A stretch of 64,000 nt of DNA from an uncultured virus (IMG/VR IMGVR_UViG_3300011834_000039). Its lineage: Duplodnaviria; Heunggongvirae; Uroviricota; Caudoviricetes. The notes below the pieces were generated by a model, which saw nothing but the letters and a program-made list of their open reading frames with translations, did not search any database and had not been told where the DNA came from. The position numbers and the translations under genes are program-made. The DNA is taken from IMG/VR virus record IMGVR_UViG_3300011834_000039; one strand, written 5' to 3'. Position 1 is the first letter of the stretch, and every line of letters starts with the position of its first letter. Below, in pieces: positions 1-64,000 of this stretch.

Positions 1-1110
1 TCATGCCAATTTTCTCTTTTCTCTCAATAGGTTATCATTAGATTGTGATGGATGCACATATCCCAAAAAGCTATCTAGGACAGTAAGCCCACGATAAACC
101 AACGCCTTGCCTGCTGATTTGGCCTCTCTCCCCGATTGTCCGTTCGACTTCCCTATGCTCTCCATTGTCTGCCCACCAAGAACCGCATCTTCAACTGGAT
201 CGAGCAGTGCACCCAAGACTGATCTGATGCGTGCCAGAACGGGCTTCTTGTCGATATAGTCAGCAAGCGCGTCCTCATTAAGCTTGATATGCAGGCTTTC
301 GGTGCGGCCTCCATGCACAGTCCCATCGTCTGACACCTGCGCGGCCAATATCCGTCTTGGTGGGATGCTGTACGAACCTTGAGACTTCTTCACTTCCGAA
401 CGGTACTCAATCTCGCCATCATCGGTTGTCTTGCTGCGATACACGATGTTGACGCCGTTCGCGCTTCCATCTCCATAGCTCTGGCCCTTCAAAGGTTCTG
501 ATTCACACAGCGCCACCAACTGACGATACTGCAAAACTGCTGCAATCAGATCGGCACGTTTATCCCGGCGCAGAACCGCAAGGAGCGGGAAATCCTCATC
601 GCGCGATTGAACGCAGTTCGGATCACCAATGGATTGGCGTTTTTCGATTTTCTTTCGTATTCGGGAGCTCAATCGCTCTGCCTTGGCTTTCTTGGTTGCT
701 GAGAAATCCCGGCCAGATGCTCGATCTTCAGGTGTGCGGATAATCTTCGGCTTTTCATCTTCCTTTGTCGGCTCCACGGCACGAAGCGTGTACTTGCCGT
801 CTTCATCGCGTTCAAACCTAGTGTCGGTTCGATATTCGTGATCGCCCTTCATTCGTGGGTGATACTCGCTCACCGGCTCCTGCGAATTGTCGTTAGAAGC
901 GTCGTATTGTCGGTGATGCCCATCAACAAATCCGATCCTACGCGCACTTGTCTCGTTGACGAACTGATGCGCGTCAATTTCCAGCATCAGATCGTCAACG
1001 GCCTTCAGTTTGCCATCCGAAATATCCCGATACTCAAAAGAACGTTGATACGTTCGAACGGGCGAGCCAACTTCATTCAGGTAAGTATCACCAGCTTTTT
1101 GAATTCTCAT
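1..1110 (-). CDS. Putative late-gene transcriptional regulator (C-terminal sigma-region-4/Q-like HTH)
   Basis: 369 aa ORF at the end of the early operon after VRR-NUC; C-terminal 'DAVLGGQTMESIG...AGKALVYRGL' is HTH-like; RBS motif at 1117-1125. Confidence 0.5.
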   Translation of the reverse strand: MRIQKAGDTYLNEVGSPVRTYQRSFEYRDISDGKLKAVDDLMLEIDAHQFVNETSARRIGFVDGHHRQYDASNDNSQEPVSEYHPRMKGDHEYRTDTRFERDEDGKYTLRAVEPTKEDEKPKIIRTPEDRASGRDFSATKKAKAERLSSRIRKKIEKRQSIGDPNCVQSRDEDFPLLAVLRRDKRADLIAAVLQYRQLVALCESEPLKGQSYGDGSANGVNIVYRSKTTDDGEIEYRSEVKKSQGSYSIPPRRILAAQVSDDGTVHGGRTESLHIKLNEDALADYIDKKPVLARIRSVLGALLDPVEDAVLGGQTMESIGKSNGQSGREAKSAGKALVYRGLTVLDSFLGYVHPSQSNDNLLREKRKLA

Positions 1111-1139
1111 ATGTCATCCTCGTGTTTTGGTTTGGTTGG

Positions 1140-1643
1140 TTAGGCGGCCTTGGTGGCGTGCGTTTCTGCCAGCCACCCAAGAACCGCCGTAACGGCTCGC
1201 TCAGCGGCTTCTGTCGTTGTGGTGGCTCGAATGACCAGAACCGTGTAGCCAAGCCGTTGTAGGTCAGCGTGGCGGTCTTTCTGGGCCGGCGACAGTCTTC
1301 CCTGCCCGACCTTGTTCTCGATCAGCAGCAACCGGCCGTATTCGCCATAGATACGGAGATCGGGTTCGCCGCTAGTCATTCCCGTTGCAATTGCCTGAGC
1401 CTGAGCTCTTGGACCGCGCTTGCTGGCGTTCATGTCACCGGCCAGCAGGAACTGGCGCTGGTACTGTGGTAGTCGGCGGAGGCTGGCGACTTGTGCCGCC
1501 TGTAATTCCCACTCGAGCGGCAAGGCTGGCTTTGTCGTCACCTTACCGGCCTTCGTAGTGATTTTGACGCGGGCGCCGTTGATGCGGGTGATCTGTGTCG
1601 TGGTTGCCGTAGATGAAGGCGCGCGTATGCGGCTGCGTGCCAT
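1140..1643 (-). CDS. VRR-NUC domain nuclease
   Basis: 'GMTSGEPDL...IENKVGQGRLSPAQKDRHADLQRLGY' PD-(D/E)XK VRR-NUC signature; ATG at 1643 follows GAGGAG. Confidence 0.88.
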   Translation of the reverse strand: MARSRIRAPSSTATTTQITRINGARVKITTKAGKVTTKPALPLEWELQAAQVASLRRLPQYQRQFLLAGDMNASKRGPRAQAQAIATGMTSGEPDLRIYGEYGRLLLIENKVGQGRLSPAQKDRHADLQRLGYTVLVIRATTTTEAAERAVTAVLGWLAETHATKAA

Positions 1644-1764
1644 GTGAGCTCCTCGTGTTGATTGCGGTATGCCGTTGGTAGCGGCAAGAGGAGTGTGGGA
1701 TGTCACAATAAATGTGGTGTTAATGGCCTACGCAGCGTGGCAACTATTTCGGCCCGGCCTCAAA

Positions 1765-1990
1765 ACAGGTTGTATTTTGGAATTGGCTAAAATCAGGAAA
1801 AGTGCGCACTTCTCAAAACTCGAGAACTGCGCGCCGCGCGCTTTGTGCGTAAGTTTCTATATAAGAACACTTACGCACCAAAAGCAGCGTGCATTTGCGA
1901 ACTTCTTTTTGGTCTTTTCGAGAAGTGCGCACAAAGAAGTGCGCAGTATCAGAAGTTGTATTTTGATTATGACATCGGGTTGTATTGAAT
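1765..1990. repeat. Iteron-like cluster, candidate replication origin of prophage 1
   Basis: Palindrome AAGTGCGCACTT (1800-1811); AGAAGTGCGCA twice (1921, 1935); inverted repeat GTGCGTAAGT/ACTTACGCAC around TATATAA (1845-1878); GTTGTATT three times. Confidence 0.6.
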
Positions 1991-2088
1991 GGCTGGGGAA
2001 GGTACATTTGGCAGCAGCGGTACTTGCCTGAATCTGAGATTCCCGGCTATATCCCCACTTTCAAAATAGCAGAGCGTTAAGTGGCACT

Positions 2089-2472
2089 GTGACTCGTATT
2101 AATTGCGTAGACCCGTCAGAATTAACCGGCCCCCATCTTATAGCTGAGTATAGGGAATTACCGCGTGTTTTCGCTTTGGTACGCTCAGCGATTGAGCGAG
2201 GAGAAGCACCCACCGATGCCCGCAACCCATCCGTTTATACCTTGGGTAAGGGGCACGTTCGCTTTTTCTATCCCCGGCTTGGCTACCTCGCCAAAAGACA
2301 GGCAGCGATTATCGACGAAATGCTCGCGCGTGGTTATTCCCCGCAGTTTACCAACATCGATCAACTGCTAGACGGCTTCCCCGATGTATGGTGCAATGAT
2401 TGGGAGCCGACCGAAGATGCCGTGGCTATCAATCGCGCCAGAATCTCTGAGCGCCTGGCGAAGCGCCCCTGA
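2089..2472 (+). CDS. denV: Pyrimidine-dimer DNA glycosylase / T4 endonuclease V homologue
   Basis: N-terminal 'MTRIN' (catalytic Thr2), 'HLIAEYRELPRVF' (catalytic Glu), 'YTLGKGHVRFFY', 'EMLARGY' match T4 DenV. Confidence 0.93.
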   Translation: MTRINCVDPSELTGPHLIAEYRELPRVFALVRSAIERGEAPTDARNPSVYTLGKGHVRFFYPRLGYLAKRQAAIIDEMLARGYSPQFTNIDQLLDGFPDVWCNDWEPTEDAVAINRARISERLAKRP

Positions 2473-2551
2473 CCGCCAAGCCGAACTGCGTATCGTTCTC
2501 TCCAATTTTTGGTGATAGAAGCTAGCTGATCCGAACCTGATGGAGGAAACA

Positions 2552-2791
2552 ATGGCTAAGATCGGTCGTACCGGCTTCAACAAAATTCTAGGTGCGGGCT
2601 ATACCGTGCTCAACCATGATCCTCTGGTCGGAATTCTCACTCTCAAAACAGATACAGGTACAATCGAATTGGCAATGATCAAACCTGTANNNNNNNNNNT
2701 AGCCGAAGCATTAATGGGTGAACTAATCGTCTTCCTGCAGGAAGGCAAAGGCGACGACGCCCCAAGCTTCGCGGTCGAGCGCAGTCAGTGA
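2552..2791 (+). CDS. Hypothetical protein (spans N gap)
   Basis: GGAGG RBS before ATG 2552; ORF continues across a 10-N gap. Confidence 0.55.
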   Translation: MAKIGRTGFNKILGAGYTVLNHDPLVGILTLKTDTGTIELAMIKPVXXXXAEALMGELIVFLQEGKGDDAPSFAVERSQ

Positions 2792-2987
2792 AAACCGCCG
2801 TTCGATGGCGGGGGCACGTCTAACGAGGCGATAGCATGCTGTAAGTTACTTCCGGCACTAATATCAGCTTTCTCTAATAAGTAATGCGCTCCTATTCTAA
2901 TTAACCATCGCGGGCAATTCCAGATGCATGGTTTATAATTTACGGTATTTCTTACATTATTATCACTTTAAAGTAACGGAGGGCATA

Positions 2988-3395
2988 ATGTTTAAATATA
3001 TCGCCATAGCGTTAACAGCTATGTTCTTCTCGGGCTCTGCTTTAGCATCCTCTGAGTGCGAGAATGCGCAAGATCAGGCCACAATGAACAAGTGCGCCAA
3101 CGACGACTTCGCGAAAGCAGATAAGCAGCTTAACGCGCATTACAGAGAGATCGAGAAGCGCCTTTCTGACGACGACGACGCCAAGAAGCTTCTGATCACC
3201 TCACAGCGCGCCTGGGTCAAATTCCGCGACGCTGAGTGCAATTTCTCTGCATCGGGGACCGCTGGCGGTAGCGTACATCCGATGACAGTAGCTATATGTC
3301 GTGAAAAGCTGACAACGGAAAGAAACAAGCAATTCTCTGAATATCTGAACTGCGAAGAAGGTGATCTTTCTTGCCCGGTTCCTTTTGCAAACTAA
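2988..3395 (+). CDS. Secreted LprI/DUF1311 family (lysozyme-inhibitor-like) protein
   Basis: Signal peptide ending ALA; 'C..A.DQ.TMNKCA...ADKQLN..Y...SQRAWVKFRDAEC...C' pattern. Confidence 0.88.
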   Translation: MFKYIAIALTAMFFSGSALASSECENAQDQATMNKCANDDFAKADKQLNAHYREIEKRLSDDDDAKKLLITSQRAWVKFRDAECNFSASGTAGGSVHPMTVAICREKLTTERNKQFSEYLNCEEGDLSCPVPFAN

Positions 3396-3435
3396 AATGG
3401 TGCGCTCTAAGCCCGCCGATTGGTCGCGGCAATAA

Positions 3436-3461
3436 GAAAGCGGAGCCGAAGCCCCGCTTTC
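3436..3461. terminator. Intrinsic terminator hairpin between convergent LprI and kinase genes
   Basis: GAAAGCGG...CCGCTTTC inverted repeat. Confidence 0.65.
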
Positions 3462-3483
3462 CCTATTAAATTTCCGGCCGATA

Positions 3484-4569
3484 TCACGTTGAGTCAAACA
3501 AGCGCCCCTCGCCCTGGAGCCGCAGCAGCGGTGCGGTAAACTCTGCGTTAAAGCCTTCAGGTCTGTATTCGGACCTAACTTCCCCCGAACCGAGAAGCCC
3601 CATTCTTATGAGTTTGGAGCCAAAACCTGTCTTTGTCGGTGCAGCTACCGGCGGTCCTCCGATTTCGATCCAATTCATTGAGAAAACCGGCTCAACCTGC
3701 CTTTTTGATATTGCAACATTCAGTCGCACTTGCCCCGTAGGATTAGAAAGCGCACCGTATTTAATCGCGTTTGTTGTCAATTCGTGAACCAATAGCGAAA
3801 TGGTCGATGCGCCCTTCGGGCCTACCGATACATCTGGCCCAGCCATGTGAACGCGATCGTCTACAGCAAGCGCAGTTGTTACTCCAGATACGATCTGACG
3901 CAACGAACCTTCCGAGCTTTTGCCGAGCCTCAGTACATCATGCGCGTTCCCCAACGCAGAAAGCCGCTTTATGAAGGTATTGATGACCTCTTCATCGGCA
4001 TTGTTATTGAATGTCTGGCTCGCAATAGCGGACACCACGCTGAAGGTATTCTTGATGCGGTGAGCGAGTTCGGTATTCAGAATCCGGGCGTGCTTTTCGG
4101 CTTCCACTTTTTGCGTGGTCTCGATGACCGTGTCGATCATCCCGCCGACCCGACCCTGTTCATCAAAGATCGGGCTGTAGCAGAATGTAAAATAGCATTG
4201 CTCATCATATCCGTGTCGATCGATCACAAGCGGAAAGTCTTCGATAAACGTCGCCTCGCCAGCGTAGGCTTTCTGAACCATGGGCAGCAAATCATCCCAC
4301 GCCTCCGACCAGATATCGCGAAACGAAGCCCCCATGCAGTTCTCTTTTTCACCGAGAATTGGTCGGAAAGCGTCGTTATAAATCGTCGTAAACTCCGCCC
4401 CCCAAATGATTGCTTTGGGAAAATGCGAAGCCAACATCATCTGTACTGCAGTGACCAAGTGCGCCGGCCAACTCGCTGGCACCCCTATGGGGTTCCGGCT
4501 CCAATCCAACAGCCGAATTTCATCAGCCGACTGACCACGCGCATGCAGGAAGGGCACCGCACTGTCCAT
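3484..4569 (-). CDS. PAS-domain HWE-family sensor histidine kinase (orphan)
   Basis: H-box 'ELAHRIKN', N-box 'HELTTNAIKYGALS', 'WIEIGGP', 'GFGSKL'; N-terminal PAS ('YFTFCYSPI...GRVGG'). Confidence 0.92.
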   Translation of the reverse strand: MDSAVPFLHARGQSADEIRLLDWSRNPIGVPASWPAHLVTAVQMMLASHFPKAIIWGAEFTTIYNDAFRPILGEKENCMGASFRDIWSEAWDDLLPMVQKAYAGEATFIEDFPLVIDRHGYDEQCYFTFCYSPIFDEQGRVGGMIDTVIETTQKVEAEKHARILNTELAHRIKNTFSVVSAIASQTFNNNADEEVINTFIKRLSALGNAHDVLRLGKSSEGSLRQIVSGVTTALAVDDRVHMAGPDVSVGPKGASTISLLVHELTTNAIKYGALSNPTGQVRLNVAISKRQVEPVFSMNWIEIGGPPVAAPTKTGFGSKLIRMGLLGSGEVRSEYRPEGFNAEFTAPLLRLQGEGRLFDST

Positions 4570-4675
4570 AGTGTATTCCAATTTGATCGAGGAAGATTCG
4601 TAGGCGGCACCGCCTAATCTTATGAGATAGGGTCCGCAAATGCGAGCGGCAAAGTTATACTGGCCATCAGTTGAA

Positions 4676-6865
4676 TCAAACCGCCCGCACAAACGACGTC
4701 GTTTTCCTCTGCACTGGATCGCGCTCCTCGACCTTCGCCAAGAACCCTTCCTTGAACAGCGCCTTCGTAATGAGGCTGGCCCGCTTCTTCTGCACCTCGT
4801 CGTCGACATCTAGCCCCAGCGCATAAGCCACGGCGTGACCAACCCAATCTTTGGCCTGCGGGGCCTGTTTGTACATTCCGCCGTTCACAGCGCCACGGAT
4901 TGCATCCTTCTGATCATCAGTCAGACCTTCGGCAACTTCCTCGCTGGACGGCCAATGCCATTCGGTCACAACCGGCGCATGGTCCTGTGGCTGCGTCAGC
5001 CCACGACCATTGCCCAACGCCACGCTTTCGATATGGCGCCAGTCCAGACGGTGCGACAGCGGCGTAAGGTTCGACTTGCCGTATGTGATCGAGAAATAGC
5101 CGAACCGATCCATGCCGGGAATGCCTGCCTCGTTAGCTTGCGCTTCCGACATGCGGTTCAGGACGCGCACGGAACGAGCGGCACCGATCAGCGCCACAGC
5201 ACCGCGAGCATCTTCAACGGTGGCCTCACGGTCGCTCACCTTGCGCAGGTGGTGCACGATGTCGATGGAGCAGTTGGTGTAGTCAGCGATCTGCGCCCAG
5301 AGCTTCGCGACCTTGTCGATTGCGCCGTTGTCGTTTTCGTTGACCTGGTGCGTCGACACGAACGGATCGACAATCATTACGTCGATGCCATTGGCAAGGA
5401 TGGTTTCAGCAACCGCCTCAACGATCGGCTCCTGGATTTTGACGCCTTTCTTGTCATCGATCGCCACGACTAGTTCCTGCTCACGCCCGCTGTCGAGGAA
5501 CAGATGACCGTCGATGTCTTCTGGCTTGAGATTGAAGTGGATGCACGCCGCCATGATGCGGCGCTCAAGCTCGTCGCGCGGATCTTCGACGTTGAACAAC
5601 CAGACCTTAAGCCGGCGGGGCGGCTTGACGCCGTTCAAAGCCTTGCCAGACGCCATAGCGAGCGCTTCCACGATGCTATTCGCTGTTTTGCCAAGGCCGC
5701 CCGGCGCAACCGTAACTGAGACATACTTACGGATGAAGTGCCGACCGAAAGCAAATTCGCGGCGTGGCAGTGTCGACGGGTCTTTCCATTGGAACGGCGT
5801 AGCTGCAAGGATGGGTTGGTCGGCGGGCTCGTCTTCGACGGGCGGCAGCTTTTCCGGATCGATGCGAACTGTTATCACTAGGTCTTCGGGGTTGGTGTCA
5901 CCGCCCTCCACCTTCGCTCGCGCGTTGTCGAGCATGCGCGTGATGTCCACGAGCTTGGTATTGTCGTTAAGCGCTTCCGGAGCCTGACGCGGATGCATCT
6001 TGCCGGCTTTCAAGCCGTTATCGATCGTCTTGCAGCAACGCGGGAAGTCCCTGCCCCAGCCGCGCGCCACGTCTTGCAGCAAGGCCCGCGCTTCGGATTC
6101 CGACAAAGCCCCAGCGCCGACGAACGTGCCCATCCGAAACGCAGCGTCGTTCAGGCGGTTGTTGCGGTTGCCCATCGGTTCCATGGCAAGGTCGTCCAGC
6201 TCAGACTGTACCGCGCGCTCGACGTATCGGTCGTTAATCGTGCCAGACACCGACGGCGCCTTATACATCGTCGTGCTGTCGTATGACCGTGGCAGGACAA
6301 GCTCCAGCAGCCAGTCTGGAGCCTCGACTGGCTCCATATCGACCAGCCAGCGGTAAGGCTGGCCAACAGCAGGCACACTGCCAGCCGCGATAACATAGCC
6401 ACCGTCGCCGCGAACATCGATGCCCGCGCCCAATGCTCCGCGGTTACGAACGCCTGCCTTGTGCTTGAAGAAGTAATGTCGGCCTCCGCTCGTGGTTTCA
6501 GCCGTAAGCGTGGGTGGCAACGCGCCGTGCTCAGCCTCCAATGCGGCAAGCGTATCCGGACCGCCATGCTTCGGATCTATATCCAACACCCAAGCACCGA
6601 TAGGCGCACCGGTCGGCACGCCGATCATTGCACCGGGATTGCGACGCCAAAGCTCCCGAACAATTCGCTCATTCAGCGTCGCACCACGGAAACCATTGCT
6701 GGTAAGCGGTGTTTTGGTGGCTAGAATTTCGATAAGGCCGTCCTCGTCGACGAACTCTTCGTCGGCGGCACGGCATGGGAAGACAGGCCATCTGCGCTCT
6801 GTGTAGGATAGCGCTACGTCGAGTATGGGGTCTTCACCCGAAAACACTTGGATGTTATTTTCCAT
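4676..6865 (-). CDS. Bifunctional primase-polymerase / RepA-like (AAA_25) helicase
   Basis: Prim-Pol motifs 'WPVFPC', 'VLDID', 'TTSGGRHYFF', 'DVRGDGGYV'; Walker A 'APGGLGKT'; 'IVDP', 'VHH'. Confidence 0.92.
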   Translation of the reverse strand: MENNIQVFSGEDPILDVALSYTERRWPVFPCRAADEEFVDEDGLIEILATKTPLTSNGFRGATLNERIVRELWRRNPGAMIGVPTGAPIGAWVLDIDPKHGGPDTLAALEAEHGALPPTLTAETTSGGRHYFFKHKAGVRNRGALGAGIDVRGDGGYVIAAGSVPAVGQPYRWLVDMEPVEAPDWLLELVLPRSYDSTTMYKAPSVSGTINDRYVERAVQSELDDLAMEPMGNRNNRLNDAAFRMGTFVGAGALSESEARALLQDVARGWGRDFPRCCKTIDNGLKAGKMHPRQAPEALNDNTKLVDITRMLDNARAKVEGGDTNPEDLVITVRIDPEKLPPVEDEPADQPILAATPFQWKDPSTLPRREFAFGRHFIRKYVSVTVAPGGLGKTANSIVEALAMASGKALNGVKPPRRLKVWLFNVEDPRDELERRIMAACIHFNLKPEDIDGHLFLDSGREQELVVAIDDKKGVKIQEPIVEAVAETILANGIDVMIVDPFVSTHQVNENDNGAIDKVAKLWAQIADYTNCSIDIVHHLRKVSDREATVEDARGAVALIGAARSVRVLNRMSEAQANEAGIPGMDRFGYFSITYGKSNLTPLSHRLDWRHIESVALGNGRGLTQPQDHAPVVTEWHWPSSEEVAEGLTDDQKDAIRGAVNGGMYKQAPQAKDWVGHAVAYALGLDVDDEVQKKRASLITKALFKEGFLAKVEERDPVQRKTTSFVRAV

Positions 6866-6890
6866 CAATCTTCCTTATTGGAGCCTGGAG

Positions 6891-7079
6891 ATGTCCAAAG
6901 GACGGTATGAAATGAAGAGAATGAGCAACGGCAAATGGTCGGTCGTCGATACCGAAACCGACCACGTGGCCAAGCTGCAAGATTCCTATTTAAGAGACCT
7001 CGATATCGATGAGGCCGAGGCGGCGACGGCACTAATGAACCGAATTCATGCCGCAGGCCTAAACGTCACGCCGCAGTGA
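6891..7079 (+). CDS. Small hypothetical protein, antisense to the replication operon
   Basis: 62 aa ORF with GGAG upstream; overlaps the 3' end of the cytosine MTase gene. Confidence 0.5.
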   Translation: MSKGRYEMKRMSNGKWSVVDTETDHVAKLQDSYLRDLDIDEAEAATALMNRIHAAGLNVTPQ

Positions 7080-8236
7080 TTGTCGTTGGCGGCCATAATC
7101 TCTGTTGCTAGGAAAGCTTCGATGAACGCTTGCGCTGCGGGCGCAACGATTGCATTGCCGTAACCGCGCAATCGTCCCACTCGGGCGGCAGCCCCATCAA
7201 CCAGCGGGAATGTGCCGGGTTCAACTGGCCGCCACTTTCCATCCCGGCAGAACAGCCAGTCAGCATCTCGCCAGAAGCCGTTAGTCGGGCCGGTTGATTG
7301 TGGTCCATGGCGAGCTTCGTCGATGCCGACAGGTCCATGGTGACTTTCGAGCCGTCCGGCATCCTGCCTGTCATACTCACACCTTTGCGCGGACCCTTGC
7401 CCCCATTCCCGTTGCTCGCATCCGGCGTCGGCCATCCGGCAAGATTGGCGGTCGCCCTCATTTCCTCGCGCCGATCCTCCGGAGACTTGTCGTAAGGATT
7501 GCCCCGACTGTCTGCCACTTTCGGCGTCGGCCAGCCTGCCAAATTCGCTTGTCGCGGCAGTTGGTCGAAGCGATCCTTGCCCGTGTCCGAACGTGGCCGA
7601 ATGTCCGCCCCGCTGTCCTTCCAGTCCCGCGAAGCGGGCGTCACCCACGATGCCAAAGCCGCGTTCGATGTCAGCGCGCCACCCGCTTGGTTCGGCCCAC
7701 CGTTCGAGCCGTCCGACGCCCTCGGCGTGTTCCAACCTTTTCCCAACCCAATAGAGCCGCTGTCTGATGTGCGGCGCGCCGAAGCCCGCAGCGCAGGTAT
7801 CGACTGCCCCGCTGGCGTAGCCCGATCCTTCCAGGTCAGCTTGTACAAGGTCGAGCCAGCCAAGTCCGTCCTTGCTCGCAACCTGCTCGCCAAAGACGAT
7901 TGAAGGGCGGCAGTTTTCAATAAGCCAGTGGAAGTGCGGCCATAAGTGCCGCTCGTCAGTAAACCCTGCTCCTTTGCCTGCCGCGCTGAAAGGCTGGCAT
8001 GGGCAGGATCCGGTCCAGACGGGGCGATCATCTGGCCATCCTGCGCGGCGGAGCGCGTAAGACCAGACGCCAATCCCGGCGAAGAAGTGGCATTGTGTGT
8101 ATCCGATAAGGTCGGAAGGTCGAATATCGACAATTGAACGTTCATCAACATCTCCCGGTGCGATGTGGCCAGCCTTGATTAGCTCGCGCAACCAAGCCGC
8201 CGCTTTCGGGTCAAACTCGTTGTAATAGGCTGTCAT
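7046..8236 (-). CDS. DNA (cytosine-5) methyltransferase, alpha-type polypeptide lacking motif IX
   Basis: Motif I 'FFAGIG', IV 'GSCPCQPFS', VI 'GEQV', VIII '[11 protein letters not shown]', X 'YGNAIV'. Confidence 0.9.
7108..8151 (-). CDS. Overlapping alternative-frame polypeptide carrying the TRD and motif IX of the cytosine MTase (start uncertain)
   Basis: 347 open codons nested in the MTase gene; motif IX-like '[17 protein letters not shown]'; four WxTP repeats. Confidence 0.75.
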
Positions 8237-8243
8237 GGCTGCC

Positions 8244-8555
8244 TCAGAATGGAGCTTCGCTTAGGGCCGCACGCATCCCTCGCCCGCAGCCTTCCCACGC
8301 GGCTTTCACCAGTTGCCTGGCTTCCAGTTCGTCCATGTCCTTAAGGTCGGTTTTGCCAAGCTCTTGCAGGTACGCCCCAACAGCCTCCACACCCGTATCA
8401 AGAGCGCGCAGCTCGTACGGGTCCAACCGCCGCCGATGCCGGATATGCTCGGCGATGTCGGCGCATTCCTTGCATAGCCAGCGGATCGGTTCCCGGTCTG
8501 CCTGCACTCCGAGGCCTACGGCGTGGCGTGCGCAGACATCACATTGTTCGCTCAT
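8244..8555 (-). CDS. Conserved phage protein with CxxC...CxxC (DUF6511-like)
   Basis: 'CDVC', 'CKEC', 'GAYLQELGKTDL'; ATGA overlap with upstream gene. Confidence 0.7.
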   Translation of the reverse strand: MSEQCDVCARHAVGLGVQADREPIRWLCKECADIAEHIRHRRRLDPYELRALDTGVEAVGAYLQELGKTDLKDMDELEARQLVKAAWEGCGRGMRAALSEAPF

Positions 8556-9367
8556 GCGGCATCTCCGAAAAGGCTGGCCTGCACAGGCAGATGGTTGTCA
8601 TTCGCCGGTTGCGCTTTCGCGGCAACAGGGCGCGCATCTGTAAAGTCAACGCAAACGATTTCGCACATAGGCGAGACGCCCTCCCACTGATCGATGAAAT
8701 AGGCGGTATCAACACCGCAGCCGGTATCGAAATGCAGGCCTGTCTGTTCCTGAAACTTAACGGCTTTGCCACTGGTCTGGCGCTCATAGCTCTGCCGTCC
8801 AGAATAATTGAAGCCTGCCGACATCTGTGGAACGATGAACGTGCCGTAGTCTGCCAGATGGGACGCAATATCAATTACGTGGAATTCGAAGTCCTTGCCG
8901 CTGTATCTCGGGGAGTTTTTGCTCCGCTTGATAGTGCCGAACGGAGGATTGCTAATCGCACTGTCGAAGTGCCCCAGCCCCATATCCAGAACGTCAAACA
9001 CGTCAGCGTGTATCCATTCTGCTTCTGGCAGCAGTTTCTTCCCAACCTCCAGATAATCGGCATTACGCTCAACACAGGTGATTTGTGGCCTGCTGTCGCT
9101 GAAACGGCTGCGCTGCCAAATGGCGTAAGATAGCATTCCAATCCCGGCACAGAGGTCGATAATGCGACCGCCACCGGCATCTATCGCAAAATCAAATGCC
9201 ATGTCGAATGGCGTGAAGAAAGCGCCAGCAGCGCCATTCACGTGGTTCGCACCTTCGTTCCAGTTCCTGTAGACAAATTCCTTATCGTCTTCCGACAGCC
9301 GTTCTTGCTGCAGGATAGCGACTGCTTGAGAGTGCGCCTGCGCTTGCGCCCTTGTGAGCTTAGCCAT
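8552..9367 (-). CDS. Amino (N6-adenine-type) DNA methyltransferase
   Basis: 'GAFFTP', SAM motif 'IDLCAGIG', catalytic 'NPPF'. Confidence 0.85.
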   Translation of the reverse strand: MAKLTRAQAQAHSQAVAILQQERLSEDDKEFVYRNWNEGANHVNGAAGAFFTPFDMAFDFAIDAGGGRIIDLCAGIGMLSYAIWQRSRFSDSRPQITCVERNADYLEVGKKLLPEAEWIHADVFDVLDMGLGHFDSAISNPPFGTIKRSKNSPRYSGKDFEFHVIDIASHLADYGTFIVPQMSAGFNYSGRQSYERQTSGKAVKFQEQTGLHFDTGCGVDTAYFIDQWEGVSPMCEIVCVDFTDARPVAAKAQPANDNHLPVQASLFGDAA

Positions 9368-9939
9368 TAAGCCACCCTCCCCAGCAAATCCTGATTGTCG
9401 TTTGCGGCCACATACTTGCCCGCCTCATTGCCCCACGATGACCATCCCGCCCACGCTTGGCGTGCGAACAGCTCAAGGTACGGACCGTCAACAAGCCGCT
9501 CAATGCGGTCGTACTGTTCGTCAGGCTTGCGACTATGCTCACGCCGCGGCGCTTTGATCAGCGAACGCACGCCTTTATTAAGACGGCGCGGCCTGCCTCG
9601 CTTGAACAGATGGCAGATTTCGACTTCCTGTCGCGTCCAATAGCCCATGCCCATCCGGCCCTTGTCCCAGACAAGAGCCACGCTGACAGGACGGAATCCC
9701 CACGATGCAGCAACATCGAAGGCTTCACGCTGCAGGTGTGAAACGGTCCACATGAACAGCAAACAGTCGCGGGCGCATACCTGTTCGACAGGCAGCGCCT
9801 TGATATCGTCGAGCGACATCACGCAATAAGGCTGGCGGCCTCGCGCCGGCGCGACGTTCTTCTTGTTGTAGGTTCTAAATGCCCATGGCGGGTCCGCAAG
9901 GACGCAGCCGAAAGGCCCGCTCGGTAGCGGTTCATCCAT
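9367..9939 (-). CDS. MT-A70 family adenine methyltransferase
   Basis: 'ADPPW', 'LFMW', 'GMGYWTR', 'EHSRKP', 'LELFAR', 'WGNE'. Confidence 0.92.
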   Translation of the reverse strand: MDEPLPSGPFGCVLADPPWAFRTYNKKNVAPARGRQPYCVMSLDDIKALPVEQVCARDCLLFMWTVSHLQREAFDVAASWGFRPVSVALVWDKGRMGMGYWTRQEVEICHLFKRGRPRRLNKGVRSLIKAPRREHSRKPDEQYDRIERLVDGPYLELFARQAWAGWSSWGNEAGKYVAANDNQDLLGRVA

Positions 9940-9998
9940 CCTCATCTCCTCGTGTTTCGTGGTGGTAACCCGCCAGTTGGTGGCTGGCGGGGTGTTGG

Positions 9999-10307
9999 TT
10001 ATAGGCTGGGTGCGCCGCCTTGCTGCACGGCAGCAATCGGGCGGGATAGGTCGGGGAACCAGTCGTCGTAGGTGGCGACGTTCATGCGTCCATCAACATC
10101 GACGGGCTCACCGTACCCCTCGCGATATCCTTTAGCATACGAGTAGTCAGGAGACGCTACGCGGTACAGGTAGGCATTTGGCTCCTTGCCATTCGCTTTA
10201 TCCGCCGCTCCTTCGCGCTTGCCTTGTTCATACATTCGGATGCCTTCGGCAGCGTAATCGTAGCGGCTGTAGTCGGGGGCTCCCCGTAGGTCTAGCTTGG
10301 CCATCAA
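9999..10307 (-). CDS. Hypothetical protein
   Basis: ORF coupled to the Gp157 gene within the operon. Confidence 0.6.
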   Translation of the reverse strand: MMAKLDLRGAPDYSRYDYAAEGIRMYEQGKREGAADKANGKEPNAYLYRVASPDYSYAKGYREGYGEPVDVDGRMNVATYDDWFPDLSRPIAAVQQGGAPSL

Positions 10308-10837
10308 GCAACCCTCACCGTAAGCGTTGGCTGGCCTTCGCGCAGCATGGCTCCCTTGACGATCTTCCCAGCATCCAGCGCCTCTTTGATAAGCGTCTTG
10401 TCAGGCGATTTCACAACCTTCAAATAACGCGCAGGCACAGCGGCTTCATCTACAATCTCAACCCCGGCGCGTCCTTTGCCAACCGACACAGTTGCTTCCG
10501 GCAAGCTCACCTTGTTCAGATCAGCAGCTTTCAACAACCGCAGTAGCAAGGCCCGCATGGCGTCCTTGCGTCTGACGTATCGTTCTTTTCGCGCAGCCAA
10601 TTCCTTGGCGCGTTCGGCGATGGCCAGAACCATGCTGTTCGCATCGCGCTCAATCGCCACGATGCGCCCCAGCACGCGGTGCGCGTCCGTTTCGCCTTCG
10701 ATCATGTCGGCGCGCAGTTCTTCGTCCTCGGCTAGCTCTGGCCACTGAGCTGTCAGATCGGCGAATTCTCGCTCCAGCACCGTAACGTCATAGGCCAGAT
10801 AGTTCTGCGCTTTCGTGTTGTCGGCTTTGTTCTGCAT
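10304..10837 (-). CDS. Siphovirus Gp157 / Gam-like coiled-coil protein
   Basis: Coiled coil followed by 'IVDEAAVP..Y...PDKTLIKEALDAGKIVKGA.L'. Confidence 0.85.
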   Translation of the reverse strand: MQNKADNTKAQNYLAYDVTVLEREFADLTAQWPELAEDEELRADMIEGETDAHRVLGRIVAIERDANSMVLAIAERAKELAARKERYVRRKDAMRALLLRLLKAADLNKVSLPEATVSVGKGRAGVEIVDEAAVPARYLKVVKSPDKTLIKEALDAGKIVKGAMLREGQPTLTVRVA

Positions 10838-10905
10838 TGTTGCTCCTCGTGTTTCATTGGTTGGTTTTGGTAATTTAACACGCCTCGCGACGCGCCCCGT
10901 TAATG

Positions 10906-12639
10906 CTACAGGTAGGCAGCATCGTTTATTTCATCGTCGGTCAGTCCATTGGCGGGCGTCGGCTCATTATCATTGCCAGCCTCCGGCACGTTGTCATTCG
11001 CAGCGCCCGCAATAGCGTCGACCACTTCCCAATAGCGCCCATTCGGCTTGACCACGATCTCGGCCGTCGGCAGCAGCTCGTTCTGGCGTTCCATGAATTC
11101 CAGCACGGTTTTCGGGAAAGGTGCCTGACCGCCGTGCTTTCGCCACCACCGGTCTGACTTCGACTTGAAGAAGCCGCTATGAGCGGGTCCGAGCCATTCA
11201 TTGAGCGGTGACATGCCGACCCAATACGAAACCTTCACACTGTCCTGCTTGCCGCCCTTGCCTTCGTGGTATGCGAATGTGCGGCGCGTAACTTCCCTCG
11301 TCTCTGGCGTCGCAACGCTCACAATCGGCGCGTCAGTTGCGTGGCTTTGCAGCTTCGGCGTTTCATCGAATTCAAACTCATGGCCGCAACACCAGCAAAT
11401 GCGCAATGAAGCATGCAGTTGCTCGTTACAGGTCGGGCAGATCTTGATCGGGGCTTGCCCGTCACCCTTTACCGGCTTGCGCGGCTCGATCATATCGACG
11501 GGGCCGTGCTCTGCGACGTTGCCAGCGAAGTCCATGTAACGACAGTTAGGCTTCAAGTAGCCAGCAATAGCTGCCCGGCGTTCTTCCGGCCCAACTGCTT
11601 CTGGATCAAAGCGCGGCGGATAAAGTACGCGAGTTCCACGTCCGACGCGCTGCACGTATCGGCTTGCAGACTTCGTGCGCGCCATATCTACTATAAGGTC
11701 GATACGGGGCACGTTCGTTCCCGTAGACATGACATTGTCGTTGCTAATCGACCAGATTTCGCCCGCTTTACATGCCTCAATAATCTTTCGCCGCTCATTC
11801 TTTGGTGTGGCGCCATGCAGAACTTCGCAGGACTTCCCCATCGAGCGCACCATGTCGCGCACGTTCGTGGCGTGCTTAACGCCGGCGCAGAAGAATAGTG
11901 CAGTCCTGCGCTGCCCTTCTGTGTCGAAAACCTCTTCAAGAATCCGGCCGTTCAGATCGTCGCGATCAACAGCATCCTGCAATGCGCCCTTGGCAAGATC
12001 ATTCCCTCGCATCGGGACATGTGAAGTGTCTTGCTTGGTTTCAGTTGGCTTTGACGTGACCGGCGAAAGATATCCGTCGTCAATGCCCTGCCGTATGCCG
12101 TATGTATAGACGACCTTATCGAACAGTCGGTCGTCGCCCTCATCCAGGCGCCCGCTATCAAGGCGATAAGGCGTGGCGGACAAACCCACGATCTTCATAT
12201 CTGGATTGATCGCCAGCAACGCGTCGATAAATTGCCGGTACATCGTGTTGGCGTCATTCGGCACCAAATGAACCTCATCGATCGCCAACACGTCTACATG
12301 GCCGATCTGAGCCGCCTTGTTATAAACCGTCTGTAATTGCGCAAACAGAATTTGCGCCCGCGCTTCACGGCGGCCAAGGGCAGATGCATATATGCCAGTC
12401 GGAGCGAACGGCGCGATACCGATCAGCTCGAGAAAGTTACCTTCGACCAGTTCCACGACATGAGTGCAGCAGCACAGTCGCATGTCAGGCCAGCCGGTAA
12501 TCAACTCGTGGAATAGCGTGGCAAGAGTCATCGACTTGCCCGTACCGGTCGCCATGTCCAGCAGAGGATGTCCCGCCTCGGCTTTCCAATAATCGAAAAC
12601 GGCGTCTACCGCCTCGCGCTGATAGTATCGCAATGCCAT
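10906..12639 (-). CDS. SF2 DEAD/DEAH helicase (RadD/YejH-like) with C-terminal Zn ribbon
   Basis: 'LRYYQ', 'ATGTGKS', 'DEVH', 'SATP', 'QRVGRG', 'CPTC...CWCC'. Confidence 0.92.
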   Translation of the reverse strand: MALRYYQREAVDAVFDYWKAEAGHPLLDMATGTGKSMTLATLFHELITGWPDMRLCCCTHVVELVEGNFLELIGIAPFAPTGIYASALGRREARAQILFAQLQTVYNKAAQIGHVDVLAIDEVHLVPNDANTMYRQFIDALLAINPDMKIVGLSATPYRLDSGRLDEGDDRLFDKVVYTYGIRQGIDDGYLSPVTSKPTETKQDTSHVPMRGNDLAKGALQDAVDRDDLNGRILEEVFDTEGQRRTALFFCAGVKHATNVRDMVRSMGKSCEVLHGATPKNERRKIIEACKAGEIWSISNDNVMSTGTNVPRIDLIVDMARTKSASRYVQRVGRGTRVLYPPRFDPEAVGPEERRAAIAGYLKPNCRYMDFAGNVAEHGPVDMIEPRKPVKGDGQAPIKICPTCNEQLHASLRICWCCGHEFEFDETPKLQSHATDAPIVSVATPETREVTRRTFAYHEGKGGKQDSVKVSYWVGMSPLNEWLGPAHSGFFKSKSDRWWRKHGGQAPFPKTVLEFMERQNELLPTAEIVVKPNGRYWEVVDAIAGAANDNVPEAGNDNEPTPANGLTDDEINDAAYL

Positions 12640-12705
12640 ATTTACCTCTTGCTGCCAGCAAAACAAATATGTAAGCAAATTCAGTAGTGTTGCTTGGGGG
12701 CTAGC

Positions 12706-13017
12706 ATGAATGAATTGACTTGGTTTAGTGGTCCACTTTCGTGGGGCGACGCAGCCACCTGCGTAGGTCTTGCAATGACAGGTATTGGAGCATGGGTAAC
12801 CGCGCGATCCGTTATTCTTACTAGGGATCAAGCTAGGCTTATCGGCGTCGCTCGCTATGTCCCTGAAAATCCGGAAGATATGGACAAATTACCACATGTC
12901 CAAAGCCTATTGGCGCAATCTCGAGCTGCTCGGTGGGGTCTCCGTCTAATCTTGTTTGGCGCGTTATTTCAGTTTGGGCCAATCATTGAGAAAATTGCGG
13001 TTTGGTGGTGCGCGTAA
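12706..13017 (+). CDS. Two-TM membrane protein (moron, opposite strand)
   Basis: Two hydrophobic segments; AT-richer insert between helicase and nuclease genes. Confidence 0.6.
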   Translation: MNELTWFSGPLSWGDAATCVGLAMTGIGAWVTARSVILTRDQARLIGVARYVPENPEDMDKLPHVQSLLAQSRAARWGLRLILFGALFQFGPIIEKIAVWWCA

Positions 13018-13030
13018 TCAACCATGGTCT

Positions 13031-13966
13031 TCACGCCACCTCGCCCCTCATCCCATCCACCCAAATCTCGCCCGTCGCCAAACGGTACGTGACAGTCTCC
13101 GCAATCTCGTCCGCATCGATCTGCTCGCCGTTTATCAGCCCCGGCAGATAGAGGTGTGCCGGGCAGCCGTCGCGCTGTTCGTCGATCGACAAAGGCTTGT
13201 TCCAGCGCGCGCATGACATGTGGCAATCACCGCCATGCTCGGGCTGTACGTGAAGGCAGGTGCGGCAGTTTACGCGAGGCTGCACACCTTCGTGGCAGAC
13301 GCCGCGGTGTTTGCAGAACATGCAGCCGAAGAACTCAGGATCTTCGCTAATCCGGCTGGGCGGTTCATCCGAAAACACGATGCGTTCGCAGCGTGCCAGC
13401 AGCCGAAGGCAGAACTCGACATCGTATTCGATCCGCTCGGCATAGAGCGTATCGGTGTTCTTGCACGAGGCCAGATACAAGCAGCGCGTCAGGCCGAAAG
13501 CCTGCATTCCAAGTTGGCATTGGGCGTAATGCAACGGCTTAGCCTTCTGGCATCCGTGCTTCTGTAGTTCCTTGATACCCTTCTCGTTGCTCGACTTGAA
13601 TTCCAGCAGGTGTTCGGTCTTCGGCGCTTCGGGAACGCCCGTGGCCTTGCCGTCGCACTTACCGCGGACGAACCCCGATACCAGCCTGATCTTGTCCTGC
13701 TGCCCGTATACATCGACGCCAATGCGCTCGAGGTCGGCGACCAAGCGGTCTTCCTCGATATTGCCGGTAGCGAACAGTCGAAGCTGACGACCCGAATGAA
13801 CCTCGTGCGCTGAGACCCAGCGAAAGCCGTACCAAAGAGCGCGGTCGCATTCGGTGCCCGCCTCACCCACGCTGATGCCCCACGAGTCCCAGGACTTAGC
13901 CTGGGCCTCGTAGGCTGCGTAGATGGCGCGTACGGTGCTGGATTCAGCTTTTGGGAGGGGGGCCAT
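13031..13966 (-). CDS. PD-(D/E)XK (Cas4-like) phage exonuclease
   Basis: 'C.RALWY.FRW', 'G.CDG', 'LEFKS', 'QCQ', Cys cluster 'CMFC...C...CRTC'. Confidence 0.82.
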   Translation of the reverse strand: MAPLPKAESSTVRAIYAAYEAQAKSWDSWGISVGEAGTECDRALWYGFRWVSAHEVHSGRQLRLFATGNIEEDRLVADLERIGVDVYGQQDKIRLVSGFVRGKCDGKATGVPEAPKTEHLLEFKSSNEKGIKELQKHGCQKAKPLHYAQCQLGMQAFGLTRCLYLASCKNTDTLYAERIEYDVEFCLRLLARCERIVFSDEPPSRISEDPEFFGCMFCKHRGVCHEGVQPRVNCRTCLHVQPEHGGDCHMSCARWNKPLSIDEQRDGCPAHLYLPGLINGEQIDADEIAETVTYRLATGEIWVDGMRGEVA

Positions 13967-14533
13967 TAGGATTCGCTCCCTTCCTGCAAATGCTCCACCC
14001 ACTGTTGCGCCAATTCCTGAGTACTAAACGCGCCAGAGACGATGCGTGAACGCATTCCCTCCGAAGTTGGGTATGTCTCGATGACGCGATATGGCCGCGC
14101 GGTGTCGGGCGATACCTGCTTCATGACGATAAAGATGCTTTTCATGCGGGATAGTCCTCCACGGTATGTCCGAGGTGCTCCAGAATGTGCCGATACACGT
14201 CATCTTCTTGGTAAGACACACCATCGTAACAGTGGGCGCTTGGCTGCAAATCCAGCACGAGCAGCCCATCGATGTAGACGCGCGCGCCTTCAGCCCATGA
14301 CGGGCCGCAGGTTTCGCAATCGTGGGTGTCGCCAAGCCATTCGATGCTGATTTTCACGTAATCACCTCCAACTCGCGCAACAGGCATTTGACGAACGGCA
14401 TCAAGCTGGACGCCTCGTGGATTTCGACTTCGTATTCGCCATCTTCTGAAAACGCGATTTCGGTCACGCCTTCATGGCGCAGCGCATATTCAATGGCGTT
14501 GAAGATTGCGGTTTCGGGGATTGTCGCCGCCAT
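13966..14533 (-). CDS. Three small coupled hypothetical genes (14354-14533, 14142-14357, 13966-14145)
   Basis: Chained GTGA/ATGA/TAATG start-stop overlaps between dnaN and the nuclease. Confidence 0.6.
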
Positions 14534-14536
14534 CCC

Positions 14537-15574
14537 CTAAACCCTCATCGGCATCAGCACGCCTGTCCACTCGCCCTCGCCATTGACGACGGCGGTCGAG
14601 CCTGCATCGCCGAGCGCAAAGCGCACGGTCGGTTCATCCAGCGCGCCAAGCATGTCGTTGACGTAGCGGGCGTTAAAGCCGATTTCCAAAGGCTCGCCTT
14701 CGAACTCAATCGAAACTTCATCGCTGGCCTTGTCGGCCAACATCAGCCGCAGCACATCTCCGACCGCGAATTTCACGGCTCGCGATTTATCGTCGGCAAC
14801 AGCGGCGACACGCTCGACCGCCTTCATAAGAGCCTGCCGGTCAACGGTAAGCACGTTCGCATTACCGGTAGGAATGACCCGCACATAATCGGGGAACGTG
14901 CCGTCGATCAGCTTGCTCGTGATAACCGTCGGGCCAGACGTGACGCGCACCTTGTTCTGGGAGAGTTCAAGCGTAACAGCGCCTTTCGGCAGTAGACCGA
15001 CCACATTGCGCGGCAGGATCACGCCGTAGCCCAAGTCACCGGCAGGTCCGACATTGCGCATCAGCCGGTGACCGTCGGTTGCGACGGCAACTAAGCGAGC
15101 GTCGACAGCATGGAGATAAACGCCAGCCAGGTAATAACGGGTCTCGTCCGTCGAAATGCAGTGCACACACGGCGCCACAAGCGCTGCCAGATCGAGCTCG
15201 AGCGTCGTGTCGAATTCACCGGCACTAAAGGACGGAAAGTCTTCAGCGGGTAAGACGTCGAGCTTGTAACGGCTACGGCCCGACGCGACGGTAAGGCGGC
15301 CTCCATCCAGCTCAAGGGTAACGTCGCCCGTTGCGCGCTTTGCGATGTCCGCAAGCATCTTGCCGGGAGCAGTCACGCTACCCGGCTGGCAGTCGAGCAC
15401 CGGCAGGCTGGTCGTTATCTCAACATCCAGGTCGGTGCCGGTCAGGCGTACCTGGCCATCCTCGACCGCCAAGAGCACGTTGGCGAGAATAGGAATTGAA
15501 TTCCGGCTTTCGATGGCACGGTTGACGGTCGCCAATGCGTGCGCGAGCTGTGAGCGGTCAATGCTGACTCTCAT
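14537..15574 (-). CDS. dnaN: DNA polymerase III beta sliding clamp, phage-encoded
   Basis: 'IPILANVLL', 'GTDLD', 'DETRYYLAGV', 'VATDGHRL', 'LIDGTFPDY.RVIP', 'IGFNARY', 'VLMPMRV'. Confidence 0.95.
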   Translation of the reverse strand: MRVSIDRSQLAHALATVNRAIESRNSIPILANVLLAVEDGQVRLTGTDLDVEITTSLPVLDCQPGSVTAPGKMLADIAKRATGDVTLELDGGRLTVASGRSRYKLDVLPAEDFPSFSAGEFDTTLELDLAALVAPCVHCISTDETRYYLAGVYLHAVDARLVAVATDGHRLMRNVGPAGDLGYGVILPRNVVGLLPKGAVTLELSQNKVRVTSGPTVITSKLIDGTFPDYVRVIPTGNANVLTVDRQALMKAVERVAAVADDKSRAVKFAVGDVLRLMLADKASDEVSIEFEGEPLEIGFNARYVNDMLGALDEPTVRFALGDAGSTAVVNGEGEWTGVLMPMRV

Positions 15575-15631
15575 CAAAGTCTCCTCGTGTTCGGTGATAG
15601 AAGGCGCGGTTGGTAGCCGCGCCTGTTGGGT

Positions 15632-16478
15632 TTAGGCGGCCAAAGGCCAGCCATCCTCGTCGAGTTCAGGCAGGACGAATTCGACGCCGTTGAGATTTGC
15701 GATATGCGCCAGCAGCGCTTCTGCCGTGCCTGGCATATTGTCATTCGCAGGTTGCACCCACGGCTCGCTTTCGGCGTCGTCGACAGTCAGGGCGTCAATT
15801 GCCGCCTCTATGGTGAAGGGTTTGTCTTCGTTGCCGAGAATAACCTTGTCGCCGTAGGCGCCGCCAATCTGGTCTTTCAGATCGTCCCATGTGTCGATTT
15901 TCACGCCACGAACTGCCAGTGCGATCTTCATCATATCGCCTTTGCCGATCGTGTAGCCGCGCTGCTGGTACTTCAGAACGCGTGTTGACGAAGCTAGCGG
16001 ATATCGCGTTCCAGCGTTGAATTTCAGGAACCGCTGGCTGTTGTGTTTCAGAAAGTCAGGATGAAAAACAAAGCCGGAGACGGGATGCTTTTCGCCGACG
16101 GTGATGAATTCTGCACCCTTCCACTTGGATCGCTCGCCCGTATCCAAGTCCACAGCGCCCATGCAGGACGGTGAAATCGAATGCCTTGAAGATATCTTCG
16201 GCCGTCGGAAAGAAGTCGAAATACATCAACTGGGCGATGTTGTTGCTTTGGTCGGCAAATGTAACGGCCCGCTTGCTAGCCGCGACGCACCATAGGCCTT
16301 CCTCATATGCGTCATAAACAGCACGCTCAAACGCCCGACGTGATTTGAAGTAAAGATCAACGTCATTGATCTTCGCCCCGGTGAAGACGCTCGTCACAGC
16401 GCCGCCAGCTACAAACGCGCCGTCAAAGCGTATCGGCAACGCGCCATCGATCTGTCTGCGCTCCGCTTCATAAGCCAT
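15632..16478 (-). pseudogene. Nucleotidyltransferase (Pol-beta superfamily) split by a +1 frameshift near 16166
   Basis: 'VAGGAV...NDVDLYF' NTase motif; removing one C from GTCCTGCATG restores 'FDFTVCMGAVD' and fuses ORFs 16056-16478 and 15632-16162. Confidence 0.75.
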
Positions 16479-16546
16479 GCGTATCTCCTCGTGTTCGGTT
16501 CGGTACGGTGGTTGCTACCGGCGCTTTCGCGCCTGTTGGTTTTAGA

Positions 16547-17104
16547 TTAACCCCAAGGTCGCTTCTTTTGGCCGCCTGCCGCAGCAGCAGCCGGAGCCCG
16601 CTTGTTGCTGTTTGCCGCAGCCGGTCGGTTGTCATTGGCCGGACGGGCCTGCGCTACAGGCTGGTTGGCGTCGATCGAAGGCTGGGGGACGTTGCCCTCA
16701 TCGGGATAGTAATAGCGCTTTATCTCGGCGCGGGCCGGATACTGGCCATCCTTCGAAGGCTTGCCGAGGCCAATCTTTGCAGTGAAGGCTTTGAAGTGAA
16801 GCTCTTCACTGTCTTCTACTTCCGAAACGCCAATCGCCCGGCAAAGGCTGGCGAACTGACGCTGGCCGATCTCTTGGGCCTGCGCGTTCTTGTGCTCCAG
16901 ATTGTAGAAATTGAAGACCTTGCGGCCTTGGTATTCGTCGGGGCGAAGGACCGTCATCGTTGTCTTGAGGCCGGTGCCGTTCGCGCCTTCCTTGACCTCC
17001 GACGCCTCGATTTCCAGTTCGTAATCGCCGTTGGGCAACTCTTCGTAGTCTCGCTGCTCGGTATCGTGAGCAGTCGCATCAAATCTGCTGGCTAGTTTTG
17101 CCAT
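16547..17104 (-). CDS. DUF669 family ssDNA-binding protein
   Basis: 'LPNGDY...EYQGRKVF...AQEIG..Q...LCRAIG...DSEELH', low-complexity tail ending 'PWG'. Confidence 0.85.
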   Translation of the reverse strand: MAKLASRFDATAHDTEQRDYEELPNGDYELEIEASEVKEGANGTGLKTTMTVLRPDEYQGRKVFNFYNLEHKNAQAQEIGQRQFASLCRAIGVSEVEDSEELHFKAFTAKIGLGKPSKDGQYPARAEIKRYYYPDEGNVPQPSIDANQPVAQARPANDNRPAAANSNKRAPAAAAAGGQKKRPWG

Positions 17105-17147
17105 CTATAAATTCCTCGTGTTTTTGGTGGTGTGGTGACGGCGAGGC

Positions 17148-17390
17148 CTACGCCTTCGCCCGATGGATAGCCGGGCGGAAGAACCCGCCGATGAAACCGA
17201 GCGAAGCGCCTATCTGCCACATCGCAAGGCCTGCCGCGTTGATGCCAACGGCGGCAAAGAACGCATGGATCGTCTCTGCGAAAAACAGGCCCACGACCCA
17301 GCCAACGAACGCGCCGCCAAGAACGCCGATGAGCGGTGCGACGAAGAGGACGGCAGCGATTGCTACAAGGCCAGCTAGAGCTTTTTCCAT
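17148..17390 (-). CDS. Small membrane protein
   Basis: 80 aa, hydrophobic, coupled to the upstream ATPase. Confidence 0.7.
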   Translation of the reverse strand: MEKALAGLVAIAAVLFVAPLIGVLGGAFVGWVVGLFFAETIHAFFAAVGINAAGLAMWQIGASLGFIGGFFRPAIHRAKA

Positions 17391-18176
17391 TTACGCCGCC
17401 TCCCTCTGGTCATTATCGTTGCCAACCGGCCAGAACTTGGCAATGTCGGCAAAGCCCTGCCCTTTGCGGTAAACGACGCTGTCAGGCATCGAATAACGGT
17501 TTTTGGCATTGAAGCCTGCCGCCTCGTTGAAGTGCACCTGGCGCTCTTTGCCGCCCTCGGCGTGGCTAACCTTCGTCTGGCGCGCCACTTCCTTTTCCTT
17601 GATCGAGATGCGGTAGTTCATGAACGCGACGATGTCGGACTTCTCGCGAACCAATGCATTGGACCTTTTATGCAGCTTAGGCTGGTATCGAGAATACGGA
17701 TCCGTTGTCGGGCTGTCGAAGCGCACGATTTCAGGGTGCGCCAGCATGACCACATACATTCCTGCGCGGGACAGCGCAGACACCGCTGCCATCAGCTCAT
17801 TCCATTCGGTATCGGCTTCCACGTAGCCTTTCCCGAACCCAGCCTCCTCAATGCTGTTGATACCGAGGCGGGCCGATGTCGCACGCCAGACAAGCGGCTC
17901 AAGACCGTCGAGGCTGTCGATAATCACGGTGCGCCGATCGTGTTCTTCGGTCAGCAGTTCGCCGATGACGTTCAGCAGATCGTCGAAGGATTCAATCGTG
18001 CCGGGTGTTACCAATTCTATGTCGGACGGCGGACGCTCGCCTTCGGTCGCCAGATAGATCGGATCCGGGAACTCTGCTGCAAGCGACGTCTTGCCGATGC
18101 CGTCGACGCCATAGAGAAGGATCACAGGCGGATCGTTTCTCTTTGTCGACTTCAGGCTTGAAAGAGATAGAGCCAT
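17391..18176 (-). CDS. AAA_24 (Sak4-like) ATPase / recombinase
   Basis: Walker A 'YGVDGIGKT', 'IIDSLD', 'GFGKGY', 'LAH', 'AKNRY'; ATG at 18176 follows GAGGAG. Confidence 0.88.
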   Translation of the reverse strand: MALSLSSLKSTKRNDPPVILLYGVDGIGKTSLAAEFPDPIYLATEGERPPSDIELVTPGTIESFDDLLNVIGELLTEEHDRRTVIIDSLDGLEPLVWRATSARLGINSIEEAGFGKGYVEADTEWNELMAAVSALSRAGMYVVMLAHPEIVRFDSPTTDPYSRYQPKLHKRSNALVREKSDIVAFMNYRISIKEKEVARQTKVSHAEGGKERQVHFNEAAGFNAKNRYSMPDSVVYRKGQGFADIAKFWPVGNDNDQREAA

Positions 18177-18315
18177 AGGTCTCCTCGTGTTTAGTAGGTG
18201 TGGTGGGTGACTGCGATTGCGGCGATGACGGCCGCAAGTATGAGCCATCCGACAAGCCATGCAGGCGGGCTTGTGAGGGCGGCTGCGCAGTTGTCGCGTG
18301 GAGGTCTGCTGGGCA

Positions 18316-19412
18316 TTAGTGCGCGCCCCACAGATAAAGCAGCCCGTAGAATGGCAGCAGCAGATTCCAGAACAGGAAGGTTGCAATTGTCGTTGCGATT
18401 GCAAGCACGAACGCTGCAAGCGCCAAGGACTGTCCGATGCGTCCGACACCGGGCTTTCGCCCGGGATCAATGTGCGGCATGCCAGCCGCGGCTTTTGTGG
18501 CGAACGAGATCATGCCAGCACCCATGCGTAGAAACCGACCGTCACGGCTAGAACGGCGACGACTGCCAAGCCCCATAAAAAGCGATCGCCAAGGCCGAGC
18601 GTGGTTTCCGGCTCGTAAAATGAATCACCCTCCGCGTAGTCTTTGGGCGCATAGTTGCGCGTATGGCTGTACGTGGTGAAGGTCATCACGCTACTCCCCT
18701 CGTTTTGGTGTTTTTCGTAAGCTTCACCTTCTTGGTGAAATCGACCGGGATGATGTTGTCTTCTTCAGGCTTGTCAGCCTCGACACCGCCGCCGTCCTCT
18801 TCAACATCGGGCCCGACTTCGAAGCGCGAGACCTCAAGCTGCACAAGGCCCGTTCCGGGAATCATGAAACGCACAGTCAGCCAGCGGAAGCTGTCGCGCT
18901 CCTCAATGATGATGCCCTTCCACTTCCAAAGCCGGTGGACGACGATTTCGCCGGGCAAATCCCAGCATTCACCGCAATCACATGTCATGCGGCACCCCGA
19001 ATCTGCGCCGCCTTGGCACGCCATACGGCTCGCCAAACGCGTAAGCGCCATGGAATAAGCCATCCGAAAAAGCATGAAAGAACCGTCACGCTGCCGTAAC
19101 CGTTGACATCAAGCCCATACAGGCCATTGCCGATCCAGATATCGATGCCACGATTGCGATTGGTGGCGCGATACTCAGTAAAATGCCATTCGGCTGGGCT
19201 GTTCTTCAGCGCATCCAGCACTGCCGAAATCATCGGATTGGTCATGCGGCACCTCTTTTCGGTGCGCGGTGGTAGCTGACCGGCGCGCTGGAAACGTATC
19301 GCCCGTCAATAAGGCGAGCCGAAGCGCGTGCTTCTGCTTTTTGCGCAGCCGTCCGGTAAGGCTTGCGGTTTGTCATATCCCGCTCGCCAGTTCGCGTACA
19401 TTTCGTTTTCAA
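18316..19412 (-). CDS. Chain of five small early genes (19242-19412, 18985-19245, 18686-18988, 18510-18686, 18316-18513); the last two are membrane peptides
   Basis: Consecutive ATGA/TGATG overlaps and RBSs. Confidence 0.6.
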
Positions 19413-19481
19413 GTAATGTCCTCCTCATCGGGAGGTTAGTCGTTGGCCCCGTCATCCTCGCGGTCGGCCTGCCTCGAAAGG

Positions 19482-19766
19482 CTAGTGGACCGTGCCTGTA
19501 TACGGCCCGTCCAGAATAGTTATGCGGGGCAGCGAGACATAAATGTCCATGCATCCTCCCGAATAACCGCCGTTATAAGTTGCGCGCCGCACAACGGTCT
19601 TCTCAGTTGGATAAGGCGGCGGTAGTGTGGGCGATCTTTCCGAAAGTAGCGACCAGGCGTGGCCTCTGGTGATCCCCATCAATTCCGCGATCTGCCCAAA
19701 TGACGTGCCCTTCTTACGGTGCGCGGCAGCAGTTGCCTGCAGTTCGTGCCTTGATGAATACTGCAT
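19482..19766 (-). CDS. Small HTH protein, first substantial gene of the leftward operon
   Basis: 'GTSFGQIAELMGITRGHAWSLL' HTH; ATG at 19766 follows ACACGAGGAG. Confidence 0.7.
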   Translation of the reverse strand: MQYSSRHELQATAAAHRKKGTSFGQIAELMGITRGHAWSLLSERSPTLPPPYPTEKTVVRRATYNGGYSGGCMDIYVSLPRITILDGPYTGTVH

Positions 19767-20200
19767 GTCTCCTCGTGTCGGTTGGTGATGGTTGACAAGT
19801 GCCGCGTCTGACGGCATCTGTCTGGTCGCGCGGGGTGGTACCTGCGAAGGAAATCGCGGCGTAGAAGCGGCTTCGGCCCTCCTCGTGTTAACCGCGACGT
19901 ACGGGCAGGCTGGGGTAACGGGTGGTGCCGACCCATAACAGCCTGCTTTTAAAGCACGCCGAAAGCGCCAGCCGCGTTTCAGCGGCCAGCGTCCCTGATG
20001 AATTCTATGGCGGCACTTCAACGAGAGCCGGTTCGCTTCTGTCGGCAACTGTCGTCATTCGCTCTCTCCTCTATTACGATTGCGCCTTCGCGCGGCTGCT
20101 ATCTATTGAGTGCCGATATCCTTGGGAGGATGTTTTCTGGCATCATGAGGTAGGCCCTCCTTCGAACTGTCCAACGTCTTATGCGTCGGTTAATGAGAAT

Positions 20201-20253
20201 AGTTATATACGCGATTCGTATTTTCGTCAACCACTGTAATACGTTTTTCGTAT
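20201..20253 (-). promoter_or_regulatory. Leftward promoter with two operators
   Basis: Minus strand TTGACG-N17-TATAAC; palindromes ATACG-N5-CGTAT at 20207-20221 and 20239-20253. Confidence 0.85.
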
Positions 20254-20269
20254 TATCCGCTATGAATAC

Positions 20270-20293
20270 AAAAAAGGGCCGCTATAGCGGCCC
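20270..20293 (-). terminator. Intrinsic terminator downstream of cI
   Basis: GGGCCGCTATAGCGGCCC followed by T6 on the minus strand. Confidence 0.85.
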
Positions 20294-20316
20294 ATTACTG
20301 CTATCCGATTAACGTA

Positions 20317-20914
20317 TTAAAGCTGGCGCCAGAATTCCCGCGAAATGCGTATCACCAGCTTGCGAGCCCAAACGATCCGGACATCTTCTATGTCTGGTGC
20401 ATTCGTACTAGATAGTGTGAATAACCCAGGCTCGGATCCGCGGCGGATCGTCTTGATTAGCATCCTATCGTCCTCAAGACGAACCATGCNNNNNNNNNNA
20501 AGTTTGGCCAAGCGCATCATCTGCAGTCAACTCCTTACCCGAATAGGCAACCAGGTCGCCATCCTCGAATATCGGATACATGCTGTCGCCACGCACAATA
20601 GCGCCGACCGTACCTTGCGGCAGTGCGGCCGCTACAGAAACCTCATAAAGCGGATCACCATCATCGATTGGATATACAGCCGCACCTGCCCCAACATAGC
20701 CAAGCACTGGAATCACAGACTTGCGATCCGGCATAGGCAACCCGCTCAATCGGCTCATGACTACCATTTCATGAGCCTTAAGCTGACGCTTGCCTTTAAG
20801 TATTTCGCTAATGGTAGGCTGACGACCGAGGCCGAGCTCTTTCGCTACCTGTTCTTGGGTGAGCCCGCTGGCTTCCAAGGCCTCCGCAAACCACTTGATT
20901 ACTTCGCTATCCAT
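20317..20914 (-). CDS. cI: CI-like repressor (XRE HTH + S24 peptidase), interrupted by an assembly gap
   Basis: HTH 'LTQEQVAKELG..QPTISEIL.GKR'; 'GYVGAG' cleavage region; 'VRGDSMYP' Ser and 'LIKTI' Lys on either side of Ns at 20490-20499. Confidence 0.9.
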
Positions 20915-20949
20915 AAATGCTTTATCGCATAATCGTATATTTATGTCAT

Positions 20950-21002
20950 ATACGCTTTTCGTATTTCAAGCTTGACCTTTCCATACGTTTACCGTATATA
21001 CT
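20950..21002 (+). promoter_or_regulatory. Rightward promoter with two operators
   Basis: CTTGAC-N17-GTATAT; ATACG-N5-CGTAT at 20950-20964 and 20983-20997. Confidence 0.85.
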
Positions 21003-21074
21003 CCTCAACAGCACGAAGACAGCCTCACCAGCTTGATCTGCTGACCACCGACCAAAACACGAGGAGAAACCCAC

Positions 21075-21341
21075 ATGACCGCAACAGCACCGAGAAGAAG
21101 AAGCTCCAAGCCTCGCCCGAATGAGATCATCGGCGGCGGATTCTTTGTATTCCGCCGCGGCAAGAAGACCGGCCGCGTTGGCGTCTTTACTACAATGCCA
21201 TACGAACACGGCTCGTTTGAGCAGGCTTTGGCAGAAGCGACGCGTCTTGCTGCCCTGTGCCCCGGCGAGACCTTCGAAGTCTTCCAGACGAGCGGCGCCG
21301 TTGCCTGCTGTGCGCCGGTTGAACTGGCGGAGGCTGCGTAA
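21075..21341 (+). CDS. Hypothetical protein, first gene of the rightward operon
   Basis: ACACGAGGAG RBS at 21057; 88 aa. Confidence 0.75.
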   Translation: MTATAPRRRSSKPRPNEIIGGGFFVFRRGKKTGRVGVFTTMPYEHGSFEQALAEATRLAALCPGETFEVFQTSGAVACCAPVELAEAA

Positions 21342-21342
21342 G

Positions 21343-21642
21343 ATGGCTGACACCAGGTTTACTCCAGGGCCATGGGATTTTGAACCGTCCGGAAAAGAGG
21401 CTGGATATATTGGCTTCCCAGATGGGTCAGGGTTCTACGCTGCCATTCGTGAAGGTGACGGGCATCTGATCGCCGCCGCGACTGATCTGTATGAGGCGTC
21501 AGAGCCATTCGATGATTTGGCAACTCTGAGGGATGTTAACAGCCCAGAATGGTGCGACAGCGACACCTTAACCGTGGTCGTATCAATCCGATCATTACGC
21601 GCCATCAAAGCAGCCCGCGCCAAAGCGGAGGGCCGGTCATGA
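21343..21642 (+). CDS. Hypothetical phage protein ('TPGPW' family)
   Basis: 'FTPGPW...LIAAATDLYEA...AARAKAEG' is a common phage early-protein pattern. Confidence 0.7.
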   Translation: MADTRFTPGPWDFEPSGKEAGYIGFPDGSGFYAAIREGDGHLIAAATDLYEASEPFDDLATLRDVNSPEWCDSDTLTVVVSIRSLRAIKAARAKAEGRS

Positions 21643-21986
21643 GCACCCGCAACCCCACCATCGAGCTTGAGGACGCGCCGCTTACACGCGGACAGAAGAA
21701 CATCGTCGATGCGCTGGCAGCGATTTATCCGCGCCGCATCTACATCGACGACCTCGTTGACCACGTTTACGCTTTCGACCCGAACGGCGGCCCAGATGGC
21801 GCGCAGCAAGTCGTGCGAACGCAGATTTGCAATCTTCGAAAGCGCTTGCCCTCCTTTGGCTGGACGATCCCGATGAACCACAAGGGCCCTGGCAATCACG
21901 GATACTATCGCCTTGCACCAGTAGCTGCGAACGACAACGTGCCAGCTTCAGAACGGACGGCAAATGACCGGAGGGCAGCAGCATGA
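21639..21986 (+). CDS. OmpR/PhoB-type winged-helix DNA-binding protein
   Basis: 'DDLVDHVY...VVRTQICNLRKRL...GYYRL'. Confidence 0.8.
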   Translation: MSTRNPTIELEDAPLTRGQKNIVDALAAIYPRRIYIDDLVDHVYAFDPNGGPDGAQQVVRTQICNLRKRLPSFGWTIPMNHKGPGNHGYYRLAPVAANDNVPASERTANDRRAAA

Positions 21987-23035
21987 ACCGCGCCCTTTTG
22001 GAATTGCTCGCCGACGACGATTTTGAAACTGAAACCGACGCACCGAAGGCCGGCAGTGACGAGCCAATGCGCCGCCCGGATTATCGCGCCAAGAAACATG
22101 CACGCCCACAGCCGTGGCTCCGCTATGCGGCACGCGAAGCGGTCGAGATGACCGTTGTTATTGTTTTTGTTGTGGCCGTGTGCGGCGTTGGGTTGGGGTT
22201 ATCCGCATGAGGCGCGAAAGATAGCGACGGGGCGCTTAAGCCCCCGCCCCCCCCAAGATTAACGGCCTTTGCGCATCTGGCGCCACGGTTTTTTGCATCC
22301 ACTAACACGAGGAGAAGAACATGCACAGACATGTATCGACGACGCACACCGCTATGGCCCCCATCCTGACCGCCACCGAATTCCAGCAACAAGGCACGAC
22401 TGCTGCGCAAGTACTGTCGATCTCAAAGGCCGTACGTGCGCTTGGCTATCACTCAGAGGCTGAGACGCTGCGCGACACCGCCTTCGAACTAGCGCGCATT
22501 ACCGGCGTTCGGTTCCGTTATGGCGCTCCACGCCAGCGTCGCAACCCAGCCAACGACAATCGCCGTCGGCTGCGGAGGGCGGTGTGATGGGTGTGGGGGA
22601 AAAGGCTGTGCGCCATTGGGTTGCTGAGTTTAAGTGGCCAGGAAAGCGGAAGTTCTATGTTGGGACGGTCGAACTGCCCGCCCAAATCATGCAGCATGAA
22701 CTTGATGCTTCCCTTTTTCGAAAATTCCAAGAACTGTGGGGCAACATTCTTCCGGATGGCGTGCCGCTTCCGCAACTGGTCAACGCAATTCCTGGAGCGA
22801 TCGTATTTGTTGATGAACAGGTGCGCCCATGACCACTCTCACCATCTGGCTCCTTATCGGAATAGTCGTATACCTAGCGCTTTATATTAAGAAGCGCCGT
22901 ACCGAGCCTGAGAACACCAAGGCTTACGAAAAGCTCCCGCTGATCGCCCGCATTATTGGCGCTGTCCTATTCATCGTCATCTGGCCTCTGGCTTTGCTTG
23001 AGCTTCTTTCGGGAGGTAACGACCATGGCAATTAA
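21983..23035 (+). CDS. Four small hypothetical genes (21983-22210, 22321-22587, 22584-22832, 22829-23035)
   Basis: Coupled ORFs; first and last have TM segments; ACACGAGGAG RBS before 22321. Confidence 0.6.
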
Positions 23036-23894
23036 GTCGACCACAGTATCGGAAGAAGCGGTGAAGGCGGCAATGATTGCCCAAGAGAACTCATTCATCG
23101 ATGGGTATGATCCAGATATCCAAATGAAAGCCGCCCTCACCGCCGCCCTCCCTCACCTACCTGGGGTGTGTGTGAAGAAGCTTGACCTGACCATTCTTGA
23201 AAGGTTGGCGGATTACGCAGAACAGTATGATCATCCCGACGAGAACGGGCCATTCCCTGACATTCAGGATGTGATGGTTACGGTTGGCGATCTGCGTCAA
23301 GCTCGCAAACTGCTTTCGATCCTCTCCGAGTTTGAGCCATCCGCAGCGCGTGAGCTGGCGTTGGAGGAAGCGGCGCGCCTGTGTGACACCCTTGAAGAAA
23401 AAACAAACCGCCCTTCGGTATGCGCCGCCGCCATCCGCGCCCTATCCTCCCCGGACCATAATGCCGACGCCGGTAAATTGGATGCTGTCACCATATGCAA
23501 GAAATTAGCTCCGTATCTCGGGGCGACCGAGGCTAACGACTGGAGAGGCCTAAAGGACGATGACGCGATATCCTTGACTGTTAAGTTGCGGGTCGGGGAC
23601 TTGCGCACTCTGAAGGCTGTGGCGACCGACGAAGCCGAAGCCGGTAAGGTCGAGGGGGATGAGTGGCTGCCGATGACGCATCCCGACTTGCCGTTGAATG
23701 GAGCGAGCGTTGTCATGTTTGACAGCTTCATTCCAGGCAAAGACGGTTTTGGTCAGGTAATAGCTCGTTTCGACAAAACGCACGGTTGGCATGTAGCTGC
23801 ATCGGTTGTCGGCGGGATATACATTCAGCTTACCAATCCGATCAAGTGGCGTCCCCTTTTCTCTGCACCTTCTCAGGAGGTGGCGGGGTCATGA
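23025..23894 (+). CDS. Mosaic hypothetical phage early protein
   Basis: GGAGG RBS; modular segments; C-terminal 'W.P...P..WRPL' DUF551-like motif. Confidence 0.65.
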   Translation: MAIKSTTVSEEAVKAAMIAQENSFIDGYDPDIQMKAALTAALPHLPGVCVKKLDLTILERLADYAEQYDHPDENGPFPDIQDVMVTVGDLRQARKLLSILSEFEPSAARELALEEAARLCDTLEEKTNRPSVCAAAIRALSSPDHNADAGKLDAVTICKKLAPYLGATEANDWRGLKDDDAISLTVKLRVGDLRTLKAVATDEAEAGKVEGDEWLPMTHPDLPLNGASVVMFDSFIPGKDGFGQVIARFDKTHGWHVAASVVGGIYIQLTNPIKWRPLFSAPSQEVAGS

Positions 23895-24197
23895 GCAAGC
23901 TCCACCTTTCTCTGAAAGCAGAATACTTTGACGCGATCCGCGACGGCACCAAGACGGAAGAGTACCGGCTTGCGAACGCTTACTGGACGCGGCGGCTCTT
24001 TGTGATCGGCTACAGGACAAACGGACACCGTAGCTTCAGCAGTATTGTACTGACCAAGGGCTACCCGAAAAGTGACGATACTAGTCGTCGCATCGAATTG
24101 CCGTGGCTCGGTTTCGTTCGCAAGACAATCACCCATCCACATTTTGGGCCTGATCCTGTCGATGTTTACGCAATCGACGTGTCTGGCCACACATCAG
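23891..24197 (+). CDS. ASCH/PUA-like domain protein (3' end runs into N gap)
   Basis: 'LHLSLKAEYFDAIRDGTKTEEYR...YW..RL' ASCH signature. Confidence 0.8.
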
Positions 24198-24489
24198 NNN
24201 NNNNNNNNNNNNNNNNNNNNNNNNNNNNNNNNNNNNNNNNNNNNNNNNNNNNNNNNNNNNNNNNNNNNNNNNNNNNNNNNNNNNNNNNNNNNNNNNNNNN
24301 NNNNNNNNNNNNNNNNNNNNNNNNNNNNNNNNNNNNNNNNNNNNNNNNNNNNNNNNNNNNNNNNNNNNNNNNNNNNNNNNNNNNNNNNNNNNNNNNNNNN
24401 NNNNNNNNNNNNNNNNNNNCGAAAAGTGGAACACCCGCCCCACCCCCGTTGCTCCCGTATCGCCGGATGCTACCGGCAAGTGCGGGGAG

Positions 24490-26682
24490 TTGGTGACGGT
24501 GGCTTGGGAGAGCATGGACAACAAGTGCGACCCAGACGACAAGCTGGTCTATGAAATCAAGTTCCCTCGAAATGGCGATAAGCGCCTAGTTTACCGCTCG
24601 CAGGCTGTGGAGCTATTGGCGGAACGGGATGAAACAATTCGTCGTCAGGACATAGCCCTGCGCGGTGCATTGCGGGAAGTTAAGCGATTGAAAGCCGACA
24701 ACGCGGCGAAGGATGCGCGGGTTAAGGAGTTGGAGACGGAAGTAGCCGAGGCTACTAGGCGCGGCGAAGACCAGTGGGCTGGATGGGTAAAAGAGGAAGC
24801 TCTGCGGAAAGCCCTCGAAGCCAAGCTCGCGGCGGCTGAAAAGGCGCTGGAGTTCTACGCCAAGCAGGTTTCTGGTTGTCGGAAGATAGGGTCAGACGGC
24901 GATAAGTTTCGTGCGTCTCTTGATGCCGATGGTGGCGCAACAGCCCGCGCAGCGCTGGGAGGGAAGCCGTCATGAAATGGTTCGCCCTTTGGATAAACAT
25001 CGTGTTTTACCCGCAATATTGCCGCCGTGTAAGCCTCGGAAATGGCAAATGGAAATGGGAGCCTTTGCCATGACCGACCTCATTACCCGCCTCTCCAAGC
25101 TAGACGCGCCTGACAGGGAAGTGGATGCGGAACTGGAAGCCGTTTCCCTTGGTGGCCGTGTTTACCTCAATGATCCAGAAAGCAAGGAAGTGATCATCGA
25201 AAGGCCGATTGATGGTTTTTGGATACGGGGCATTTATCCGTATCGCAAGATTGCTAGATACACTGCCTCTGTAGACGCAGTTATCGCGCTGGCTGAGAGG
25301 AAATTGCCAGACGCTAACGTCCTTATCGGATGGGGCCAGACCAAAGAGACCAAGCCGTGGGCGCGGATTGGCGTCATACCTTCACACGATGCAACGGGCT
25401 TTAACCTTGCCACCGCCCTCTGCATCGCCCTCTTGCGCGCAAAGGAGGCAAGCAAGCCATGAGTGAGAGCCTTGTATTCCGCAAAAGCCTTAAACAGCCG
25501 GATGCCTATAATCTCGTGATCCGCCGACACGACCTATCCGGCGTCGAATACGAACACATCTGCACGGTATCGACTGAAACCGCCGTCGAAATGAACCGTC
25601 TAGCTGAACATGGGATTGGTTTTTTACACGGCCATCCTTATCAACGGGGAGCCAGCAATGCCGAGTAAGGAACTCATCGCTCAAGCCGCGAAAGCAATGG
25701 AAGAACGGCGCAAAGAGCTTATCGCCCAGCCGTTGTCGCGCATCTATCCGCAATTGGCCAAAGCCGCCATCTCCACCATCCGCGCCGCGATAGCGGAGCC
25801 GAGTGAAGCGATGGTGCTAGCTGCATCAGATCAGGTGCGCATCAAGGCTATCTGGCGCGCAATGCTCGCCAAAAGCGCACTTGGGGAGCAGAGCGAATGA
25901 AGCTGACACCAACCATGAAGGAAGCACTGGCCCGCATGGCCGAGAAACTGAAGTACCGCAGCCGCGTCTTTTCTGAACCAAACGAGAATACCGGGCGTGC
26001 TCTATTGAAGCGCGGTTTGATCGAAGTCGTTGGGAAATCTGGAGGCTGGAACCTGTACGTTTTGACGGATGCTGGTCGCCAAGTTCTGGCGGAGGAAAGC
26101 GAATGAAGCTGACAGCACCAAAGAAATTTTCAGACAGGCTGAACGGTCTATCTGACAATGCGCAAAAGGCTTGGGAAGACGCCTTACAGGCATTCCGTGA
26201 GGCTCAGACTGTCGGCCACCCAGCCTATTTTTATCCAACTGAGGAAGGTCGCCAAGCCCTGAAAGGCGGTGGGGAATGAGCGCTCTCGCCGTACTTCTCA
26301 TTGCTGTGATTAGCTTGGCTTGGGTCTACCCTGAAAGGCTTGGCCGTTGGCTTCGCAAGGTCTGGAATGGCTTCGGCCCCATCAACGTGAACAAGCACGT
26401 TCATATCGATGCCGCCACGGTTGCCGCTCTGCGCGCCGCACTGCGGGAAAGGGAGTGAGGATGTTAGCGCGAGTCTACAAGCGAATTCTCATCATCATGG
26501 TGGCCATTGTCGCCATCATAGTTGCCTATCAGAACATTCCGCACATTCACATCGGAGAGCGTGCGCAAGGCAGCTACGAGGGCGGTATCGCATCTGACGA
26601 GGATGTTTCGACAGCGGTTCGAGAGGCCCAGGAAGCCGCAGATAAGGCAGGCCGTGCCGGCCCGGCAGAAAGCAGCCAGTAA
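24490..26682 (+). CDS. Run of small hypothetical genes (about 24490-24975, 25070-25462, 25459-25668, 25658-25900, 25897-26106, 26103-26279, 26276-26458, 26461-26682)
   Basis: Chained overlapping starts and stops with RBSs, typical of a variable early region. Confidence 0.55.
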
Positions 26683-26873
26683 TGGCGTCATACACCTTTG
26701 CTGACACCGAACGATGGTTGGACGCCATAGCCGGTGTAATTGCCTACTTTCCGGAAACAGAACAGAATCTGCTGCCACTTTATGAGCGCGTGGAACGAAT
26801 GCAGCGCAGTCTGGCTGCAAACGATAATATTCGCGACCGCATCAAATCACGGCTGCGTCGAACGGCAGCGTGA
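26682..26873 (+). CDS. Small basic protein convergent on the integrase (possible directionality factor)
   Basis: Last gene of the rightward operon; overlaps the integrase 3' end by 32 nt. Confidence 0.55.
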   Translation: MASYTFADTERWLDAIAGVIAYFPETEQNLLPLYERVERMQRSLAANDNIRDRIKSRLRRTAA

Positions 26874-28197
26874 ATTTTTCCATCTGTTCTTTTCGCCATT
26901 CCAGAGAACCGCCCGTGCCATATCGTGGGCGGTCAACTGTATGGCCCATCAACATTCGGCGCAGTTCATCGTCCAGGCCCGCCTCTTTCATGCGGTCCTC
27001 GAATGAATGGCGAAGCGAATATACGGTATAGCCTGCATCTTTTGGGAACAGCTCGTTGTCCTTGAAATATTTATTCAGCGTTGCCGACAGCGTGTCTTCC
27101 TTGTTTTTGTAACGAGGGAAGCCATTCTTATGCTTCTTAAATACCTCATGCGCTATGCCGACCAACGGCAGCTTGCGAACAGACGATGCGGTTTTAATCT
27201 CGCGCGGGTCTGCAGCATCCTTTCGCGGTGCAATCAGGATATGCGGAACCCTGTCGGCCAAGAATATGTGCTCTGCCGTAATGTTGCAAAGTTCACTTGG
27301 TCGACAGCCCGTTTCAATCATCGCCAAGACGATGCCGCGAGCTTCATCATTTAGACCGACGAGTGGTCCGTACGTTAAGAACTTTTCCCGGATTATTTTG
27401 GTCGGGATCGGCGGCCGTGACTTTTCGACCTTCTCTGCAAAGCTCAAATCGCGGAAAGGGTTAGGGCGATCCCTATCGCCCATATGCTTGAAGTATTCGG
27501 CAAAAAGCACGCGCATACCACCCATCATGCGATTGCCCATGCTGGCAGATATCGGCTGCTTCCCTTTGGCTGGCTTCGTTATCATTTGTAGCCAGACCTT
27601 GTAGAATTTCTGCGCGTCTTCGCGCGTTATGTCGGCGATTGCCTTATCCGAGACAATCTTCACAAAATGATCGATCGCCCGCTGCTTGTGTGCGCGCCAA
27701 CGCTTTTTCTGGATTTCGCTCTTGCCCGCCAGTTCATCTGGCGTGATCTCGTCAAAGTAGATTTTCAGAGCTTGAGTCACAGACACTGACGGGATGCTTG
27801 CGGCGCCCACAGCCGCCGCGTCTTCTACCGGATTGCCAGTTACGAGGTTTAGTCGGGCCGCTAGATCGTCATCCGGCATCGCAAGCAGCCTATCGGCTGG
27901 GACATATGAAATGCCAATGACTTCTGCGCGCTTAATGGCAGCATCATAAAGTGCCCGAGCCCTATCGCCATCAGCGCCCGCCTTTAACATTGCCCACAAC
28001 GCGTCATCAGCCGACTCGTACTCGTTGCGCTTCGTCATTGCCCGAGCCAGATCGTTTGTTTTCAGGCTTATGCGGACGATAGGGGCGCGACTATCCTTGC
28101 CTGCTACGGACGTGGGGACGCGGCGAACATACTGATAAACGCCGTCGCGATCTTTCAAATAACGATGAGGGTCTGATTTGATGCGGTACCCAGCCAT
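26842..28197 (-). CDS. Tyrosine integrase with N-terminal DUF6538-like arm-binding domain
   Basis: 'YQYVRRVP...ISLKTND' N-domain; catalytic 'TGCRPSE', 'IKT', 'YSLRHSF', 'MGH', 'RYG'. Confidence 0.93.
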   Translation of the reverse strand: MAGYRIKSDPHRYLKDRDGVYQYVRRVPTSVAGKDSRAPIVRISLKTNDLARAMTKRNEYESADDALWAMLKAGADGDRARALYDAAIKRAEVIGISYVPADRLLAMPDDDLAARLNLVTGNPVEDAAAVGAASIPSVSVTQALKIYFDEITPDELAGKSEIQKKRWRAHKQRAIDHFVKIVSDKAIADITREDAQKFYKVWLQMITKPAKGKQPISASMGNRMMGGMRVLFAEYFKHMGDRDRPNPFRDLSFAEKVEKSRPPIPTKIIREKFLTYGPLVGLNDEARGIVLAMIETGCRPSELCNITAEHIFLADRVPHILIAPRKDAADPREIKTASSVRKLPLVGIAHEVFKKHKNGFPRYKNKEDTLSATLNKYFKDNELFPKDAGYTVYSLRHSFEDRMKEAGLDDELRRMLMGHTVDRPRYGTGGSLEWRKEQMEKFTLPFDAAVI

Positions 28198-28216
28198 AAA
28201 TGCATAATAACACGCA

Positions 28217-28468
28217 GTAGCACGCTTTGTATCGCATATTGTTGCACAGTATGTAGCACAAAATGGTACGGCGAATATCGAAACAATGACAGCGACGCCT
28301 GCTAAGACATTGATATCATTTCGTATTTTTCGACGAGTGGCTGAAAATGATGGTACGGTCGGTTGGAACCACTTGGCACATTACACCTCCTATAATGCCG
28401 GAACTCTGGGGTTCGTTATATTTTTGTGCGCCGTTATGTGTACTCATTTGTGCGCCTTTAAGTGCACC
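28217..28468. repeat. att-like junction with two sets of 12-bp-periodic arm repeats
   Basis: TGT(A/T)GCAC-type repeats at 28226/28238/28250; T(T/A)(T/A)GTG-type repeats at 28423/28435/28447/28459 (TTTGTGCGCC twice). Confidence 0.6.
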
Positions 28469-28490
28469 TATGCCCTAACGGTTTCGCGCA

Positions 28491-28523
28491 ATAAAATAGC
28501 CTCGTATGAGGTTCATACGAGGC
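28491..28523 (-). terminator. Terminator downstream of the YfbU gene
   Basis: 11-bp inverted repeat GCCTCGTATGA/TCATACGAGGC followed by TATTTTAT on the minus strand. Confidence 0.7.
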
Positions 28524-28592
28524 CTTGCATCTTCATTAAACACGGCTATGTATCTGGCCGGAGCCCATCGAACGAGAACCCGTTAATATACC

Positions 28593-29096
28593 TTACAATT
28601 CGATTAGTTCACGGGCCTGATCCGGTGTCATCGCATCTATACGAACATCCATTTCGAGGTAACGGCGAAGCATTCGGCGATAACGCTCAAGGGTTGGAAA
28701 ATGACTGTTTAGATCGCGGCCCCGCCTAAGATAATCCCATCGTCTCTGTATCTCGATCACGTGCCGATAGTAGGCTAAGTAAGCACCCTCGTTATTGCCA
28801 TCAAAACCCGGAAACCTGTAAGGATCATGACCATCCGCCGGAGCATCGGGCACCGCACGCTGCATGGCTTCATACATTGTCAGAACATTCAGAACAAAAT
28901 CGCCCTCGTCAGCAGGCAATTCATTCCCCAGATAGTCGAATATTCCGCCATACTCATTTGAAAAGCCACCTTCGAGAACGGAAATGGTTTCAGCCCACCC
29001 CTCATCTGGCTCTAACCTGTTCAGAATTCTGAATTGATTCAGGAGCATAAGCCGCTCTATCGGCGTTAATTTTATATCGGACATTTTCCCACCCAT
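28593..29096 (-). CDS. yfbU: YfbU family protein
   Basis: 'ERL.L.NQ..IL', 'FPGFDGNNE', 'NSH.P...Y.RML' YfbU motifs. Confidence 0.88.
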   Translation of the reverse strand: MGGKMSDIKLTPIERLMLLNQFRILNRLEPDEGWAETISVLEGGFSNEYGGIFDYLGNELPADEGDFVLNVLTMYEAMQRAVPDAPADGHDPYRFPGFDGNNEGAYLAYYRHVIEIQRRWDYLRRGRDLNSHFPTLERYRRMLRRYLEMDVRIDAMTPDQARELIEL

Positions 29097-29247
29097 GTAG
29101 TGTTAACAGCAACGATAATAGACTACCGCCGTCCGATGACTTCAAGGGCAATATCTAATCCGCTTGTTGAATCTCAATTAGAAAGTAGTTGGCTTGACGG
29201 TTCATGAATGAACCGGCAGGCTGGCGCAGGCTAGGGAGGCTACAAAG

Positions 29248-29796
29248 ATGGGTGATGGACCAAAGGGAAGACGAGGAAAGTGGTCAGTAGCAGGAGTTCC
29301 CCATAGAGGATGGACCTGCATAGAGACGGAAGATTTCGGCGAACCGAGTACAGTTTGTGAAATGTGCGAGTCGATGGAAATCCGTTACGGCCACTACATG
29401 ACCCATCCCGACTATCCCAGAAACTTGGTCTGCGGTGAAATATGTGCCGGCCACATGGAAGGCGACCTCTCAGCCGCCAAAGGTCGAGACAAGACCATGA
29501 AAGACCGTGCAAGGCGGCGAACCAATTTCCCTAAGCTTTCGGGCTGGAAAATGAACCAGAAAGGCAATTATATACTCAAGAAGGATGGAGCCAGAATAAC
29601 AGTTTTTTCAAAGGGAACAGTGTGGCGATCGGTAGTATCTCATCCATTCGATCGAAATGTTTTTTCCAGTATCGACTCCAAGACACCCGACGAAGCCAAA
29701 CTGATCGCATTCGATATACTTCAAGAAACGATGAAAAGAGTTCAGGTCGCTCGGAAAAGAACGCAACAACAATACGATCCATTCCATGACTTTTAA
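29248..29796 (+). CDS. Zn-finger hypothetical protein
   Basis: GGAGG RBS; 'CEMC...IRY.H...H...CGEIC'. Confidence 0.75.
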   Translation: MGDGPKGRRGKWSVAGVPHRGWTCIETEDFGEPSTVCEMCESMEIRYGHYMTHPDYPRNLVCGEICAGHMEGDLSAAKGRDKTMKDRARRRTNFPKLSGWKMNQKGNYILKKDGARITVFSKGTVWRSVVSHPFDRNVFSSIDSKTPDEAKLIAFDILQETMKRVQVARKRTQQQYDPFHDF

Positions 29797-30006
29797 AGGA
29801 AACATCGGAGTCCCGGAGGTTCTTCGGATTTCCGGTCTTTTCAATGGCTTGCAAAAAAGTGGGACAGAAAAGCATGTGTTATAAACATTATATTTTTTCA
29901 TTCGCACGTCCCATATAATACGGCGCACTGCCAATGCTCTTCGCCAGTTGAAAACTGTTCAACTTGGGTAGTAAGTATGCAACTCGGCTCGGCGGTTTTT
30001 TAGAGG

Positions 30007-30987
30007 GTGGGCATGGCAGCGCTTGATCAAGTTTTGAATTTCTACGAGGATAAGTATGAAATCCTTGAACAATGGATAATGCGCCCCGGCAACCGGGTGG
30101 ATCTTGGCGAAAAAACCAATCAGATTTGTAGGTTCTGTGGCCTTACGACACCGAACGTTACATTCAAGAAGATTGCACACGCAATACCGGAATCCCTCGG
30201 TAATAAAGGACTCACCAGCTATTACGAGTGCGATGCATGCAATGAGTTATTTGGCAACGGAATTGAAAACGATTTAGGCAATTGGACTAAGCCGATGCGA
30301 ACCATGGCCCGCATTCGTGGCAAGAGTGGAGTGCCCACGCTTAAAAAAGGCGGTGATGCCCCTGGATGGCGTATCGAATGCACGAATGGCGAGTTCCAAG
30401 TCGAATCATATGAAGATGATCCAATCTTTGAAATTGACGAACTTAACAAGCGCGTCACATTCAAACTCAAGCGTGATCCTTACACACCAGTGGCTGTCTT
30501 GAAGGCGTTTGTGAAGATAGGTTTGACTTTGATCCCGGACGAGGAGGTAGACAAATTCAAGCACCTATTCGCTTGGATCCGTGACACCGACCACACTCGT
30601 TCCTTCACCGGGACATACCCCATTATTTATACGTTTTCGCCTGGCCCACGACCTAACAACTTGATCGCAGCTATGATTTTACGAAGAAAACCTAAAGTGA
30701 CTGATGTGCCCTACGCATATCTGATACTAACTTACGGAAATGAACAGTTTCAGGTCCCGTTGATTCCGGTAGAAGACGCCGGTTCAACATATTCCATCCG
30801 GCCCTTTCCTGCGCCGCACTCGCCCTCTGTACAATTCGGTCAGCCTTGCTCAACTGCTCTGGACCTGACCGGTCGGACTATCGTTCGAGGTGAGGTTGTG
30901 CCTATCGGCATGGGCTTCATGATCGCAAAGAAGAACGAGAGAGAGCGCGAAAATTCAGAGAACACTTCCGTCCCCCCGAGCTGTTGA
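30007..30987 (+). CDS. HNH endonuclease-domain protein
   Basis: 'CRFC...AHAIPESLGN...ECDACNELFG' HNH/Zn motif plus a large C-terminal domain; lower GC. Confidence 0.82.
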   Translation: MGMAALDQVLNFYEDKYEILEQWIMRPGNRVDLGEKTNQICRFCGLTTPNVTFKKIAHAIPESLGNKGLTSYYECDACNELFGNGIENDLGNWTKPMRTMARIRGKSGVPTLKKGGDAPGWRIECTNGEFQVESYEDDPIFEIDELNKRVTFKLKRDPYTPVAVLKAFVKIGLTLIPDEEVDKFKHLFAWIRDTDHTRSFTGTYPIIYTFSPGPRPNNLIAAMILRRKPKVTDVPYAYLILTYGNEQFQVPLIPVEDAGSTYSIRPFPAPHSPSVQFGQPCSTALDLTGRTIVRGEVVPIGMGFMIAKKNERERENSENTSVPPSC

Positions 30988-31049
30988 GACGGCAGCCGCT
31001 GCAGGAAATGAGCGGCTTTGCCGGAGGGCTGGCATAACACCTCCAAAGC

Positions 31050-31082
31050 AAAAAGCCCGCCGCGTCATCGACGGGCGGGCTT
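31050..31082 (-). terminator. Terminator at the end of the late operon
   Basis: AAGCCCGCC/GGCGGGCTT stem with a T-run on the minus strand. Confidence 0.75.
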
Positions 31083-31102
31083 ACTTCGTATTGGTAATAT
31101 TA

Positions 31103-31534
31103 TCAGGGGCGACGCTGCCCCGCCTCCAGGCGTTGCAAGATCTCCATCACGACACGGACATCCCCGCGCACTGTCGTCAGTGTTTCCTGTATTTCCTTCG
31201 AATTATCAGCTGCGCTTTTGATCGCCTGAGAGTTTGAAGCAATCTGATAGCTCATGCTTTCCTGATTACTGGAAAGCTTGCGAATATCGGCCTCTATGGT
31301 TTGGAACCGCTGATCGTTTTTCCCCTTATCCTCGCGCACTTCGGCTAAGCGCTCTTTATGATAAGCCTCGTGCGAGAGCTTCCACTTAGTGAGATCCTCA
31401 ATATCGCGAGATCTGTTGACCCAAATCGTCACGCCGCCGAGGATGAGGACGGCGATCTGCCCGAGCTGCAGCAGCGTGTTGAAGTTCCACTCAAACTTTC
31501 CTTTGCTTGGTAACCGCATCGCACCTTCCCTCAC
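31103..31534 (-). CDS. Membrane-anchored coiled-coil protein of the lysis cassette
   Basis: One TM segment followed by a coiled coil; coupled to the spanin gene. Confidence 0.65.
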   Translation of the reverse strand: MREGAMRLPSKGKFEWNFNTLLQLGQIAVLILGGVTIWVNRSRDIEDLTKWKLSHEAYHKERLAEVREDKGKNDQRFQTIEADIRKLSSNQESMSYQIASNSQAIKSAADNSKEIQETLTTVRGDVRVVMEILQRLEAGQRRP

Positions 31535-31830
31535 CGTAGCCCCCTTGCCCAGCTGTCATAGAATTCAGCACATCGATCCGTTCGCGCATTCTGCCTGTCC
31601 AGCGCCGCTCGCTCCCTCTTTAAGGTGGAGCGGACTTCCGCCCCCTCGATCAACGGCGCATGCGACTCTTTCTTGCGACAATCATCGGGATATTCAGCTG
31701 GGACAATGCGCGCCTGCGCCTTGCCCTGCTGTTCAGCAGCCTCTTGCAACAGTCGATCACTGGCGCAGGAACTGCAAATCATCGAAATCAAGCAGACAGG
31801 CACGGCCCGCCACCGCCAGCTGTTTCTCAT
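31531..31830 (-). CDS. Outer-membrane spanin (Rz1-like lipoprotein); start uncertain
   Basis: Lipobox-like 'CSSC'; overlaps the 3' end of the i-spanin. Confidence 0.7.
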   Translation of the reverse strand: MRNSWRWRAVPVCLISMICSSCASDRLLQEAAEQQGKAQARIVPAEYPDDCRKKESHAPLIEGAEVRSTLKRERAALDRQNARTDRCAEFYDSWARGLR

Positions 31831-32140
31831 AATCCGCTATCTCCTGTTCAGATTTTTCGATCTGTGCGGCCTCAGCTGCGCGAGCGTTCCGCAACTGCAC
31901 CTGGTAGGCTTCAATCACAAGCGCGTTGGCTTTGCCCTGCCGTCGCATCTGGTCGATTTCCGCCCGCAGCGCCGCCGCCTGAAATTCGGGAACGAGGCCT
32001 TTCTTTGCCTGCCCCTCGAAAACAACGCCGACATAGGGAATATCTTTGAGAACCGGCACGCCGTTAAAATAGATCGCAGTCAGCACGATCCCGACGGCGC
32101 AGCCAGCGCCGATCTTGATATAGTCCAGCAGGCCGAACAT
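31757..32140 (-). CDS. Inner-membrane spanin (Rz-like)
   Basis: N-terminal TM, coiled coil, C-terminal 'ACLL..DD...L'; follows the endolysin. Confidence 0.72.
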   Translation of the reverse strand: MFGLLDYIKIGAGCAVGIVLTAIYFNGVPVLKDIPYVGVVFEGQAKKGLVPEFQAAALRAEIDQMRRQGKANALVIEAYQVQLRNARAAEAAQIEKSEQEIADYEKQLAVAGRACLLDFDDLQFLRQ

Positions 32141-32646
32141 CACAGACCTGCCAGACAGAGTTCCATCTCACCGATGCGCTGAGCGTCACCCAGTTCGCGG
32201 CGCTTTTTCAGACCATCCACGACCTTGCCCCCGGCGCGGTTGAATGCAGTCATCGCGTTGCAAGCTGCACGCCATTGCCGTTCACTCATGCGGCGGGCGG
32301 CAGTTGATTTGCAGGCCGCACCAGTCCCGATATTATAGGAGAGATCCAGCATAGATGCCTGCACGCTGATGGGTGCCTGATCGAAAGTGCGGATGCACTT
32401 GCGAAGCGGTTGCCGGAAATCATTCTCCAGTCGGGTGATAAGCTTTTCGCGGCACTGCTTGTCGGTGTAATAGTCGCCTTTCTGCACGCCTTTGGTTTCA
32501 CCCAGGCACACAGTCCAGACCCTGCCGAGCTTGTCATAATAGGCATGGTTTTCCATGCCTTCCCACGGTGCGGTCAGATAAGTCGCCGTCAAAGCGACGA
32601 GCCCCAACCCAGACGCCAGAGCAGCCTTTGCGCGTTTACTCGCCAT
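32140..32646 (-). CDS. GH24 lysozyme, probable SAR endolysin
   Basis: N-terminal Ala/Gly-rich anchor; 'EG...AY.D...WTVC.GET' catalytic E/D/T; 'YNIG', 'GL..RR'. Confidence 0.93.
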   Translation of the reverse strand: MASKRAKAALASGLGLVALTATYLTAPWEGMENHAYYDKLGRVWTVCLGETKGVQKGDYYTDKQCREKLITRLENDFRQPLRKCIRTFDQAPISVQASMLDLSYNIGTGAACKSTAARRMSERQWRAACNAMTAFNRAGGKVVDGLKKRRELGDAQRIGEMELCLAGL

Positions 32647-32857
32647 TTCGAAATACCTTCTGAGAAACAAGGCGCATCACAAAGGCTGCGACCACCACAA
32701 CAAAGGTCAGCAACGCGAACACGCCGGAGGGGATGGGAAAAGTGTCACCAAGGAGCGGCAACACGGCTTCAATGCCGGTTAGAACACCGGCAAGCAGGAT
32801 CAGGCGGACAGACCACGCCTTTCGCAAGACGTGCCGCCAATCGGGCACAAGCTGCAT
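32636..32857 (-). CDS. Holin
   Basis: 73 aa, two TMs, 'W...LRKAWSVRL...RLVSQ'; directly upstream of the endolysin. Confidence 0.78.
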   Translation of the reverse strand: MQLVPDWRHVLRKAWSVRLILLAGVLTGIEAVLPLLGDTFPIPSGVFALLTFVVVVAAFVMRLVSQKVFRNGE

Positions 32858-32865
32858 GACAGCCT

Positions 32866-33408
32866 CTATTTGACGATGGATATGAGGGAAATCTTCAGCT
32901 GCAGGCTGATATTGTCGTAGGCGACATAGCTCCAGCCGATCCAGCAACCACAGATCCTGCCGAAGATATTGAAGCGGGCGCGATACGAGAAAAACAATCG
33001 GCCATTCGCGTCTCGATACACACCCTCATAGAATGTGCCGGGTTTCGACCAGTCAAAGCCGCCGCTATCGATCTGATAAACAGTGGTAACGCCTTCGAAC
33101 CTGAAACCGAAAACATTGGCAGCAAATCCGTAGGCCGGGTTTCGCATAATCCATCGCGTTCGCTGCCACCACAATTTGAAGCCCTTGGCTTGCGGCCAAC
33201 CTAGCTGATGTTGCCCGCCGTCCAGGTCGTCATCATGTGTGTGAAAAAGCGAGAATGGATATGGCAGAACCGAAATCCCCGCCAACACTGACCAGAGCGC
33301 CAATATCGGTGCGATCAGGATCGCCACCAGCTTGGCAATAAGCAGCAAGATCCCGTAGATCGCCCACTTGATGAAGACGACCGGATAATTCCGGATGATG
33401 TATTTCAT
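32866..33408 (-). CDS. Conserved phage membrane protein
   Basis: N-terminal hydrophobic helix; 'THDDDLDG', 'W..RNPAYGF'. Confidence 0.7.
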   Translation of the reverse strand: MKYIIRNYPVVFIKWAIYGILLLIAKLVAILIAPILALWSVLAGISVLPYPFSLFHTHDDDLDGGQHQLGWPQAKGFKLWWQRTRWIMRNPAYGFAANVFGFRFEGVTTVYQIDSGGFDWSKPGTFYEGVYRDANGRLFFSYRARFNIFGRICGCWIGWSYVAYDNISLQLKISLISIVK

Positions 33409-33435
33409 GATTGCCCCGTTGGAAATTCGAGCGCG

Positions 33436-34590
33436 CTAGGCGCGACCTATACCCATGCCCATAGGTGACCCGCCCGTCGTCGAGATTGCGGGCGCTTGCG
33501 GTTTAGGATCCGGCACCGTAGGCGTTTTAGGACTGTTCTCGTTTGTTTTCGACGTGCTGGCAGCAGTCGACTTTTTCTTATCCTTGGATGCCTTGCTGGC
33601 GACCGGCTTTAGCTTCGCTTCGATATCGGTCATATATCCCGACTTGCTGATGCGGTGGGTTGCTGTCTCGATAATGAATTCTATGCCGTCAATTTCCGGC
33701 CGCACATTCTGGTAGGAAAACGGCGCGCCTGCCCGAATGGTCGGATCGCCAAACACTGTGACAAAGGTTTTGACAGTTTCCGCCTTGAGGCTTTCGGCCT
33801 TGGACTTCGCAGCTTTTTTCGCTTCGGCTTCCGTGCTGAAATTTTCCTTCACCGTAAAATCGGCAGTGCCTTCCTCATCGCTGTCTTCCTCGACCTCGAC
33901 CGTCTCAGCCTTGGCGCGGTCGCGAACCTTTGCGCGCACTGTTTTGACTTTCTTGCGATAGGCGAAGTTGATGCGACATGTGCCCTGCACAATCTCGAAT
34001 GGCCCTACAATGATAGGCGTCAAATCCTTTCCGCTCGCAGACTTCCCGCTACCACGCTTCGCAAATATCAGCTTGCCATCCTTGACCGAGAACAAAGCAC
34101 CGTGAATGCGTGCCAGACGCTCGCAGACATGCATGTCGCTCTCATCCTGCTGTCCGAACCAGTCGTACTTGTGCGAAGCGACTTCATCGTCGATGACGGG
34201 CTGTAAACCGTTTTCGGAGGCGATCTGCTGAAGGATCTCAGCAACAGTCTTTTCATCCCAGTGGCGGGAGCGGCTTTGCTTGAATTTGTCGCGGATATTC
34301 GCCCCTCGCCCGCGAATGTTCATGCCGTAAGGAAGGCAGCGGATCTCTGGGTCATCTACAGTGAACGCCCCGAAAGGGAGTATGCCGGTCTCTGCATAGC
34401 CAAGCGACACCTCGATCTTGTCACCCTTCTTCGGGATGGCGGCGAACGGGTTGCCATCATTCAGGTCGACATCAACCGAGTCCGAGCCGACACCCTCTTT
34501 GTCAGTGACAGTCAGCGATATAAGCCGTTCATTCACAATGGACGCGACGGCTTTGCCGTTGACTTTTATTTCAAAGGCTGGAGTCTTCAT
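33436..34590 (-). CDS. Baseplate hub / late control protein D (P2 gpD)
   Basis: 'RLISLTVTD..G..SD', 'Q..ESD....RLA', 'G.P.I.A'. Confidence 0.9.
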   Translation of the reverse strand: MKTPAFEIKVNGKAVASIVNERLISLTVTDKEGVGSDSVDVDLNDGNPFAAIPKKGDKIEVSLGYAETGILPFGAFTVDDPEIRCLPYGMNIRGRGANIRDKFKQSRSRHWDEKTVAEILQQIASENGLQPVIDDEVASHKYDWFGQQDESDMHVCERLARIHGALFSVKDGKLIFAKRGSGKSASGKDLTPIIVGPFEIVQGTCRINFAYRKKVKTVRAKVRDRAKAETVEVEEDSDEEGTADFTVKENFSTEAEAKKAAKSKAESLKAETVKTFVTVFGDPTIRAGAPFSYQNVRPEIDGIEFIIETATHRISKSGYMTDIEAKLKPVASKASKDKKKSTAASTSKTNENSPKTPTVPDPKPQAPAISTTGGSPMGMGIGRA

Positions 34591-34637
34591 ACAATTAGCC
34601 TATTGGGGAGCATCCAGCCTGTTGAGCCGGAGGGGAC

Positions 34638-35351
34638 ATGAAGTTTCTGAGATTTTGTTACGCTGGAGCCGCCGCACTTTGCGCGACATCCGCTCTAGCC
34701 GAGGAAAAGTTTACTTGCGCAGATTACATTCGAGACACCGAAGCCGCCTACCTGCACGGCGGTGAATTGATGAGCGCGACCAATCACGGGTTGAACCAAG
34801 TCACAATGTTGGCGATGGGTGCCTTTCTGGCAAACAAGGGCATGAGGTTTTCACGCGCCACAAGTGCAGATCAAACGACCGCCTTCGTTAGCATGTATCG
34901 GTTCTGCCAGAGAAACCCGGATGAACTTGCCGTTGATGCTGCAATTATGGCAGCCACACCAGCTACTTACAACTCACAGGCTACCCAAGAGGAACCAAAG
35001 CGAGAAACAAAACTGGAGCCACAAGCCCACAGCATTACCGCCGCCGAAATTCTGTCTGGCATCAATAGAAACAAGACAGAACTCGAACAGCAAGCTTGGT
35101 GGGACAAGAATATGTCAGGCCAGATTTATGAATTAACGGGCGCGGTTACCGAAGTGGAAGAAGGCATGCTATCCGGCTACTGGGTCGACCTCGATCTGGG
35201 TCGCAATGTGTTGGTGCGCTGCGGCATGTCGAGTCAATGGAGCGATATCGTGAAAAAGCTCCATAAGGGCGACAAATTCACCTGCAAAGGCAAGGTCGAC
35301 AGAAGTTGGACATCATTCTACAAAACCATGTTTCAGGTTGATGCCGGCTGA
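34638..35351 (+). CDS. Secreted moron protein with C-terminal OB-fold-like domain
   Basis: GGAGG RBS; signal peptide ending ALA; '..ELTGAVTEV...VRC...KLHKGDKFTCKGKV'. Confidence 0.75.
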   Translation: MKFLRFCYAGAAALCATSALAEEKFTCADYIRDTEAAYLHGGELMSATNHGLNQVTMLAMGAFLANKGMRFSRATSADQTTAFVSMYRFCQRNPDELAVDAAIMAATPATYNSQATQEEPKRETKLEPQAHSITAAEILSGINRNKTELEQQAWWDKNMSGQIYELTGAVTEVEEGMLSGYWVDLDLGRNVLVRCGMSSQWSDIVKKLHKGDKFTCKGKVDRSWTSFYKTMFQVDAG

Positions 35352-35564
35352 TTAATCCCAGAGCGAAACGACCGTCTGTCTATCGTCTGCCTTACTCAAT
35401 TCTGGCAGGTGAATTTTCGTTCCCATCGGCAATCGATGAGGGAGTGTAGCCAGACCGGGGTTCGCTTCGAACACCTGCTCGACATAGCCACTTTCGTCGC
35501 CATAAATTTTCCGGCAGATGGCGTCGACCATTTCCCCTTGTATGGTTGTGTAAATACGGCCCAT
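35352..35564 (-). CDS. Tail protein X (P2 gpX, LysM-like)
   Basis: 'QGEMVDAIC..IYG...V.EANPGLA....LP.G..I.LP...VSLWD'. Confidence 0.92.
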   Translation of the reverse strand: MGRIYTTIQGEMVDAICRKIYGDESGYVEQVFEANPGLATLPHRLPMGTKIHLPELSKADDRQTVVSLWD

Positions 35565-35568
35565 GGCA

Positions 35569-35994
35569 TCACCCGAATAGTGACTGAATAACTGAAATCG
35601 GCGAGAAGCTGCCACCGCTGTAGCGCTTAAGCTGGATGCGAAAAACATCCATTCGCGGCTGTCCTAGCGCAGTATGATACGATTGATCTTCACTAATACC
35701 TTCGATCACATGCATACCGTAGACATTCCCGGCTAGTGTAATAAGCGGCAATACAGTTCCGGCAACAGCCGCCCCGCGAAGGCCTTCAAGCGCAGCCAAT
35801 CCGCCGAACTCATGGGGGAACAACACTCCTTCAATTGTCGTGCGATCATCATCGCCGCCAGTCCACTGCAGGCGGTTCAAACCGCCGACAGTGCTAACAT
35901 CAGCCCATCGGGTCGATAGATCACGCCTCAACCCTTTGTAGCCAAAACGTAAGGAATGAAACATAAACGGCCCTAGACACATTGGAATTGCCAT
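35569..35994 (-). CDS. Tail tube initiator (P2 gpU)
   Basis: 'M.LG.F.F', 'LQWTG', 'G.V.G..VIE.ISE', 'F.IQLKRY'. Confidence 0.9.
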   Translation of the reverse strand: MAIPMCLGPFMFHSLRFGYKGLRRDLSTRWADVSTVGGLNRLQWTGGDDDRTTIEGVLFPHEFGGLAALEGLRGAAVAGTVLPLITLAGNVYGMHVIEGISEDQSYHTALGQPRMDVFRIQLKRYSGGSFSPISVIQSLFG

Positions 35995-38378
35995 TACATT
36001 CCCCCATCCGAAAACGCACCGTTCGAAGCTGACGTAATCTTACCCACCAGCAATCGCTCCATTTCGCCGCGCAGCTCGGCTGCGGTGGCTCCAGTCTGGG
36101 CATTGAGAGTGATATAATTGTTGATTTGCGGAGGTTGCGGATTGGTAACCCGCACATCTTGCGTTCCGCTCGGCATTGTCTGGACCGGATTTGAGATCGA
36201 TACAGATGGAGTGTCGACAATGGAAACGTCCGTCGGACCTTTGCCAATACCGGCAGTCGGCGACGGTGCTGTCAGAGCATCCCAAATAGCTCCGAGGCTA
36301 AAAGGCTGTGGCGCAGTTTGCGCAGGCTGATTAGGCAACGGCGCTGCGGGCACTATCTGTCCGACACCAGATCCAGCTTTGACCTTTTGTTCATTCGATT
36401 TCTCTACAAAAAACTCCGGGTCAATGTATCGCGGATCCGACGGTCCCTTTGCTTCCAAGCCCTTATAGACCCCGTAGGCGACAAGCCCCCATAAGCCGCC
36501 GCGAGCGACCATACCACCCGTCCCGCCGCCAGATCCCAAAATACGGCTAAGCCATCCCGCACTCGCTCCACCCGCTGCTGCAGTTCCACCGCCAGCGACA
36601 GTAGAAGCCGCACCTGCAGCAGCTGTTCCTGCAATCAAGTTCCTCAATTCGAGCAATGGCCCTGCAACGGCCAAAAGGCCTGCGCCAATTGTCACCCAAT
36701 CCACAAGCGACAACTTCGTCAGGTTATCTGCAAACTCGCCAATGCTGTTTGCACCTTTTACAGCATCAATCAGTGTGATTGCGGTAGCAGCGGCCAACCC
36801 AATCCGGCCAAATGGAGAGAACGCAAGTCGTGTGATGCCTCGCCCCATGGTCAGCATGGCTGCGCCCGTGGCAGCAATGCCGAGTGCGCTTATAACGGTA
36901 GCAGAGCCAGACATCTTGCTGAGAGCTTCCGAAATATTACCGGCAGCACCCAGAATATTGCCCTCACTGATATCCTTTGCGAAGGCTTTAAGATCGAGCC
37001 CGATCTTGCGGAAATTATTCGAAAGCCTGGCCAGATCAATCATGCGCTGATCGACCTGTGTGCCGTCGCCCTCAAATGCCTTGCCGAACAGGAGGTCACC
37101 GAGATCGTTGATCAGCTGGCGCGTTCCGCCCTCGCCCCCATAACCGAAACCGCTCATCAGACCCTTGACGGCCATTTCGATCTTGTCGATGACGCCCACA
37201 CGCTTATCCAGCGTGTCCAGTACATCGCCGATACCAAGGCTCATATCCTTGATCGTAGGCAACCAGCTGTCACCAACGCCAATGCCATAAGCCTTGATCT
37301 TGTTCCCAAGCAGCTGCAAAGCGTTCGCAGTCGTTTCGGCGCGAACCATGTATTCCTGAAACGCAGATCCGCTGTAGTTCGACTCAGTGCCGATCATCGC
37401 AAGCTCGCGGCGCAGCTCTTTCGTATCGGCAATGATCGGCATGAGCGCCCGCGCCTCATCGCCGAACAAGGCAGAAGCGATGCTGATATGCTGATCTTTC
37501 GGAAGCTGCTGGATCCGCTCGATCACGTTCAACGTGGTCTTGAGCGCATCTTTCTGCATGTTCTTCGATACCTTTACGGAATCGAGGCCAAGCTTTGCAA
37601 ATGCCAAACGCTGCGACTTTGTAGCCTGCTCGCCTTTCGTCAGCGCTCGCCCCATATTGCGGAACGAAGTTGCCGCAACTTCCGCCTCAGCACCCGCCGA
37701 AATCATTGAGGCACCGAAAGCGAGCGTCTGGGTATCGGAGAAGCCAAACATCTTGCCGGTCGCAGCAACGCGCTTGTCAAACTCCACGAGGTCGCGAGCA
37801 GCCGAGGCGGTATTGTTTGCGAGGTGATTGATGGCGTCAGCGTGTAAACCGATCTGGTCGACGTTAAAGCCAAGCTGGGTCTTGATCTTTGCTAGCGCAT
37901 CACCGGTTTCCCCCTGCGACGTGTCCCATGCAACACTGACTTTTGCCGCCATTTCAGAGAACTTTGTCAGTTCCTGCAAGGCGACACCAGACTGACCGGC
38001 AGCAGCATAGATCGAGGCAAGCCCATCGGCAGTTACCGGGAGTTCCTTCGATAGTCCGAGGATCTCGGATCGAACGACGGACAATTGCGCAGGTGTGCCG
38101 TCGACGACCTTGCGGACATCGGCGAAAGCTTCCTCGAATTTCATAGCTGCGCCGACCGTTCCGCCGATACCTTCACGAACACCGACATAACCGGCCCCGA
38201 TGGCGACGAGATTACGAGCCAACGCCCCGACGGAAAAGCCGCCGCCCGCCCCCATGATCGCGGACGTGGTTCTGCTGGCACGACGGTTGAGACCGTCGAG
38301 CGCAGCAGCAACACCGCGAGCGGGACCGGTGATCTGATCGACAAGTGAAACAACCAGCTTTGAACTCAGAACAGCCAT
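35994..38378 (-). CDS. Tail tape measure protein
   Basis: 794 aa; 'FEEAFADVRKV', 'INHLANN', 'LFGDEA' TMP core. Confidence 0.92.
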   Translation of the reverse strand: MAVLSSKLVVSLVDQITGPARGVAAALDGLNRRASRTTSAIMGAGGGFSVGALARNLVAIGAGYVGVREGIGGTVGAAMKFEEAFADVRKVVDGTPAQLSVVRSEILGLSKELPVTADGLASIYAAAGQSGVALQELTKFSEMAAKVSVAWDTSQGETGDALAKIKTQLGFNVDQIGLHADAINHLANNTASAARDLVEFDKRVAATGKMFGFSDTQTLAFGASMISAGAEAEVAATSFRNMGRALTKGEQATKSQRLAFAKLGLDSVKVSKNMQKDALKTTLNVIERIQQLPKDQHISIASALFGDEARALMPIIADTKELRRELAMIGTESNYSGSAFQEYMVRAETTANALQLLGNKIKAYGIGVGDSWLPTIKDMSLGIGDVLDTLDKRVGVIDKIEMAVKGLMSGFGYGGEGGTRQLINDLGDLLFGKAFEGDGTQVDQRMIDLARLSNNFRKIGLDLKAFAKDISEGNILGAAGNISEALSKMSGSATVISALGIAATGAAMLTMGRGITRLAFSPFGRIGLAAATAITLIDAVKGANSIGEFADNLTKLSLVDWVTIGAGLLAVAGPLLELRNLIAGTAAAGAASTVAGGGTAAAGGASAGWLSRILGSGGGTGGMVARGGLWGLVAYGVYKGLEAKGPSDPRYIDPEFFVEKSNEQKVKAGSGVGQIVPAAPLPNQPAQTAPQPFSLGAIWDALTAPSPTAGIGKGPTDVSIVDTPSVSISNPVQTMPSGTQDVRVTNPQPPQINNYITLNAQTGATAAELRGEMERLLVGKITSASNGAFSDGGM

Positions 38379-38380
38379 TA

Positions 38381-38775
38381 TTATCTCTTTGCTTTCATCA
38401 GATCGACGGCCTCATCACGCCACAACAAGACTTCCTGCGGCGTCATTTCCAGAAACGTCGATATCGGGGTGTAAAGGTTCTGGCTAAGCCAGATTGTCAG
38501 GCGTCGCCATCCGAGGTGCCCTGCCGCAAAAAAGGCGACACCACCTTTGTGCAACGCTCGTAGTCGGTCACGCTGAATTCGGCCACCTCCGGATAGGTGG
38601 ATCCGGATAGCTGGGCAATCATCAGCGCCATAACCTGATTGTTGCCTCCGCCTTTGGCCACGTTTTCGACGGCGATTAGGTCTGCCAGCTTAGGCTCGCG
38701 AAACTCAATCTGGTTGGTATTCGTGCCACCAAGCTTATAAGACTTGGAAAGCAAGACTGTGTTTTTATCGGTCAT
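38381..38775 (-). CDS. Tail assembly chaperone gpE (38497-38775) and -1 frameshift product gpE+E'
   Basis: Slippery T TTT TTG at 38527-38533; -1 frame reads '...TPISTFLEMTPQEVLLWRDEA...' to TAA at 38381. Confidence 0.85.
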
Positions 38776-38802
38776 GTTGTCGTGTCCTTGAAACTACGCT
38801 GA

Positions 38803-39309
38803 TTATGCCAGCAGCGCGCTGCGGATGGATTGCGTGCGCGACGTGCCTCCGATGGACACATCAAACGGCGTCATTTCGATCAGGGTCGCCCCTTCGACTT
38901 CCAGCTTGTAGTAGCGAAGCGTGATCGAGAAATCGTTTTCGGCCATGTCACCCGGCTTCCAGGCACCATGATCGTTCTTAATGAGGCGACCGCGAATATA
39001 GGCAGTTGCGTTGACGACGCTGCCATCCTCGTGCACGAGCGCACCGGTCACCATGAACTCGCGCTCGGAACCGACTTCCAGGCCGAACAACGTGATAACC
39101 TGAGGATCAAAGCCGGAGAGCTTGAAACTTGCCTCCAGTTTTTCATAACCCATCGGGATATCAATCGGCAGCACCATACCGGCGTTGCGCAGTTCCTCGA
39201 CCTTTTCCGTCGGCACTGGCAGCGTGATCTCGCTTGCCTGCCCGATCTTCGAAACGCGGTCTGCAAAAATGGTGCAGTTCCGCAGGATATAACGCGGCAT
39301 GTCAGACAT
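38803..39309 (-). CDS. Tail tube protein (P2 FII)
   Basis: 'EITLP...EELRNAGM...MGYEKLE', 'YYKLEVEG'. Confidence 0.92.
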   Translation of the reverse strand: MSDMPRYILRNCTIFADRVSKIGQASEITLPVPTEKVEELRNAGMVLPIDIPMGYEKLEASFKLSGFDPQVITLFGLEVGSEREFMVTGALVHEDGSVVNATAYIRGRLIKNDHGAWKPGDMAENDFSITLRYYKLEVEGATLIEMTPFDVSIGGTSRTQSIRSALLA

Positions 39310-39366
39310 GAGCCTAACCCCTTAATGACGTTGAAGTGGGAGAATTGGAGCGGGATGGGCTGGCCG

Positions 39367-40797
39367 TTAGCCAGCCGATCCGGAAGTGATTTCCTGCGCA
39401 ACCTGATTGAGCAGCAGCGTATAGCTGGCGATATTGCGATATGCCGTAATACGGATATCAACCATCGGTGCAGGCGGTTCGAACTTCACACCAAGCTTGA
39501 TGATGCCTTGCGCCATATCGTTGTCAGTGTTCGTGTCCAGCAACCAACAATCATGACCAGGCAGGATTGCGCCTTCGGCTTCCATCTGTCGGAGGAAAGC
39601 GCGCCCGCCCTCGACCATGAATTTCAGATTGGCGCGGGAGAACGGCTTGTCGACAAATTCGAGATATGCCTTTTCCAGCGCTTCATTGATCGCGTCAGCA
39701 GTGCGCCGCACAGAAATGAATTGCCAGAGAAGTTCTGCCGCGCATGTCCAGACACCCCAGAGCCGGAAGCCGGTATTATCGATATTGACGATAGTATTGA
39801 CCCGGTTTTCATTGAGGTAGTTCGACTGGTCGCCATATTCGATAGGACGGTTGACGCCGACAATGCCGGAGATACCGACATTCGAACCGGACCACCAGAA
39901 GCCTTGCTCCAGGTCCATTTTCGCCTGCTTGGCGGCGAAGATCGGCGAGGATGGAGCCGGAACATTGGCATCAAGTTCCGTGTCGTATTTCAAGACTTTC
40001 GGATCGCAGATCGCGATCCGCCCCGAATTGATCAGCCCACGATACTGCACTGCAGCCTGATCGGTCGTGTCCGGCCCGTCGACATAAGCAACGGCTTTCA
40101 GCTTTTCCGCCACACCCATCAGTTCGGCAACAACCGGGTTCATAACAGAACCGATATTGGCGGTTGCGGTTGCGTCCTTGGATCCAGCCTTGCCAGTGAT
40201 CGTAACCCCCGGTGTTCCGGTATAGCCGTAGCCAGCCTTGCGGACGATAATCGCAGTGATCGCGCCTTCGGCAACAACAGCTTCTGCGACTGCACCCGAT
40301 CCAGTGCCCGTAACCGCAACAGTTGTCGTGTCAGCATCGTAGCCGGTGCCGCCTGCGGTCACATTGATCGAGGCAATGCCGTCGGCTGGCGAGGTCTGGG
40401 TGAAGCCGGGCGCAATAAGCAACTTAGGCTTATAGAGACCGTCCGACGATGCGCGCCGGAATGCATGGACGCCGGTAAAGGCAGTCTGGTCGCCGATCAG
40501 GTTCGACCAGGTTTCGGCGGTCGTTTCGCCTTCCTCAACCCGAACCACGATGATCGGACAGCCGACCTGGTCGAAAATGCTGTCGATAGCGTTTTTCAGC
40601 GTACCGGCATCGCCGAGAGTTGCTGCATCCTGCGGGCGCAGGATCTGCACCGGCTTATTCAGCGGGAACGCAAGTACGTCCGCATTCGGCGCAGTGCCAA
40701 TAAGCCCGATGACGGCAGTGCGCGCCATGCGTACCAGAAGCGGGGTTTCGGCACTTTCGAATACACGCGTGCCGTGGTGAAAGGACACAGATGCCAT
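39367..40797 (-). CDS. Tail sheath protein (P2 FI)
   Basis: 'FHHG', 'TAVIGLIGTA', 'GFWWSGSN', 'GFRLWG', 'F.SVRRT.D'. Confidence 0.95.
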   Translation of the reverse strand: MASVSFHHGTRVFESAETPLLVRMARTAVIGLIGTAPNADVLAFPLNKPVQILRPQDAATLGDAGTLKNAIDSIFDQVGCPIIVVRVEEGETTAETWSNLIGDQTAFTGVHAFRRASSDGLYKPKLLIAPGFTQTSPADGIASINVTAGGTGYDADTTTVAVTGTGSGAVAEAVVAEGAITAIIVRKAGYGYTGTPGVTITGKAGSKDATATANIGSVMNPVVAELMGVAEKLKAVAYVDGPDTTDQAAVQYRGLINSGRIAICDPKVLKYDTELDANVPAPSSPIFAAKQAKMDLEQGFWWSGSNVGISGIVGVNRPIEYGDQSNYLNENRVNTIVNIDNTGFRLWGVWTCAAELLWQFISVRRTADAINEALEKAYLEFVDKPFSRANLKFMVEGGRAFLRQMEAEGAILPGHDCWLLDTNTDNDMAQGIIKLGVKFEPPAPMVDIRITAYRNIASYTLLLNQVAQEITSGSAG

Positions 40798-40847
40798 AGC
40801 GGCACTCCTTGGATTAAGACCTCAGCGGGTCAGGTTTTCAGGAAAAA

Positions 40848-41411
40848 TCAGAGCGCCGGTTGCGGCCACTCAATCGCATCAACAATGGCTCGCGCAGCCG
40901 CTTCATTAGCGGCGGCGTCAATATCGCGTTTGGCACCGAGGCGCACGGCTTCAATTGCAGCACCAATCTGCTGCCAAAGTGAAAAGGCAGCAAGGACAAC
41001 ATCGGCTACCTCGGAAAGCGTTTCTGCAGTAATCCCCACTTCTGACGACAGCACCGGATAGTCGGCAGCTTTTGGGCTGCTCGCAATTTTGAACGCCCGT
41101 GCTTCGACAACCTTCTGCTGATAGGTCATCGCCTGACCTTCACCGGGCGTGATGTATTTCAGGCGCTCTGTTTCAGCCCACGCGTCGACCCCCTGTTTCA
41201 ATGCGCTCTTTAAGGATGACAAGTCTTCCGGGGTAGGTTGTGGCATTAGGAAATCGCCTTCGCCATAAACCCATCCACATTGCACATCATCGTCGCATTG
41301 AACCAGTGCGGCAACAAAGTCGGGCGGAAAGCGCCGGTCAAGATCAATCCCTTCAACCGGCTCGATTATTTCCGCGACAACACCATTTTCAATTCTTGCG
41401 AAATTTGGCAT
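40848..41411 (-). CDS. Tail fibre assembly-associated protein
   Basis: Follows the fibre gene; 'PG..MTY..K..EA', 'IEA.RL.AK'. Confidence 0.7.
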   Translation of the reverse strand: MPNFARIENGVVAEIIEPVEGIDLDRRFPPDFVAALVQCDDDVQCGWVYGEGDFLMPQPTPEDLSSLKSALKQGVDAWAETERLKYITPGEGQAMTYQQKVVEARAFKIASSPKAADYPVLSSEVGITAETLSEVADVVLAAFSLWQQIGAAIEAVRLGAKRDIDAAANEAAARAIVDAIEWPQPAL

Positions 41412-41412
41412 T

Positions 41413-43005
41413 TCAATACTCCACAATGATAAAGCCAGGCGCACCTTCACCGCCAATCGCAGTCGAGCCAGCAGCGCCGCCGCCGCCACCGCCGGGGAAC
41501 AGTCCGGGCCTTCCCGTGGTCAAAATTCGTTGTGATGTCCCTCCGCTGCCCAAAGGCGCGCCCGCGCCGACACCCGCAAAATATGTGCCCCCCGCCTGAA
41601 CACCTTCTGTGCCGTTATTCCCCGCTATGCCAACATCGGCATTCGTTGGGGTATTTGCACCTGCTCCAAACGGACCCATTCCGCCATAGCTTCCTCCCGC
41701 GCCGCCACCGCCCAAGACGGCCAGATATGTACCGAATGACGAAGTGCCGCCGTTCCCTCCGGTATTACCTGCCGGTCCAGGTGCGCCACCGGCACCAACA
41801 GTAACAATTATGCTCGCACCCGGAGTGACTGGAATATCGATCTTTTCACCGTAAGCGCCGCTGCCACCACCGCCGCCAGCCCCGGTTTGTGTCGTGGACG
41901 AGCAGCCACCACCGCCGCCGCCAGCACCCCACACGCGCACTCTTTTGATATTATAAACGCCCGCTGGGACAACGAACGTGTAGGTGCCTGCGGTCGCATA
42001 GGCGGCGACACCGCCGATTGCGCTGGGAATAGTCACCAATTGCCACGCATTGGATGCTGCATTGAAAATGAAATCGGCAACACTGCCCGCAGGCAAGTCA
42101 CCCTTTTTCAGCGGTGAACCACCAAACCGGACGATGGGCTTTGCACCCGCTCCAGCATCAAGGGTTGCAGGCCCAGTGTTCGTTACCTGAATTGCAAGGC
42201 GCGCCAGCAGACCGTTCTTATAGGATGAGATAGCGGGCGCTAACACCGCAGTGAGGGCATTTGCAGTTCCGCTAGCAGGGGCCGAATTCCATTTGCCTGA
42301 CTGCGCGTCGATTGCAACTTTTTCAATATAAGTCCCGGCAATACGCTCGAAAATTCGACCGTCTGGTAGACTGATACCATGACCATCTGCGGGGCTTGCT
42401 AGCCCCCAGCCCGCTGCAGTATATTCCGCTATTTTCCCCGCCTGTCCCGCCCATGCACCTGTGGCACCGTCTGGCACCAGATAAACATCCCCGATAGCGG
42501 GAGTAGCTGGGGGGGTAGGCTGCGTCATCGCAATGACCGGAAGCCAAGGCAACCGGTTTAAACGTTGCATCGCCACCTTGAATGCAGGGTCGACAACAAT
42601 AGTGATTGCAGAAATATTCGAGAATGCCACCTCCAGACGAATAGTACCCTCGACCGTCTGCCCGCTCGACGGGATTGGTTTACTGATTGGAGGATCGTAG
42701 CGAGCGATGGCAATTAGATCGCCATCCTGATCAATCAGGCCCGCTTCCCGAATTGTGTAAGGACCTTCCGCAGCCTCCAGAAAAATATCGAAGTACGCCA
42801 CATTCGATGCACCCACCACAGTGCCATGTCCCGAAATCGCCTTGCGTGCAACTTCATGGTAAAGCGCAGTTTCGCCGCCCGACGGAACGGTTGTGCCGTC
42901 ACCAATTGCGATGTGGGTAATGACAACGGAAGTACCGTTGGCAAGCGCCGCCGCTTCCTTCGCGCGACCAAGGTTCGTCATCAAAGCGAACGTGTTTTGA
43001 GCCAT
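41413..43005 (-). CDS. Tail fibre protein (P2 H-type N-terminus, DUF2793-like middle, Gly-rich C-terminus)
   Basis: 'T.LG..KEA...THIAIGDG...GP.TIREAGL'; 'PP..P..GD.YLV...ATGAWAG'; polyglycine repeats. Confidence 0.88.
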   Translation of the reverse strand: MAQNTFALMTNLGRAKEAAALANGTSVVITHIAIGDGTTVPSGGETALYHEVARKAISGHGTVVGASNVAYFDIFLEAAEGPYTIREAGLIDQDGDLIAIARYDPPISKPIPSSGQTVEGTIRLEVAFSNISAITIVVDPAFKVAMQRLNRLPWLPVIAMTQPTPPATPAIGDVYLVPDGATGAWAGQAGKIAEYTAAGWGLASPADGHGISLPDGRIFERIAGTYIEKVAIDAQSGKWNSAPASGTANALTAVLAPAISSYKNGLLARLAIQVTNTGPATLDAGAGAKPIVRFGGSPLKKGDLPAGSVADFIFNAASNAWQLVTIPSAIGGVAAYATAGTYTFVVPAGVYNIKRVRVWGAGGGGGGCSSTTQTGAGGGGGSGAYGEKIDIPVTPGASIIVTVGAGGAPGPAGNTGGNGGTSSFGTYLAVLGGGGAGGSYGGMGPFGAGANTPTNADVGIAGNNGTEGVQAGGTYFAGVGAGAPLGSGGTSQRILTTGRPGLFPGGGGGGAAGSTAIGGEGAPGFIIVEY

Positions 43006-43009
43006 AGTC

Positions 43010-43675
43010 TTAAACCTTGTAATGAGCAGTTGCCGATATGAAGGCGCAAGGTGCACCGGCAATATAACTGGATGCCCTTAATACGGGCGGGTCGAACGCG
43101 AACGGATGGGCAATTGCGGTCAGATTAGTTCGGGGAAATGCACCGATGTAGATCGTGCCACGAGCCTGAATGACTGCACGTGTTCCAAACACACGCGATT
43201 TCGGCTTGGCAGCATCAACCGATGCAATTGCCGCTGCCTGCGCTTCCAGGTCAAAAACCGGACTACCATTGCGATAAAGGATCTCGACCCGGAACGTCCC
43301 GCGCCTTGAACTATCCTCCCACCACTCGACAATGCGGGTTTCCAACTCAAACGCTGCCAGCGCCCGCTCAACCGCACCACGCGTACCCTTGAGACGATGC
43401 ACCATAGGTGAAGCCGCAATGACCCGGCGCTGTTGCGCCTCAGGCCAATCAGCCGACCAGACATCAACCGACACCCCCATGGCCAGATATGGCAACAGAA
43501 CCTTCGGGCACGTGGCAGGATTCCAGATCGTCGCAATGACGGTGGGATCAACCGTCGCAATTCGCGCCAGTTCAGCAGCGAGCAATGCGACAGTGAGTGA
43601 CGAAGAACGCGCAGGAAGAATGGAACGTGCGAGATCTGCAACGGCGTCAATTGCTTCACCTGGCGTCATTGCCAC
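43010..43675 (-). CDS. Tail protein I (P2 gpI)
   Basis: 'WNPATCP..LLPYLA...SVD.W..DW.E...R....H..KGT'. Confidence 0.92.
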   Translation of the reverse strand: MAMTPGEAIDAVADLARSILPARSSSLTVALLAAELARIATVDPTVIATIWNPATCPKVLLPYLAMGVSVDVWSADWPEAQQRRVIAASPMVHRLKGTRGAVERALAAFELETRIVEWWEDSSRRGTFRVEILYRNGSPVFDLEAQAAAIASVDAAKPKSRVFGTRAVIQARGTIYIGAFPRTNLTAIAHPFAFDPPVLRASSYIAGAPCAFISATAHYKV

Positions 43676-44715
43676 GATCCTTGCGTTTGAACCGTATTGA
43701 CCGTGATTGTGCCGACTTGTCCGACACCTTTCGAACCCGGCTCGATATCAGCCACAGGCGAAACCACCTCAACAGTGACGTTGTCGTCGACCGCTGCACG
43801 ACCGCCGATAACCTCGCGCTGCACGGCCAAACCGATACGACGGCGAGACGCGGCATATGCAGTCAGTCGCTTTTTCGCTTCCGCCGCCATCGCCGACACG
43901 TCGACACCGGGAGCATAATAAAGCGTAACCTCGATATCGTAGGCCGTAACCGTCGCAGGCTCAATGCGGACATTGTCACCAATTGGCCGAACGTCCTTCG
44001 GCGTCACCGCCTCGAACGCCCGGTTCAACAACGTTTGATCTGTAGGGCCGTAGGTAACCGTCGGAAGAATTACGACGAGAATTTCAGGTGCCAGCACCGG
44101 ATCGCCGGTAGCCCGACCGGCAAACGGGTTCGGGATCAGCCCCATTGAATAGGCATCTGCATGAAGTCCATTCGTATAGGTCGCAGCATCTTCCTCGGAA
44201 TAGACCGCGACATCGGCGATATCCCGCTTTCCATCCAGCTCCAGAGCATGAAAGGCATATGCACCTTCCGGCCCTGCGGTCGAAAACGCTTCAAAGGCGA
44301 GCAGGATGCGGGCGCGGAATATATCATCCAGTTCGACCCACTTCCCCAGAACCGGATCCCATTGCGAATTTTCCGGCTGATCATCCTCAGCATTGTCGTA
44401 GACAAGACGCGAGATACCGGCATAGGTCGCTGCGATATGGTCAAGGTCGCCGCCGATGGCGGTTGCCAGAGACAAGGCGCGGATAGCTTCATTGACCCGC
44501 TGGCGAAACTTCATTTCCTGATAGCCACTGCCTTCCGAAAAAGCGATCACCATGGGATCGGTTTCCAGCTTCTCAACATCGTAAGAAACGCCGAACCGCT
44601 CCAGCGCGGCAATCAGGTATTCGTCGCGTGAGCTTTTGATTTCCTCGAAATCCACTGCGACGACACTTGGAACATCGCCAAGGTCAGCCAGGTTCGGCGC
44701 AACAAAGCGGCTCAT
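43666..44715 (-). CDS. Baseplate wedge protein J
   Basis: 'A.G.DLDH', 'FSTAGP.GAY.FHA', 'VRPIGD.V'. Confidence 0.92.
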   Translation of the reverse strand: MSRFVAPNLADLGDVPSVVAVDFEEIKSSRDEYLIAALERFGVSYDVEKLETDPMVIAFSEGSGYQEMKFRQRVNEAIRALSLATAIGGDLDHIAATYAGISRLVYDNAEDDQPENSQWDPVLGKWVELDDIFRARILLAFEAFSTAGPEGAYAFHALELDGKRDIADVAVYSEEDAATYTNGLHADAYSMGLIPNPFAGRATGDPVLAPEILVVILPTVTYGPTDQTLLNRAFEAVTPKDVRPIGDNVRIEPATVTAYDIEVTLYYAPGVDVSAMAAEAKKRLTAYAASRRRIGLAVQREVIGGRAAVDDNVTVEVVSPVADIEPGSKGVGQVGTITVNTVQTQGSWQ

Positions 44716-45095
44716 GACATAGTCCTTGCTATTGTGATGTTCATGGAGGCCTCACCTTCGGTCACTGAAAAATCACCCTTGTGACCGTTCGGGTAATAGA
44801 CACCGCGTATCTGGAGTTCGATGACGCCCTGTTCGTTCAGATCGCCAATGTTTATGCCGGTTACCGCAAAGCGTGGCTCCCATTTCGCAATCGCCATGGC
44901 GCAGGCTGAATAGATGCCGAGAATGACGCGGTCATTCATCGGTCTATCGATCAGGCCCATCAGCTCGGAACCGAAGTCCCGACGCATCACGCGAGATCCA
45001 ACCGGCGTTGTCAGGATAACCTCAATCGACTGCCGAACATGGTCAAAGCCCGCCAGCAGTGAACCGTCCACATTCGAAAAGCCGAGCGACGACAT
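44712..45095 (-). CDS. Baseplate protein W / gp25
   Basis: 'H.RQSI..ILTTP.GSRVMRR.FGS', 'WEPR'. Confidence 0.93.
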   Translation of the reverse strand: MSSLGFSNVDGSLLAGFDHVRQSIEVILTTPVGSRVMRRDFGSELMGLIDRPMNDRVILGIYSACAMAIAKWEPRFAVTGINIGDLNEQGVIELQIRGVYYPNGHKGDFSVTEGEASMNITIARTMS

Positions 45096-45098
45096 GGC

Positions 45099-45269
45099 CT
45101 ATTCCTTGACCGGGCGCACAGCCTTTTGCCGTTCAGACGGCTTTTCCAGCTGATGACCGTAGGGAGCCATAAATTGTTTGGCGACGGCATCCGGCATTTC
45201 CTGCTCGGCAGCTTTGGCTATGTAATAGGTGCCGCCGTAAAAGCCGCTTTCCTTCACGATGACTTTCAT
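45099..45269 (-). CDS. Small hypothetical virion-operon protein
   Basis: AAGGAG RBS; 56 aa. Confidence 0.6.
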   Translation of the reverse strand: MKVIVKESGFYGGTYYIAKAAEQEMPDAVAKQFMAPYGHQLEKPSERQKAVRPVKE

Positions 45270-45286
45270 CGCCTTTTCTCCTTTGG

Positions 45287-45550
45287 TCAGTCGCACGACC
45301 ACTTGGTCGCGCCAGAAATGAGACTTGCGCCGCAACCGGTTGTGTCGCCGGTTCGCGCCACGGGATCGCCTTCGCAAATGAATTTTGATGATCCCGATAC
45401 AATCGGCGTGACGCCGTGACCGGGAATGGGGCAGGAATGCAAATCGCCTTTTCTGGCGATGAGCTTTCCCTCGCAGATCCACTTGTCGGCTGACGAAATT
45501 ACGGTGCCGCCATGACTGGAGGTATCACCGAGACGAACGATCAGTGGCAT
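45287..45550 (-). CDS. PAAR-domain spike tip protein
   Basis: 'RLGD.SSHGG', 'IARKGD..SCP..GH', 'PVAR.GD...CGA'. Confidence 0.92.
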   Translation of the reverse strand: MPLIVRLGDTSSHGGTVISSADKWICEGKLIARKGDLHSCPIPGHGVTPIVSGSSKFICEGDPVARTGDTTGCGASLISGATKWSCD

Positions 45551-45987
45551 CAGGCAAGGTTTCCGTTGGAGGCTGTAAAAGTGATATTCGCCGCATCAAT
45601 CGTGACAGTGTCGTCGCTGATGAAAAAGCGGACACCGCCCTTGACGATCACCGCGTCCGGCCCGTCGTGCGGGCGCGGATTTGCATTCGAGTGCGTCGAG
45701 AAATCGATGACGGCGTCAGTCAGGTCACCGCTTTCCGACATGACATCAACCTGCTGTCCGACCGTTGGCGGGATATGGGTCGATATCCCGCCCGCTGCGA
45801 TTTCCTTCCACGGGATCCAGCCGGTTCGGAACGGTTGCTCGCCGCCCTCGATTTTAACGCGGGCAACACCCTTCCCATGGTCGATCTCATCAATCACGCC
45901 GGTTCGACGATGATTGGCCAGACGGCGCTCGACCTCGAACAGTCGACGGTGCAGCTCGACCAGAATATCAGGGAGATTGTCAGCCAT
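45550..45987 (-). CDS. Baseplate spike protein V
   Basis: 'TGWIPW...AG......PP.VGQQV...S.SGD'. Confidence 0.9.
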   Translation of the reverse strand: MADNLPDILVELHRRLFEVERRLANHRRTGVIDEIDHGKGVARVKIEGGEQPFRTGWIPWKEIAAGGISTHIPPTVGQQVDVMSESGDLTDAVIDFSTHSNANPRPHDGPDAVIVKGGVRFFISDDTVTIDAANITFTASNGNLA

Positions 45988-46763
45988 CAGATTTTCTCGA
46001 AATCGACCCGCGTAATGTCAGGTTCGGTCGCTTCCGCTGCCAGCGGCGGCACATCGCAAAGCGCCCTCGCCTCATCCAGCGTGAAACCGAACCGTCGGCG
46101 CTGATCGATGGAATTCAGCTGGGTGACGGTCAGGCCCATCAGTTCTTGCAGTTTCTGCAAATACGGATGCTGGACCGCTTCCATCTGATCGAGCAGTTTC
46201 TGCCATACAGAGGTCGCTGCAATCGGCTCGCCGAAAACCGGATCCGGCAACAAATCACAGGTGATGCTTTGCTGATGCGCTGCCATACGGGTGCCAGTTT
46301 CGGCATCAGCTGTTCGCCTGCGCTCGACTTTCACGACATCGCGAACAAGTGTGCGCCAAATCTCGGCCCATGGATTCTCGGGATCCATCAATGCGGCGAT
46401 TGATTGCCTATCGACAACATCGAGAAACAATTCGAAGGCTGAGTCAGTTGCGGGTATTCCCGGAATGATCGTGCTTTCACCTGTTTCCTGATTGGTTTCG
46501 ACCATCGACGCTGCGACGCCGGTTTCAATCAAAAGTTCAGTAAGTCCGTTCTGCCAGAGCCGTCGCGCGCCGCTCAGATCTTCCGCCTTCGATCCGTCGG
46601 TATAGACCGATATAAAGGGCTTCTCCTGATCGGTGCGGAGGCTTCCGTCCGCGCCGACGTCAATCGAACCAATTTCACTGTCGAGAACATTGGAACCGAC
46701 CGAGGTCGCACCGTTAAGCGCCCCAATTGTCGCGATACGCAGTGCAATTCGACCTATTGACAT
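45987..46763 (-). CDS. Putative tail terminator/completion protein
   Basis: Position between head-closure and spike genes; 'V.DS', 'P.ISVYTD'. Confidence 0.6.
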   Translation of the reverse strand: MSIGRIALRIATIGALNGATSVGSNVLDSEIGSIDVGADGSLRTDQEKPFISVYTDGSKAEDLSGARRLWQNGLTELLIETGVAASMVETNQETGESTIIPGIPATDSAFELFLDVVDRQSIAALMDPENPWAEIWRTLVRDVVKVERRRTADAETGTRMAAHQQSITCDLLPDPVFGEPIAATSVWQKLLDQMEAVQHPYLQKLQELMGLTVTQLNSIDQRRRFGFTLDEARALCDVPPLAAEATEPDITRVDFEKI

Positions 46764-47131
46764 CAGATCTGCCCCAGTTTCACGACGATGAGATTGCTAT
46801 ATCGATCCGATACTGCGGCGACTTCAAACCAGGGTTTTCCCGCCCGATCATTCGCGCGGACCTTGTCGCCAACTTTCGGATCAGGACCGAAATACGATGA
46901 ACGATCCAGAAACAGTTCCGCCTCGCCAAGCGATAGGCGAGATCGATAAGTCCCGGTAGGACCGGGAGCGCGCGAGTCGTCACCGCCGACATGCAGGAGA
47001 GCATTGATCTCGATCATCTGTCGGTCAGGATCGGCGACCTGCCCTTTCAGGAAGGACAGGCGAACCGACTCGCCGTAGCTACGCGTCATCTTTTGATCGA
47101 CCATAGCTTCCAGTTTTCGCCAGTTCGCCAT
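46763..47131 (-). CDS. Head-tail joining (closure) protein
   Basis: Position and size; 'P..GD.V' beta-rich pattern. Confidence 0.65.
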   Translation of the reverse strand: MANWRKLEAMVDQKMTRSYGESVRLSFLKGQVADPDRQMIEINALLHVGGDDSRAPGPTGTYRSRLSLGEAELFLDRSSYFGPDPKVGDKVRANDRAGKPWFEVAAVSDRYSNLIVVKLGQI

Positions 47132-47136
47132 GTCGC

Positions 47137-47460
47137 TTACACCGAAAGACGCACCGCGCCGAACTCGGACGAGTTTGCTGCCGCTTCGGTGGCGTGACCG
47201 ATGAAGGTATTGCCGGATGCTGCCGTCGAGATATTCTTGTCAGCGGCAACGTAATAGACCTTGGCACCAACGGCCCACGCTTGCGCGGAAACCTTCGGCA
47301 AGGCGAAGACGCCCTTGGTAGCGATTTCCACATCTTCGCCAGCTTTGGCAGAGAACTGGGCAACGCCGAACAGATCGCCGACAACAACCAGGTCGCCAGA
47401 CTTCACGTCAGCTGGAGCCGGAACGGTGACGCTGTCACCGGGCTGAATATAGTTTTTCAT
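47137..47460 (-). CDS. DUF2190 family capsid cement protein
   Basis: 'MKNYIQPG', 'V.SG..V.VG..FGVA', 'GVF.LPK'. Confidence 0.9.
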   Translation of the reverse strand: MKNYIQPGDSVTVPAPADVKSGDLVVVGDLFGVAQFSAKAGEDVEIATKGVFALPKVSAQAWAVGAKVYYVAADKNISTAASGNTFIGHATEAAANSSEFGAVRLSV

Positions 47461-47527
47461 GGGAGTTTTTCCTTATGAAGGATCAGAACGGAAAGGATGG
47501 CGGGTCAATCGACCCGCCAGCAGTTGA

Positions 47528-49168
47528 TCAGGCCCCGGCGTTCTTGTAGCCAAAGCGATAGTCGGTCGCGCCACAGCCGAAGTCATGTTCAACCGACATG
47601 CTGAAACCTTGACGCCCGAACGGCTCATCCATGCGCACGCGCGGTGCCTCGTAGCCTTCCAGATAGCCCCAGCGATAGTTCGAGCCTGCTGCCGGGTCAG
47701 AGAACAGATGCCAGGCATTACCCTTGATCTGGGTGCTTTCGATCAGCTCAAGCCTGCCAGAGAAAATGTTGACATTCGCAACTGTCGCAGGCGTGATCGA
47801 GGTCAGAAGCTTTTCAGCTTCGGTCAGCTTATCCGGCCCGACAAGCATGATGCGCGGCGAGTTGGACAGCAACGGATTTCCATCCTTGCTTTCCTGCTTA
47901 CCCATGGCCGTGCGACCAAGTCCGACACTGTCGACGGTGATGGCAGCAGCCGTGGTGGCAAGGTTCTTATGCTCTGCATGGAAGACCGGCTTTCCGTCAG
48001 CAAGGTTTCCATTGAAGGCACCCGCATAGAAAGTGACTTCCTCGAACAGCGCCACCGACGCACCATAACTGGTCAGAAGCTCGGAGATCGCACCCAGATC
48101 GTCGTTGATCAACATCTGGCGGCTGATATTGAGCGCGATGGCATAGCTATACGCCTGCACTTGTTCCTTGCCTTCACCGAACGAGCCGTATTTGATCTCG
48201 CCGTTTTCCAGCACCTTTTTCAGAAGCGGGAAATCACCGACCTTGACGGTGGTATCGGGACGGAAATCACGGAAATTTCGCTTGCGTGCGAATCGCTTGA
48301 ATGTCGGCTGGGCAAGCGCATAGCGCTGTTCGAGCGTCCGGTTGACGGCACCTTCGAATATCGCCGGGAAATCCGAGGTCGAATGCGACGCGCGCGTAAA
48401 CACATCGTCGATGTCGCGGGCATTCATCATGCGACGACCGCGATAGTTGACACTCTCTGCAGCCAGATCGACGAGGCCCATGCCCATATATTGGCGAGCG
48501 GCAGCGGACGGACCAGCCTGCGGCGTCGGTGCACCAAGGCCGTATGCCAGCGCCTCGATCTGGGCTGAGCGACGAGTGACCGCCTCATCGTGAACCACAT
48601 CGACACGCACACGGCTGTCAGTCGGGCTCTGGCGCTCATTCGAGACCATGTGATCGAGAAGCAGGCTGCGGAACTGCTCGACCGGCGTACCGGAGCGAAC
48701 ATGCTCTCGACCGAGATCCGGAAAACCGGAACGCGTAGCCAGATCCTCAATAGTGCTGGATCTCTCACGCTCGGCACTCACCGCCTCGTCGACTGCGGCT
48801 CGAACGGACGGATCAACAGTCGGCGCGTTGCGCTGTTCGTTTTCCATCCGGGTAAGTTCAGCTCGGACCTGATCGGCTTCAGCCAAGATGTCCGCATGTT
48901 CCTGCTCGATTGCCCGAACCGCATCTTCATCGAGATCATCGGTAATACGGGCGCGAGTAGCTTCCGCACGGCCAGTAATTTCTTTCAGCTTCGAACGCAG
49001 GCCCAGCAAGGCAACGTTGGCACCGATCAGGTGCATTCCGTCAGGCTGTACGAAAGCACGATAATCGAGGGATGCTGCATGCGATGGATCTGCGGCGAAC
49101 AACGCCATAGCCAGACCGACGCAGAAAAATGCGGCGACGGTCGCGAAAATGTAAGCACCCTTTTTCAT
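47528..49168 (-). CDS. Major capsid protein with N-terminal signal-like and scaffold segments
   Basis: 'HSTSDFP', 'DFR', 'V.E.GE.KYG', 'SRQ.LINDDL', 'DFG....D.R'; AGAAGGA RBS before 49168. Confidence 0.92.
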   Translation of the reverse strand: MKKGAYIFATVAAFFCVGLAMALFAADPSHAASLDYRAFVQPDGMHLIGANVALLGLRSKLKEITGRAEATRARITDDLDEDAVRAIEQEHADILAEADQVRAELTRMENEQRNAPTVDPSVRAAVDEAVSAERERSSTIEDLATRSGFPDLGREHVRSGTPVEQFRSLLLDHMVSNERQSPTDSRVRVDVVHDEAVTRRSAQIEALAYGLGAPTPQAGPSAAARQYMGMGLVDLAAESVNYRGRRMMNARDIDDVFTRASHSTSDFPAIFEGAVNRTLEQRYALAQPTFKRFARKRNFRDFRPDTTVKVGDFPLLKKVLENGEIKYGSFGEGKEQVQAYSYAIALNISRQMLINDDLGAISELLTSYGASVALFEEVTFYAGAFNGNLADGKPVFHAEHKNLATTAAAITVDSVGLGRTAMGKQESKDGNPLLSNSPRIMLVGPDKLTEAEKLLTSITPATVANVNIFSGRLELIESTQIKGNAWHLFSDPAAGSNYRWGYLEGYEAPRVRMDEPFGRQGFSMSVEHDFGCGATDYRFGYKNAGA

Positions 49169-49266
49169 GGTGTGCGTTTCCTTCTATGTACCGGGCAAAA
49201 CAAGCGCCGTCGCCCTGCAACCCCGGAGAATTGCAGGCGGCAAACTGGAATTTGATGATTGCTGGA

Positions 49267-49917
49267 TTAGGCGAGGCGGCGGACGGCTTCGGCCATTCTC
49301 ATTCGCGCTGAGGCCGCAAACGTCGAGACCGATTTTCGGTCGATCATGAGCGGGAACGTATCTGCGTGATTGCGAACCTGAGCGCCGGGATCTGCCGGAA
49401 CCGTCACGAACGAAATTTCATTCGGCGTCCAACGCTCGACGAACACCTTTTCGACATCGCCCTTTTTCTGGGCTTCCTCAATACGGATCTTGTCAATGGA
49501 ATAGCCGACAGACACGTTCTTGATAATGCCATCGGAGACCAAGCCGAACATGCGGTCGGCGCGCTCGTCGATCCCGGCTTTTGGGAACCGGATCTTCGCT
49601 TTACCTTCACCGCCATCAACCCACGCCCGTTCGACAACCGCGACCTGCGAAAAGGTCGACCAGACAGAATGACTATCCAGAACCGGCGCACCTGCATTCA
49701 TCCGCGACAGGTCGATTGCCTTGTCGCTGACAAGCAGAATCTCATCGAAAGGAACCGTATCCCAACCGACATAACGGCGACGGCGAACCGGTGCGCCGGT
49801 AGTCCATACCAGATCCAGCGTGCGCGTTTCAGCATCGACACCGGAAGGAAGCAACCGGACCTCCTGCATCTGCATCGGCAGACTGTCCGGCATCTTGCGC
49901 AGGTTAAGTTTCGTCAT
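49267..49917 (-). CDS. Prohead maturation protease (HK97/U35-like)
   Basis: 'AP.LDSH', 'I..VSVGY', 'W.P.EIS.V.VPAD'. Confidence 0.9.
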   Translation of the reverse strand: MTKLNLRKMPDSLPMQMQEVRLLPSGVDAETRTLDLVWTTGAPVRRRRYVGWDTVPFDEILLVSDKAIDLSRMNAGAPVLDSHSVWSTFSQVAVVERAWVDGGEGKAKIRFPKAGIDERADRMFGLVSDGIIKNVSVGYSIDKIRIEEAQKKGDVEKVFVERWTPNEISFVTVPADPGAQVRNHADTFPLMIDRKSVSTFAASARMRMAEAVRRLA

Positions 49918-51441
49918 CGTTTTCGTCCTTCTCAGGAGGATCGTCGGTATCAACAGGTTGTTGAACCTGACCGGCCTGCGATATGCGGCGCGGGTCGCTG
50001 TCAAGGATAATACCGCGCTTGTCGAGCTTGGCATTGTCCGACTGGATTTCGTCCAGAACGTCATCAGTGTTTTCACCGGTCTCGGCGATTGCCGATGAGA
50101 GTGAGCGGAAACCGGCGCGAACTTCCTTGATCCTGGCATTCACATCTTTCAGCGGGTCCGCCGAGTAGAAACGCGGCGGCGACCATTCAACCGCCACTGT
50201 CGGAGTACTGATCTTCCCGGCGAGATAGGCAGCTTCACAGAACCAGTCCCACATCGGCTGCAACAGCATCGGTATGATGACCTGCCATTGCANNNNNNNN
50301 NNGAGATCATGCGCCGAAAGCCTTCCAGACCGATCTTGCTCGACGAGTAATTGACCTTGTCGAGGCGACCCGTCATCAGGGCATAGGGAACGCGCCAACC
50401 AGCTGAGATCGTATGCAGCATCGAAACTTTATAAGGATCGTAGCTGTCGGTTACGGCAGGCTGAGAGAATTTCATATCTCGACCGCCGACCGCATTGTAG
50501 AACATTCCCGGCGTGAACTTTTCGACACGCTGCCCGTGCACGTTGTAAATGCCCGGTGTTGTGGCTTCGCCATCCTTGCCGGTCAGCGGCAACCCTATCG
50601 TGTCGTCAATGTCACCGCCGGTCATTACTCCGACAATGCAGGACTCGAGGCGCTTTCTGACAAGCTCTGACTGCTCATACTCGGCAAGGTCGAATGTATC
50701 GTCCATTGCTGGCGTCCCCCATGGAACGCCCCTGACTTGCGTGCGCTGTTTTTCGAAGACATGCGCAATATCAGCTGCCGGAACGGGCTTCGAAACGATG
50801 GTCGATTGCGGGTCAAAAAAGCTGTTTCCGGGGTGAGACCCGAACATCCAATAGGCGCGCTTGCGGCCTATCGCATCGAACTCGATCCCCTGAATTGCCT
50901 TGCCGCCGCCAGATAACACCCCTTCCTTGGTACTATCGAGCAGATCCGATTCAATCACCTGCAGCTGCAGCGGAACCGGCAATCCATCTTCCAACCTGCG
51001 GCGGCGGCGACGTACAATACCGTCACCGCTTTCAAACATCTCTCGAACCGTCAGGGCAACGATGCCGTTGAAGTCGAGATCGCCATCAGCATCGCAAACC
51101 TTGCTCCATTCCTGGAACAGTTTGATTGCTTCCTTGTTCTTCGAGCGCGGGATAATGCCGTCGCCGATGGCATGGCTGACCAGCTCGGAGACAGCTTTCG
51201 CCGCATAGGGATTGTTGCGGACCAGATCCCGCATACGGTCGCGAAGCTTGCGACCGGCGCGAGCGATCTCGGCATCTGCCGATGTCGACTTTGCGCGACG
51301 GCCTGATTTCAGGCGATTGGTTTCCGCACCGGAATAGCTGCGCTGGACAATTTCCATTGCAGCGCGGTGACGGACACGACGCAGCCCCGCCTCCGGCGAC
51401 ACGTAGCCGATGGCCTTATCAAGAATGTTCCCAATGCCCAT
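49904..51441 (-). CDS. Portal protein (lambda family), spans N gap at 50293-50302
   Basis: 'LR.R.RDL.RNN', 'Q.RGVPW', 'VNYSS', 'DPLKD'. Confidence 0.93.
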
Positions 51442-51635
51442 TAGTCTAACGCCGCCAGAATAGTGCGAGGGCCGCGTGATTTACGGGCCCGAAGATCCGC
51501 AAGCGCTTCCCGCATGTCTTTCAAGGAATGATATTCCACCTCACGGCGGGTGCCGCCTGAGTGGAATATGACTTTTTTTGCGCCGGCAAGAATTGCTTCC
51601 TCAAGCGCTGCGATCTGGTCGTCTATCGAAGCCAT
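51441..51635 (-). CDS. Head completion protein (gpW-like)
   Basis: 'LE.AI..G...V.....R.VEY.SL..M'. Confidence 0.85.
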   Translation of the reverse strand: MASIDDQIAALEEAILAGAKKVIFHSGGTRREVEYHSLKDMREALADLRARKSRGPRTILAALD

Positions 51636-51643
51636 CGCGCCTA

Positions 51644-51820
51644 TCACTCCGCAAGATCATCGCCAGCGGTCAGCACGTCATCGACGATCCGCTTTGCTTT
51701 CTCGACTGTGTATGGCTCATCTCGATCAGTGAGAGCGCCGCCCATCGTCGCGAAATCAGCAGCAACTGCGACCGGTAGAGTTGCCGTGTCGTATGCAGCA
51801 CGCAATAATTTGCCGAACAT
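51644..51820 (-). CDS. Small hypothetical protein (58 aa, not in ORF track)
   Basis: GGAG RBS; MFGKLLRAAYDTATLPVAVAADFATMGGALTDRDEPYT... Confidence 0.65.
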   Translation of the reverse strand: MFGKLLRAAYDTATLPVAVAADFATMGGALTDRDEPYTVEKAKRIVDDVLTAGDDLAE

Positions 51821-51868
51821 TGTCGTTCTCCAAACAGGTGGCCCATACGTCGAGCCGTTGCATTCTGG

Positions 51869-53686
51869 TTAAAGCCAATCCGAAGATGCAATTTCTGGTA
51901 ACTTCGAAGCTGGTTTGATTTCCGGCGGCGTCGACAACTCACCCTCGCGGTGAGCCCAGTTCGCATTCACCATCTGGCGAGCGGCGAAGGCATAAACCGT
52001 GCAGTCGAGAGCCTCGTGTCGTCGCCCTGGCACCGGAACGAATTGCCGGACCGTTTGTCCGCGCGAATATTTGACTACCAGTTGCTCGCCCACGAGCTGC
52101 TCAAACCAGACATCAGGCAGAGATTTCGAAAAACGCATGGAACTCGCACGCGCCAGCCGACCGAAAATGTGGCTCTTGATGCCGTCGACACCGACGATGA
52201 ACAGCTTGCCACCCTTTACAGTCGATTTGGATTTCTCAATCCAGGGCCGGTTGCCGCCCACACCCTTGATCGCAAACACGCGCCTGCGGAACCGTGGGAA
52301 AGCATAACGATAGACAGTTTCCATCGTTTCGCCGTCCGAGCTATCGATGCAGGTGGCATCGACCTTGATCTTGCCGCCGAGCGGATGATCCCATTGCGTG
52401 CCGAGCGCAACATCCAATTCAGACCAGGTCGCGTGATCGTCGTATCGACCCCAAATCACCTCATGTCCGAGGGCGTAAGGAATCCCCTCTTTGTCCCAAC
52501 CTATGAAGGTGATTTCCAACCGATCATCCTGCACGTCAACGCCTGCGGTGATGATGAGAACCTGAACAGGAATGCCGGTCGTGGCCGTCGCATCGTCATC
52601 GTCTGGAGTTTCCGCAACCAGGCTGAAATCTTCGGCGCGGCTTGCAAGCTCGATATCATCCAGCTCGTCGGTGTTTTCCTTCCAGCCTTGCGCGAGGATC
52701 GTGTTGATGAACGTTTGAAGCTTCGACGGATCATTCTTCGCGCCGACAAACTCTTTCGCCAATCGCCCCCATGACGCATTCGGTAGTAGGGAAATCAGGG
52801 CGTTCATCCGAAACCCTGCATGGTCCTTTACTTCCGGTTTCAGTGCCCGCCAGCGACCATTCGCAACCATGCCGGGTTTATGGCGCTCATCGATAACCGA
52901 GCCGCATTCCCGGCAGACATAGTAAGCTTTCTCCGGCTCACCTTCCGGCCATTGAATGTCGGACCACTGGATCTCGTGGAAGTGCCCGCACTCAGGGCAA
53001 GGCACCTCATAAATTCGCTTGTCAGACTGTTCATAGGATTGCAGCACATGGCTGGTTTCCTCATAAACCGGCGTCGACCCCATTACGATCTTGCGATCCG
53101 CAAACGACAGGGTGCGGCGCTCTGCGAGCAGGATCGGCGACCCTTCCTTGGTCGCCGACATGCCGTCTGCCTCATCGATAAACAGGATGCGCACATTATG
53201 GCGGCGCAAGTTGCGCGGTGCCTTTGCCGCAATGACTTTCAGAAAGCCGCCTGGAAAGCGCCGGGAAAGCAGAGTGTTTCTGCCGCCTTCATCGACATCG
53301 CCGGTCAACAATCCGTTGAGCGCTGGCGAGGCATCAAAGATCGGCTCGACATCCGAAACCATATAGTCGCGGCAGTCGGCCTCAGTCGGCAGGAGCGAAA
53401 GGATCGGCGACGGATCGTTCGAACAGAAACTGGCCATCGCGCTTGTCAGAAGCGTCGTGAAGCCGACGCGCACCGGCTTCACCAGTGTGACACGCTCAAT
53501 CGCACTGTCGCCGATAGCGTCTGCAATCTCGCGCTGCGGTGGCCAGAGCCTGACACGACCAGTGAGGGACGACACACCCTCTGGGAGATAAACTGTCTGC
53601 TCAATCCAATCCGAGAGCTTCAGTTTCGGTGGCGGCGTCAGGGCTTCCCACACCGCCCGCCGCAAGATCGCCAGAGCCGTCGTCAT
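51869..53686 (-). CDS. Terminase large subunit (lambda gpA family)
   Basis: 'K..RVG.T', 'DEAD', 'STP', 'PCP.CG', 'GVDVQDDR', 'HEALDC.VY'. Confidence 0.95.
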   Translation of the reverse strand: MTTALAILRRAVWEALTPPPKLKLSDWIEQTVYLPEGVSSLTGRVRLWPPQREIADAIGDSAIERVTLVKPVRVGFTTLLTSAMASFCSNDPSPILSLLPTEADCRDYMVSDVEPIFDASPALNGLLTGDVDEGGRNTLLSRRFPGGFLKVIAAKAPRNLRRHNVRILFIDEADGMSATKEGSPILLAERRTLSFADRKIVMGSTPVYEETSHVLQSYEQSDKRIYEVPCPECGHFHEIQWSDIQWPEGEPEKAYYVCRECGSVIDERHKPGMVANGRWRALKPEVKDHAGFRMNALISLLPNASWGRLAKEFVGAKNDPSKLQTFINTILAQGWKENTDELDDIELASRAEDFSLVAETPDDDDATATTGIPVQVLIITAGVDVQDDRLEITFIGWDKEGIPYALGHEVIWGRYDDHATWSELDVALGTQWDHPLGGKIKVDATCIDSSDGETMETVYRYAFPRFRRRVFAIKGVGGNRPWIEKSKSTVKGGKLFIVGVDGIKSHIFGRLARASSMRFSKSLPDVWFEQLVGEQLVVKYSRGQTVRQFVPVPGRRHEALDCTVYAFAARQMVNANWAHREGELSTPPEIKPASKLPEIASSDWL

Positions 53687-54335
53687 CGTCCTTTTCACCA
53701 AGCTCTGTAAGTGCCGTGCGAATTTCCTCGTCGATCAGGTCGACATCGAAAGTGGTTAGGTGGGGCAGCATCTGGCGGCATCTGGATGGAACCGCCATCA
53801 TCACGTTTCGGACCCGTCGGGCTATCGAAACCCATTCATTGCGAACCTCGGCAATCGGGACCAGTTCCTTGCGCATTGCAGCATTGCGCAATGCTGCCTG
53901 GTCTGCCTGCTCTCGCGCCAGTCTCGCGCGTTCTGTTGCGAGCGTATCAACATTGTCACCGCCTCGACCTGCCGCGATCCCGCGCAGGTGCTCGCAATAG
54001 AGCTGGACGGACTTGCGCAGGTCGAAGCGATTCCGACCTGTCTTCACGATGATTCCACGCTCGACGTAATCGGATATTGCCCGCTTCGAAACGCCCAGGA
54101 TCTCTGCGAGATCCGCCGCTGTTATCTCGGCATCGTTTTCAGGCTGTTCGTCATCCTCAAGCGGCTCTTGCTCCGGCAAAAGCGGCTGCGCGGCCTGATC
54201 GACGTGCTTCTTGTGCGATTTGGCAGCAAAGCTGGGGCTGACACTGAACTTTTCCGCTGCCTGCCGGACGGTATGGCCTTCCTCAATGAAGGCTATGACC
54301 TGCTGGCGCAGCTCGTCTGAATACCCTTTGGCCAT
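53601..54335 (-). CDS. Terminase small subunit (Nu1-like) with an extra N-terminal HTH
   Basis: 'T..DLAEILGVS.R.I', 'FDL..SV..Y', 'ERARL...QA', 'ELVP'. Confidence 0.88.
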   Translation of the reverse strand: MAKGYSDELRQQVIAFIEEGHTVRQAAEKFSVSPSFAAKSHKKHVDQAAQPLLPEQEPLEDDEQPENDAEITAADLAEILGVSKRAISDYVERGIIVKTGRNRFDLRKSVQLYCEHLRGIAAGRGGDNVDTLATERARLAREQADQAALRNAAMRKELVPIAEVRNEWVSIARRVRNVMMAVPSRCRQMLPHLTTFDVDLIDEEIRTALTELGEKDDDDGSGDLAAGGVGSPDAATETEALGLD

Positions 54336-54392
54336 GTGATTCCGATTCCATTCAAAGGGCGGTGGAATCCCCCTGTAAAAATTCGCAGAGAC

Positions 54393-54446
54393 CGAAATCC
54401 CGCAGTCGCGCTCACCCGCTCCGGTGATAGGCCCGGAAAAGGACCC
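54393..54446 (-). other. Lambda-like cos site (cosQ + cosN)
   Basis: Minus strand GGGTCCT-N23-GGTGAGCGCGAC-TGCGGGATTTCG, same spacing as lambda GGGTCCT-N23-GGGCGGCGACCT-CGCGGGTTTTCG. Confidence 0.8.
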
Positions 54447-54537
54447 AATGGAGGGGGGATGGGGTCAGGGTCGGTCGGTCGGGTGCGCCCGCCCCCTCGA
54501 CCCGCTCACCGGTCGAAGCGTTCACTCGTCCGATCTC

Positions 54538-55107
54538 CTAAGGCACCAGCTTCTTGAGCGCAGCGTCGACACGCTGTTGCAGCAAAGGTGCTGCTGTTCT
54601 CTCAAACGCCGATCTGGTTGCACCCTTGGTCATTTCCATCGGGATGAAAACGCCCGACCGGGTGTAGGTGATCTTGGTTCCAGACTTGTTCAGCCTATGG
54701 AAAGCATGACCGTAAAACTTTGGAACGTTGACGCGACCGGGAAAGCGTCCGCCTTTCAGAAATGATCCCGCGAACAACTTCCGCTGCCCGAATGGCTTTG
54801 CGGAAACGCCTGCGCGTAACTCGCGAGGCGAAAGATATTTCAGACGAATATCGCCGCCTCGCGTCACCATTTCGTAGGAAAGCTTGCCCGGTCGAGCAAC
54901 GCCCGGATCCCCGACCGCTTTGACGATAGTCTTGCGAGCCAGTCCCGTTTGCCTGGTCAGATTTCGAATAACCTGCGTCTTTGCCCGGTTGCCCACCTGA
55001 TTGACGATACGTGGCAGCACCGTCGGAAAGCGCGAATTGAGAACCGCTATCCTCGATCCGAATAACGAGAGGTGTTCGTCAGCCCACTTGGCCGTAATCG
55101 TTGCCAT
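54538..55107 (-). CDS. Lambda gpZ-like tail completion protein
   Basis: Basic 189 aa protein; '..R..N......T...R......GL....I'; position upstream of cos. Confidence 0.65.
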   Translation of the reverse strand: MATITAKWADEHLSLFGSRIAVLNSRFPTVLPRIVNQVGNRAKTQVIRNLTRQTGLARKTIVKAVGDPGVARPGKLSYEMVTRGGDIRLKYLSPRELRAGVSAKPFGQRKLFAGSFLKGGRFPGRVNVPKFYGHAFHRLNKSGTKITYTRSGVFIPMEMTKGATRSAFERTAAPLLQQRVDAALKKLVP

Positions 55108-55122
55108 GGTAGCAAATCCACG

Positions 55123-55251
55123 TCACTTGCAAGCACTGCTGCTGAGATAGTCATCCATCGTGCAGAAATGCTTTGCGCATCCACTCAGCGCGAAAGCCAC
55201 CAGCAGCACTGCGATCAGGACAAACAGTCGATTGTCGATAGTTCTGATCAT
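55123..55251 (-). CDS. Small lipoprotein (42 aa, not in ORF track)
   Basis: MIRTIDNRLFVLIAVLLVAFALSG-CAKHFCTMDDYLSSSACK; lipobox LSGC. Confidence 0.7.
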   Translation of the reverse strand: MIRTIDNRLFVLIAVLLVAFALSGCAKHFCTMDDYLSSSACK

Positions 55252-55294
55252 TGGCGCGGCCTTTCAACAAAACCGTTTATCCTTAGTACAAACG

Positions 55295-55316
55295 AAAAGA
55301 GCGCCTTGCGGCGCTC
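55295..55316 (-). terminator. Intrinsic terminator ahead of the late genes (tR'-like)
   Basis: GAGCGCC-GCAA-GGCGCTC-TTTT on the minus strand. Confidence 0.8.
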
Positions 55317-55486
55317 ATCGTTCGGTGAAGTCTGGACATAGCTTACGCACTGGCCCTGAATCGATGCCTGCCATTCTGGCGGTCAGGGCGGGGTCCGAGC
55401 GCGACCACCTCAGGAACTAGTCCCCACGTTTTACCGTGTATCGAGGTTCACTATTCATACCGGATCATCCCGTGAGCAGATTACGC

Positions 55487-56143
55487 TCACAAAGGTTCGA
55501 GAATTGCAATAGGCACGGTCATAGCCACTGGCCTGCCCATAATCGAAACCTCAATCACAACCAGACCGTTGCCTTTTGTTCCACCCGAAACCAGTTCTGC
55601 ACGGCAACCGGCAAAAGGACCGTCGGCCACACGTGCCCATTTCACCCCGATAAACTTCCGGTGAAAATGCTCGTAATCATATTTACCATCTTCGGCTTTC
55701 GCTTTGAAAAGATATACCTTTTCGGCACTGACCAGAAATGGCGCTTCATATCCACCAAGGATCGAAACGACGTGATCGAAACTCAACAGACCGGCAAGGC
55801 ATTCGTTCAAAACTGCACAGCGTACAAGCACGTAACCATTCATGACGGGCTGCTGCTTGGCCGGAATGACTCGATGCTGTCGACGAAGCACCGGCCCCAT
55901 TTTCATGGGGACAAGTACTTCGATATTTTCTTTTTCGAGCGCTTCCCGCACCGAAAGTTCGCGTCCTGACACCACCTGTAGCACCAGCCAAGGAGAATCA
56001 TCGCCCACGCGATTCGCAGCCGCCGCCCTCATTCGAGCGACCCTGCGACGCTCAGCCAGCACCTTGTCGATAGCGCAAGCCTGCTCGAATGTCGGCTGTC
56101 TGGTGATAGCATCTGCAATCTGCTTTGCGTCAATTGCCATCAT
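55487..56143 (-). CDS. NusG-family transcription antiterminator (late regulator)
   Basis: NGN 'W.VLQV.SGRE...P...GYVLV' and KOW 'RVADGPFAG'. Confidence 0.9.
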   Translation of the reverse strand: MMAIDAKQIADAITRQPTFEQACAIDKVLAERRRVARMRAAAANRVGDDSPWLVLQVVSGRELSVREALEKENIEVLVPMKMGPVLRRQHRVIPAKQQPVMNGYVLVRCAVLNECLAGLLSFDHVVSILGGYEAPFLVSAEKVYLFKAKAEDGKYDYEHFHRKFIGVKWARVADGPFAGCRAELVSGGTKGNGLVVIEVSIMGRPVAMTVPIAILEPL

Positions 56144-57302
56144 TTTCACCCAATCCCCTCAGTGCGATTTCGAAACCGTTCAAACCCTCCGGCCCACCAG
56201 CCGGGAAATATGCCCACTCGGCGTTTCCGGGATCCGGGAACCATGGCCAACCCTGCTGGCTGTGAAAATCGGCCCACGCCTTCCATTCGTCGCCGCCAAC
56301 GCGAACCTGCACGAGCAAATCCTTAATCGCCTGCAGGCGAGCTGGAACAAGCGCACCGCGCCCACCGGCTGCGCGCTCGAAAAGCTCATTCACTGCTGGA
56401 AAGCCCTGCTTGGCCTGCTTGTCGTGCAGCAGATATTCCTCGGAATAGCGCCCACTCTCCACCAAGCCACGTTCGATCTGGGTCAGGCCAACAACACGGG
56501 TGGGGCCGTTCAGCAAAAGCTCATAGACCCTTGCACCCCACATCTTGCCCAAAGGCGCTGCCTGCGCAGATCCGGTCTGCTCTACCGTCGCCTTGGCTGG
56601 CAGCTTCTCCCAGCGTCTTTCGCGAAGATAAACCGCATAGGAGCAAACCAGCTTCCGGCCCGTCGCCTTTGCAGCCTCGACGTAGCGCGCAGCCTCGTCG
56701 ACTGCGGCTTGACGTTCCTCTGGCGTCAGAGACAGCCAGACGCGGAAAGCCTCAGGCTCGCTATCGGAAATCGCCGTAGGCCAACCATGGAAACCACGCT
56801 TGAACGAACGCTCGACAGATTTCCGGCTTTCCCTTCCATCGTCCTCATTCTCGCGCGCTCTCTCACCTAATGGTTTATCTAATGGTTCTATTACGGTTTG
56901 GGTGACACCGTGACACCCGTCGGCGTCGTCAATGTCACCCGTCGGTGCTTCCGTTGTCACGGGTGACACCGTGACACCCGTGACACCATGACACCCGTCG
57001 ACAGCAGGTTTTCCCGCCTGCAAATTGTCCAATGCCCGCATATCGAAATCGTACCGCGTGGCCTGCCCCGGTCGCCCGCCGCCCTCGGCCACGACGATCA
57101 GCAACCCTTCATCGACGAAGTCGCGCAGAAGACGCTGCACCGTGCGCTCGGATAGCTCCGTTTCAAGCGCAAGCCGTCCAACTGTAGGCCAGATCCCGCG
57201 CCCGTCATCGTCCGCGAAATCTGCCAGACGGATCGCGAGCATCTTGCGGCTGGGAGATCCAAGTTGCGCCTTGAACAGGCGCGACATGACAGCGATGCTC
57301 AT
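56130..57302 (-). CDS. Replication initiator (N-terminal HTH, lambda O-like)
   Basis: 'LADFADDDG..IWP.V..LA.ETELSERTVQR.L'; internal iterons. Confidence 0.85.
   Translation of the reverse strand: MSIAVMSRLFKAQLGSPSRKMLAIRLADFADDDGRGIWPTVGRLALETELSERTVQRLLRDFVDEGLLIVVAEGGGRPGQATRYDFDMRALDNLQAGKPAVDGCHGVTGVTVSPVTTEAPTGDIDDADGCHGVTQTVIEPLDKPLGERARENEDDGRESRKSVERSFKRGFHGWPTAISDSEPEAFRVWLSLTPEERQAAVDEAARYVEAAKATGRKLVCSYAVYLRERRWEKLPAKATVEQTGSAQAAPLGKMWGARVYELLLNGPTRVVGLTQIERGLVESGRYSEEYLLHDKQAKQGFPAVNELFERAAGGRGALVPARLQAIKDLLVQVRVGGDEWKAWADFHSQQGWPWFPDPGNAEWAYFPAGGPEGLNGFEIALRGLGENDGN
56901..57000. repeat. Iterons (replication origin) inside the initiator gene
   Basis: TGACACC at 56903, 56911, 56964, 56972, 56981, 56989; inverted TGTCAC at 56933 and 56955. 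Confidence 0.85.
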
Positions 57303-57958
57303 TGTGCTGCCTCCAGATACTCAGCGGCAGGCAAACGCCCCCACTGGTCAGCCATAGCGGCTGCAATGCCTGTGAAAAACCGGCTGCGCTCGCGCCAACG
57401 GTCAGGACCTGGCGCCATACGATGCACGCGCGCCTCCCTGCCCTCGACGATGTCGGTCGCTGTCAACGGCGGAAGGTTACGCAGCCAGAAGCAGGTGCGC
57501 TTGACCTCACCATGGCCAAATTGCCAAGGATGGACGCTTTGGGCAGGCGGCGCATAGTTTGTGATGCGCGATTTTGCATGCTTGTGCATGACAGGATTTT
57601 CGACGCAAACGCGGTGAATGGGAGCGTTCCAGAACGTTGAAAACAGCTCTGCCGCCTCATCCAGCTCGCGCCAGATCTGCTCGACCGTCTTGCCACGCGG
57701 GGGCACCGTCAGCCAGCGAACGCCGGAATTGCAAAGCCGCGTGCATGGAGGATGCGCAACAATCAACAGATCCCAGCCATCATGGAGCAGATCCCGCGCA
57801 TCACCGACAATATGCCGGTTTGTCCTGTCCTCAGCAGGTAGAAGATCGCACGACCATGCATCATGTCCCGCGTCGAGGAACGCATTGCGTACGGTGCCGG
57901 AAAACTCACAAGCCACGAGAACGCGCAACGGTTTTATCGTGCCAGAATTTGTCGTCAT
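57299..57958 (-). CDS. Compact C5-cytosine methyltransferase-like protein
   Basis: 'VLVACEFSG', 'SCD', 'GD', 'HPPCT' (IV), 'ENP' (VI), 'K.T.FW' (VIII). Confidence 0.72.
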   Translation of the reverse strand: MTTNSGTIKPLRVLVACEFSGTVRNAFLDAGHDAWSCDLLPAEDRTNRHIVGDARDLLHDGWDLLIVAHPPCTRLCNSGVRWLTVPPRGKTVEQIWRELDEAAELFSTFWNAPIHRVCVENPVMHKHAKSRITNYAPPAQSVHPWQFGHGEVKRTCFWLRNLPPLTATDIVEGREARVHRMAPGPDRWRERSRFFTGIAAAMADQWGRLPAAEYLEAAQ

Positions 57959-58748
57959 TACCCCACCCTCAGCCACGCCTCAAAATCGGCGCGCAAATCG
58001 CCCCACCGATCTGCTGCAGCGGCATCGCTATTCAGTTCTTTTCTTGATTTGATCCGCAGGACGGCGCGCAATGCATCTGCGGCAGCATCTGCCGTCAGAG
58101 GCCCCTCAGCGCCGTGCCGTTCTTCCAGATAGATCCGGAAGGAAGCCTGATCGCATTTCATGGCAGCTTCCGCCGCGAAGTCCTTCGAAACACGCTGCTT
58201 TTGCTGGATCGGCGCGGACTTACGTGATGCCGCAATTGCGCGGTCGACAAGCCCCAGCAAAAACCCGACCATATCCGGCGCGTTGACCAGAAAATCGATT
58301 TCATCCGGCGTTGCTACGGGATGAAAACCCGCAATTTCGATCAACTCGCCATTACGAGTTTTAGCTTCGACAAACGTCCTGTTGTCGACACAGCAAAGCT
58401 GCCAGCGGGCACCATCAAGCGCTCTAAACCGGTCCCGAATTTTTCGGAGTTCTACAGCCTCTGCACTCATGGCGTCGCCTGACCCGCGATGAGCAGCAAC
58501 TGCCCCTCGGCATGCTTGAGCGCTGCACCTTTCAGGCTTCCCCTGTGGCGCGTCTGATGCATGGCAGCATAGAAACAAGCGAGATATTCGGCCCCTGCCG
58601 AGAAGCCGTGCCGTTCACACGAACTTTCCAGAACCGATCTGTATTTCAACATGATGGCTATCGGGCAGAGCAAAAGGATCTCAGCGCGCTCGGCGTCTGT
58701 GCCAGCATCGTGCATTGCGCGCAGAATGGGTAGCATCGTGTCACTCAT
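57958..58748 (-). CDS. Two hypothetical genes (58467-58748, 57958-58470)
   Basis: ATGA-coupled ORFs in the replication operon. Confidence 0.65.
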
Positions 58749-59431
58749 GCTGCCTCGCCCAACGGTACAATGATTGCTGGATCAGCTTCGATGCAAGCAC
58801 GAGCGCGCAAAGTCCAGCAAATGCCGCGCGTTAAATCTCTCCCATTGGCAAGCCATCGCAAGGCATTAATCATGCTCGCGTTTGTGGGGCGCTTTCCGAC
58901 CGGAATGGCCAACAAATTGCACAGATCGCGCAATTCCTCGTGCCAGAGAATTTGAAGCGCGGTGTCAGGCAGTGGAGCAAAATGCGCTTGCTGAGGGGTT
59001 TTCCATTTATCAAGCCAGTCATAGCCCCTGTTCATAGCCCGCGATTTTTGCGGGTAGCACCAAATATTGCTGGCATGTTTATAATGTTCTGGCCAATCGT
59101 ACCGAAAATATGCGCCGTCCCGCTCGAAATGGGCTGCATGCATATTGGTCGGATATTCAACGAGGAATTTCTCGTGCAACACGGCGAGCGCATGATGCGA
59201 GACGCGCTGCATAGCGTTCATCTGGCTATCGAGCCGATCAAGCTTGTCTTTGGCCGACTTGATTTCAACCGCGATGATTTCAGCACGGTCTACTGCCATC
59301 ACATCAATGCGGTTTCCGCCAAAAGAGGCATTAATTTCGTGGATGATGCGCGCGTCTGGTCGATGCTGGCGCAAAAAGGCCACAACAGCGTCACGAATTT
59401 CACCCTCTGCAGAGGATCGATAAGCGGGCAT
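58745..59431 (-). CDS. PD-(D/E)XK nuclease-like protein (sce7726/MmcB-like)
   Basis: 'HE...RIDV.AV.....AVEIKS..D.L.RL..Q'. Confidence 0.72.
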   Translation of the reverse strand: MPAYRSSAEGEIRDAVVAFLRQHRPDARIIHEINASFGGNRIDVMAVDRAEIIAVEIKSAKDKLDRLDSQMNAMQRVSHHALAVLHEKFLVEYPTNMHAAHFERDGAYFRYDWPEHYKHASNIWCYPQKSRAMNRGYDWLDKWKTPQQAHFAPLPDTALQILWHEELRDLCNLLAIPVGKRPTNASMINALRWLANGRDLTRGICWTLRARACIEADPAIIVPLGEAA

Positions 59432-60738
59432 TATTCAGCCCTCCCATCGACTTCATATCCCCATACATCCCAGCCGGGGCGCTTGCGGCGCGCGTTCAAT
59501 TCCAGCTTTGGGAGATCCGGATAAAATTTCTCGATCTGCTCGGCGAAATACTCCGGCTTGGCGGAGTGTTCGCCCTTCTTTTCGACATAGACCGTCGGCG
59601 GCAGCATTTCCGGCAACGGACACGCGACCTCGCCGCGCCGTCCGATCAGCAGTAGTTCATGCCGGTCCCTGCCCCAATAGCCGGTGCCGATATCGACCTT
59701 GTCCCAAACCCAGTGATGCACATAGGTGAAGCCGCAAGCCTGCATAACCCGAAGCGAATCCAGCAACATCGGATTTGTAGCCCAAAGGAACAGTACAGCA
59801 GGATGACTACCACCGATCAGCTCCACCATCTGGGCGACAATTTCGTCGGTGGTCATCGTCGGATAGTGATTCTCGGCACTCTTTTCGCGCCCTGTCACTT
59901 CCGAATGAACCTGAAATTTCCATGCCGGATCTGCATAATACACCGGATAGAGCCGATCCAGCTTTGCCGGTGCCGTCGCCTTACCGCGCTCGGCGGTCAG
60001 TGCCATTTCCGTAAGTCTGACAGCGTGGCGCACCTTCTGTTGCTGGGCGCGAATGCTCTTGTTCTCGACTTTGATGCGCTTTTCTTCCGCCAGCGCACCC
60101 TCGACCCACGCAATTTGCGCAACATCCGACGGCAGAGCCTTGAGGCGATCCAGCGTAACTCCATTATCGAGCCGGGTGCCCCGCAGCTTGTCGAGCGCCG
60201 CCTTGCAGATCTTCTCGCCGCGCTCGGCATCACGTCGAATGCTTCGTTCCGGCTTTCCCGTCAGCTCTGCTGTGGCGGCTACAAAGCTCTTGCGTTCCGA
60301 CCGGTCGACCAAGTGGCCAACTTGGCCGCTTGATTTGCGGTCGCCACCGTGTCCCGTTTCCGGGTATTTCAGGAGGTAAAGTTCCTTGCGCCGGAAAACA
60401 AACATGGCGCGATCAGCTGGCGTCAGTTCGGCACGGGCAAGATTCTCGTCGATCTCCCAAAGCTCGGCATCGAGCGCGCTTTCTTTTCGCACAAATGCCG
60501 AGATTTCCTCCCAGCCTATGGCAAGCGCAGCAGCCACCCGGTGGGCACCCGCCGACAAAATGTAAGGCGATGCGCCCTTGCGTTTGCTGTCGTTTGCCCG
60601 GACCGTGATCGGCGTCCGCAAACCCAGCTCAGCGAAGGAGGGCTTCAACGCCTCAACCTTCGCCGGATCCACATCGCGCAGGCGCTTGCCCGTATCGATA
60701 TCGGCTATCCGGATCATTTCAGGTAATAGCGCGTCCAT
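59431..60738 (-). CDS. ParB-like N-terminal domain fused to an MT-A70 methyltransferase
   Basis: 'L..S....GL..PI.V...L.AGAHR..A', 'EIDENL.R.EL'; 'ADPAW', 'HYPTM', 'LFLW', 'G.GYW.R', 'HS.KP'. Confidence 0.88.
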   Translation of the reverse strand: MDALLPEMIRIADIDTGKRLRDVDPAKVEALKPSFAELGLRTPITVRANDSKRKGASPYILSAGAHRVAAALAIGWEEISAFVRKESALDAELWEIDENLARAELTPADRAMFVFRRKELYLLKYPETGHGGDRKSSGQVGHLVDRSERKSFVAATAELTGKPERSIRRDAERGEKICKAALDKLRGTRLDNGVTLDRLKALPSDVAQIAWVEGALAEEKRIKVENKSIRAQQQKVRHAVRLTEMALTAERGKATAPAKLDRLYPVYYADPAWKFQVHSEVTGREKSAENHYPTMTTDEIVAQMVELIGGSHPAVLFLWATNPMLLDSLRVMQACGFTYVHHWVWDKVDIGTGYWGRDRHELLLIGRRGEVACPLPEMLPPTVYVEKKGEHSAKPEYFAEQIEKFYPDLPKLELNARRKRPGWDVWGYEVDGRAE

Positions 60739-60849
60739 GTCACCGCCCCGCAAGAAACAGAAAGAAGATGAGAAAAGCCGCGACTGGTGACTCAGCAACC
60801 AACGCGGCACAAACGATCAGCGCGACCTCGCGCGGCTGGAAACGAGCGG

Positions 60850-61116
60850 TCATGGACCGATCCGCCGAAGCGGCTCCCTGCCATGCATCTTGCGAAAATC
60901 GTCGCGCAGCTCGGCCAGCTTTTCCCAGCCGGTGACCTGCCAGCGTCCATCAAACCGCTTGATGGCAAAGCGATTGCCCTTGCGCCGAACCTCGACGCCA
61001 AACCCAAGCAGTTCATATTGCGTGGCATCAAAACTGGATCTGGCACCGGATTCGAAGCGACGAGGCCCGCCATTTGCAGCCAACCATTGCTCTACGAGTG
61101 AGGAAACAGCGGTCAT
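60850..61116 (-). CDS. Hypothetical protein
   Basis: ATGA-coupled to the cII-like gene. Confidence 0.65.
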   Translation of the reverse strand: MTAVSSLVEQWLAANGGPRRFESGARSSFDATQYELLGFGVEVRRKGNRFAIKRFDGRWQVTGWEKLAELRDDFRKMHGREPLRRIGP

Positions 61117-61589
61117 TTTCCTGCCTCCAGACGCAGCAATACGTCCTCCAGCGCTCGGATCGCCTCGCGTACTTCCTTGGTGATTTCCCGCTTTTCACCC
61201 GCGTCAATGCGTCCATCTTCCAGCGCCGTAACGATGGATTTCGAAACGTCCATCGTCTCGGACATGACGCGGTGTGCATCCATTTCCGTGAGGGGCACAT
61301 TGTCGGGGGCTTTCATAGCCCCGGATGTTGCCGGGACAAGTTCATATCCGAGCAATCCGGCTGCGGCCTTTATGATCGTCGGTGTTTTCGCACGCCGGTC
61401 GACCTCGACCGCGACATCAATCGGCATGAAGCTGTCGGCATGTTCTTCGCCAAACGATGCGTACTTGGAAAGCGTCGACACGCCGACACGGGTAAAGGGC
61501 ACGATGCAGGAAATGCCGCCCGACAGCATGTATGCGCCATCGGTAGCAGACTTGAGGGAACGCTGTTCTTGCTCGGAAATTGTGCGCAC
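61113..61589 (-). CDS. CII-like phage regulatory protein
   Basis: 'GG.....FTRV..S.LS.Y...F.P.DV', 'ALEDG.ID..E...I'; downstream of cro. Confidence 0.75.
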   Translation of the reverse strand: MRTISEQEQRSLKSATDGAYMLSGGISCIVPFTRVGVSTLSKYASFGEEHADSFMPIDVAVEVDRRAKTPTIIKAAAGLLGYELVPATSGAMKAPDNVPLTEMDAHRVMSETMDVSKSIVTALEDGRIDAGEKREITKEVREAIRALEDVLLRLEAGK

Positions 61590-61722
61590 GGAAACACCCC
61601 TGAAAATTTCAAGGAAAAAAGTTCGTCAAAGGATTCGATGAAGTTGGTCAGCCCAGCCGGTACGACTGAGAAATCAGATTAACCAGGTGGCCCACAGGCT
61701 GAGGAAACGACCGATGAAGTCA

Positions 61723-62262
61723 TTACACCGCACTCCCCAGAACAGAGGATGCCGGGGCGCGTCCGGCGTCGTCCTTACGGCGCGCCCCGACATTTACGCC
61801 CGATGGGAGGATATCAGGCGATTTCGAAACATCGGGGAGCACAGCAGAAGTATGAAATGCTGCACCCCCCTCACCGCCCGAGCCGGAGAAGTCGGGCGAT
61901 TGGAAACTGGTTGCAGGAGCGGGATTCGAACCCGCGACCTGTTGGGTATGAACCAACTGAGCTACCGCTGCTCTATCCTGCGACAAAGAAGCTGGAGCGT
62001 CCGAGGGCGGCAGGGACGCTCCAGCATCGCCCGCAGAGGAACATGCGGGCGATACGAGAGGCGGACCAAAAACATCAGGGCGTAAAAGGTGACGGGAGAT
62101 ACCCGTCAGGCGCTCTACTTCCAATACGCGCTCCGGCGGCACGACAAACCACTGGTTTACCGCTTGAGGTGTAATGCGAAGCGCACGTGCCAATGAGCTG
62201 GCACCTTCTGCCCGTTCTTTAGCGGCCTCTAGGGCCTGATGCATTTCGTTTTTGTCAGCCAT
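61723..62262 (-). CDS. cro: Cro/YdaS-family HTH regulator with long low-complexity extension
   Basis: 'G.S.LARAL.ITPQAV.QW..VP.ERV..VE..TG.SRH.LRPD.FG'; divergent from cI. Confidence 0.88.
   Translation of the reverse strand: MADKNEMHQALEAAKERAEGASSLARALRITPQAVNQWFVVPPERVLEVERLTGISRHLLRPDVFGPPLVSPACSSAGDAGASLPPSDAPASLSQDRAAVAQLVHTQQVAGSNPAPATSFQSPDFSGSGGEGGAAFHTSAVLPDVSKSPDILPSGVNVGARRKDDAGRAPASSVLGSAV
61908..61982 (-). tRNA. tRNA-Met(CAT), initiator-like, with encoded CCA
   Basis: Full 75-nt cloverleaf: CGCAGGA/TCCTGCA (C1xA72), D stem GAGC/GCTC, anticodon stem GTTGG/CCAAC with loop TTCATAC, T arm GCGGG-TTCGAAT-CCCGC, ACCA. Confidence 0.95.
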
Positions 62263-62270
62263 GCTGATTT

Positions 62271-62307
62271 TTAAAGCATAGCTTTCATTGCAATGCAAGG
62301 AATTCTT
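62271..62307 (-). promoter_or_regulatory. cro promoter and operators
   Basis: Minus strand CTTGCA-N17-CTTTAA; AAG-N5-CTT palindromes at 62274-62284 and 62297-62307. Confidence 0.65.
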
Positions 62308-62309
62308 AA

Positions 62310-63041
62310 ATGGACGAAATTATCCACATTGAGTCACATCCCAATATGGATGAGACACAACTCGCTCTGAAAATCGGAACGGCTTTGCGGACTGCTAGAA
62401 AGCAGCGCGGCCTTGTCATGCGCGACATCGCACAGGCTGCGGGCGTGAGCACAGGTGCCGTGGGCAACTGGGAACGCGGCGCAAATGTCATGTCGATGGA
62501 AAACTTGCAGGCCGTGGCGAGCTATCTTGAGATTGACCCCATCGCACTTAGCAAAGGCGATGTGAAATTCTTATCCGAGACGCAGCCGGTCTCGGATGCT
62601 GAAATAATCTCGGATGCTGGCCACATTGACACCGGCCCACTTGATGTAGAGATCCTTGGCGTTGCAGTCGGCGGCGACGACGGTGACTTCACTCTTAATG
62701 GAGAAGTCTCTGGATACGCACGTCGCCCAGCAGGGATCGCGCACCTTAGAAAAGTATTTGCACTTCATGTTCTTAGCGACAGCATGGTTCCCCGGTATGA
62801 ACCCGGAGAACTGCTATATTGCGGCGGACGTGACGCCGTTTCTGGAGACGATGTAGTCATCGAAATGTTTCCAGAGCAAGGCGAAACCGTCGGCAAAGCA
62901 TACATCAAAAGACTAGTGAAACGCTCGAAAACCGAAATTGTCTGCAAGCAGTACAACCCTGCAAAAGAACTTATCTTCGATCCATACGCCATCAAGAATA
63001 TGTGGCGCGTGATACCTACGCGCGAGCTTCTCGGCTATTGA
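62310..63041 (+). CDS. cI: CI repressor (XRE HTH + S24 peptidase)
   Basis: HTH 'LR.AR..RGL...DIA...GVS..AVGNWERG'; 'AVGG'; 'DSMVP' Ser; 'IKRL' Lys. Confidence 0.93.
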   Translation: MDEIIHIESHPNMDETQLALKIGTALRTARKQRGLVMRDIAQAAGVSTGAVGNWERGANVMSMENLQAVASYLEIDPIALSKGDVKFLSETQPVSDAEIISDAGHIDTGPLDVEILGVAVGGDDGDFTLNGEVSGYARRPAGIAHLRKVFALHVLSDSMVPRYEPGELLYCGGRDAVSGDDVVIEMFPEQGETVGKAYIKRLVKRSKTEIVCKQYNPAKELIFDPYAIKNMWRVIPTRELLGY

Positions 63042-63297
63042 TTGCATAAGCTTCTGCATAAATTCGAGCAGTTGAACTGACGTACGTTGGGTTCAGGCTA
63101 ATGTTGCGCCCTGGCAACCCTTCATCCCGGCAACCAGCACAAAATAACTTTAGTCCCAACTGACGAATCGTCGTTTTGGGACCTATGCCAACACGATACA
63201 AATCGTGAGGCTTACGCCATCTGATACGCCCGCAATCTGCACACTCGATCTCAATTACCGACGTAGATCCTACGGTTGGCTCCTGCACACAAGACAT
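63016..63297 (-). CDS. Zn-ribbon protein convergent on cI
   Basis: 'CADC...L.C.GC'; overlaps the cI 3' end by 26 nt. Confidence 0.72.
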   Translation of the reverse strand: MSCVQEPTVGSTSVIEIECADCGRIRWRKPHDLYRVGIGPKTTIRQLGLKLFCAGCRDEGLPGRNISLNPTYVSSTARIYAEAYAINSREARA

Positions 63298-63312
63298 TCC
63301 ACAAACCACCCT

Positions 63313-63327
63313 GTTCTAATTTTGTTC
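63313..63327. promoter_or_regulatory. Alphaproteobacterial LexA (SOS) box
   Basis: GTTC-TAATTTT-GTTC, exact GTTC-N7-GTTC, 16-30 nt upstream of the ATG at 63297. Confidence 0.8.
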
Positions 63328-63383
63328 TCACTATTGATTCTTTTTTCCGCCTTGTCGAATCGATTCTCACTTTTATAATTTTA

Positions 63384-63420
63384 AAGTATTGCTTGCATTT
63401 TGTTGAAAGCGGTGCTTTAT
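63384..63420 (+). promoter_or_regulatory. pL-like promoter with operators
   Basis: CTTGCA-N17-CTTTAT; AAG-N5-CTT at 63384-63394 and 63407-63417, mirroring the cro promoter. Confidence 0.65.
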
Positions 63421-63468
63421 TTTTGCCATCCGATCTGAACCAGCTCAGACGTCGAAAGGATGGAAACC

Positions 63469-63699
63469 ATGATCCAGTATCAATCAGCACCAATTACCAC
63501 TGCAGCTCCTAGCTGCACCCAGAACATCATCGGCAAACTTGCCGATGCGATGCGGGAAATGGCTTTTTCCGGCCAGAACGTCACACCTGAAACGCTGGAA
63601 AGCCACGGGTTTACCCGTGAGGTTGTAGAGCGCTATGGCGCCCGCGCCACCGCCCTCGCCCGCCGCCGCTCAATCCGCAGGATCGAACGCTACATCTAA
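63469..63699 (+). CDS. Hypothetical early protein
   Basis: AAGGA RBS; first gene after the pL-like promoter. Confidence 0.7.
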   Translation: MIQYQSAPITTAAPSCTQNIIGKLADAMREMAFSGQNVTPETLESHGFTREVVERYGARATALARRRSIRRIERYI

Positions 63700-63748
63700 G
63701 TAGCGCCGGTCCTTCCAGATCGTGGAGGGTGGCATGGTAAAAAACAGC

Positions 63749-64000
63749 TCAGCTAAAAACGAGACGGTAAAGCCCGAAGCAAAACAGGCCGATGCCGACA
63801 AGGCTAAGTGTCGTTCCGACAATCGTGAACCTGTGCGGGTTGCCCGTGATGGTGCCGACTGGCCTTCCAAAGTCATCGGAGTAGATCGACTGCTGTATCT
63901 GACGATTCCGCATTTGTCCTACGCCATACAGGATCATGCCAAGGGCAATCAAAAAGGCGTTCTTATCGCTTGCGACAATGGATGGAACGCCCATCGCAAC
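63749..64000 (-). CDS. Membrane protein (probably 5'-truncated by the window edge)
   Basis: Two hydrophobic segments; frame open to the edge. Confidence 0.45.
   Translation of the reverse strand, partial: VAMGVPSIVASDKNAFLIALGMILYGVGQMRNRQIQQSIYSDDFGRPVGTITGNPHRFTIVGTTLSLVGIGLFCFGLYRLVFS

Follow-up and report, generated by a model that had tools for sequence, protein, structure and literature searches.

In the stretch of DNA that we analyzed (64,000 nucleotides, hereafter the window), a temperate phage of a Rhizobium/Ochrobactrum-type host carries the short peptide motif ANDN, or close variants of it, on a dozen unrelated, mostly DNA-handling and regulatory proteins. We consider it fairly probable that these sites are adaptor-dependent ssrA-like degrons, i.e., linear motifs in which the head of the host tmRNA tag, the part bound by SspB, is copied. 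The carriers are probably tied in this way to the host SspB-ClpXP protease, where we infer binding and degradation as well as the biological purpose.

The first prophage of the window (prophage-1) holds 16 in-frame NDN sites in 12 of its 29 proteins (6825 aa). The original prediction had listed 14 sites in 12 proteins; all of them are present and in frame where it had placed them, and it had overlooked two more, ENDN in the primase and SNDN inside the helicase. It had also described the motif as lying mostly near the C-terminus, and 12 of the 16 sites are indeed at most 45 residues from it. At these 12 tail sites, the motif reads [A/P/G/S]-NDN. The carriers and two neighboring genes are as follows.

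1-1110, minus strand: ORF1, 369 aa, without family match; tail SNDNLLREKRKLA with NDN at 31-39, internal SNDN at 886-894.
4676-6868, minus strand: Prim-Pol/AAA_25 primase; LNDN at 5960-5968 in the linker between two domains.
5327-5335, minus strand: ENDN of the primase, within the ATPase domain.
7046-8236, minus strand: C5 cytosine methyltransferase; tail NDN at 7079-7087.
8552-9367, minus strand: N6 (MTS-type) methyltransferase; tail PANDNHLPVQASLFGDAA with NDN at 8594-8602.
9367-9945, minus strand: MT-A70 methyltransferase; tail AANDNQDLLGRVA with NDN at 9394-9402.
10906-12831, minus strand: ResIII/Helicase_C helicase; tandem AANDN at 10990-10998 and GNDN at 10966-10974, 8 residues apart.
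11734-11742, minus strand: internal SNDN of the helicase, in frame.
14537-15577, minus strand: phage-encoded DNA polymerase III beta sliding clamp, without motif.
15632-16162, minus strand: unknown-function protein; PANDN at 15737-15745, 34 residues from the protein end, which reads PLAA.
16547-17104, minus strand: DUF669 SSB-like protein; PANDN at 16628-16636 in a predicted disordered tail, end KKRPWG.
17391-18470, minus strand: AAA_24 (Sak4-like) ATPase; tail GNDNDQREAA with NDN at 17412-17420.
21549-21986, plus strand: small protein, likely true start near 21642; tail AANDNVPASERTANDRRAAA with NDN at 21930-21938.
22321-22587, plus strand: small protein, 88 aa; tail NPANDNRRRLRRAV with NDN at 22552-22560.
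26682-26873, plus strand: small 63-aa protein next to the integrase gene; tail AANDNIRDRIKSRLRRTAA with NDN at 26820-26828.
26842-28197, minus strand: integrase at the end of prophage-1; ends VI, without tail motif.

Two labels of the original prediction were not confirmed: its 'NTase' (15632-16162) and 'wHTH' (21549-21986) both lack a Pfam match, and in PHROGs the 'NTase' matched only unknown-function families, whereas the 'wHTH' had no match. Rhizobium phage RHph_X2_26 lacks tail motifs yet shares the primase segment that contains ENDN, so this site probably stands outside the motif system.

Shuffling the residues within the 29 prophage-1 proteins yielded a mean of 0.47 NDN (maximum 6), or 0.07 when only the last 45 residues were considered, and none of 20,000 shuffles reached the observed 16 total or 12 tail sites. 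All six frames of the 64 kb together contain 21 NDN, of which the five that are out of frame or in short ORFs correspond to about the chance level. The second prophage (28.2-64 kb), which has its own early genes, carries no NDN in its 43 ORFs of at least 80 aa, as had been noticed originally. A tmRNA gene or gene fragment as the source of the motifs was rejected, since ARAGORN detected no tmRNA in the window (its sole match was a tRNA-Met at 61908-61982) and the motifs belong to the reading frames of long protein genes.

The original prediction had proposed an enrichment count against the host. Per 1000 aa, 80 related viral loci contain 1.46 NDN and 27 genome loci 1.26, vs. 0.01 in 400 kb of related host chromosome. 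In three genomes, 7 of 25, 8 of 35 and 20 of 43 genome-wide matches to the ANDN coding pattern fell into prophages, and the host tmRNA gene accounted for one further match per genome (reversed-pattern controls: 17, 8 and 10 matches). Judged from these sequences, phage 16-3-like prophages share the motif as a family, and it is restricted to this prophage lineage. When the C-terminal 45 residues of 192 independent families were compared, ANDN was the top shared tetrapeptide (15 families), the next non-overlapping one being common to 4 families.

Most carriers retain the motif across their homologues. NDN and a terminal AA are both kept in 14/14 homologues of the N6 methyltransferase, 38/38 of the protein at 21549-21986 and 13/13 of the protein at 26682-26873, and NDN is kept in 51/52 homologues of the protein at 22321-22587. 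The tail motif persists in 104/106 homologues of the DUF669 protein, where no column of the tail alignment other than ANDN and P-W is invariant, and in 92/99 of the helicase, the majority of which end D-D-[DE]-[IV]-P-F. For MT-A70, 29/37 homologues carry NDN at most 45 residues from the C-terminus; among AAA_24 ATPase homologues, NDN occurs in 41/106 and an AA end in 84/106. Only 1/95 homologues of the sliding clamp carry the motif. Retention extends to homologues with as little as 30% identity, and ANDN is invariant amid otherwise variable tails. The synonymous codon variation noticed at the window sites was confirmed, and across 433 motif sites 31 of the 32 possible synonymous codings are in use. 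The codon pattern thus bears out the earlier view that selection acts on the motif as a peptide and not as DNA.

A comparison with the ssrA tag, likewise proposed at the outset, showed that the motif and the tag head of related hosts are identical. In 5/5 related hosts, the tmRNA tag starts with ANDN and ends with AA, and SspB is encoded. The tag is ANDNKAQGYALAA in two Ochrobactrum-type genomes and ANDNNAKEYALAA, ANDNRAPMAMAA and ANDNNKAPVALAA in the others. In the finished tag, the alanine carried by tmRNA precedes ANDN, and the NDN part is the portion read by alpha-proteobacterial SspB. AND[DE]N, a variant that would track a different host tag, was found in none of 150 DUF669 representatives. 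An AA end is likewise enriched, closing 19.6% of the ORFs in the 80 viral loci vs. 3.4% in the host and, within the same loci, 38% of unique NDN tails (100/263) vs. 13.7% of 1426 other tails. Six of the 12 window carriers end AA, with 6, 10, 13, 14, 15 and 34 residues after NDN; four more end VA, LA or AV, whereas the helicase has YL as its end and the SSB-like protein WG. Among relatives, 59 of the 263 unique NDN tails end PF; in 57 of the 100 that end AA, NDN is followed by 6-10 residues, compared with 9 in the native tag.

The motif is predicted to lie in an exposed, disordered terminus. In the single protein modeled, DUF669, residues 150-185 have a pLDDT of 35-44 and include ANDN at 156-159; the remaining carrier tails are located beyond the Pfam domain ends. 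We also modeled a complex in which two copies of host SspB residues 1-125 are combined with the 36-residue tail of the protein at 21549-21986. The model scored 0.70, and the best of three controls 0.02; of 157 solved complexes 116 attain the pass mark of the tool, as do 2 of 215 mismatched pairs. Three model runs agreed in at least 63% of contacts, and partner pLDDT was at least 57. According to this model, AANDN sits in the SspB groove, with A126-A127-N128-D129-N130 forming the lowest-error contacts. The SspB structures 2qas, 2qaz and 2nys match the host protein, and one of them presumably contains the tag peptide. Since similar SspB complexes have already been solved, the model may be recalling them.

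The likeness to the native alpha-proteobacterial tag comprises the head (A-)A-N-D-N, often the Ala-Ala end, in part a similar spacing and a predicted disordered C-terminal location. The phage tails differ in that they are gene-encoded, whereas the native tag is added by trans-translation, and in that the middle and the YALAA part are not copied. The ssrA mimicry put forward originally stands as far as head identity, AA association and modeled groove fit are concerned, but AA is present in only half of the window carriers, other tips occur, and many copies are AA-less, N-terminal, in linkers or in tandem. The roles suggested with it, a proteolytic timer, a safety catch in the lysogen or an SspB decoy, are putative.

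We propose that host SspB would bind [A/P]-A-N-D-N and tether the carrier to ClpX. Where the tail also has an Ala-Ala end, typically 6-15 residues further on, ClpXP would engage and degrade the carrier. Because the native YALAA ending is not copied, the tails would be weak, adaptor-dependent degrons. In engineered SspB-dependent degrons, the ClpX-binding end of the ssrA tag has been weakened; as the excerpt of PMC3064785 describes them, both they and the phage tails keep the adaptor-binding head and have a weak or altered ClpX-binding end, hence the SspB dependence, which is predicted for the phage tails. The engineered tags are man-made, whereas the phage tails are natural and known from sequence. 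If degraded by SspB-ClpXP, early proteins would be short-lived, and their levels would be set by how busy SspB and ClpXP are.

The original prediction had assigned the motif to early proteins. In an Agrobacterium relative, the portal protein carries ANDN-x8-AA, so a restriction to early proteins is too narrow. A carrier that must be stable, as the portal protein is, also speaks against the degron reading.

Among the alternatives, docking of ANDN on another hub, such as a phage-encoded organizer, the host replisome or a pole-organizing protein, with a coincidental likeness to ssrA, appears unlikely. It would accommodate motifs at either terminus and in linkers: in relatives, the motif also occurs at N-termini (5/192 families), to which C-terminal tag logic is not directly applicable. 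It would also fit the tandem copies, which are found in 70 of 263 unique NDN tails and spaced by exactly 8 residues in 56 of these 70, and the preference for Pro at position +2 after NDN (154 sites), which is seen in 0/5 host tags. Additionally, the motif stands beside other recruiting tips, one of them SSB-like and the other, Q-A-[DS]-L-F, clamp-binding-like (Q-A-S-L-F in the N6 methyltransferase tail), and the motif-bearing phages encode their own beta clamp. However, four-residue identity with the tag head together with AA enrichment is hard to reach by coincidence, the motif lies in the modeled SspB groove (controls 0.02), and ANDN is polar, unlike clamp-binding motifs.

We regard it as quite improbable that the motif binds SspB, or ClpX via SspB, without destruction of the carrier, the carriers being either SspB decoys that change host proteolysis or targets on which ClpX is recruited as a nucleoprotein remodeler, as for MuA and lambda O. 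The window carriers without an AA end would fit this, as would the tandem copies on the helicase and the likely abundant SSB-like protein, whose tips DDIPF and RPWG must stay intact. Further, most carriers act on DNA, and SspB contact is backed by the complex model. On the other hand, a decoy would require neither the association of NDN with AA nor a spacing like that of the native tag, and enzymes of nucleotide metabolism and small regulators carry the motif as well. An origin by chance, from composition or as a repeat at the DNA level (such as a site for binding or recombination) has a practically negligible probability and is refuted by the shuffles, the codon diversity, the in-frame placement on both strands with only five out-of-frame sites in 64 kb, and the retention in distant homologues, even though GAC is used at the Asp codon in 83% of cases vs. 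63% in the same genes.

Returning to the degron reading, Int and the viral Rep of mycobacteriophages with integration-dependent immunity carry ssrA-like C-terminal tags (Broussard et al. 2013, via the excerpt of PMC9635641). The likeness is that a temperate phage hard-codes an ssrA-like degron, a role that is putative here, and host ClpXP sets the level of the phage protein. As that excerpt presents them, the tags are confined to the C-termini of two proteins, and the repressor gene contains the attP site to which the system is tied; here, each phage has about a dozen carriers, the adaptor-binding head is included and the integrase is untagged. Immunity of the mycobacteriophage type was rejected for this phage, as the integrase ends VI and 0/18 homologues have a tail NDN or an AA end. 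Lambda O and MuA (named in the review PMC8138137) are likewise phage proteins, for replication or transposition, with terminal peptide signals for host ClpX; these signals are unrelated in sequence to the ssrA head, read directly by ClpX and found on single proteins.

A further possibility, which we consider decidedly doubtful, is that the phage uses the host's trans-translation clean-up as a sensor. A dozen or more carriers with early, regulatory or even assembly functions would queue with ssrA-tagged debris for SspB and ClpXP, with tandem, N-terminal and AA-less copies setting the place of each protein in the queue. Leaky early proteins would be cleared in healthy lysogens, and a surge of stalled-ribosome products (stress, starvation, antibiotics) would stabilize the entire early proteome simultaneously and tip the prophage toward the lytic cycle.

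Single phage proteins with ClpXP signals are already well known. We found no description of proteome-wide ssrA-head mimicry in the literature searched, a coverage that leaves out most subscription journals. If our proposal is true, a whole phage proteome bearing the adaptor-binding head of the host quality-control tag would represent a new scale of host mimicry, and the tails would be natural adaptor-dependent degrons usable in alpha-proteobacterial genetics. In rhizobia, agrobacteria and related bacteria, temperate phages would gain a tunable control of protein lifetime tied to host physiology, and mutations in sspB, ssrA and clpX would be predicted to alter lysogeny and induction of phage 16-3.

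The tripeptide NDN occurs 16 times in 12 proteins encoded by the first of two prophages in the window, and 12 of these 16 sites lie no more than 45 residues from the stop codon. The layout is as follows:

1 to about 28,200: prophage 1, the early arm of a temperate phage, ending at the integrase (26842-28197)
28300-64000 (28.3-64 kb): second prophage, unrelated and myovirus-like, with baseplate, tape-measure, portal and terminase genes
61908-61982: tRNA-Met, within the second prophage

The original prediction had counted 14 sites in 12 proteins, most of them near the C-terminus. Every site it listed is present and in frame, and two further in-frame sites had been missed. Its remark that the second prophage lacks the motif also held (zero NDN among 43 ORFs). 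Shuffling residues within each of the 29 prophage 1 proteins gave a mean of 0.47 NDN overall and 0.07 in tails, and none of 20,000 shuffles matched the observed counts (16 overall, 12 in tails). Therefore, we reject a chance origin. All six reading frames together contain 21 NDN, the other five being out of frame or in short ORFs, as chance predicts.

The signal is the peptide, not the DNA. Across 433 ANDN sites in ten protein families of related loci, 31 of the 32 possible codings are used, which bears out the synonymous codon variation noted previously, and codon preferences at these sites are near those of whole genes. Alignments show A-N-D-N to be invariant while the flanking residues drift, even for a 30%-identical homologue. 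Given the range of synonymous codings and the in-frame position of the sites, a DNA-level repeat was rejected; a tmRNA gene fragment was also rejected as the source of the motif.

According to Pfam and PHROGs, prophage 1 encodes a Prim-Pol/AAA_25 primase, three DNA methyltransferases (C5, MTS-type N6 and MT-A70), a Gp157-like protein, a ResIII helicase, a Cas4-like exonuclease, a DNA polymerase III beta clamp, a DUF669 SSB-like protein, an AAA_24 (Sak4-like) ATPase and several small proteins without a family. Among named phages, Rhizobium phage 16-3 comes closest: its gene order is the same, and its p077 shares 68% identity with the AAA_24 protein. When 20 kb were compared with a phage collection by megablast, only the methyltransferase genes matched, and comparison of the C5 methyltransferase with solved structures confirmed the enzyme family and nothing beyond. 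The second prophage has its own early genes (O-like initiator, methyltransferases, antiterminator, repressor at 62310-63041 and a ParB-methyltransferase fusion). The nearest virus record (G001), with 21% of the window's words in common, gave no match to prophage 1 and probably matches the second-prophage stretch. Inside prophage 1, an ORF with PAS and HWE histidine-kinase domains (3484-4809, minus strand) lies between the primase and a VRR-NUC-like gene; it may be phage cargo and is overlapped by a 256-aa ORF on the opposite strand. The window also contains runs of N at 24198-24419 (222 bases) and at 2690-2699, 20490-20499 and 50293-50302 (10 bases each). The 222-base run breaks ORFs among the small genes of prophage 1 and could therefore conceal one or more motif sites.

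Searching with the AAA_24 sequence gave 80 loci of viral origin and 27 from named genomes. Among the named hosts are Ochrobactrum-type 'Brucella' species, Falsochrobactrum, Agrobacterium, Rhizobium, Devosia, Ahrensia and a Roseobacter MAG. The called ORFs of the 80 viral loci (422,450 aa) contain 583 NDN, 382 of them at most 30 residues from the C-terminus; the residue immediately before NDN is Ala in 397 cases, and the one before that is Ala or Pro in 435. Retention of the motif in tails differs between families:

Tail NDN among homologues of prophage 1 proteins
DUF669 SSB-like protein (16547-17104): 104/106
helicase (10906-12831, minus strand): 92/99
small protein (22321-22587): 51/52
small protein (21549-21986): 38/38
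N6 methyltransferase (8552-9367, minus strand): 14/14
small protein (26682-26873): 13/13
MT-A70: 29/37
AAA_24 (17391-18470): 41/106

Other families gained and lost it, such as the Cas4-like exonuclease (18/102 homologues), where the tail sequence past a conserved W-[VI]-D-G is free to vary. Tail NDN is present in at least half of the members of 18 out of 192 independent families (each in at least 3 loci), and ANDN is the commonest tetrapeptide across family tails (15 families vs 4 for the next non-overlapping one). The motif is not confined to the early genes in an Agrobacterium relative, where it is also carried by a Gam-like protein, an endonuclease VII, a sigma factor, pyrophosphatases and, as an ANDN-x8-AA tail, the portal protein.

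The tails share further features. The AlphaFold2 model of the DUF669 protein has a confident fold through residue 149, followed by a tail (150-185) with pLDDT 35-44; the ANDN at 156-159 is thus predicted to sit in a disordered segment. Endings in AA are found in 100 of 263 unique NDN tails vs 196 of 1426 other tails from the same loci, and 57 of these 100 have 6-10 residues after NDN, the native tag having 9. Two copies occur in 70 of the 263 tails, spaced by exactly 8 residues in 56 of them, and Pro follows two positions past NDN at 154 sites. Most helicase homologues run on to D-D-[DE]-[IV]-P-F, which we take to resemble the C-terminal tip of bacterial SSB. A PF ending is seen in 59 of the 263 tails; the helicase in the window ends differently (...DDEINDAAYL). 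DUF669 tails end in R-P-W-G. Tails of the N6 methyltransferase carry a clamp-binding-like Q-A-[DS]-L-F ahead of the final AA (Q-A-S-L-F in the window, Q-A-D-L-F in relatives), which suggests, as judged from sequence, recruitment of the methylase to the clamp. A DNA polymerase III beta clamp is encoded by the prophage itself (14537-15577, minus strand), as it is in phage 16-3 (p081). The motif is N-terminal in five families (e.g., M-T-K-P-A-N-D-N and M-S-P-A-N-D-N). It can also stand in for loop residues inside a domain: some MT-A70 homologues have F-R-T-Y-A-N-D-N-V-A-P-A-R-G in an N-terminal loop where others have F-R-T-Y-G-K-K-D-V-A-P-A-R-G.

In the alpha-proteobacterial (Caulobacter) tmRNA tag, the NDN part is what SspB reads. 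Host comparisons were made with genomes carrying related prophages. The tmRNA tags of these hosts are ANDNKAQGYALAA (two Ochrobactrum-type genomes), ANDNNAKEYALAA (Agrobacterium), ANDNRAPMAMAA and ANDNNKAPVALAA. All five (G002-G006) encode SspB, at most 2.5 kb from the tmRNA gene, and at most 0.5 kb from it in three. The expected enrichment over the host was found: the viral loci have 548 NDN in 374,330 aa vs a single one in 114,348 aa of the host sample (400 kb of G002 chromosome 1). ORFs ending in AA amount to 333/1702 (19.6%) in the viral loci vs 13/377 (3.4%) in this sample. Genome-wide, the ANDN coding pattern gave 25, 35 and 43 matches in three hosts vs 17, 8 and 10 for the reversed pattern; 7, 8 and 20 of the ANDN matches fall inside the prophage, and one per genome is the tmRNA gene. 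These counts indicate that the prophage uses the motif and the host proteome does not. Typical residue frequencies give a rough estimate of about 5 NDN in 114,348 aa, and the single occurrence may be a sign that the tag head is avoided in host proteins.

The host SspB domain (residues 1-125, alignment of 5) was modeled in two copies together with the C-terminal 36 residues of the small protein at 21549-21986 (alignment of 14). The complex scored 0.70 vs 0.02 for the best of three controls, under a tool whose pass mark is attained by 116/157 solved complexes and 2/215 mismatched pairs. Contact agreement between runs was at least 63% and partner pLDDT at least 57, with the lowest-error contacts at A126-A127-N128-D129-N130. 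Solved SspB structures (2qas, 2qaz, 2nys) match the modeled host SspB, so the passing score may come from a solved tag complex that the tool has already learned. We read the predicted complex as a sign of likeness, not of binding.

According to a review (PMC3985003), ClpX reads the C-terminal ALAA of the tag, and SspB binds the tag in beta- and gamma-proteobacteria "and perhaps" in those of the alpha class. Other papers describe an SspB encoded by a Pseudomonas phage (PMC5587285), an engineered SspB-dependent tag (PMC3064785) and, as a comparable case, ssrA-like tags on mycobacteriophage Int and Rep (PMC9635641). The literature searches turned up no description of the present phage motif, text matches for AANDN/ANDN being mostly unrelated.

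We lean slightly towards the most economical account, namely that the tails are ssrA-like degrons, written into the genes and dependent on the adaptor, which vary in strength and are carried by much of the non-virion proteome. Two alternatives stay alive because of the copies that lack AA, are N-terminal or stand in tandem, and because of the portal protein: the motif could engage SspB or ClpX without destruction of the carrier, or it could dock to a different hub.

Variants following another host tag would have been the strongest comparative support for the degron reading. AND[DE]N is the head expected for gamma-proteobacterial tags. We searched five phages that share the Sak4/DUF669/helicase module (Klebsiella YX3973, Brucella phage Tb, Rhizobium RHph_X2_26, Roseobacter CRP-902 and Pseudomonas DDSR119; one of the five infects Sinorhizobium) and 150 DUF669 representatives (50% clustering), and found none matching a different host tag. 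The five phages have 1-2 NDN and 0-1 AA endings apiece, with no NDN in any C-terminal tail and no AND[DE]N; their sole ANDN is N-terminal, in the major tail subunit of the Klebsiella phage. Among the DUF669 representatives, AND[DE]N is found in 0/150 and the P-W tip is kept in 114/150; tail NDN occurs in 32 of the 44 nearest vs 4 of the 106 more distant. Over the 50,000 of its 60,195 bases that were covered, phage 16-3 has 15 NDN (15,721 aa) and AA endings on 11 of 83 ORFs. The motif is thus a trait of one temperate phage lineage, and its scarcity in module-sharing phages and distant DUF669 proteins marks it as an add-on that is dispensable for the core functions of the proteins carrying it.

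Follow-up and report, generated by a model that had tools for sequence, protein, structure and literature searches.

The analysed window, a stretch of 64,000 nucleotides from an uncultured virus (IMG/VR record IMGVR_UViG_3300011834_000039), was shown by PHROGs annotation to carry a prophage in its last 37 kb, which is encoded nearly throughout on the minus strand. Towards the immunity region, the prophage genes specify an antiterminator homologue, a replication initiator and two methyltransferases (PHROGs). A 743-residue ORF at 38830-41061 (+) is oriented against the tail genes around it and has no PHROG match at 1e-5. The immunity region itself, located at 61.1-63.0 kb, comprises a cI-like repressor gene (phrog_4 transcriptional repressor match, 8.4e-20), a divergent cro-like gene separated from it by a 47-bp control region, and a cII-like gene on the cro strand (phrog_101 match, 1.3e-19). 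With an HTH-S24 repressor divergent from cro and cII downstream of cro, the arrangement is that of a lambda-type immunity module, and this region is that of a temperate phage of the Brucella (ex-Ochrobactrum)/Mesorhizobium group. The features identified at this locus are listed in Table 1.

Table 1. Features of the prophage and its immunity region (positions are those of the window)
Feature	Position	Strand	Basis or remark
Integrase	26842-28197		Prophage end gene, then tail, head and terminase genes
Antiterminator homologue	55487-56149		PHROGs
cII-like activator (CP76 family), GTG start	61113..61589	-	Pfam Phage_CP76 3.4e-10
Small ORF MTSSVVSSACGPPG	61679..61723	-	ATG shares one base with the cro stop (TAATG)
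In-frame tail of cro, residues 68-179 and stop TAA	61723..62061	-	Made of RNA elements
Hairpin 4 (GGGGCGCG...CGCGCCCC)	61754..61788	-	Also in tRNA-less relatives, compensatory changes
Hairpin 3, repeat copy, loop AUCCUCCC	61797..61821	-	Also in tRNA-less relatives
78-nt in-frame insertion with a further repeat copy (61875-61899)	61830..61907	-	Alignment
tRNA(CAT) gene, initiator type, CCA encoded	61908..61982	-	ARAGORN and Rfam
Hairpin 2, 12-bp G+C-rich stem with 11-nt loop (61991-62025), then UUCUUUGU	61983..62025	-	Fold; terminator-like
Hairpin 1, copy of repeat TCGCCYG-N11-CGGGCG	62028..62052	-	Fold and repeat scan
Cro-like DNA-binding domain (YdaS/Cro family), residues 1-67	62062..62262	-	Pfam and AlphaFold
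cI-like repressor (HTH and S24 peptidase)	62310..63041	+	Pfam HTH_3 3.7e-9, Peptidase_S24 2.2e-5

The cro-like frame extends on the minus strand from an ATG at position 62262 to a TAA stop at 61725-61723, and encompasses the tRNA gene in sense. An earlier note on this DNA had described the frame as open for 179 residues straight through the tRNA, with a Cro domain ending near residue 65. The ORF translation confirmed the former, all 179 codons being open, and Pfam analysis, in which the Cro/YdaS HTH families PF15943 and PF14549 were tested, bore out the latter by placing the domain at residues 15-67 (YdaS_toxin, 50.8 bits versus a cut-off of 30), with a P22_Cro match at residues 21-54 (31.3 bits versus a cut-off of 30.2). 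No Pfam match was obtained in the tail. An AlphaFold model built on 23 aligned sequences displayed pLDDT values of 78-93 for residues 1-70, compared with about 44, without secondary structure, for residues 71-179, and the tail peptide is thus predicted to be unfolded.

ARAGORN identified a single tRNA in the whole 64-kb window, on the minus strand and with anticodon CAT, and Rfam reported a match to RF00005 (64.6 bits versus a cut-off of 29, E=4.4e-13) spanning full-length positions 1-71. The two programs agree with each other and with the boundaries given in the earlier note, which had recognised a complete tRNA gene in sense within the cro frame. Bacterial initiator tRNAs are distinguished by an unpaired position 1:72, an A11:U24 pair and three G:C pairs at the bottom of the anticodon stem, and the window tRNA, here taken to be of the initiator type, was examined for each of them. 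For comparison, the tRNA(CAT) located just downstream of the 5S rRNA in the Brucella pecoris genome that holds relative L006 was used. Position 1:72 is unpaired in both tRNAs (C1xA72), and the D stem GAGC/GCUC, including A11:U24, is identical. The anticodon stem of the window tRNA (GUUGG/CCAAC) has two G:C pairs next to the loop plus U29-A41, and that of the host tRNA (UCAGG/CCUGA) also has just two (A29-U41); all three consecutive G:C pairs are found in the Mesorhizobium variant L009 (CCGGG/CCCGG). Because the L009 tRNA keeps the 1:72 mismatch with another base (A1xA72), and retains the anticodon stem through three double changes relative to the window tRNA, the comparison argues for a functional tRNA of the initiator type. 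In the genomes of three relatives, no identical host copy of this tRNA was detected besides the prophage copies.

The anticodon loops of the phage tRNA (UUCAUAC) and of the host rrn-linked copy (CUCAUAA; L091 1819-1895) differ at positions 32 and 38, which would be in keeping with evasion of an anticodon nuclease, for instance a VapC-type toxin. It has been proposed that changed anticodon loops allow phage tRNAs to escape host tRNases (PMC10264068).

The three hairpins named in the earlier note (61991-62025, 61875-61898 and 61754-61788) were all recovered in computed folds. The 12-bp stem at 61991-62025 and an adjacent 9-bp stem jointly reached -42.4 kcal/mol (z -6.84), while the hairpin at 61754-61788 and its neighbour reached -49.1 kcal/mol (z -3.35); that at 61875-61898 is present in a stretch which, as a whole, folds weakly (z -1.78). 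The tail carries three copies of the 25-nt hairpin repeat, spaced 153 and 78 nt apart, and the 78-nt insertion was found, among the aligned relatives, in the window, L006 and L026 (and in L021, which is identical to L006). All length differences are multiples of three, i.e. 153 nt, 78 nt and 32 versus 35 nt for hairpin 4. In the alignment of hairpins 3 and 4, 99.6% of cells are paired and three of the 12 outer pairs, to which the covariation count was confined as bulges shift the register of the inner stems, are changed on both sides, a result reached by none of 500 shuffles; both hairpins are thus structurally conserved. Elsewhere in the window, and outside the immunity region, the repeat TCGCCYG-N(6-16)-CRGGCG also occurs at 17156-17177 (+) and 41129-41149 (+), the window as a whole containing six matches versus 0.24 expected.

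Hairpin 2, the U-rich tail of which (UUCUUUGU, six U in eight) ends at the tRNA 5' end, is kept in the Brucella-type relatives, while hairpins 1 and 2 are absent from the Mesorhizobium version. Its 12-bp stem and U-rich tail directly follow the Cro domain, and it is conceivable that they form an intrinsic terminator like tR1 of lambda, at which termination would be suppressed by cro translation through the hairpin; most early transcripts would then end before the tRNA, and expression of the tRNA, the leader ORF and cII would be gated by cro translation. The frame runs through hairpin 2 in every Brucella-type locus and the prophage encodes an antiterminator homologue, both in keeping with this idea. 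We nevertheless regard it as improbable, given that the 11-nt loop is outside the usual range, and a terminator scan in which loops of 3-8 nt were allowed did not call hairpin 2. Moreover, the Mesorhizobium version has a nested tRNA without hairpins 1 and 2, and the open frame beyond hairpin 2 would be left unexplained.

Judged by the window alone, the openness of the frame exceeds chance expectation only marginally: when the tail of 112 codons was subjected to 20000 mononucleotide shuffles, 1105 (5.5%) were stop-free, and two plus-strand frames are likewise open across the region, so that the case rests on the relatives. The G+C content of the tail by codon position is.70/.63/.55, compared with about.63/.44/.65 in neighbouring genes. 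Among 12 close relatives, the variable columns of the tail are distributed over the codon positions as 13/20/19, without third-position bias, and the changes comprise 24 synonymous versus 36 non-synonymous ones. The tail is thus devoid of a coding signature and its peptide is not conserved. Those tail residues that are conserved (GAR...RAP, SP..LPSG) are encoded by stems, and the stop-freeness of the tail could largely come from the G+C-rich conserved stems and from the tRNA itself.

These data raise the question of whether the open frame is a functionless by-product, that is, an untranslated or irrelevant leader RNA of G+C-rich hairpins and a tRNA which lack stops in one frame by chance, the arrangement having been spread by shared ancestry and by module exchange at a linker in the cro 3' end. 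The shuffle result, the absence of peptide conservation and codon-position bias, the atypical second-position G+C content, the predicted unfolded state of the tail and the two open plus-strand frames all fit such a reading, as do the dispensability of nesting in relative L024 (see below) and the near identity of the module among most loci. We consider it quite unlikely all the same, as a ribosome starting at cro meets no stop, implying that the tail would be translated whenever the RNA is intact, and as several properties of the relatives described below speak against it.

Relatives were gathered by a cII protein search, which yielded 47 loci (12 genome and 35 viral contigs), 15 of which possess a tRNA upstream of cII on the same strand. 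Only one frame of the tRNA is stop-free, the other two meeting TAG at tRNA positions 8-10 or 19-21, and this frame is open in 15 of the 15 tRNA-bearing loci and in the window. Following removal of identical copies, 14 distinct tRNA-bearing loci remained; the frame begins with a cro-like gene in 13 of these, whose cro-like genes represent four of the five unrelated HTH families found overall. None of these 13 has a stop before the tRNA, the condition which the earlier note had named as refuting its reading, and a recent stop loss in the window does not account for the open frame. In the exception, L024, cro has a stop of its own immediately behind hairpin 2, and approximately 610 nt separate cro from the tRNA; this gap includes an opposite-strand ORF, of which the open frame is an antisense shadow. 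The L024-type 'proteins' P0035 and P0036 were considered as a further cro type and rejected for the same reason. When database sequences were added, the N-terminal parts of 39 tRNA-tail proteins fell into six blastp clusters, corresponding to the five HTH families and the L024-like shadow, although protein-database matches are biased in that open frames alone are recorded there. A pattern scan of metagenome contigs retrieved six loci, five of which are members of the family and all nested (two are identical to known loci); the sixth has a different tRNA that is not nested, and L064 represents a similar non-nested control. A search for RNA evidence returned 24 sequencing runs, all in the form of assembled contigs and none containing half of the query words; the four that were aligned to the window gave short matches only, such as a contig of 163 nt at 61920-62082 from a run that is probably DNA, and these carry neither RNA ends nor joints nor strand information.

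The nearest provirus, G001, exhibits 96% identity over hairpin 2 and the tRNA and 92% over cII, yet its cro gene, which is unrelated to that of the window, enters the module in the same frame. Eight distinct relatives without a tRNA (cII approximately 70% identical) carry three of the same cro types, again in frame through hairpins 3 and 4, with the cro stop 144-147 nt before cII, and the in-frame tail is accordingly older than the tRNA. Among all 22 distinct loci with a cII identity of at least 65%, which take in the diverged Mesorhizobium and B. rhizosphaerae versions, the frame through hairpins 3 and 4 is open in every case and starts with a recognisable cro-like gene in 21. It ends 131-147 nt before cII in 16 loci, and 825-931 nt before cII in four with extra DNA at that position. 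Across these 22 loci, tails of 35-113 codons contain no in-frame stop, compared with 0-4 stops in frame +1 and 2-8 in frame +2. These relatives do not represent independent cases, however: because the module is approximately 96% identical among Brucella-type loci, the effective number of independent junctions is about five. Even so, the entry of five unrelated HTH families into the module in the same frame, the length differences in multiples of three and the absence of stops in this one frame in 22 of 22 loci are difficult to reconcile with a by-product, as is the nature of the position at which the frame ends.

In 17 of the 22 representative loci, the cro stop overlaps an ATG, as TAATG in the window and as ATGA in most relatives. 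The small ORF that begins there is preceded by a GGGGAG Shine-Dalgarno-like site and, in the window, ends in CGPPG-stop. The ORF occupies the same position in L005-L049, and a CGPP-type motif was found in 32 of 38 distinct leaders, located 90-99 nt (in one case 115 nt) before cII and in the same direction, as CGPP in 30 leaders, RGPP in one and CDPP in one. Codon usage for the successive motif residues is TGT 24/TGC 7, GGT 19/GGG 11/GGA 1, CCC 11/CCG 10/CCA 9/CCT 2 and CCT 21/CCC 5/CCG 5/CCA 1; because all four codons vary synonymously, the peptide, and not the RNA alone, is under selection, CGPP being conserved at the peptide level. In distant Rhizobium-type relatives, different and unrelated cro types all end in ...EAAE*, the codons of which constitute the AGGAGG site and spacer of the small ORF. 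This shared end means that the exchangeable immunity module finishes within the cro 3' end, at the start-stop overlap, thereby fixing the cro frame relative to the leader. It is hence the place where the cro frame ends that is conserved, namely a stop overlapping the small-ORF ATG approximately 95 nt before cII.

By analogy, the CGPP ORF may serve as a translational sensor in front of cII. RAPP-like arrest peptides, as described in PMC12992588, are also encoded by a small co-directional ORF upstream of the regulated gene, with a C-terminal X-G-P-P at or near the stop, a placement which the CGPP motif shares. The RAPP core described there, R-(A/G)-P-P, is not present as such, since Cys replaces Arg in 30 of the 32 leaders; the single RGPP leader is the one relative that has Arg. 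The CGPP ORF represents a second, independent lead on cII control in alphaproteobacterial phages. Closer to cII, a small predicted hairpin at 61597-61615 (-), UCCUUGAA-AUU-UUCAGGGG, pairs the likely cII Shine-Dalgarno sequence (GTG at 61589) with a conserved upstream UUUCCUUGA; the surrounding stretch folds no better than shuffles (z -0.11).

The explanation we favour, with a probability of roughly 0.55, is that cro has to be translated to the junction with the small ORF, and that its 3' end received the hairpins and the tRNA gene as in-frame insertions. Selection would act to have ribosomes travel all the way from the start of cro to this junction, the tail peptide not being its target; reaching the junction may serve to couple cro to the leader ORF, to maintain translation across a long structured leader, or both. 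Within this interval the lineage would have gained in-frame structured RNA, i.e. copies of the 25-nt repeat, the 12-bp hairpin and, in one sub-lineage, a whole initiator-type tRNA gene, insertions between cro and the junction being tolerated only if in frame and stop-free. We infer that a single promoter serves this transcription unit. A scan for sigma-70 promoters across 60800-63200 returned no sites, and a promoter of its own for the tRNA was rejected on spacing alone, the gene lying 8 nt behind hairpin 2; because this leaves no room for a promoter, the tRNA would have to derive from early rightward transcription. Whenever RNase P and 3' processing excise the tRNA, the early transcript would be split into a stop-less cro mRNA, ending in hairpins 1 and 2 and the U-rich tail, and a separate leader-cII RNA, and translation through the tRNA and tRNA maturation would therefore compete for one RNA. 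Several observations weigh against translation to the junction as the selected property: the small ORF has its own Shine-Dalgarno-like site, so that coupling may be unneeded, L024 carries its tRNA outside the cro frame, the tail combines the lack of a coding signature with a second-position G+C content of 0.63 and the 5.5% of stop-free shuffles, and the relatives share a near-identical module with only some five independent junctions.

The earlier note had placed the emphasis on the products of excision, proposing that processing would leave a stop-less cro mRNA, as a substrate for tmRNA tagging, and a separated cII message, and would tie the lysis-lysogeny switch to tRNA maturation. Both products follow logically if the tRNA is excised; the conservation, in contrast, does not point to the non-stop state as the property under selection. 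That the stop-less design is itself the selected function is, in our view, unlikely. RNase P excision, or termination at hairpin 2, would in that case generate a non-stop cro message whose product is tmRNA-tagged and degraded, making the Cro level and the lysis-lysogeny choice dependent on tRNA processing and host trans-translation, as is the case for ArfA synthesis. The arfA gene offers a precedent (PMC3989581): a functional domain is followed by a conserved hairpin in the same ORF, cleavage or termination there removes the stop, the product is tagged, and the full-length tail is dispensable. RNase III cleavage, tagging and regulation are demonstrated for arfA according to the same text, while the cut by tRNA processing is a prediction here. 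A conserved hairpin in the 3' part of the ORF is present in the Brucella-type relatives (hairpins 1 and 2) but not in the Mesorhizobium version and, unlike in arfA, the downstream frame and stop are themselves conserved. The 13 of 14 distinct loci lacking a stop between Cro domain and tRNA would fit such a design, as would a strong hairpin with a U-rich tail 8 nt before the RNase P site, which could provide a terminator-like, exonuclease-resistant 3' end. Furthermore, growth of lambda-immP22 depends on trans-translation, the cause of which is described as not understood in a 2010 report (PMC2862035). A tmRNA-based switch, however, has no use for an open frame past the 5' end of the tRNA, yet the frame persists through the tRNA, the 78-nt insertion and hairpins 3 and 4 up to the conserved stop, and the eight tRNA-less relatives retain an in-frame tail without any RNase P site. 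Two other frames are equally stop-less up to the tRNA and are never used, L009-type and L024 tRNA copies are not preceded by hairpin 2, and L024 has a cro stop before its tRNA.

A more elaborate reading, in which translation of cro to the junction and tRNA excision represent two exclusive transcript fates, is doubtful. In the first fate, ribosomes would hold the tRNA segment unfolded, resulting in a long Cro protein and coupled expression of cII and the leader ORF. Folding and excision of the segment in the second fate would release an initiator tRNA together with a cII message that is no longer coupled and a stop-less cro mRNA capped by hairpins, the product of which would be tmRNA-tagged. 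The lysis-lysogeny choice would then respond directly to translation load, to RNase P activity and to the capacity for trans-translation, with an arrest-type CGPP leader adding a second translational sensor ahead of cII.

Compared with the cI-cro-cII regions of lambda and P22, the locus has the same divergent repressor/cro pair with cII following cro, and the interval between cro and cII is likewise structured and regulatory, holding nutR/tR1 in lambda. Here, unlike in those phages, cro ends at an overlap with the small CGPP ORF, and the cro-cII interval lies inside the cro frame and contains a tRNA gene. Excision of tRNAs is also known to set the ends of flanking mRNAs, both in the tRNA punctuation of mitochondrial transcripts and in bacterial mRNA-tRNA co-transcripts (secG-leuU), and mitochondrial mRNAs can lack a complete stop after tRNA excision. 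In those systems ORFs abut the tRNA, whereas here the ORF runs through the tRNA and 61 codons beyond. Phage tRNA-Met/fMet genes are documented in phiLM21-like rhizobial prophages (PMC12429752), likewise as a single tRNA(CAT) gene in a temperate Rhizobiales phage. In phiLM21, that tRNA is an isolated gene flanked by an HNH gene and the terminase genes, which are encoded on the other strand, as opposed to the in-sense position inside a cro-like frame observed here. In a collection of published phages, matches were confined to the tRNA itself, over 3-4% of the query, the best being to Ochrobactrum phage POI1126 (KY417925.1 6927-7011, L001 3001-3085; 84.7% identity), in a stretch for which the record lists no tRNA feature and which partially overlaps the hypothetical gene gp08 on the other strand. 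POI1126 and phiLM21 were rejected as parallels of the nesting, their tRNA contexts being unrelated. The literature outside subscription journals yielded no account of a cro frame that contains a tRNA gene in sense, and the CGPP leader ORF was absent from that same literature, which had been searched for the nested tRNA rather than for this ORF. Phage tRNA(CAT) genes and the cI-cro-cII layout are thus known, and what would appear to be new is the in-sense nesting in the cro frame.

As a rule, a stretch of DNA is taken to be either a tRNA gene or a coding frame, an exclusion that is built into annotation pipelines; cro genes of the present type are prone to being truncated, dropped or annotated as 'hypothetical' proteins of 130-180 residues. 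At this locus, a functional-looking tRNA lies in sense in the frame of a key switch gene, and this position is retained in the majority of a phage group whose cro domains are interchangeable. If translation and excision do compete, the locus would link a developmental switch to the condition of the translation machinery in a new manner, and would provide a natural system for programmed non-stop mRNAs in phages.

Additional elements were observed at the module junctions of relatives. Opposite-strand ORFs of 177-222 residues without Pfam match (L003 699-1367, opposite to cro, and L024 1436-1969 (-)) resemble morons and are inserted precisely at these junctions, following the tail in loci of the G001 type and adjoining the 5' end of the tRNA in L024. 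The G001-type loci also have a further ORF of 83 residues, whose ATG (ATGGCTGA) is overlapped by the cro stop. Finally, a third prophage of the genome that also holds L007 and L008 encodes a YdaS-type cro gene of 169 residues with the same in-frame tail (L093 1423-1932); at the place of the tRNA it contains an 80-nt non-tRNA insert with the direct repeat AATTCTAATTCGC on both flanks, and its cro stop overlaps a small ORF encoding MIWRGCDP.
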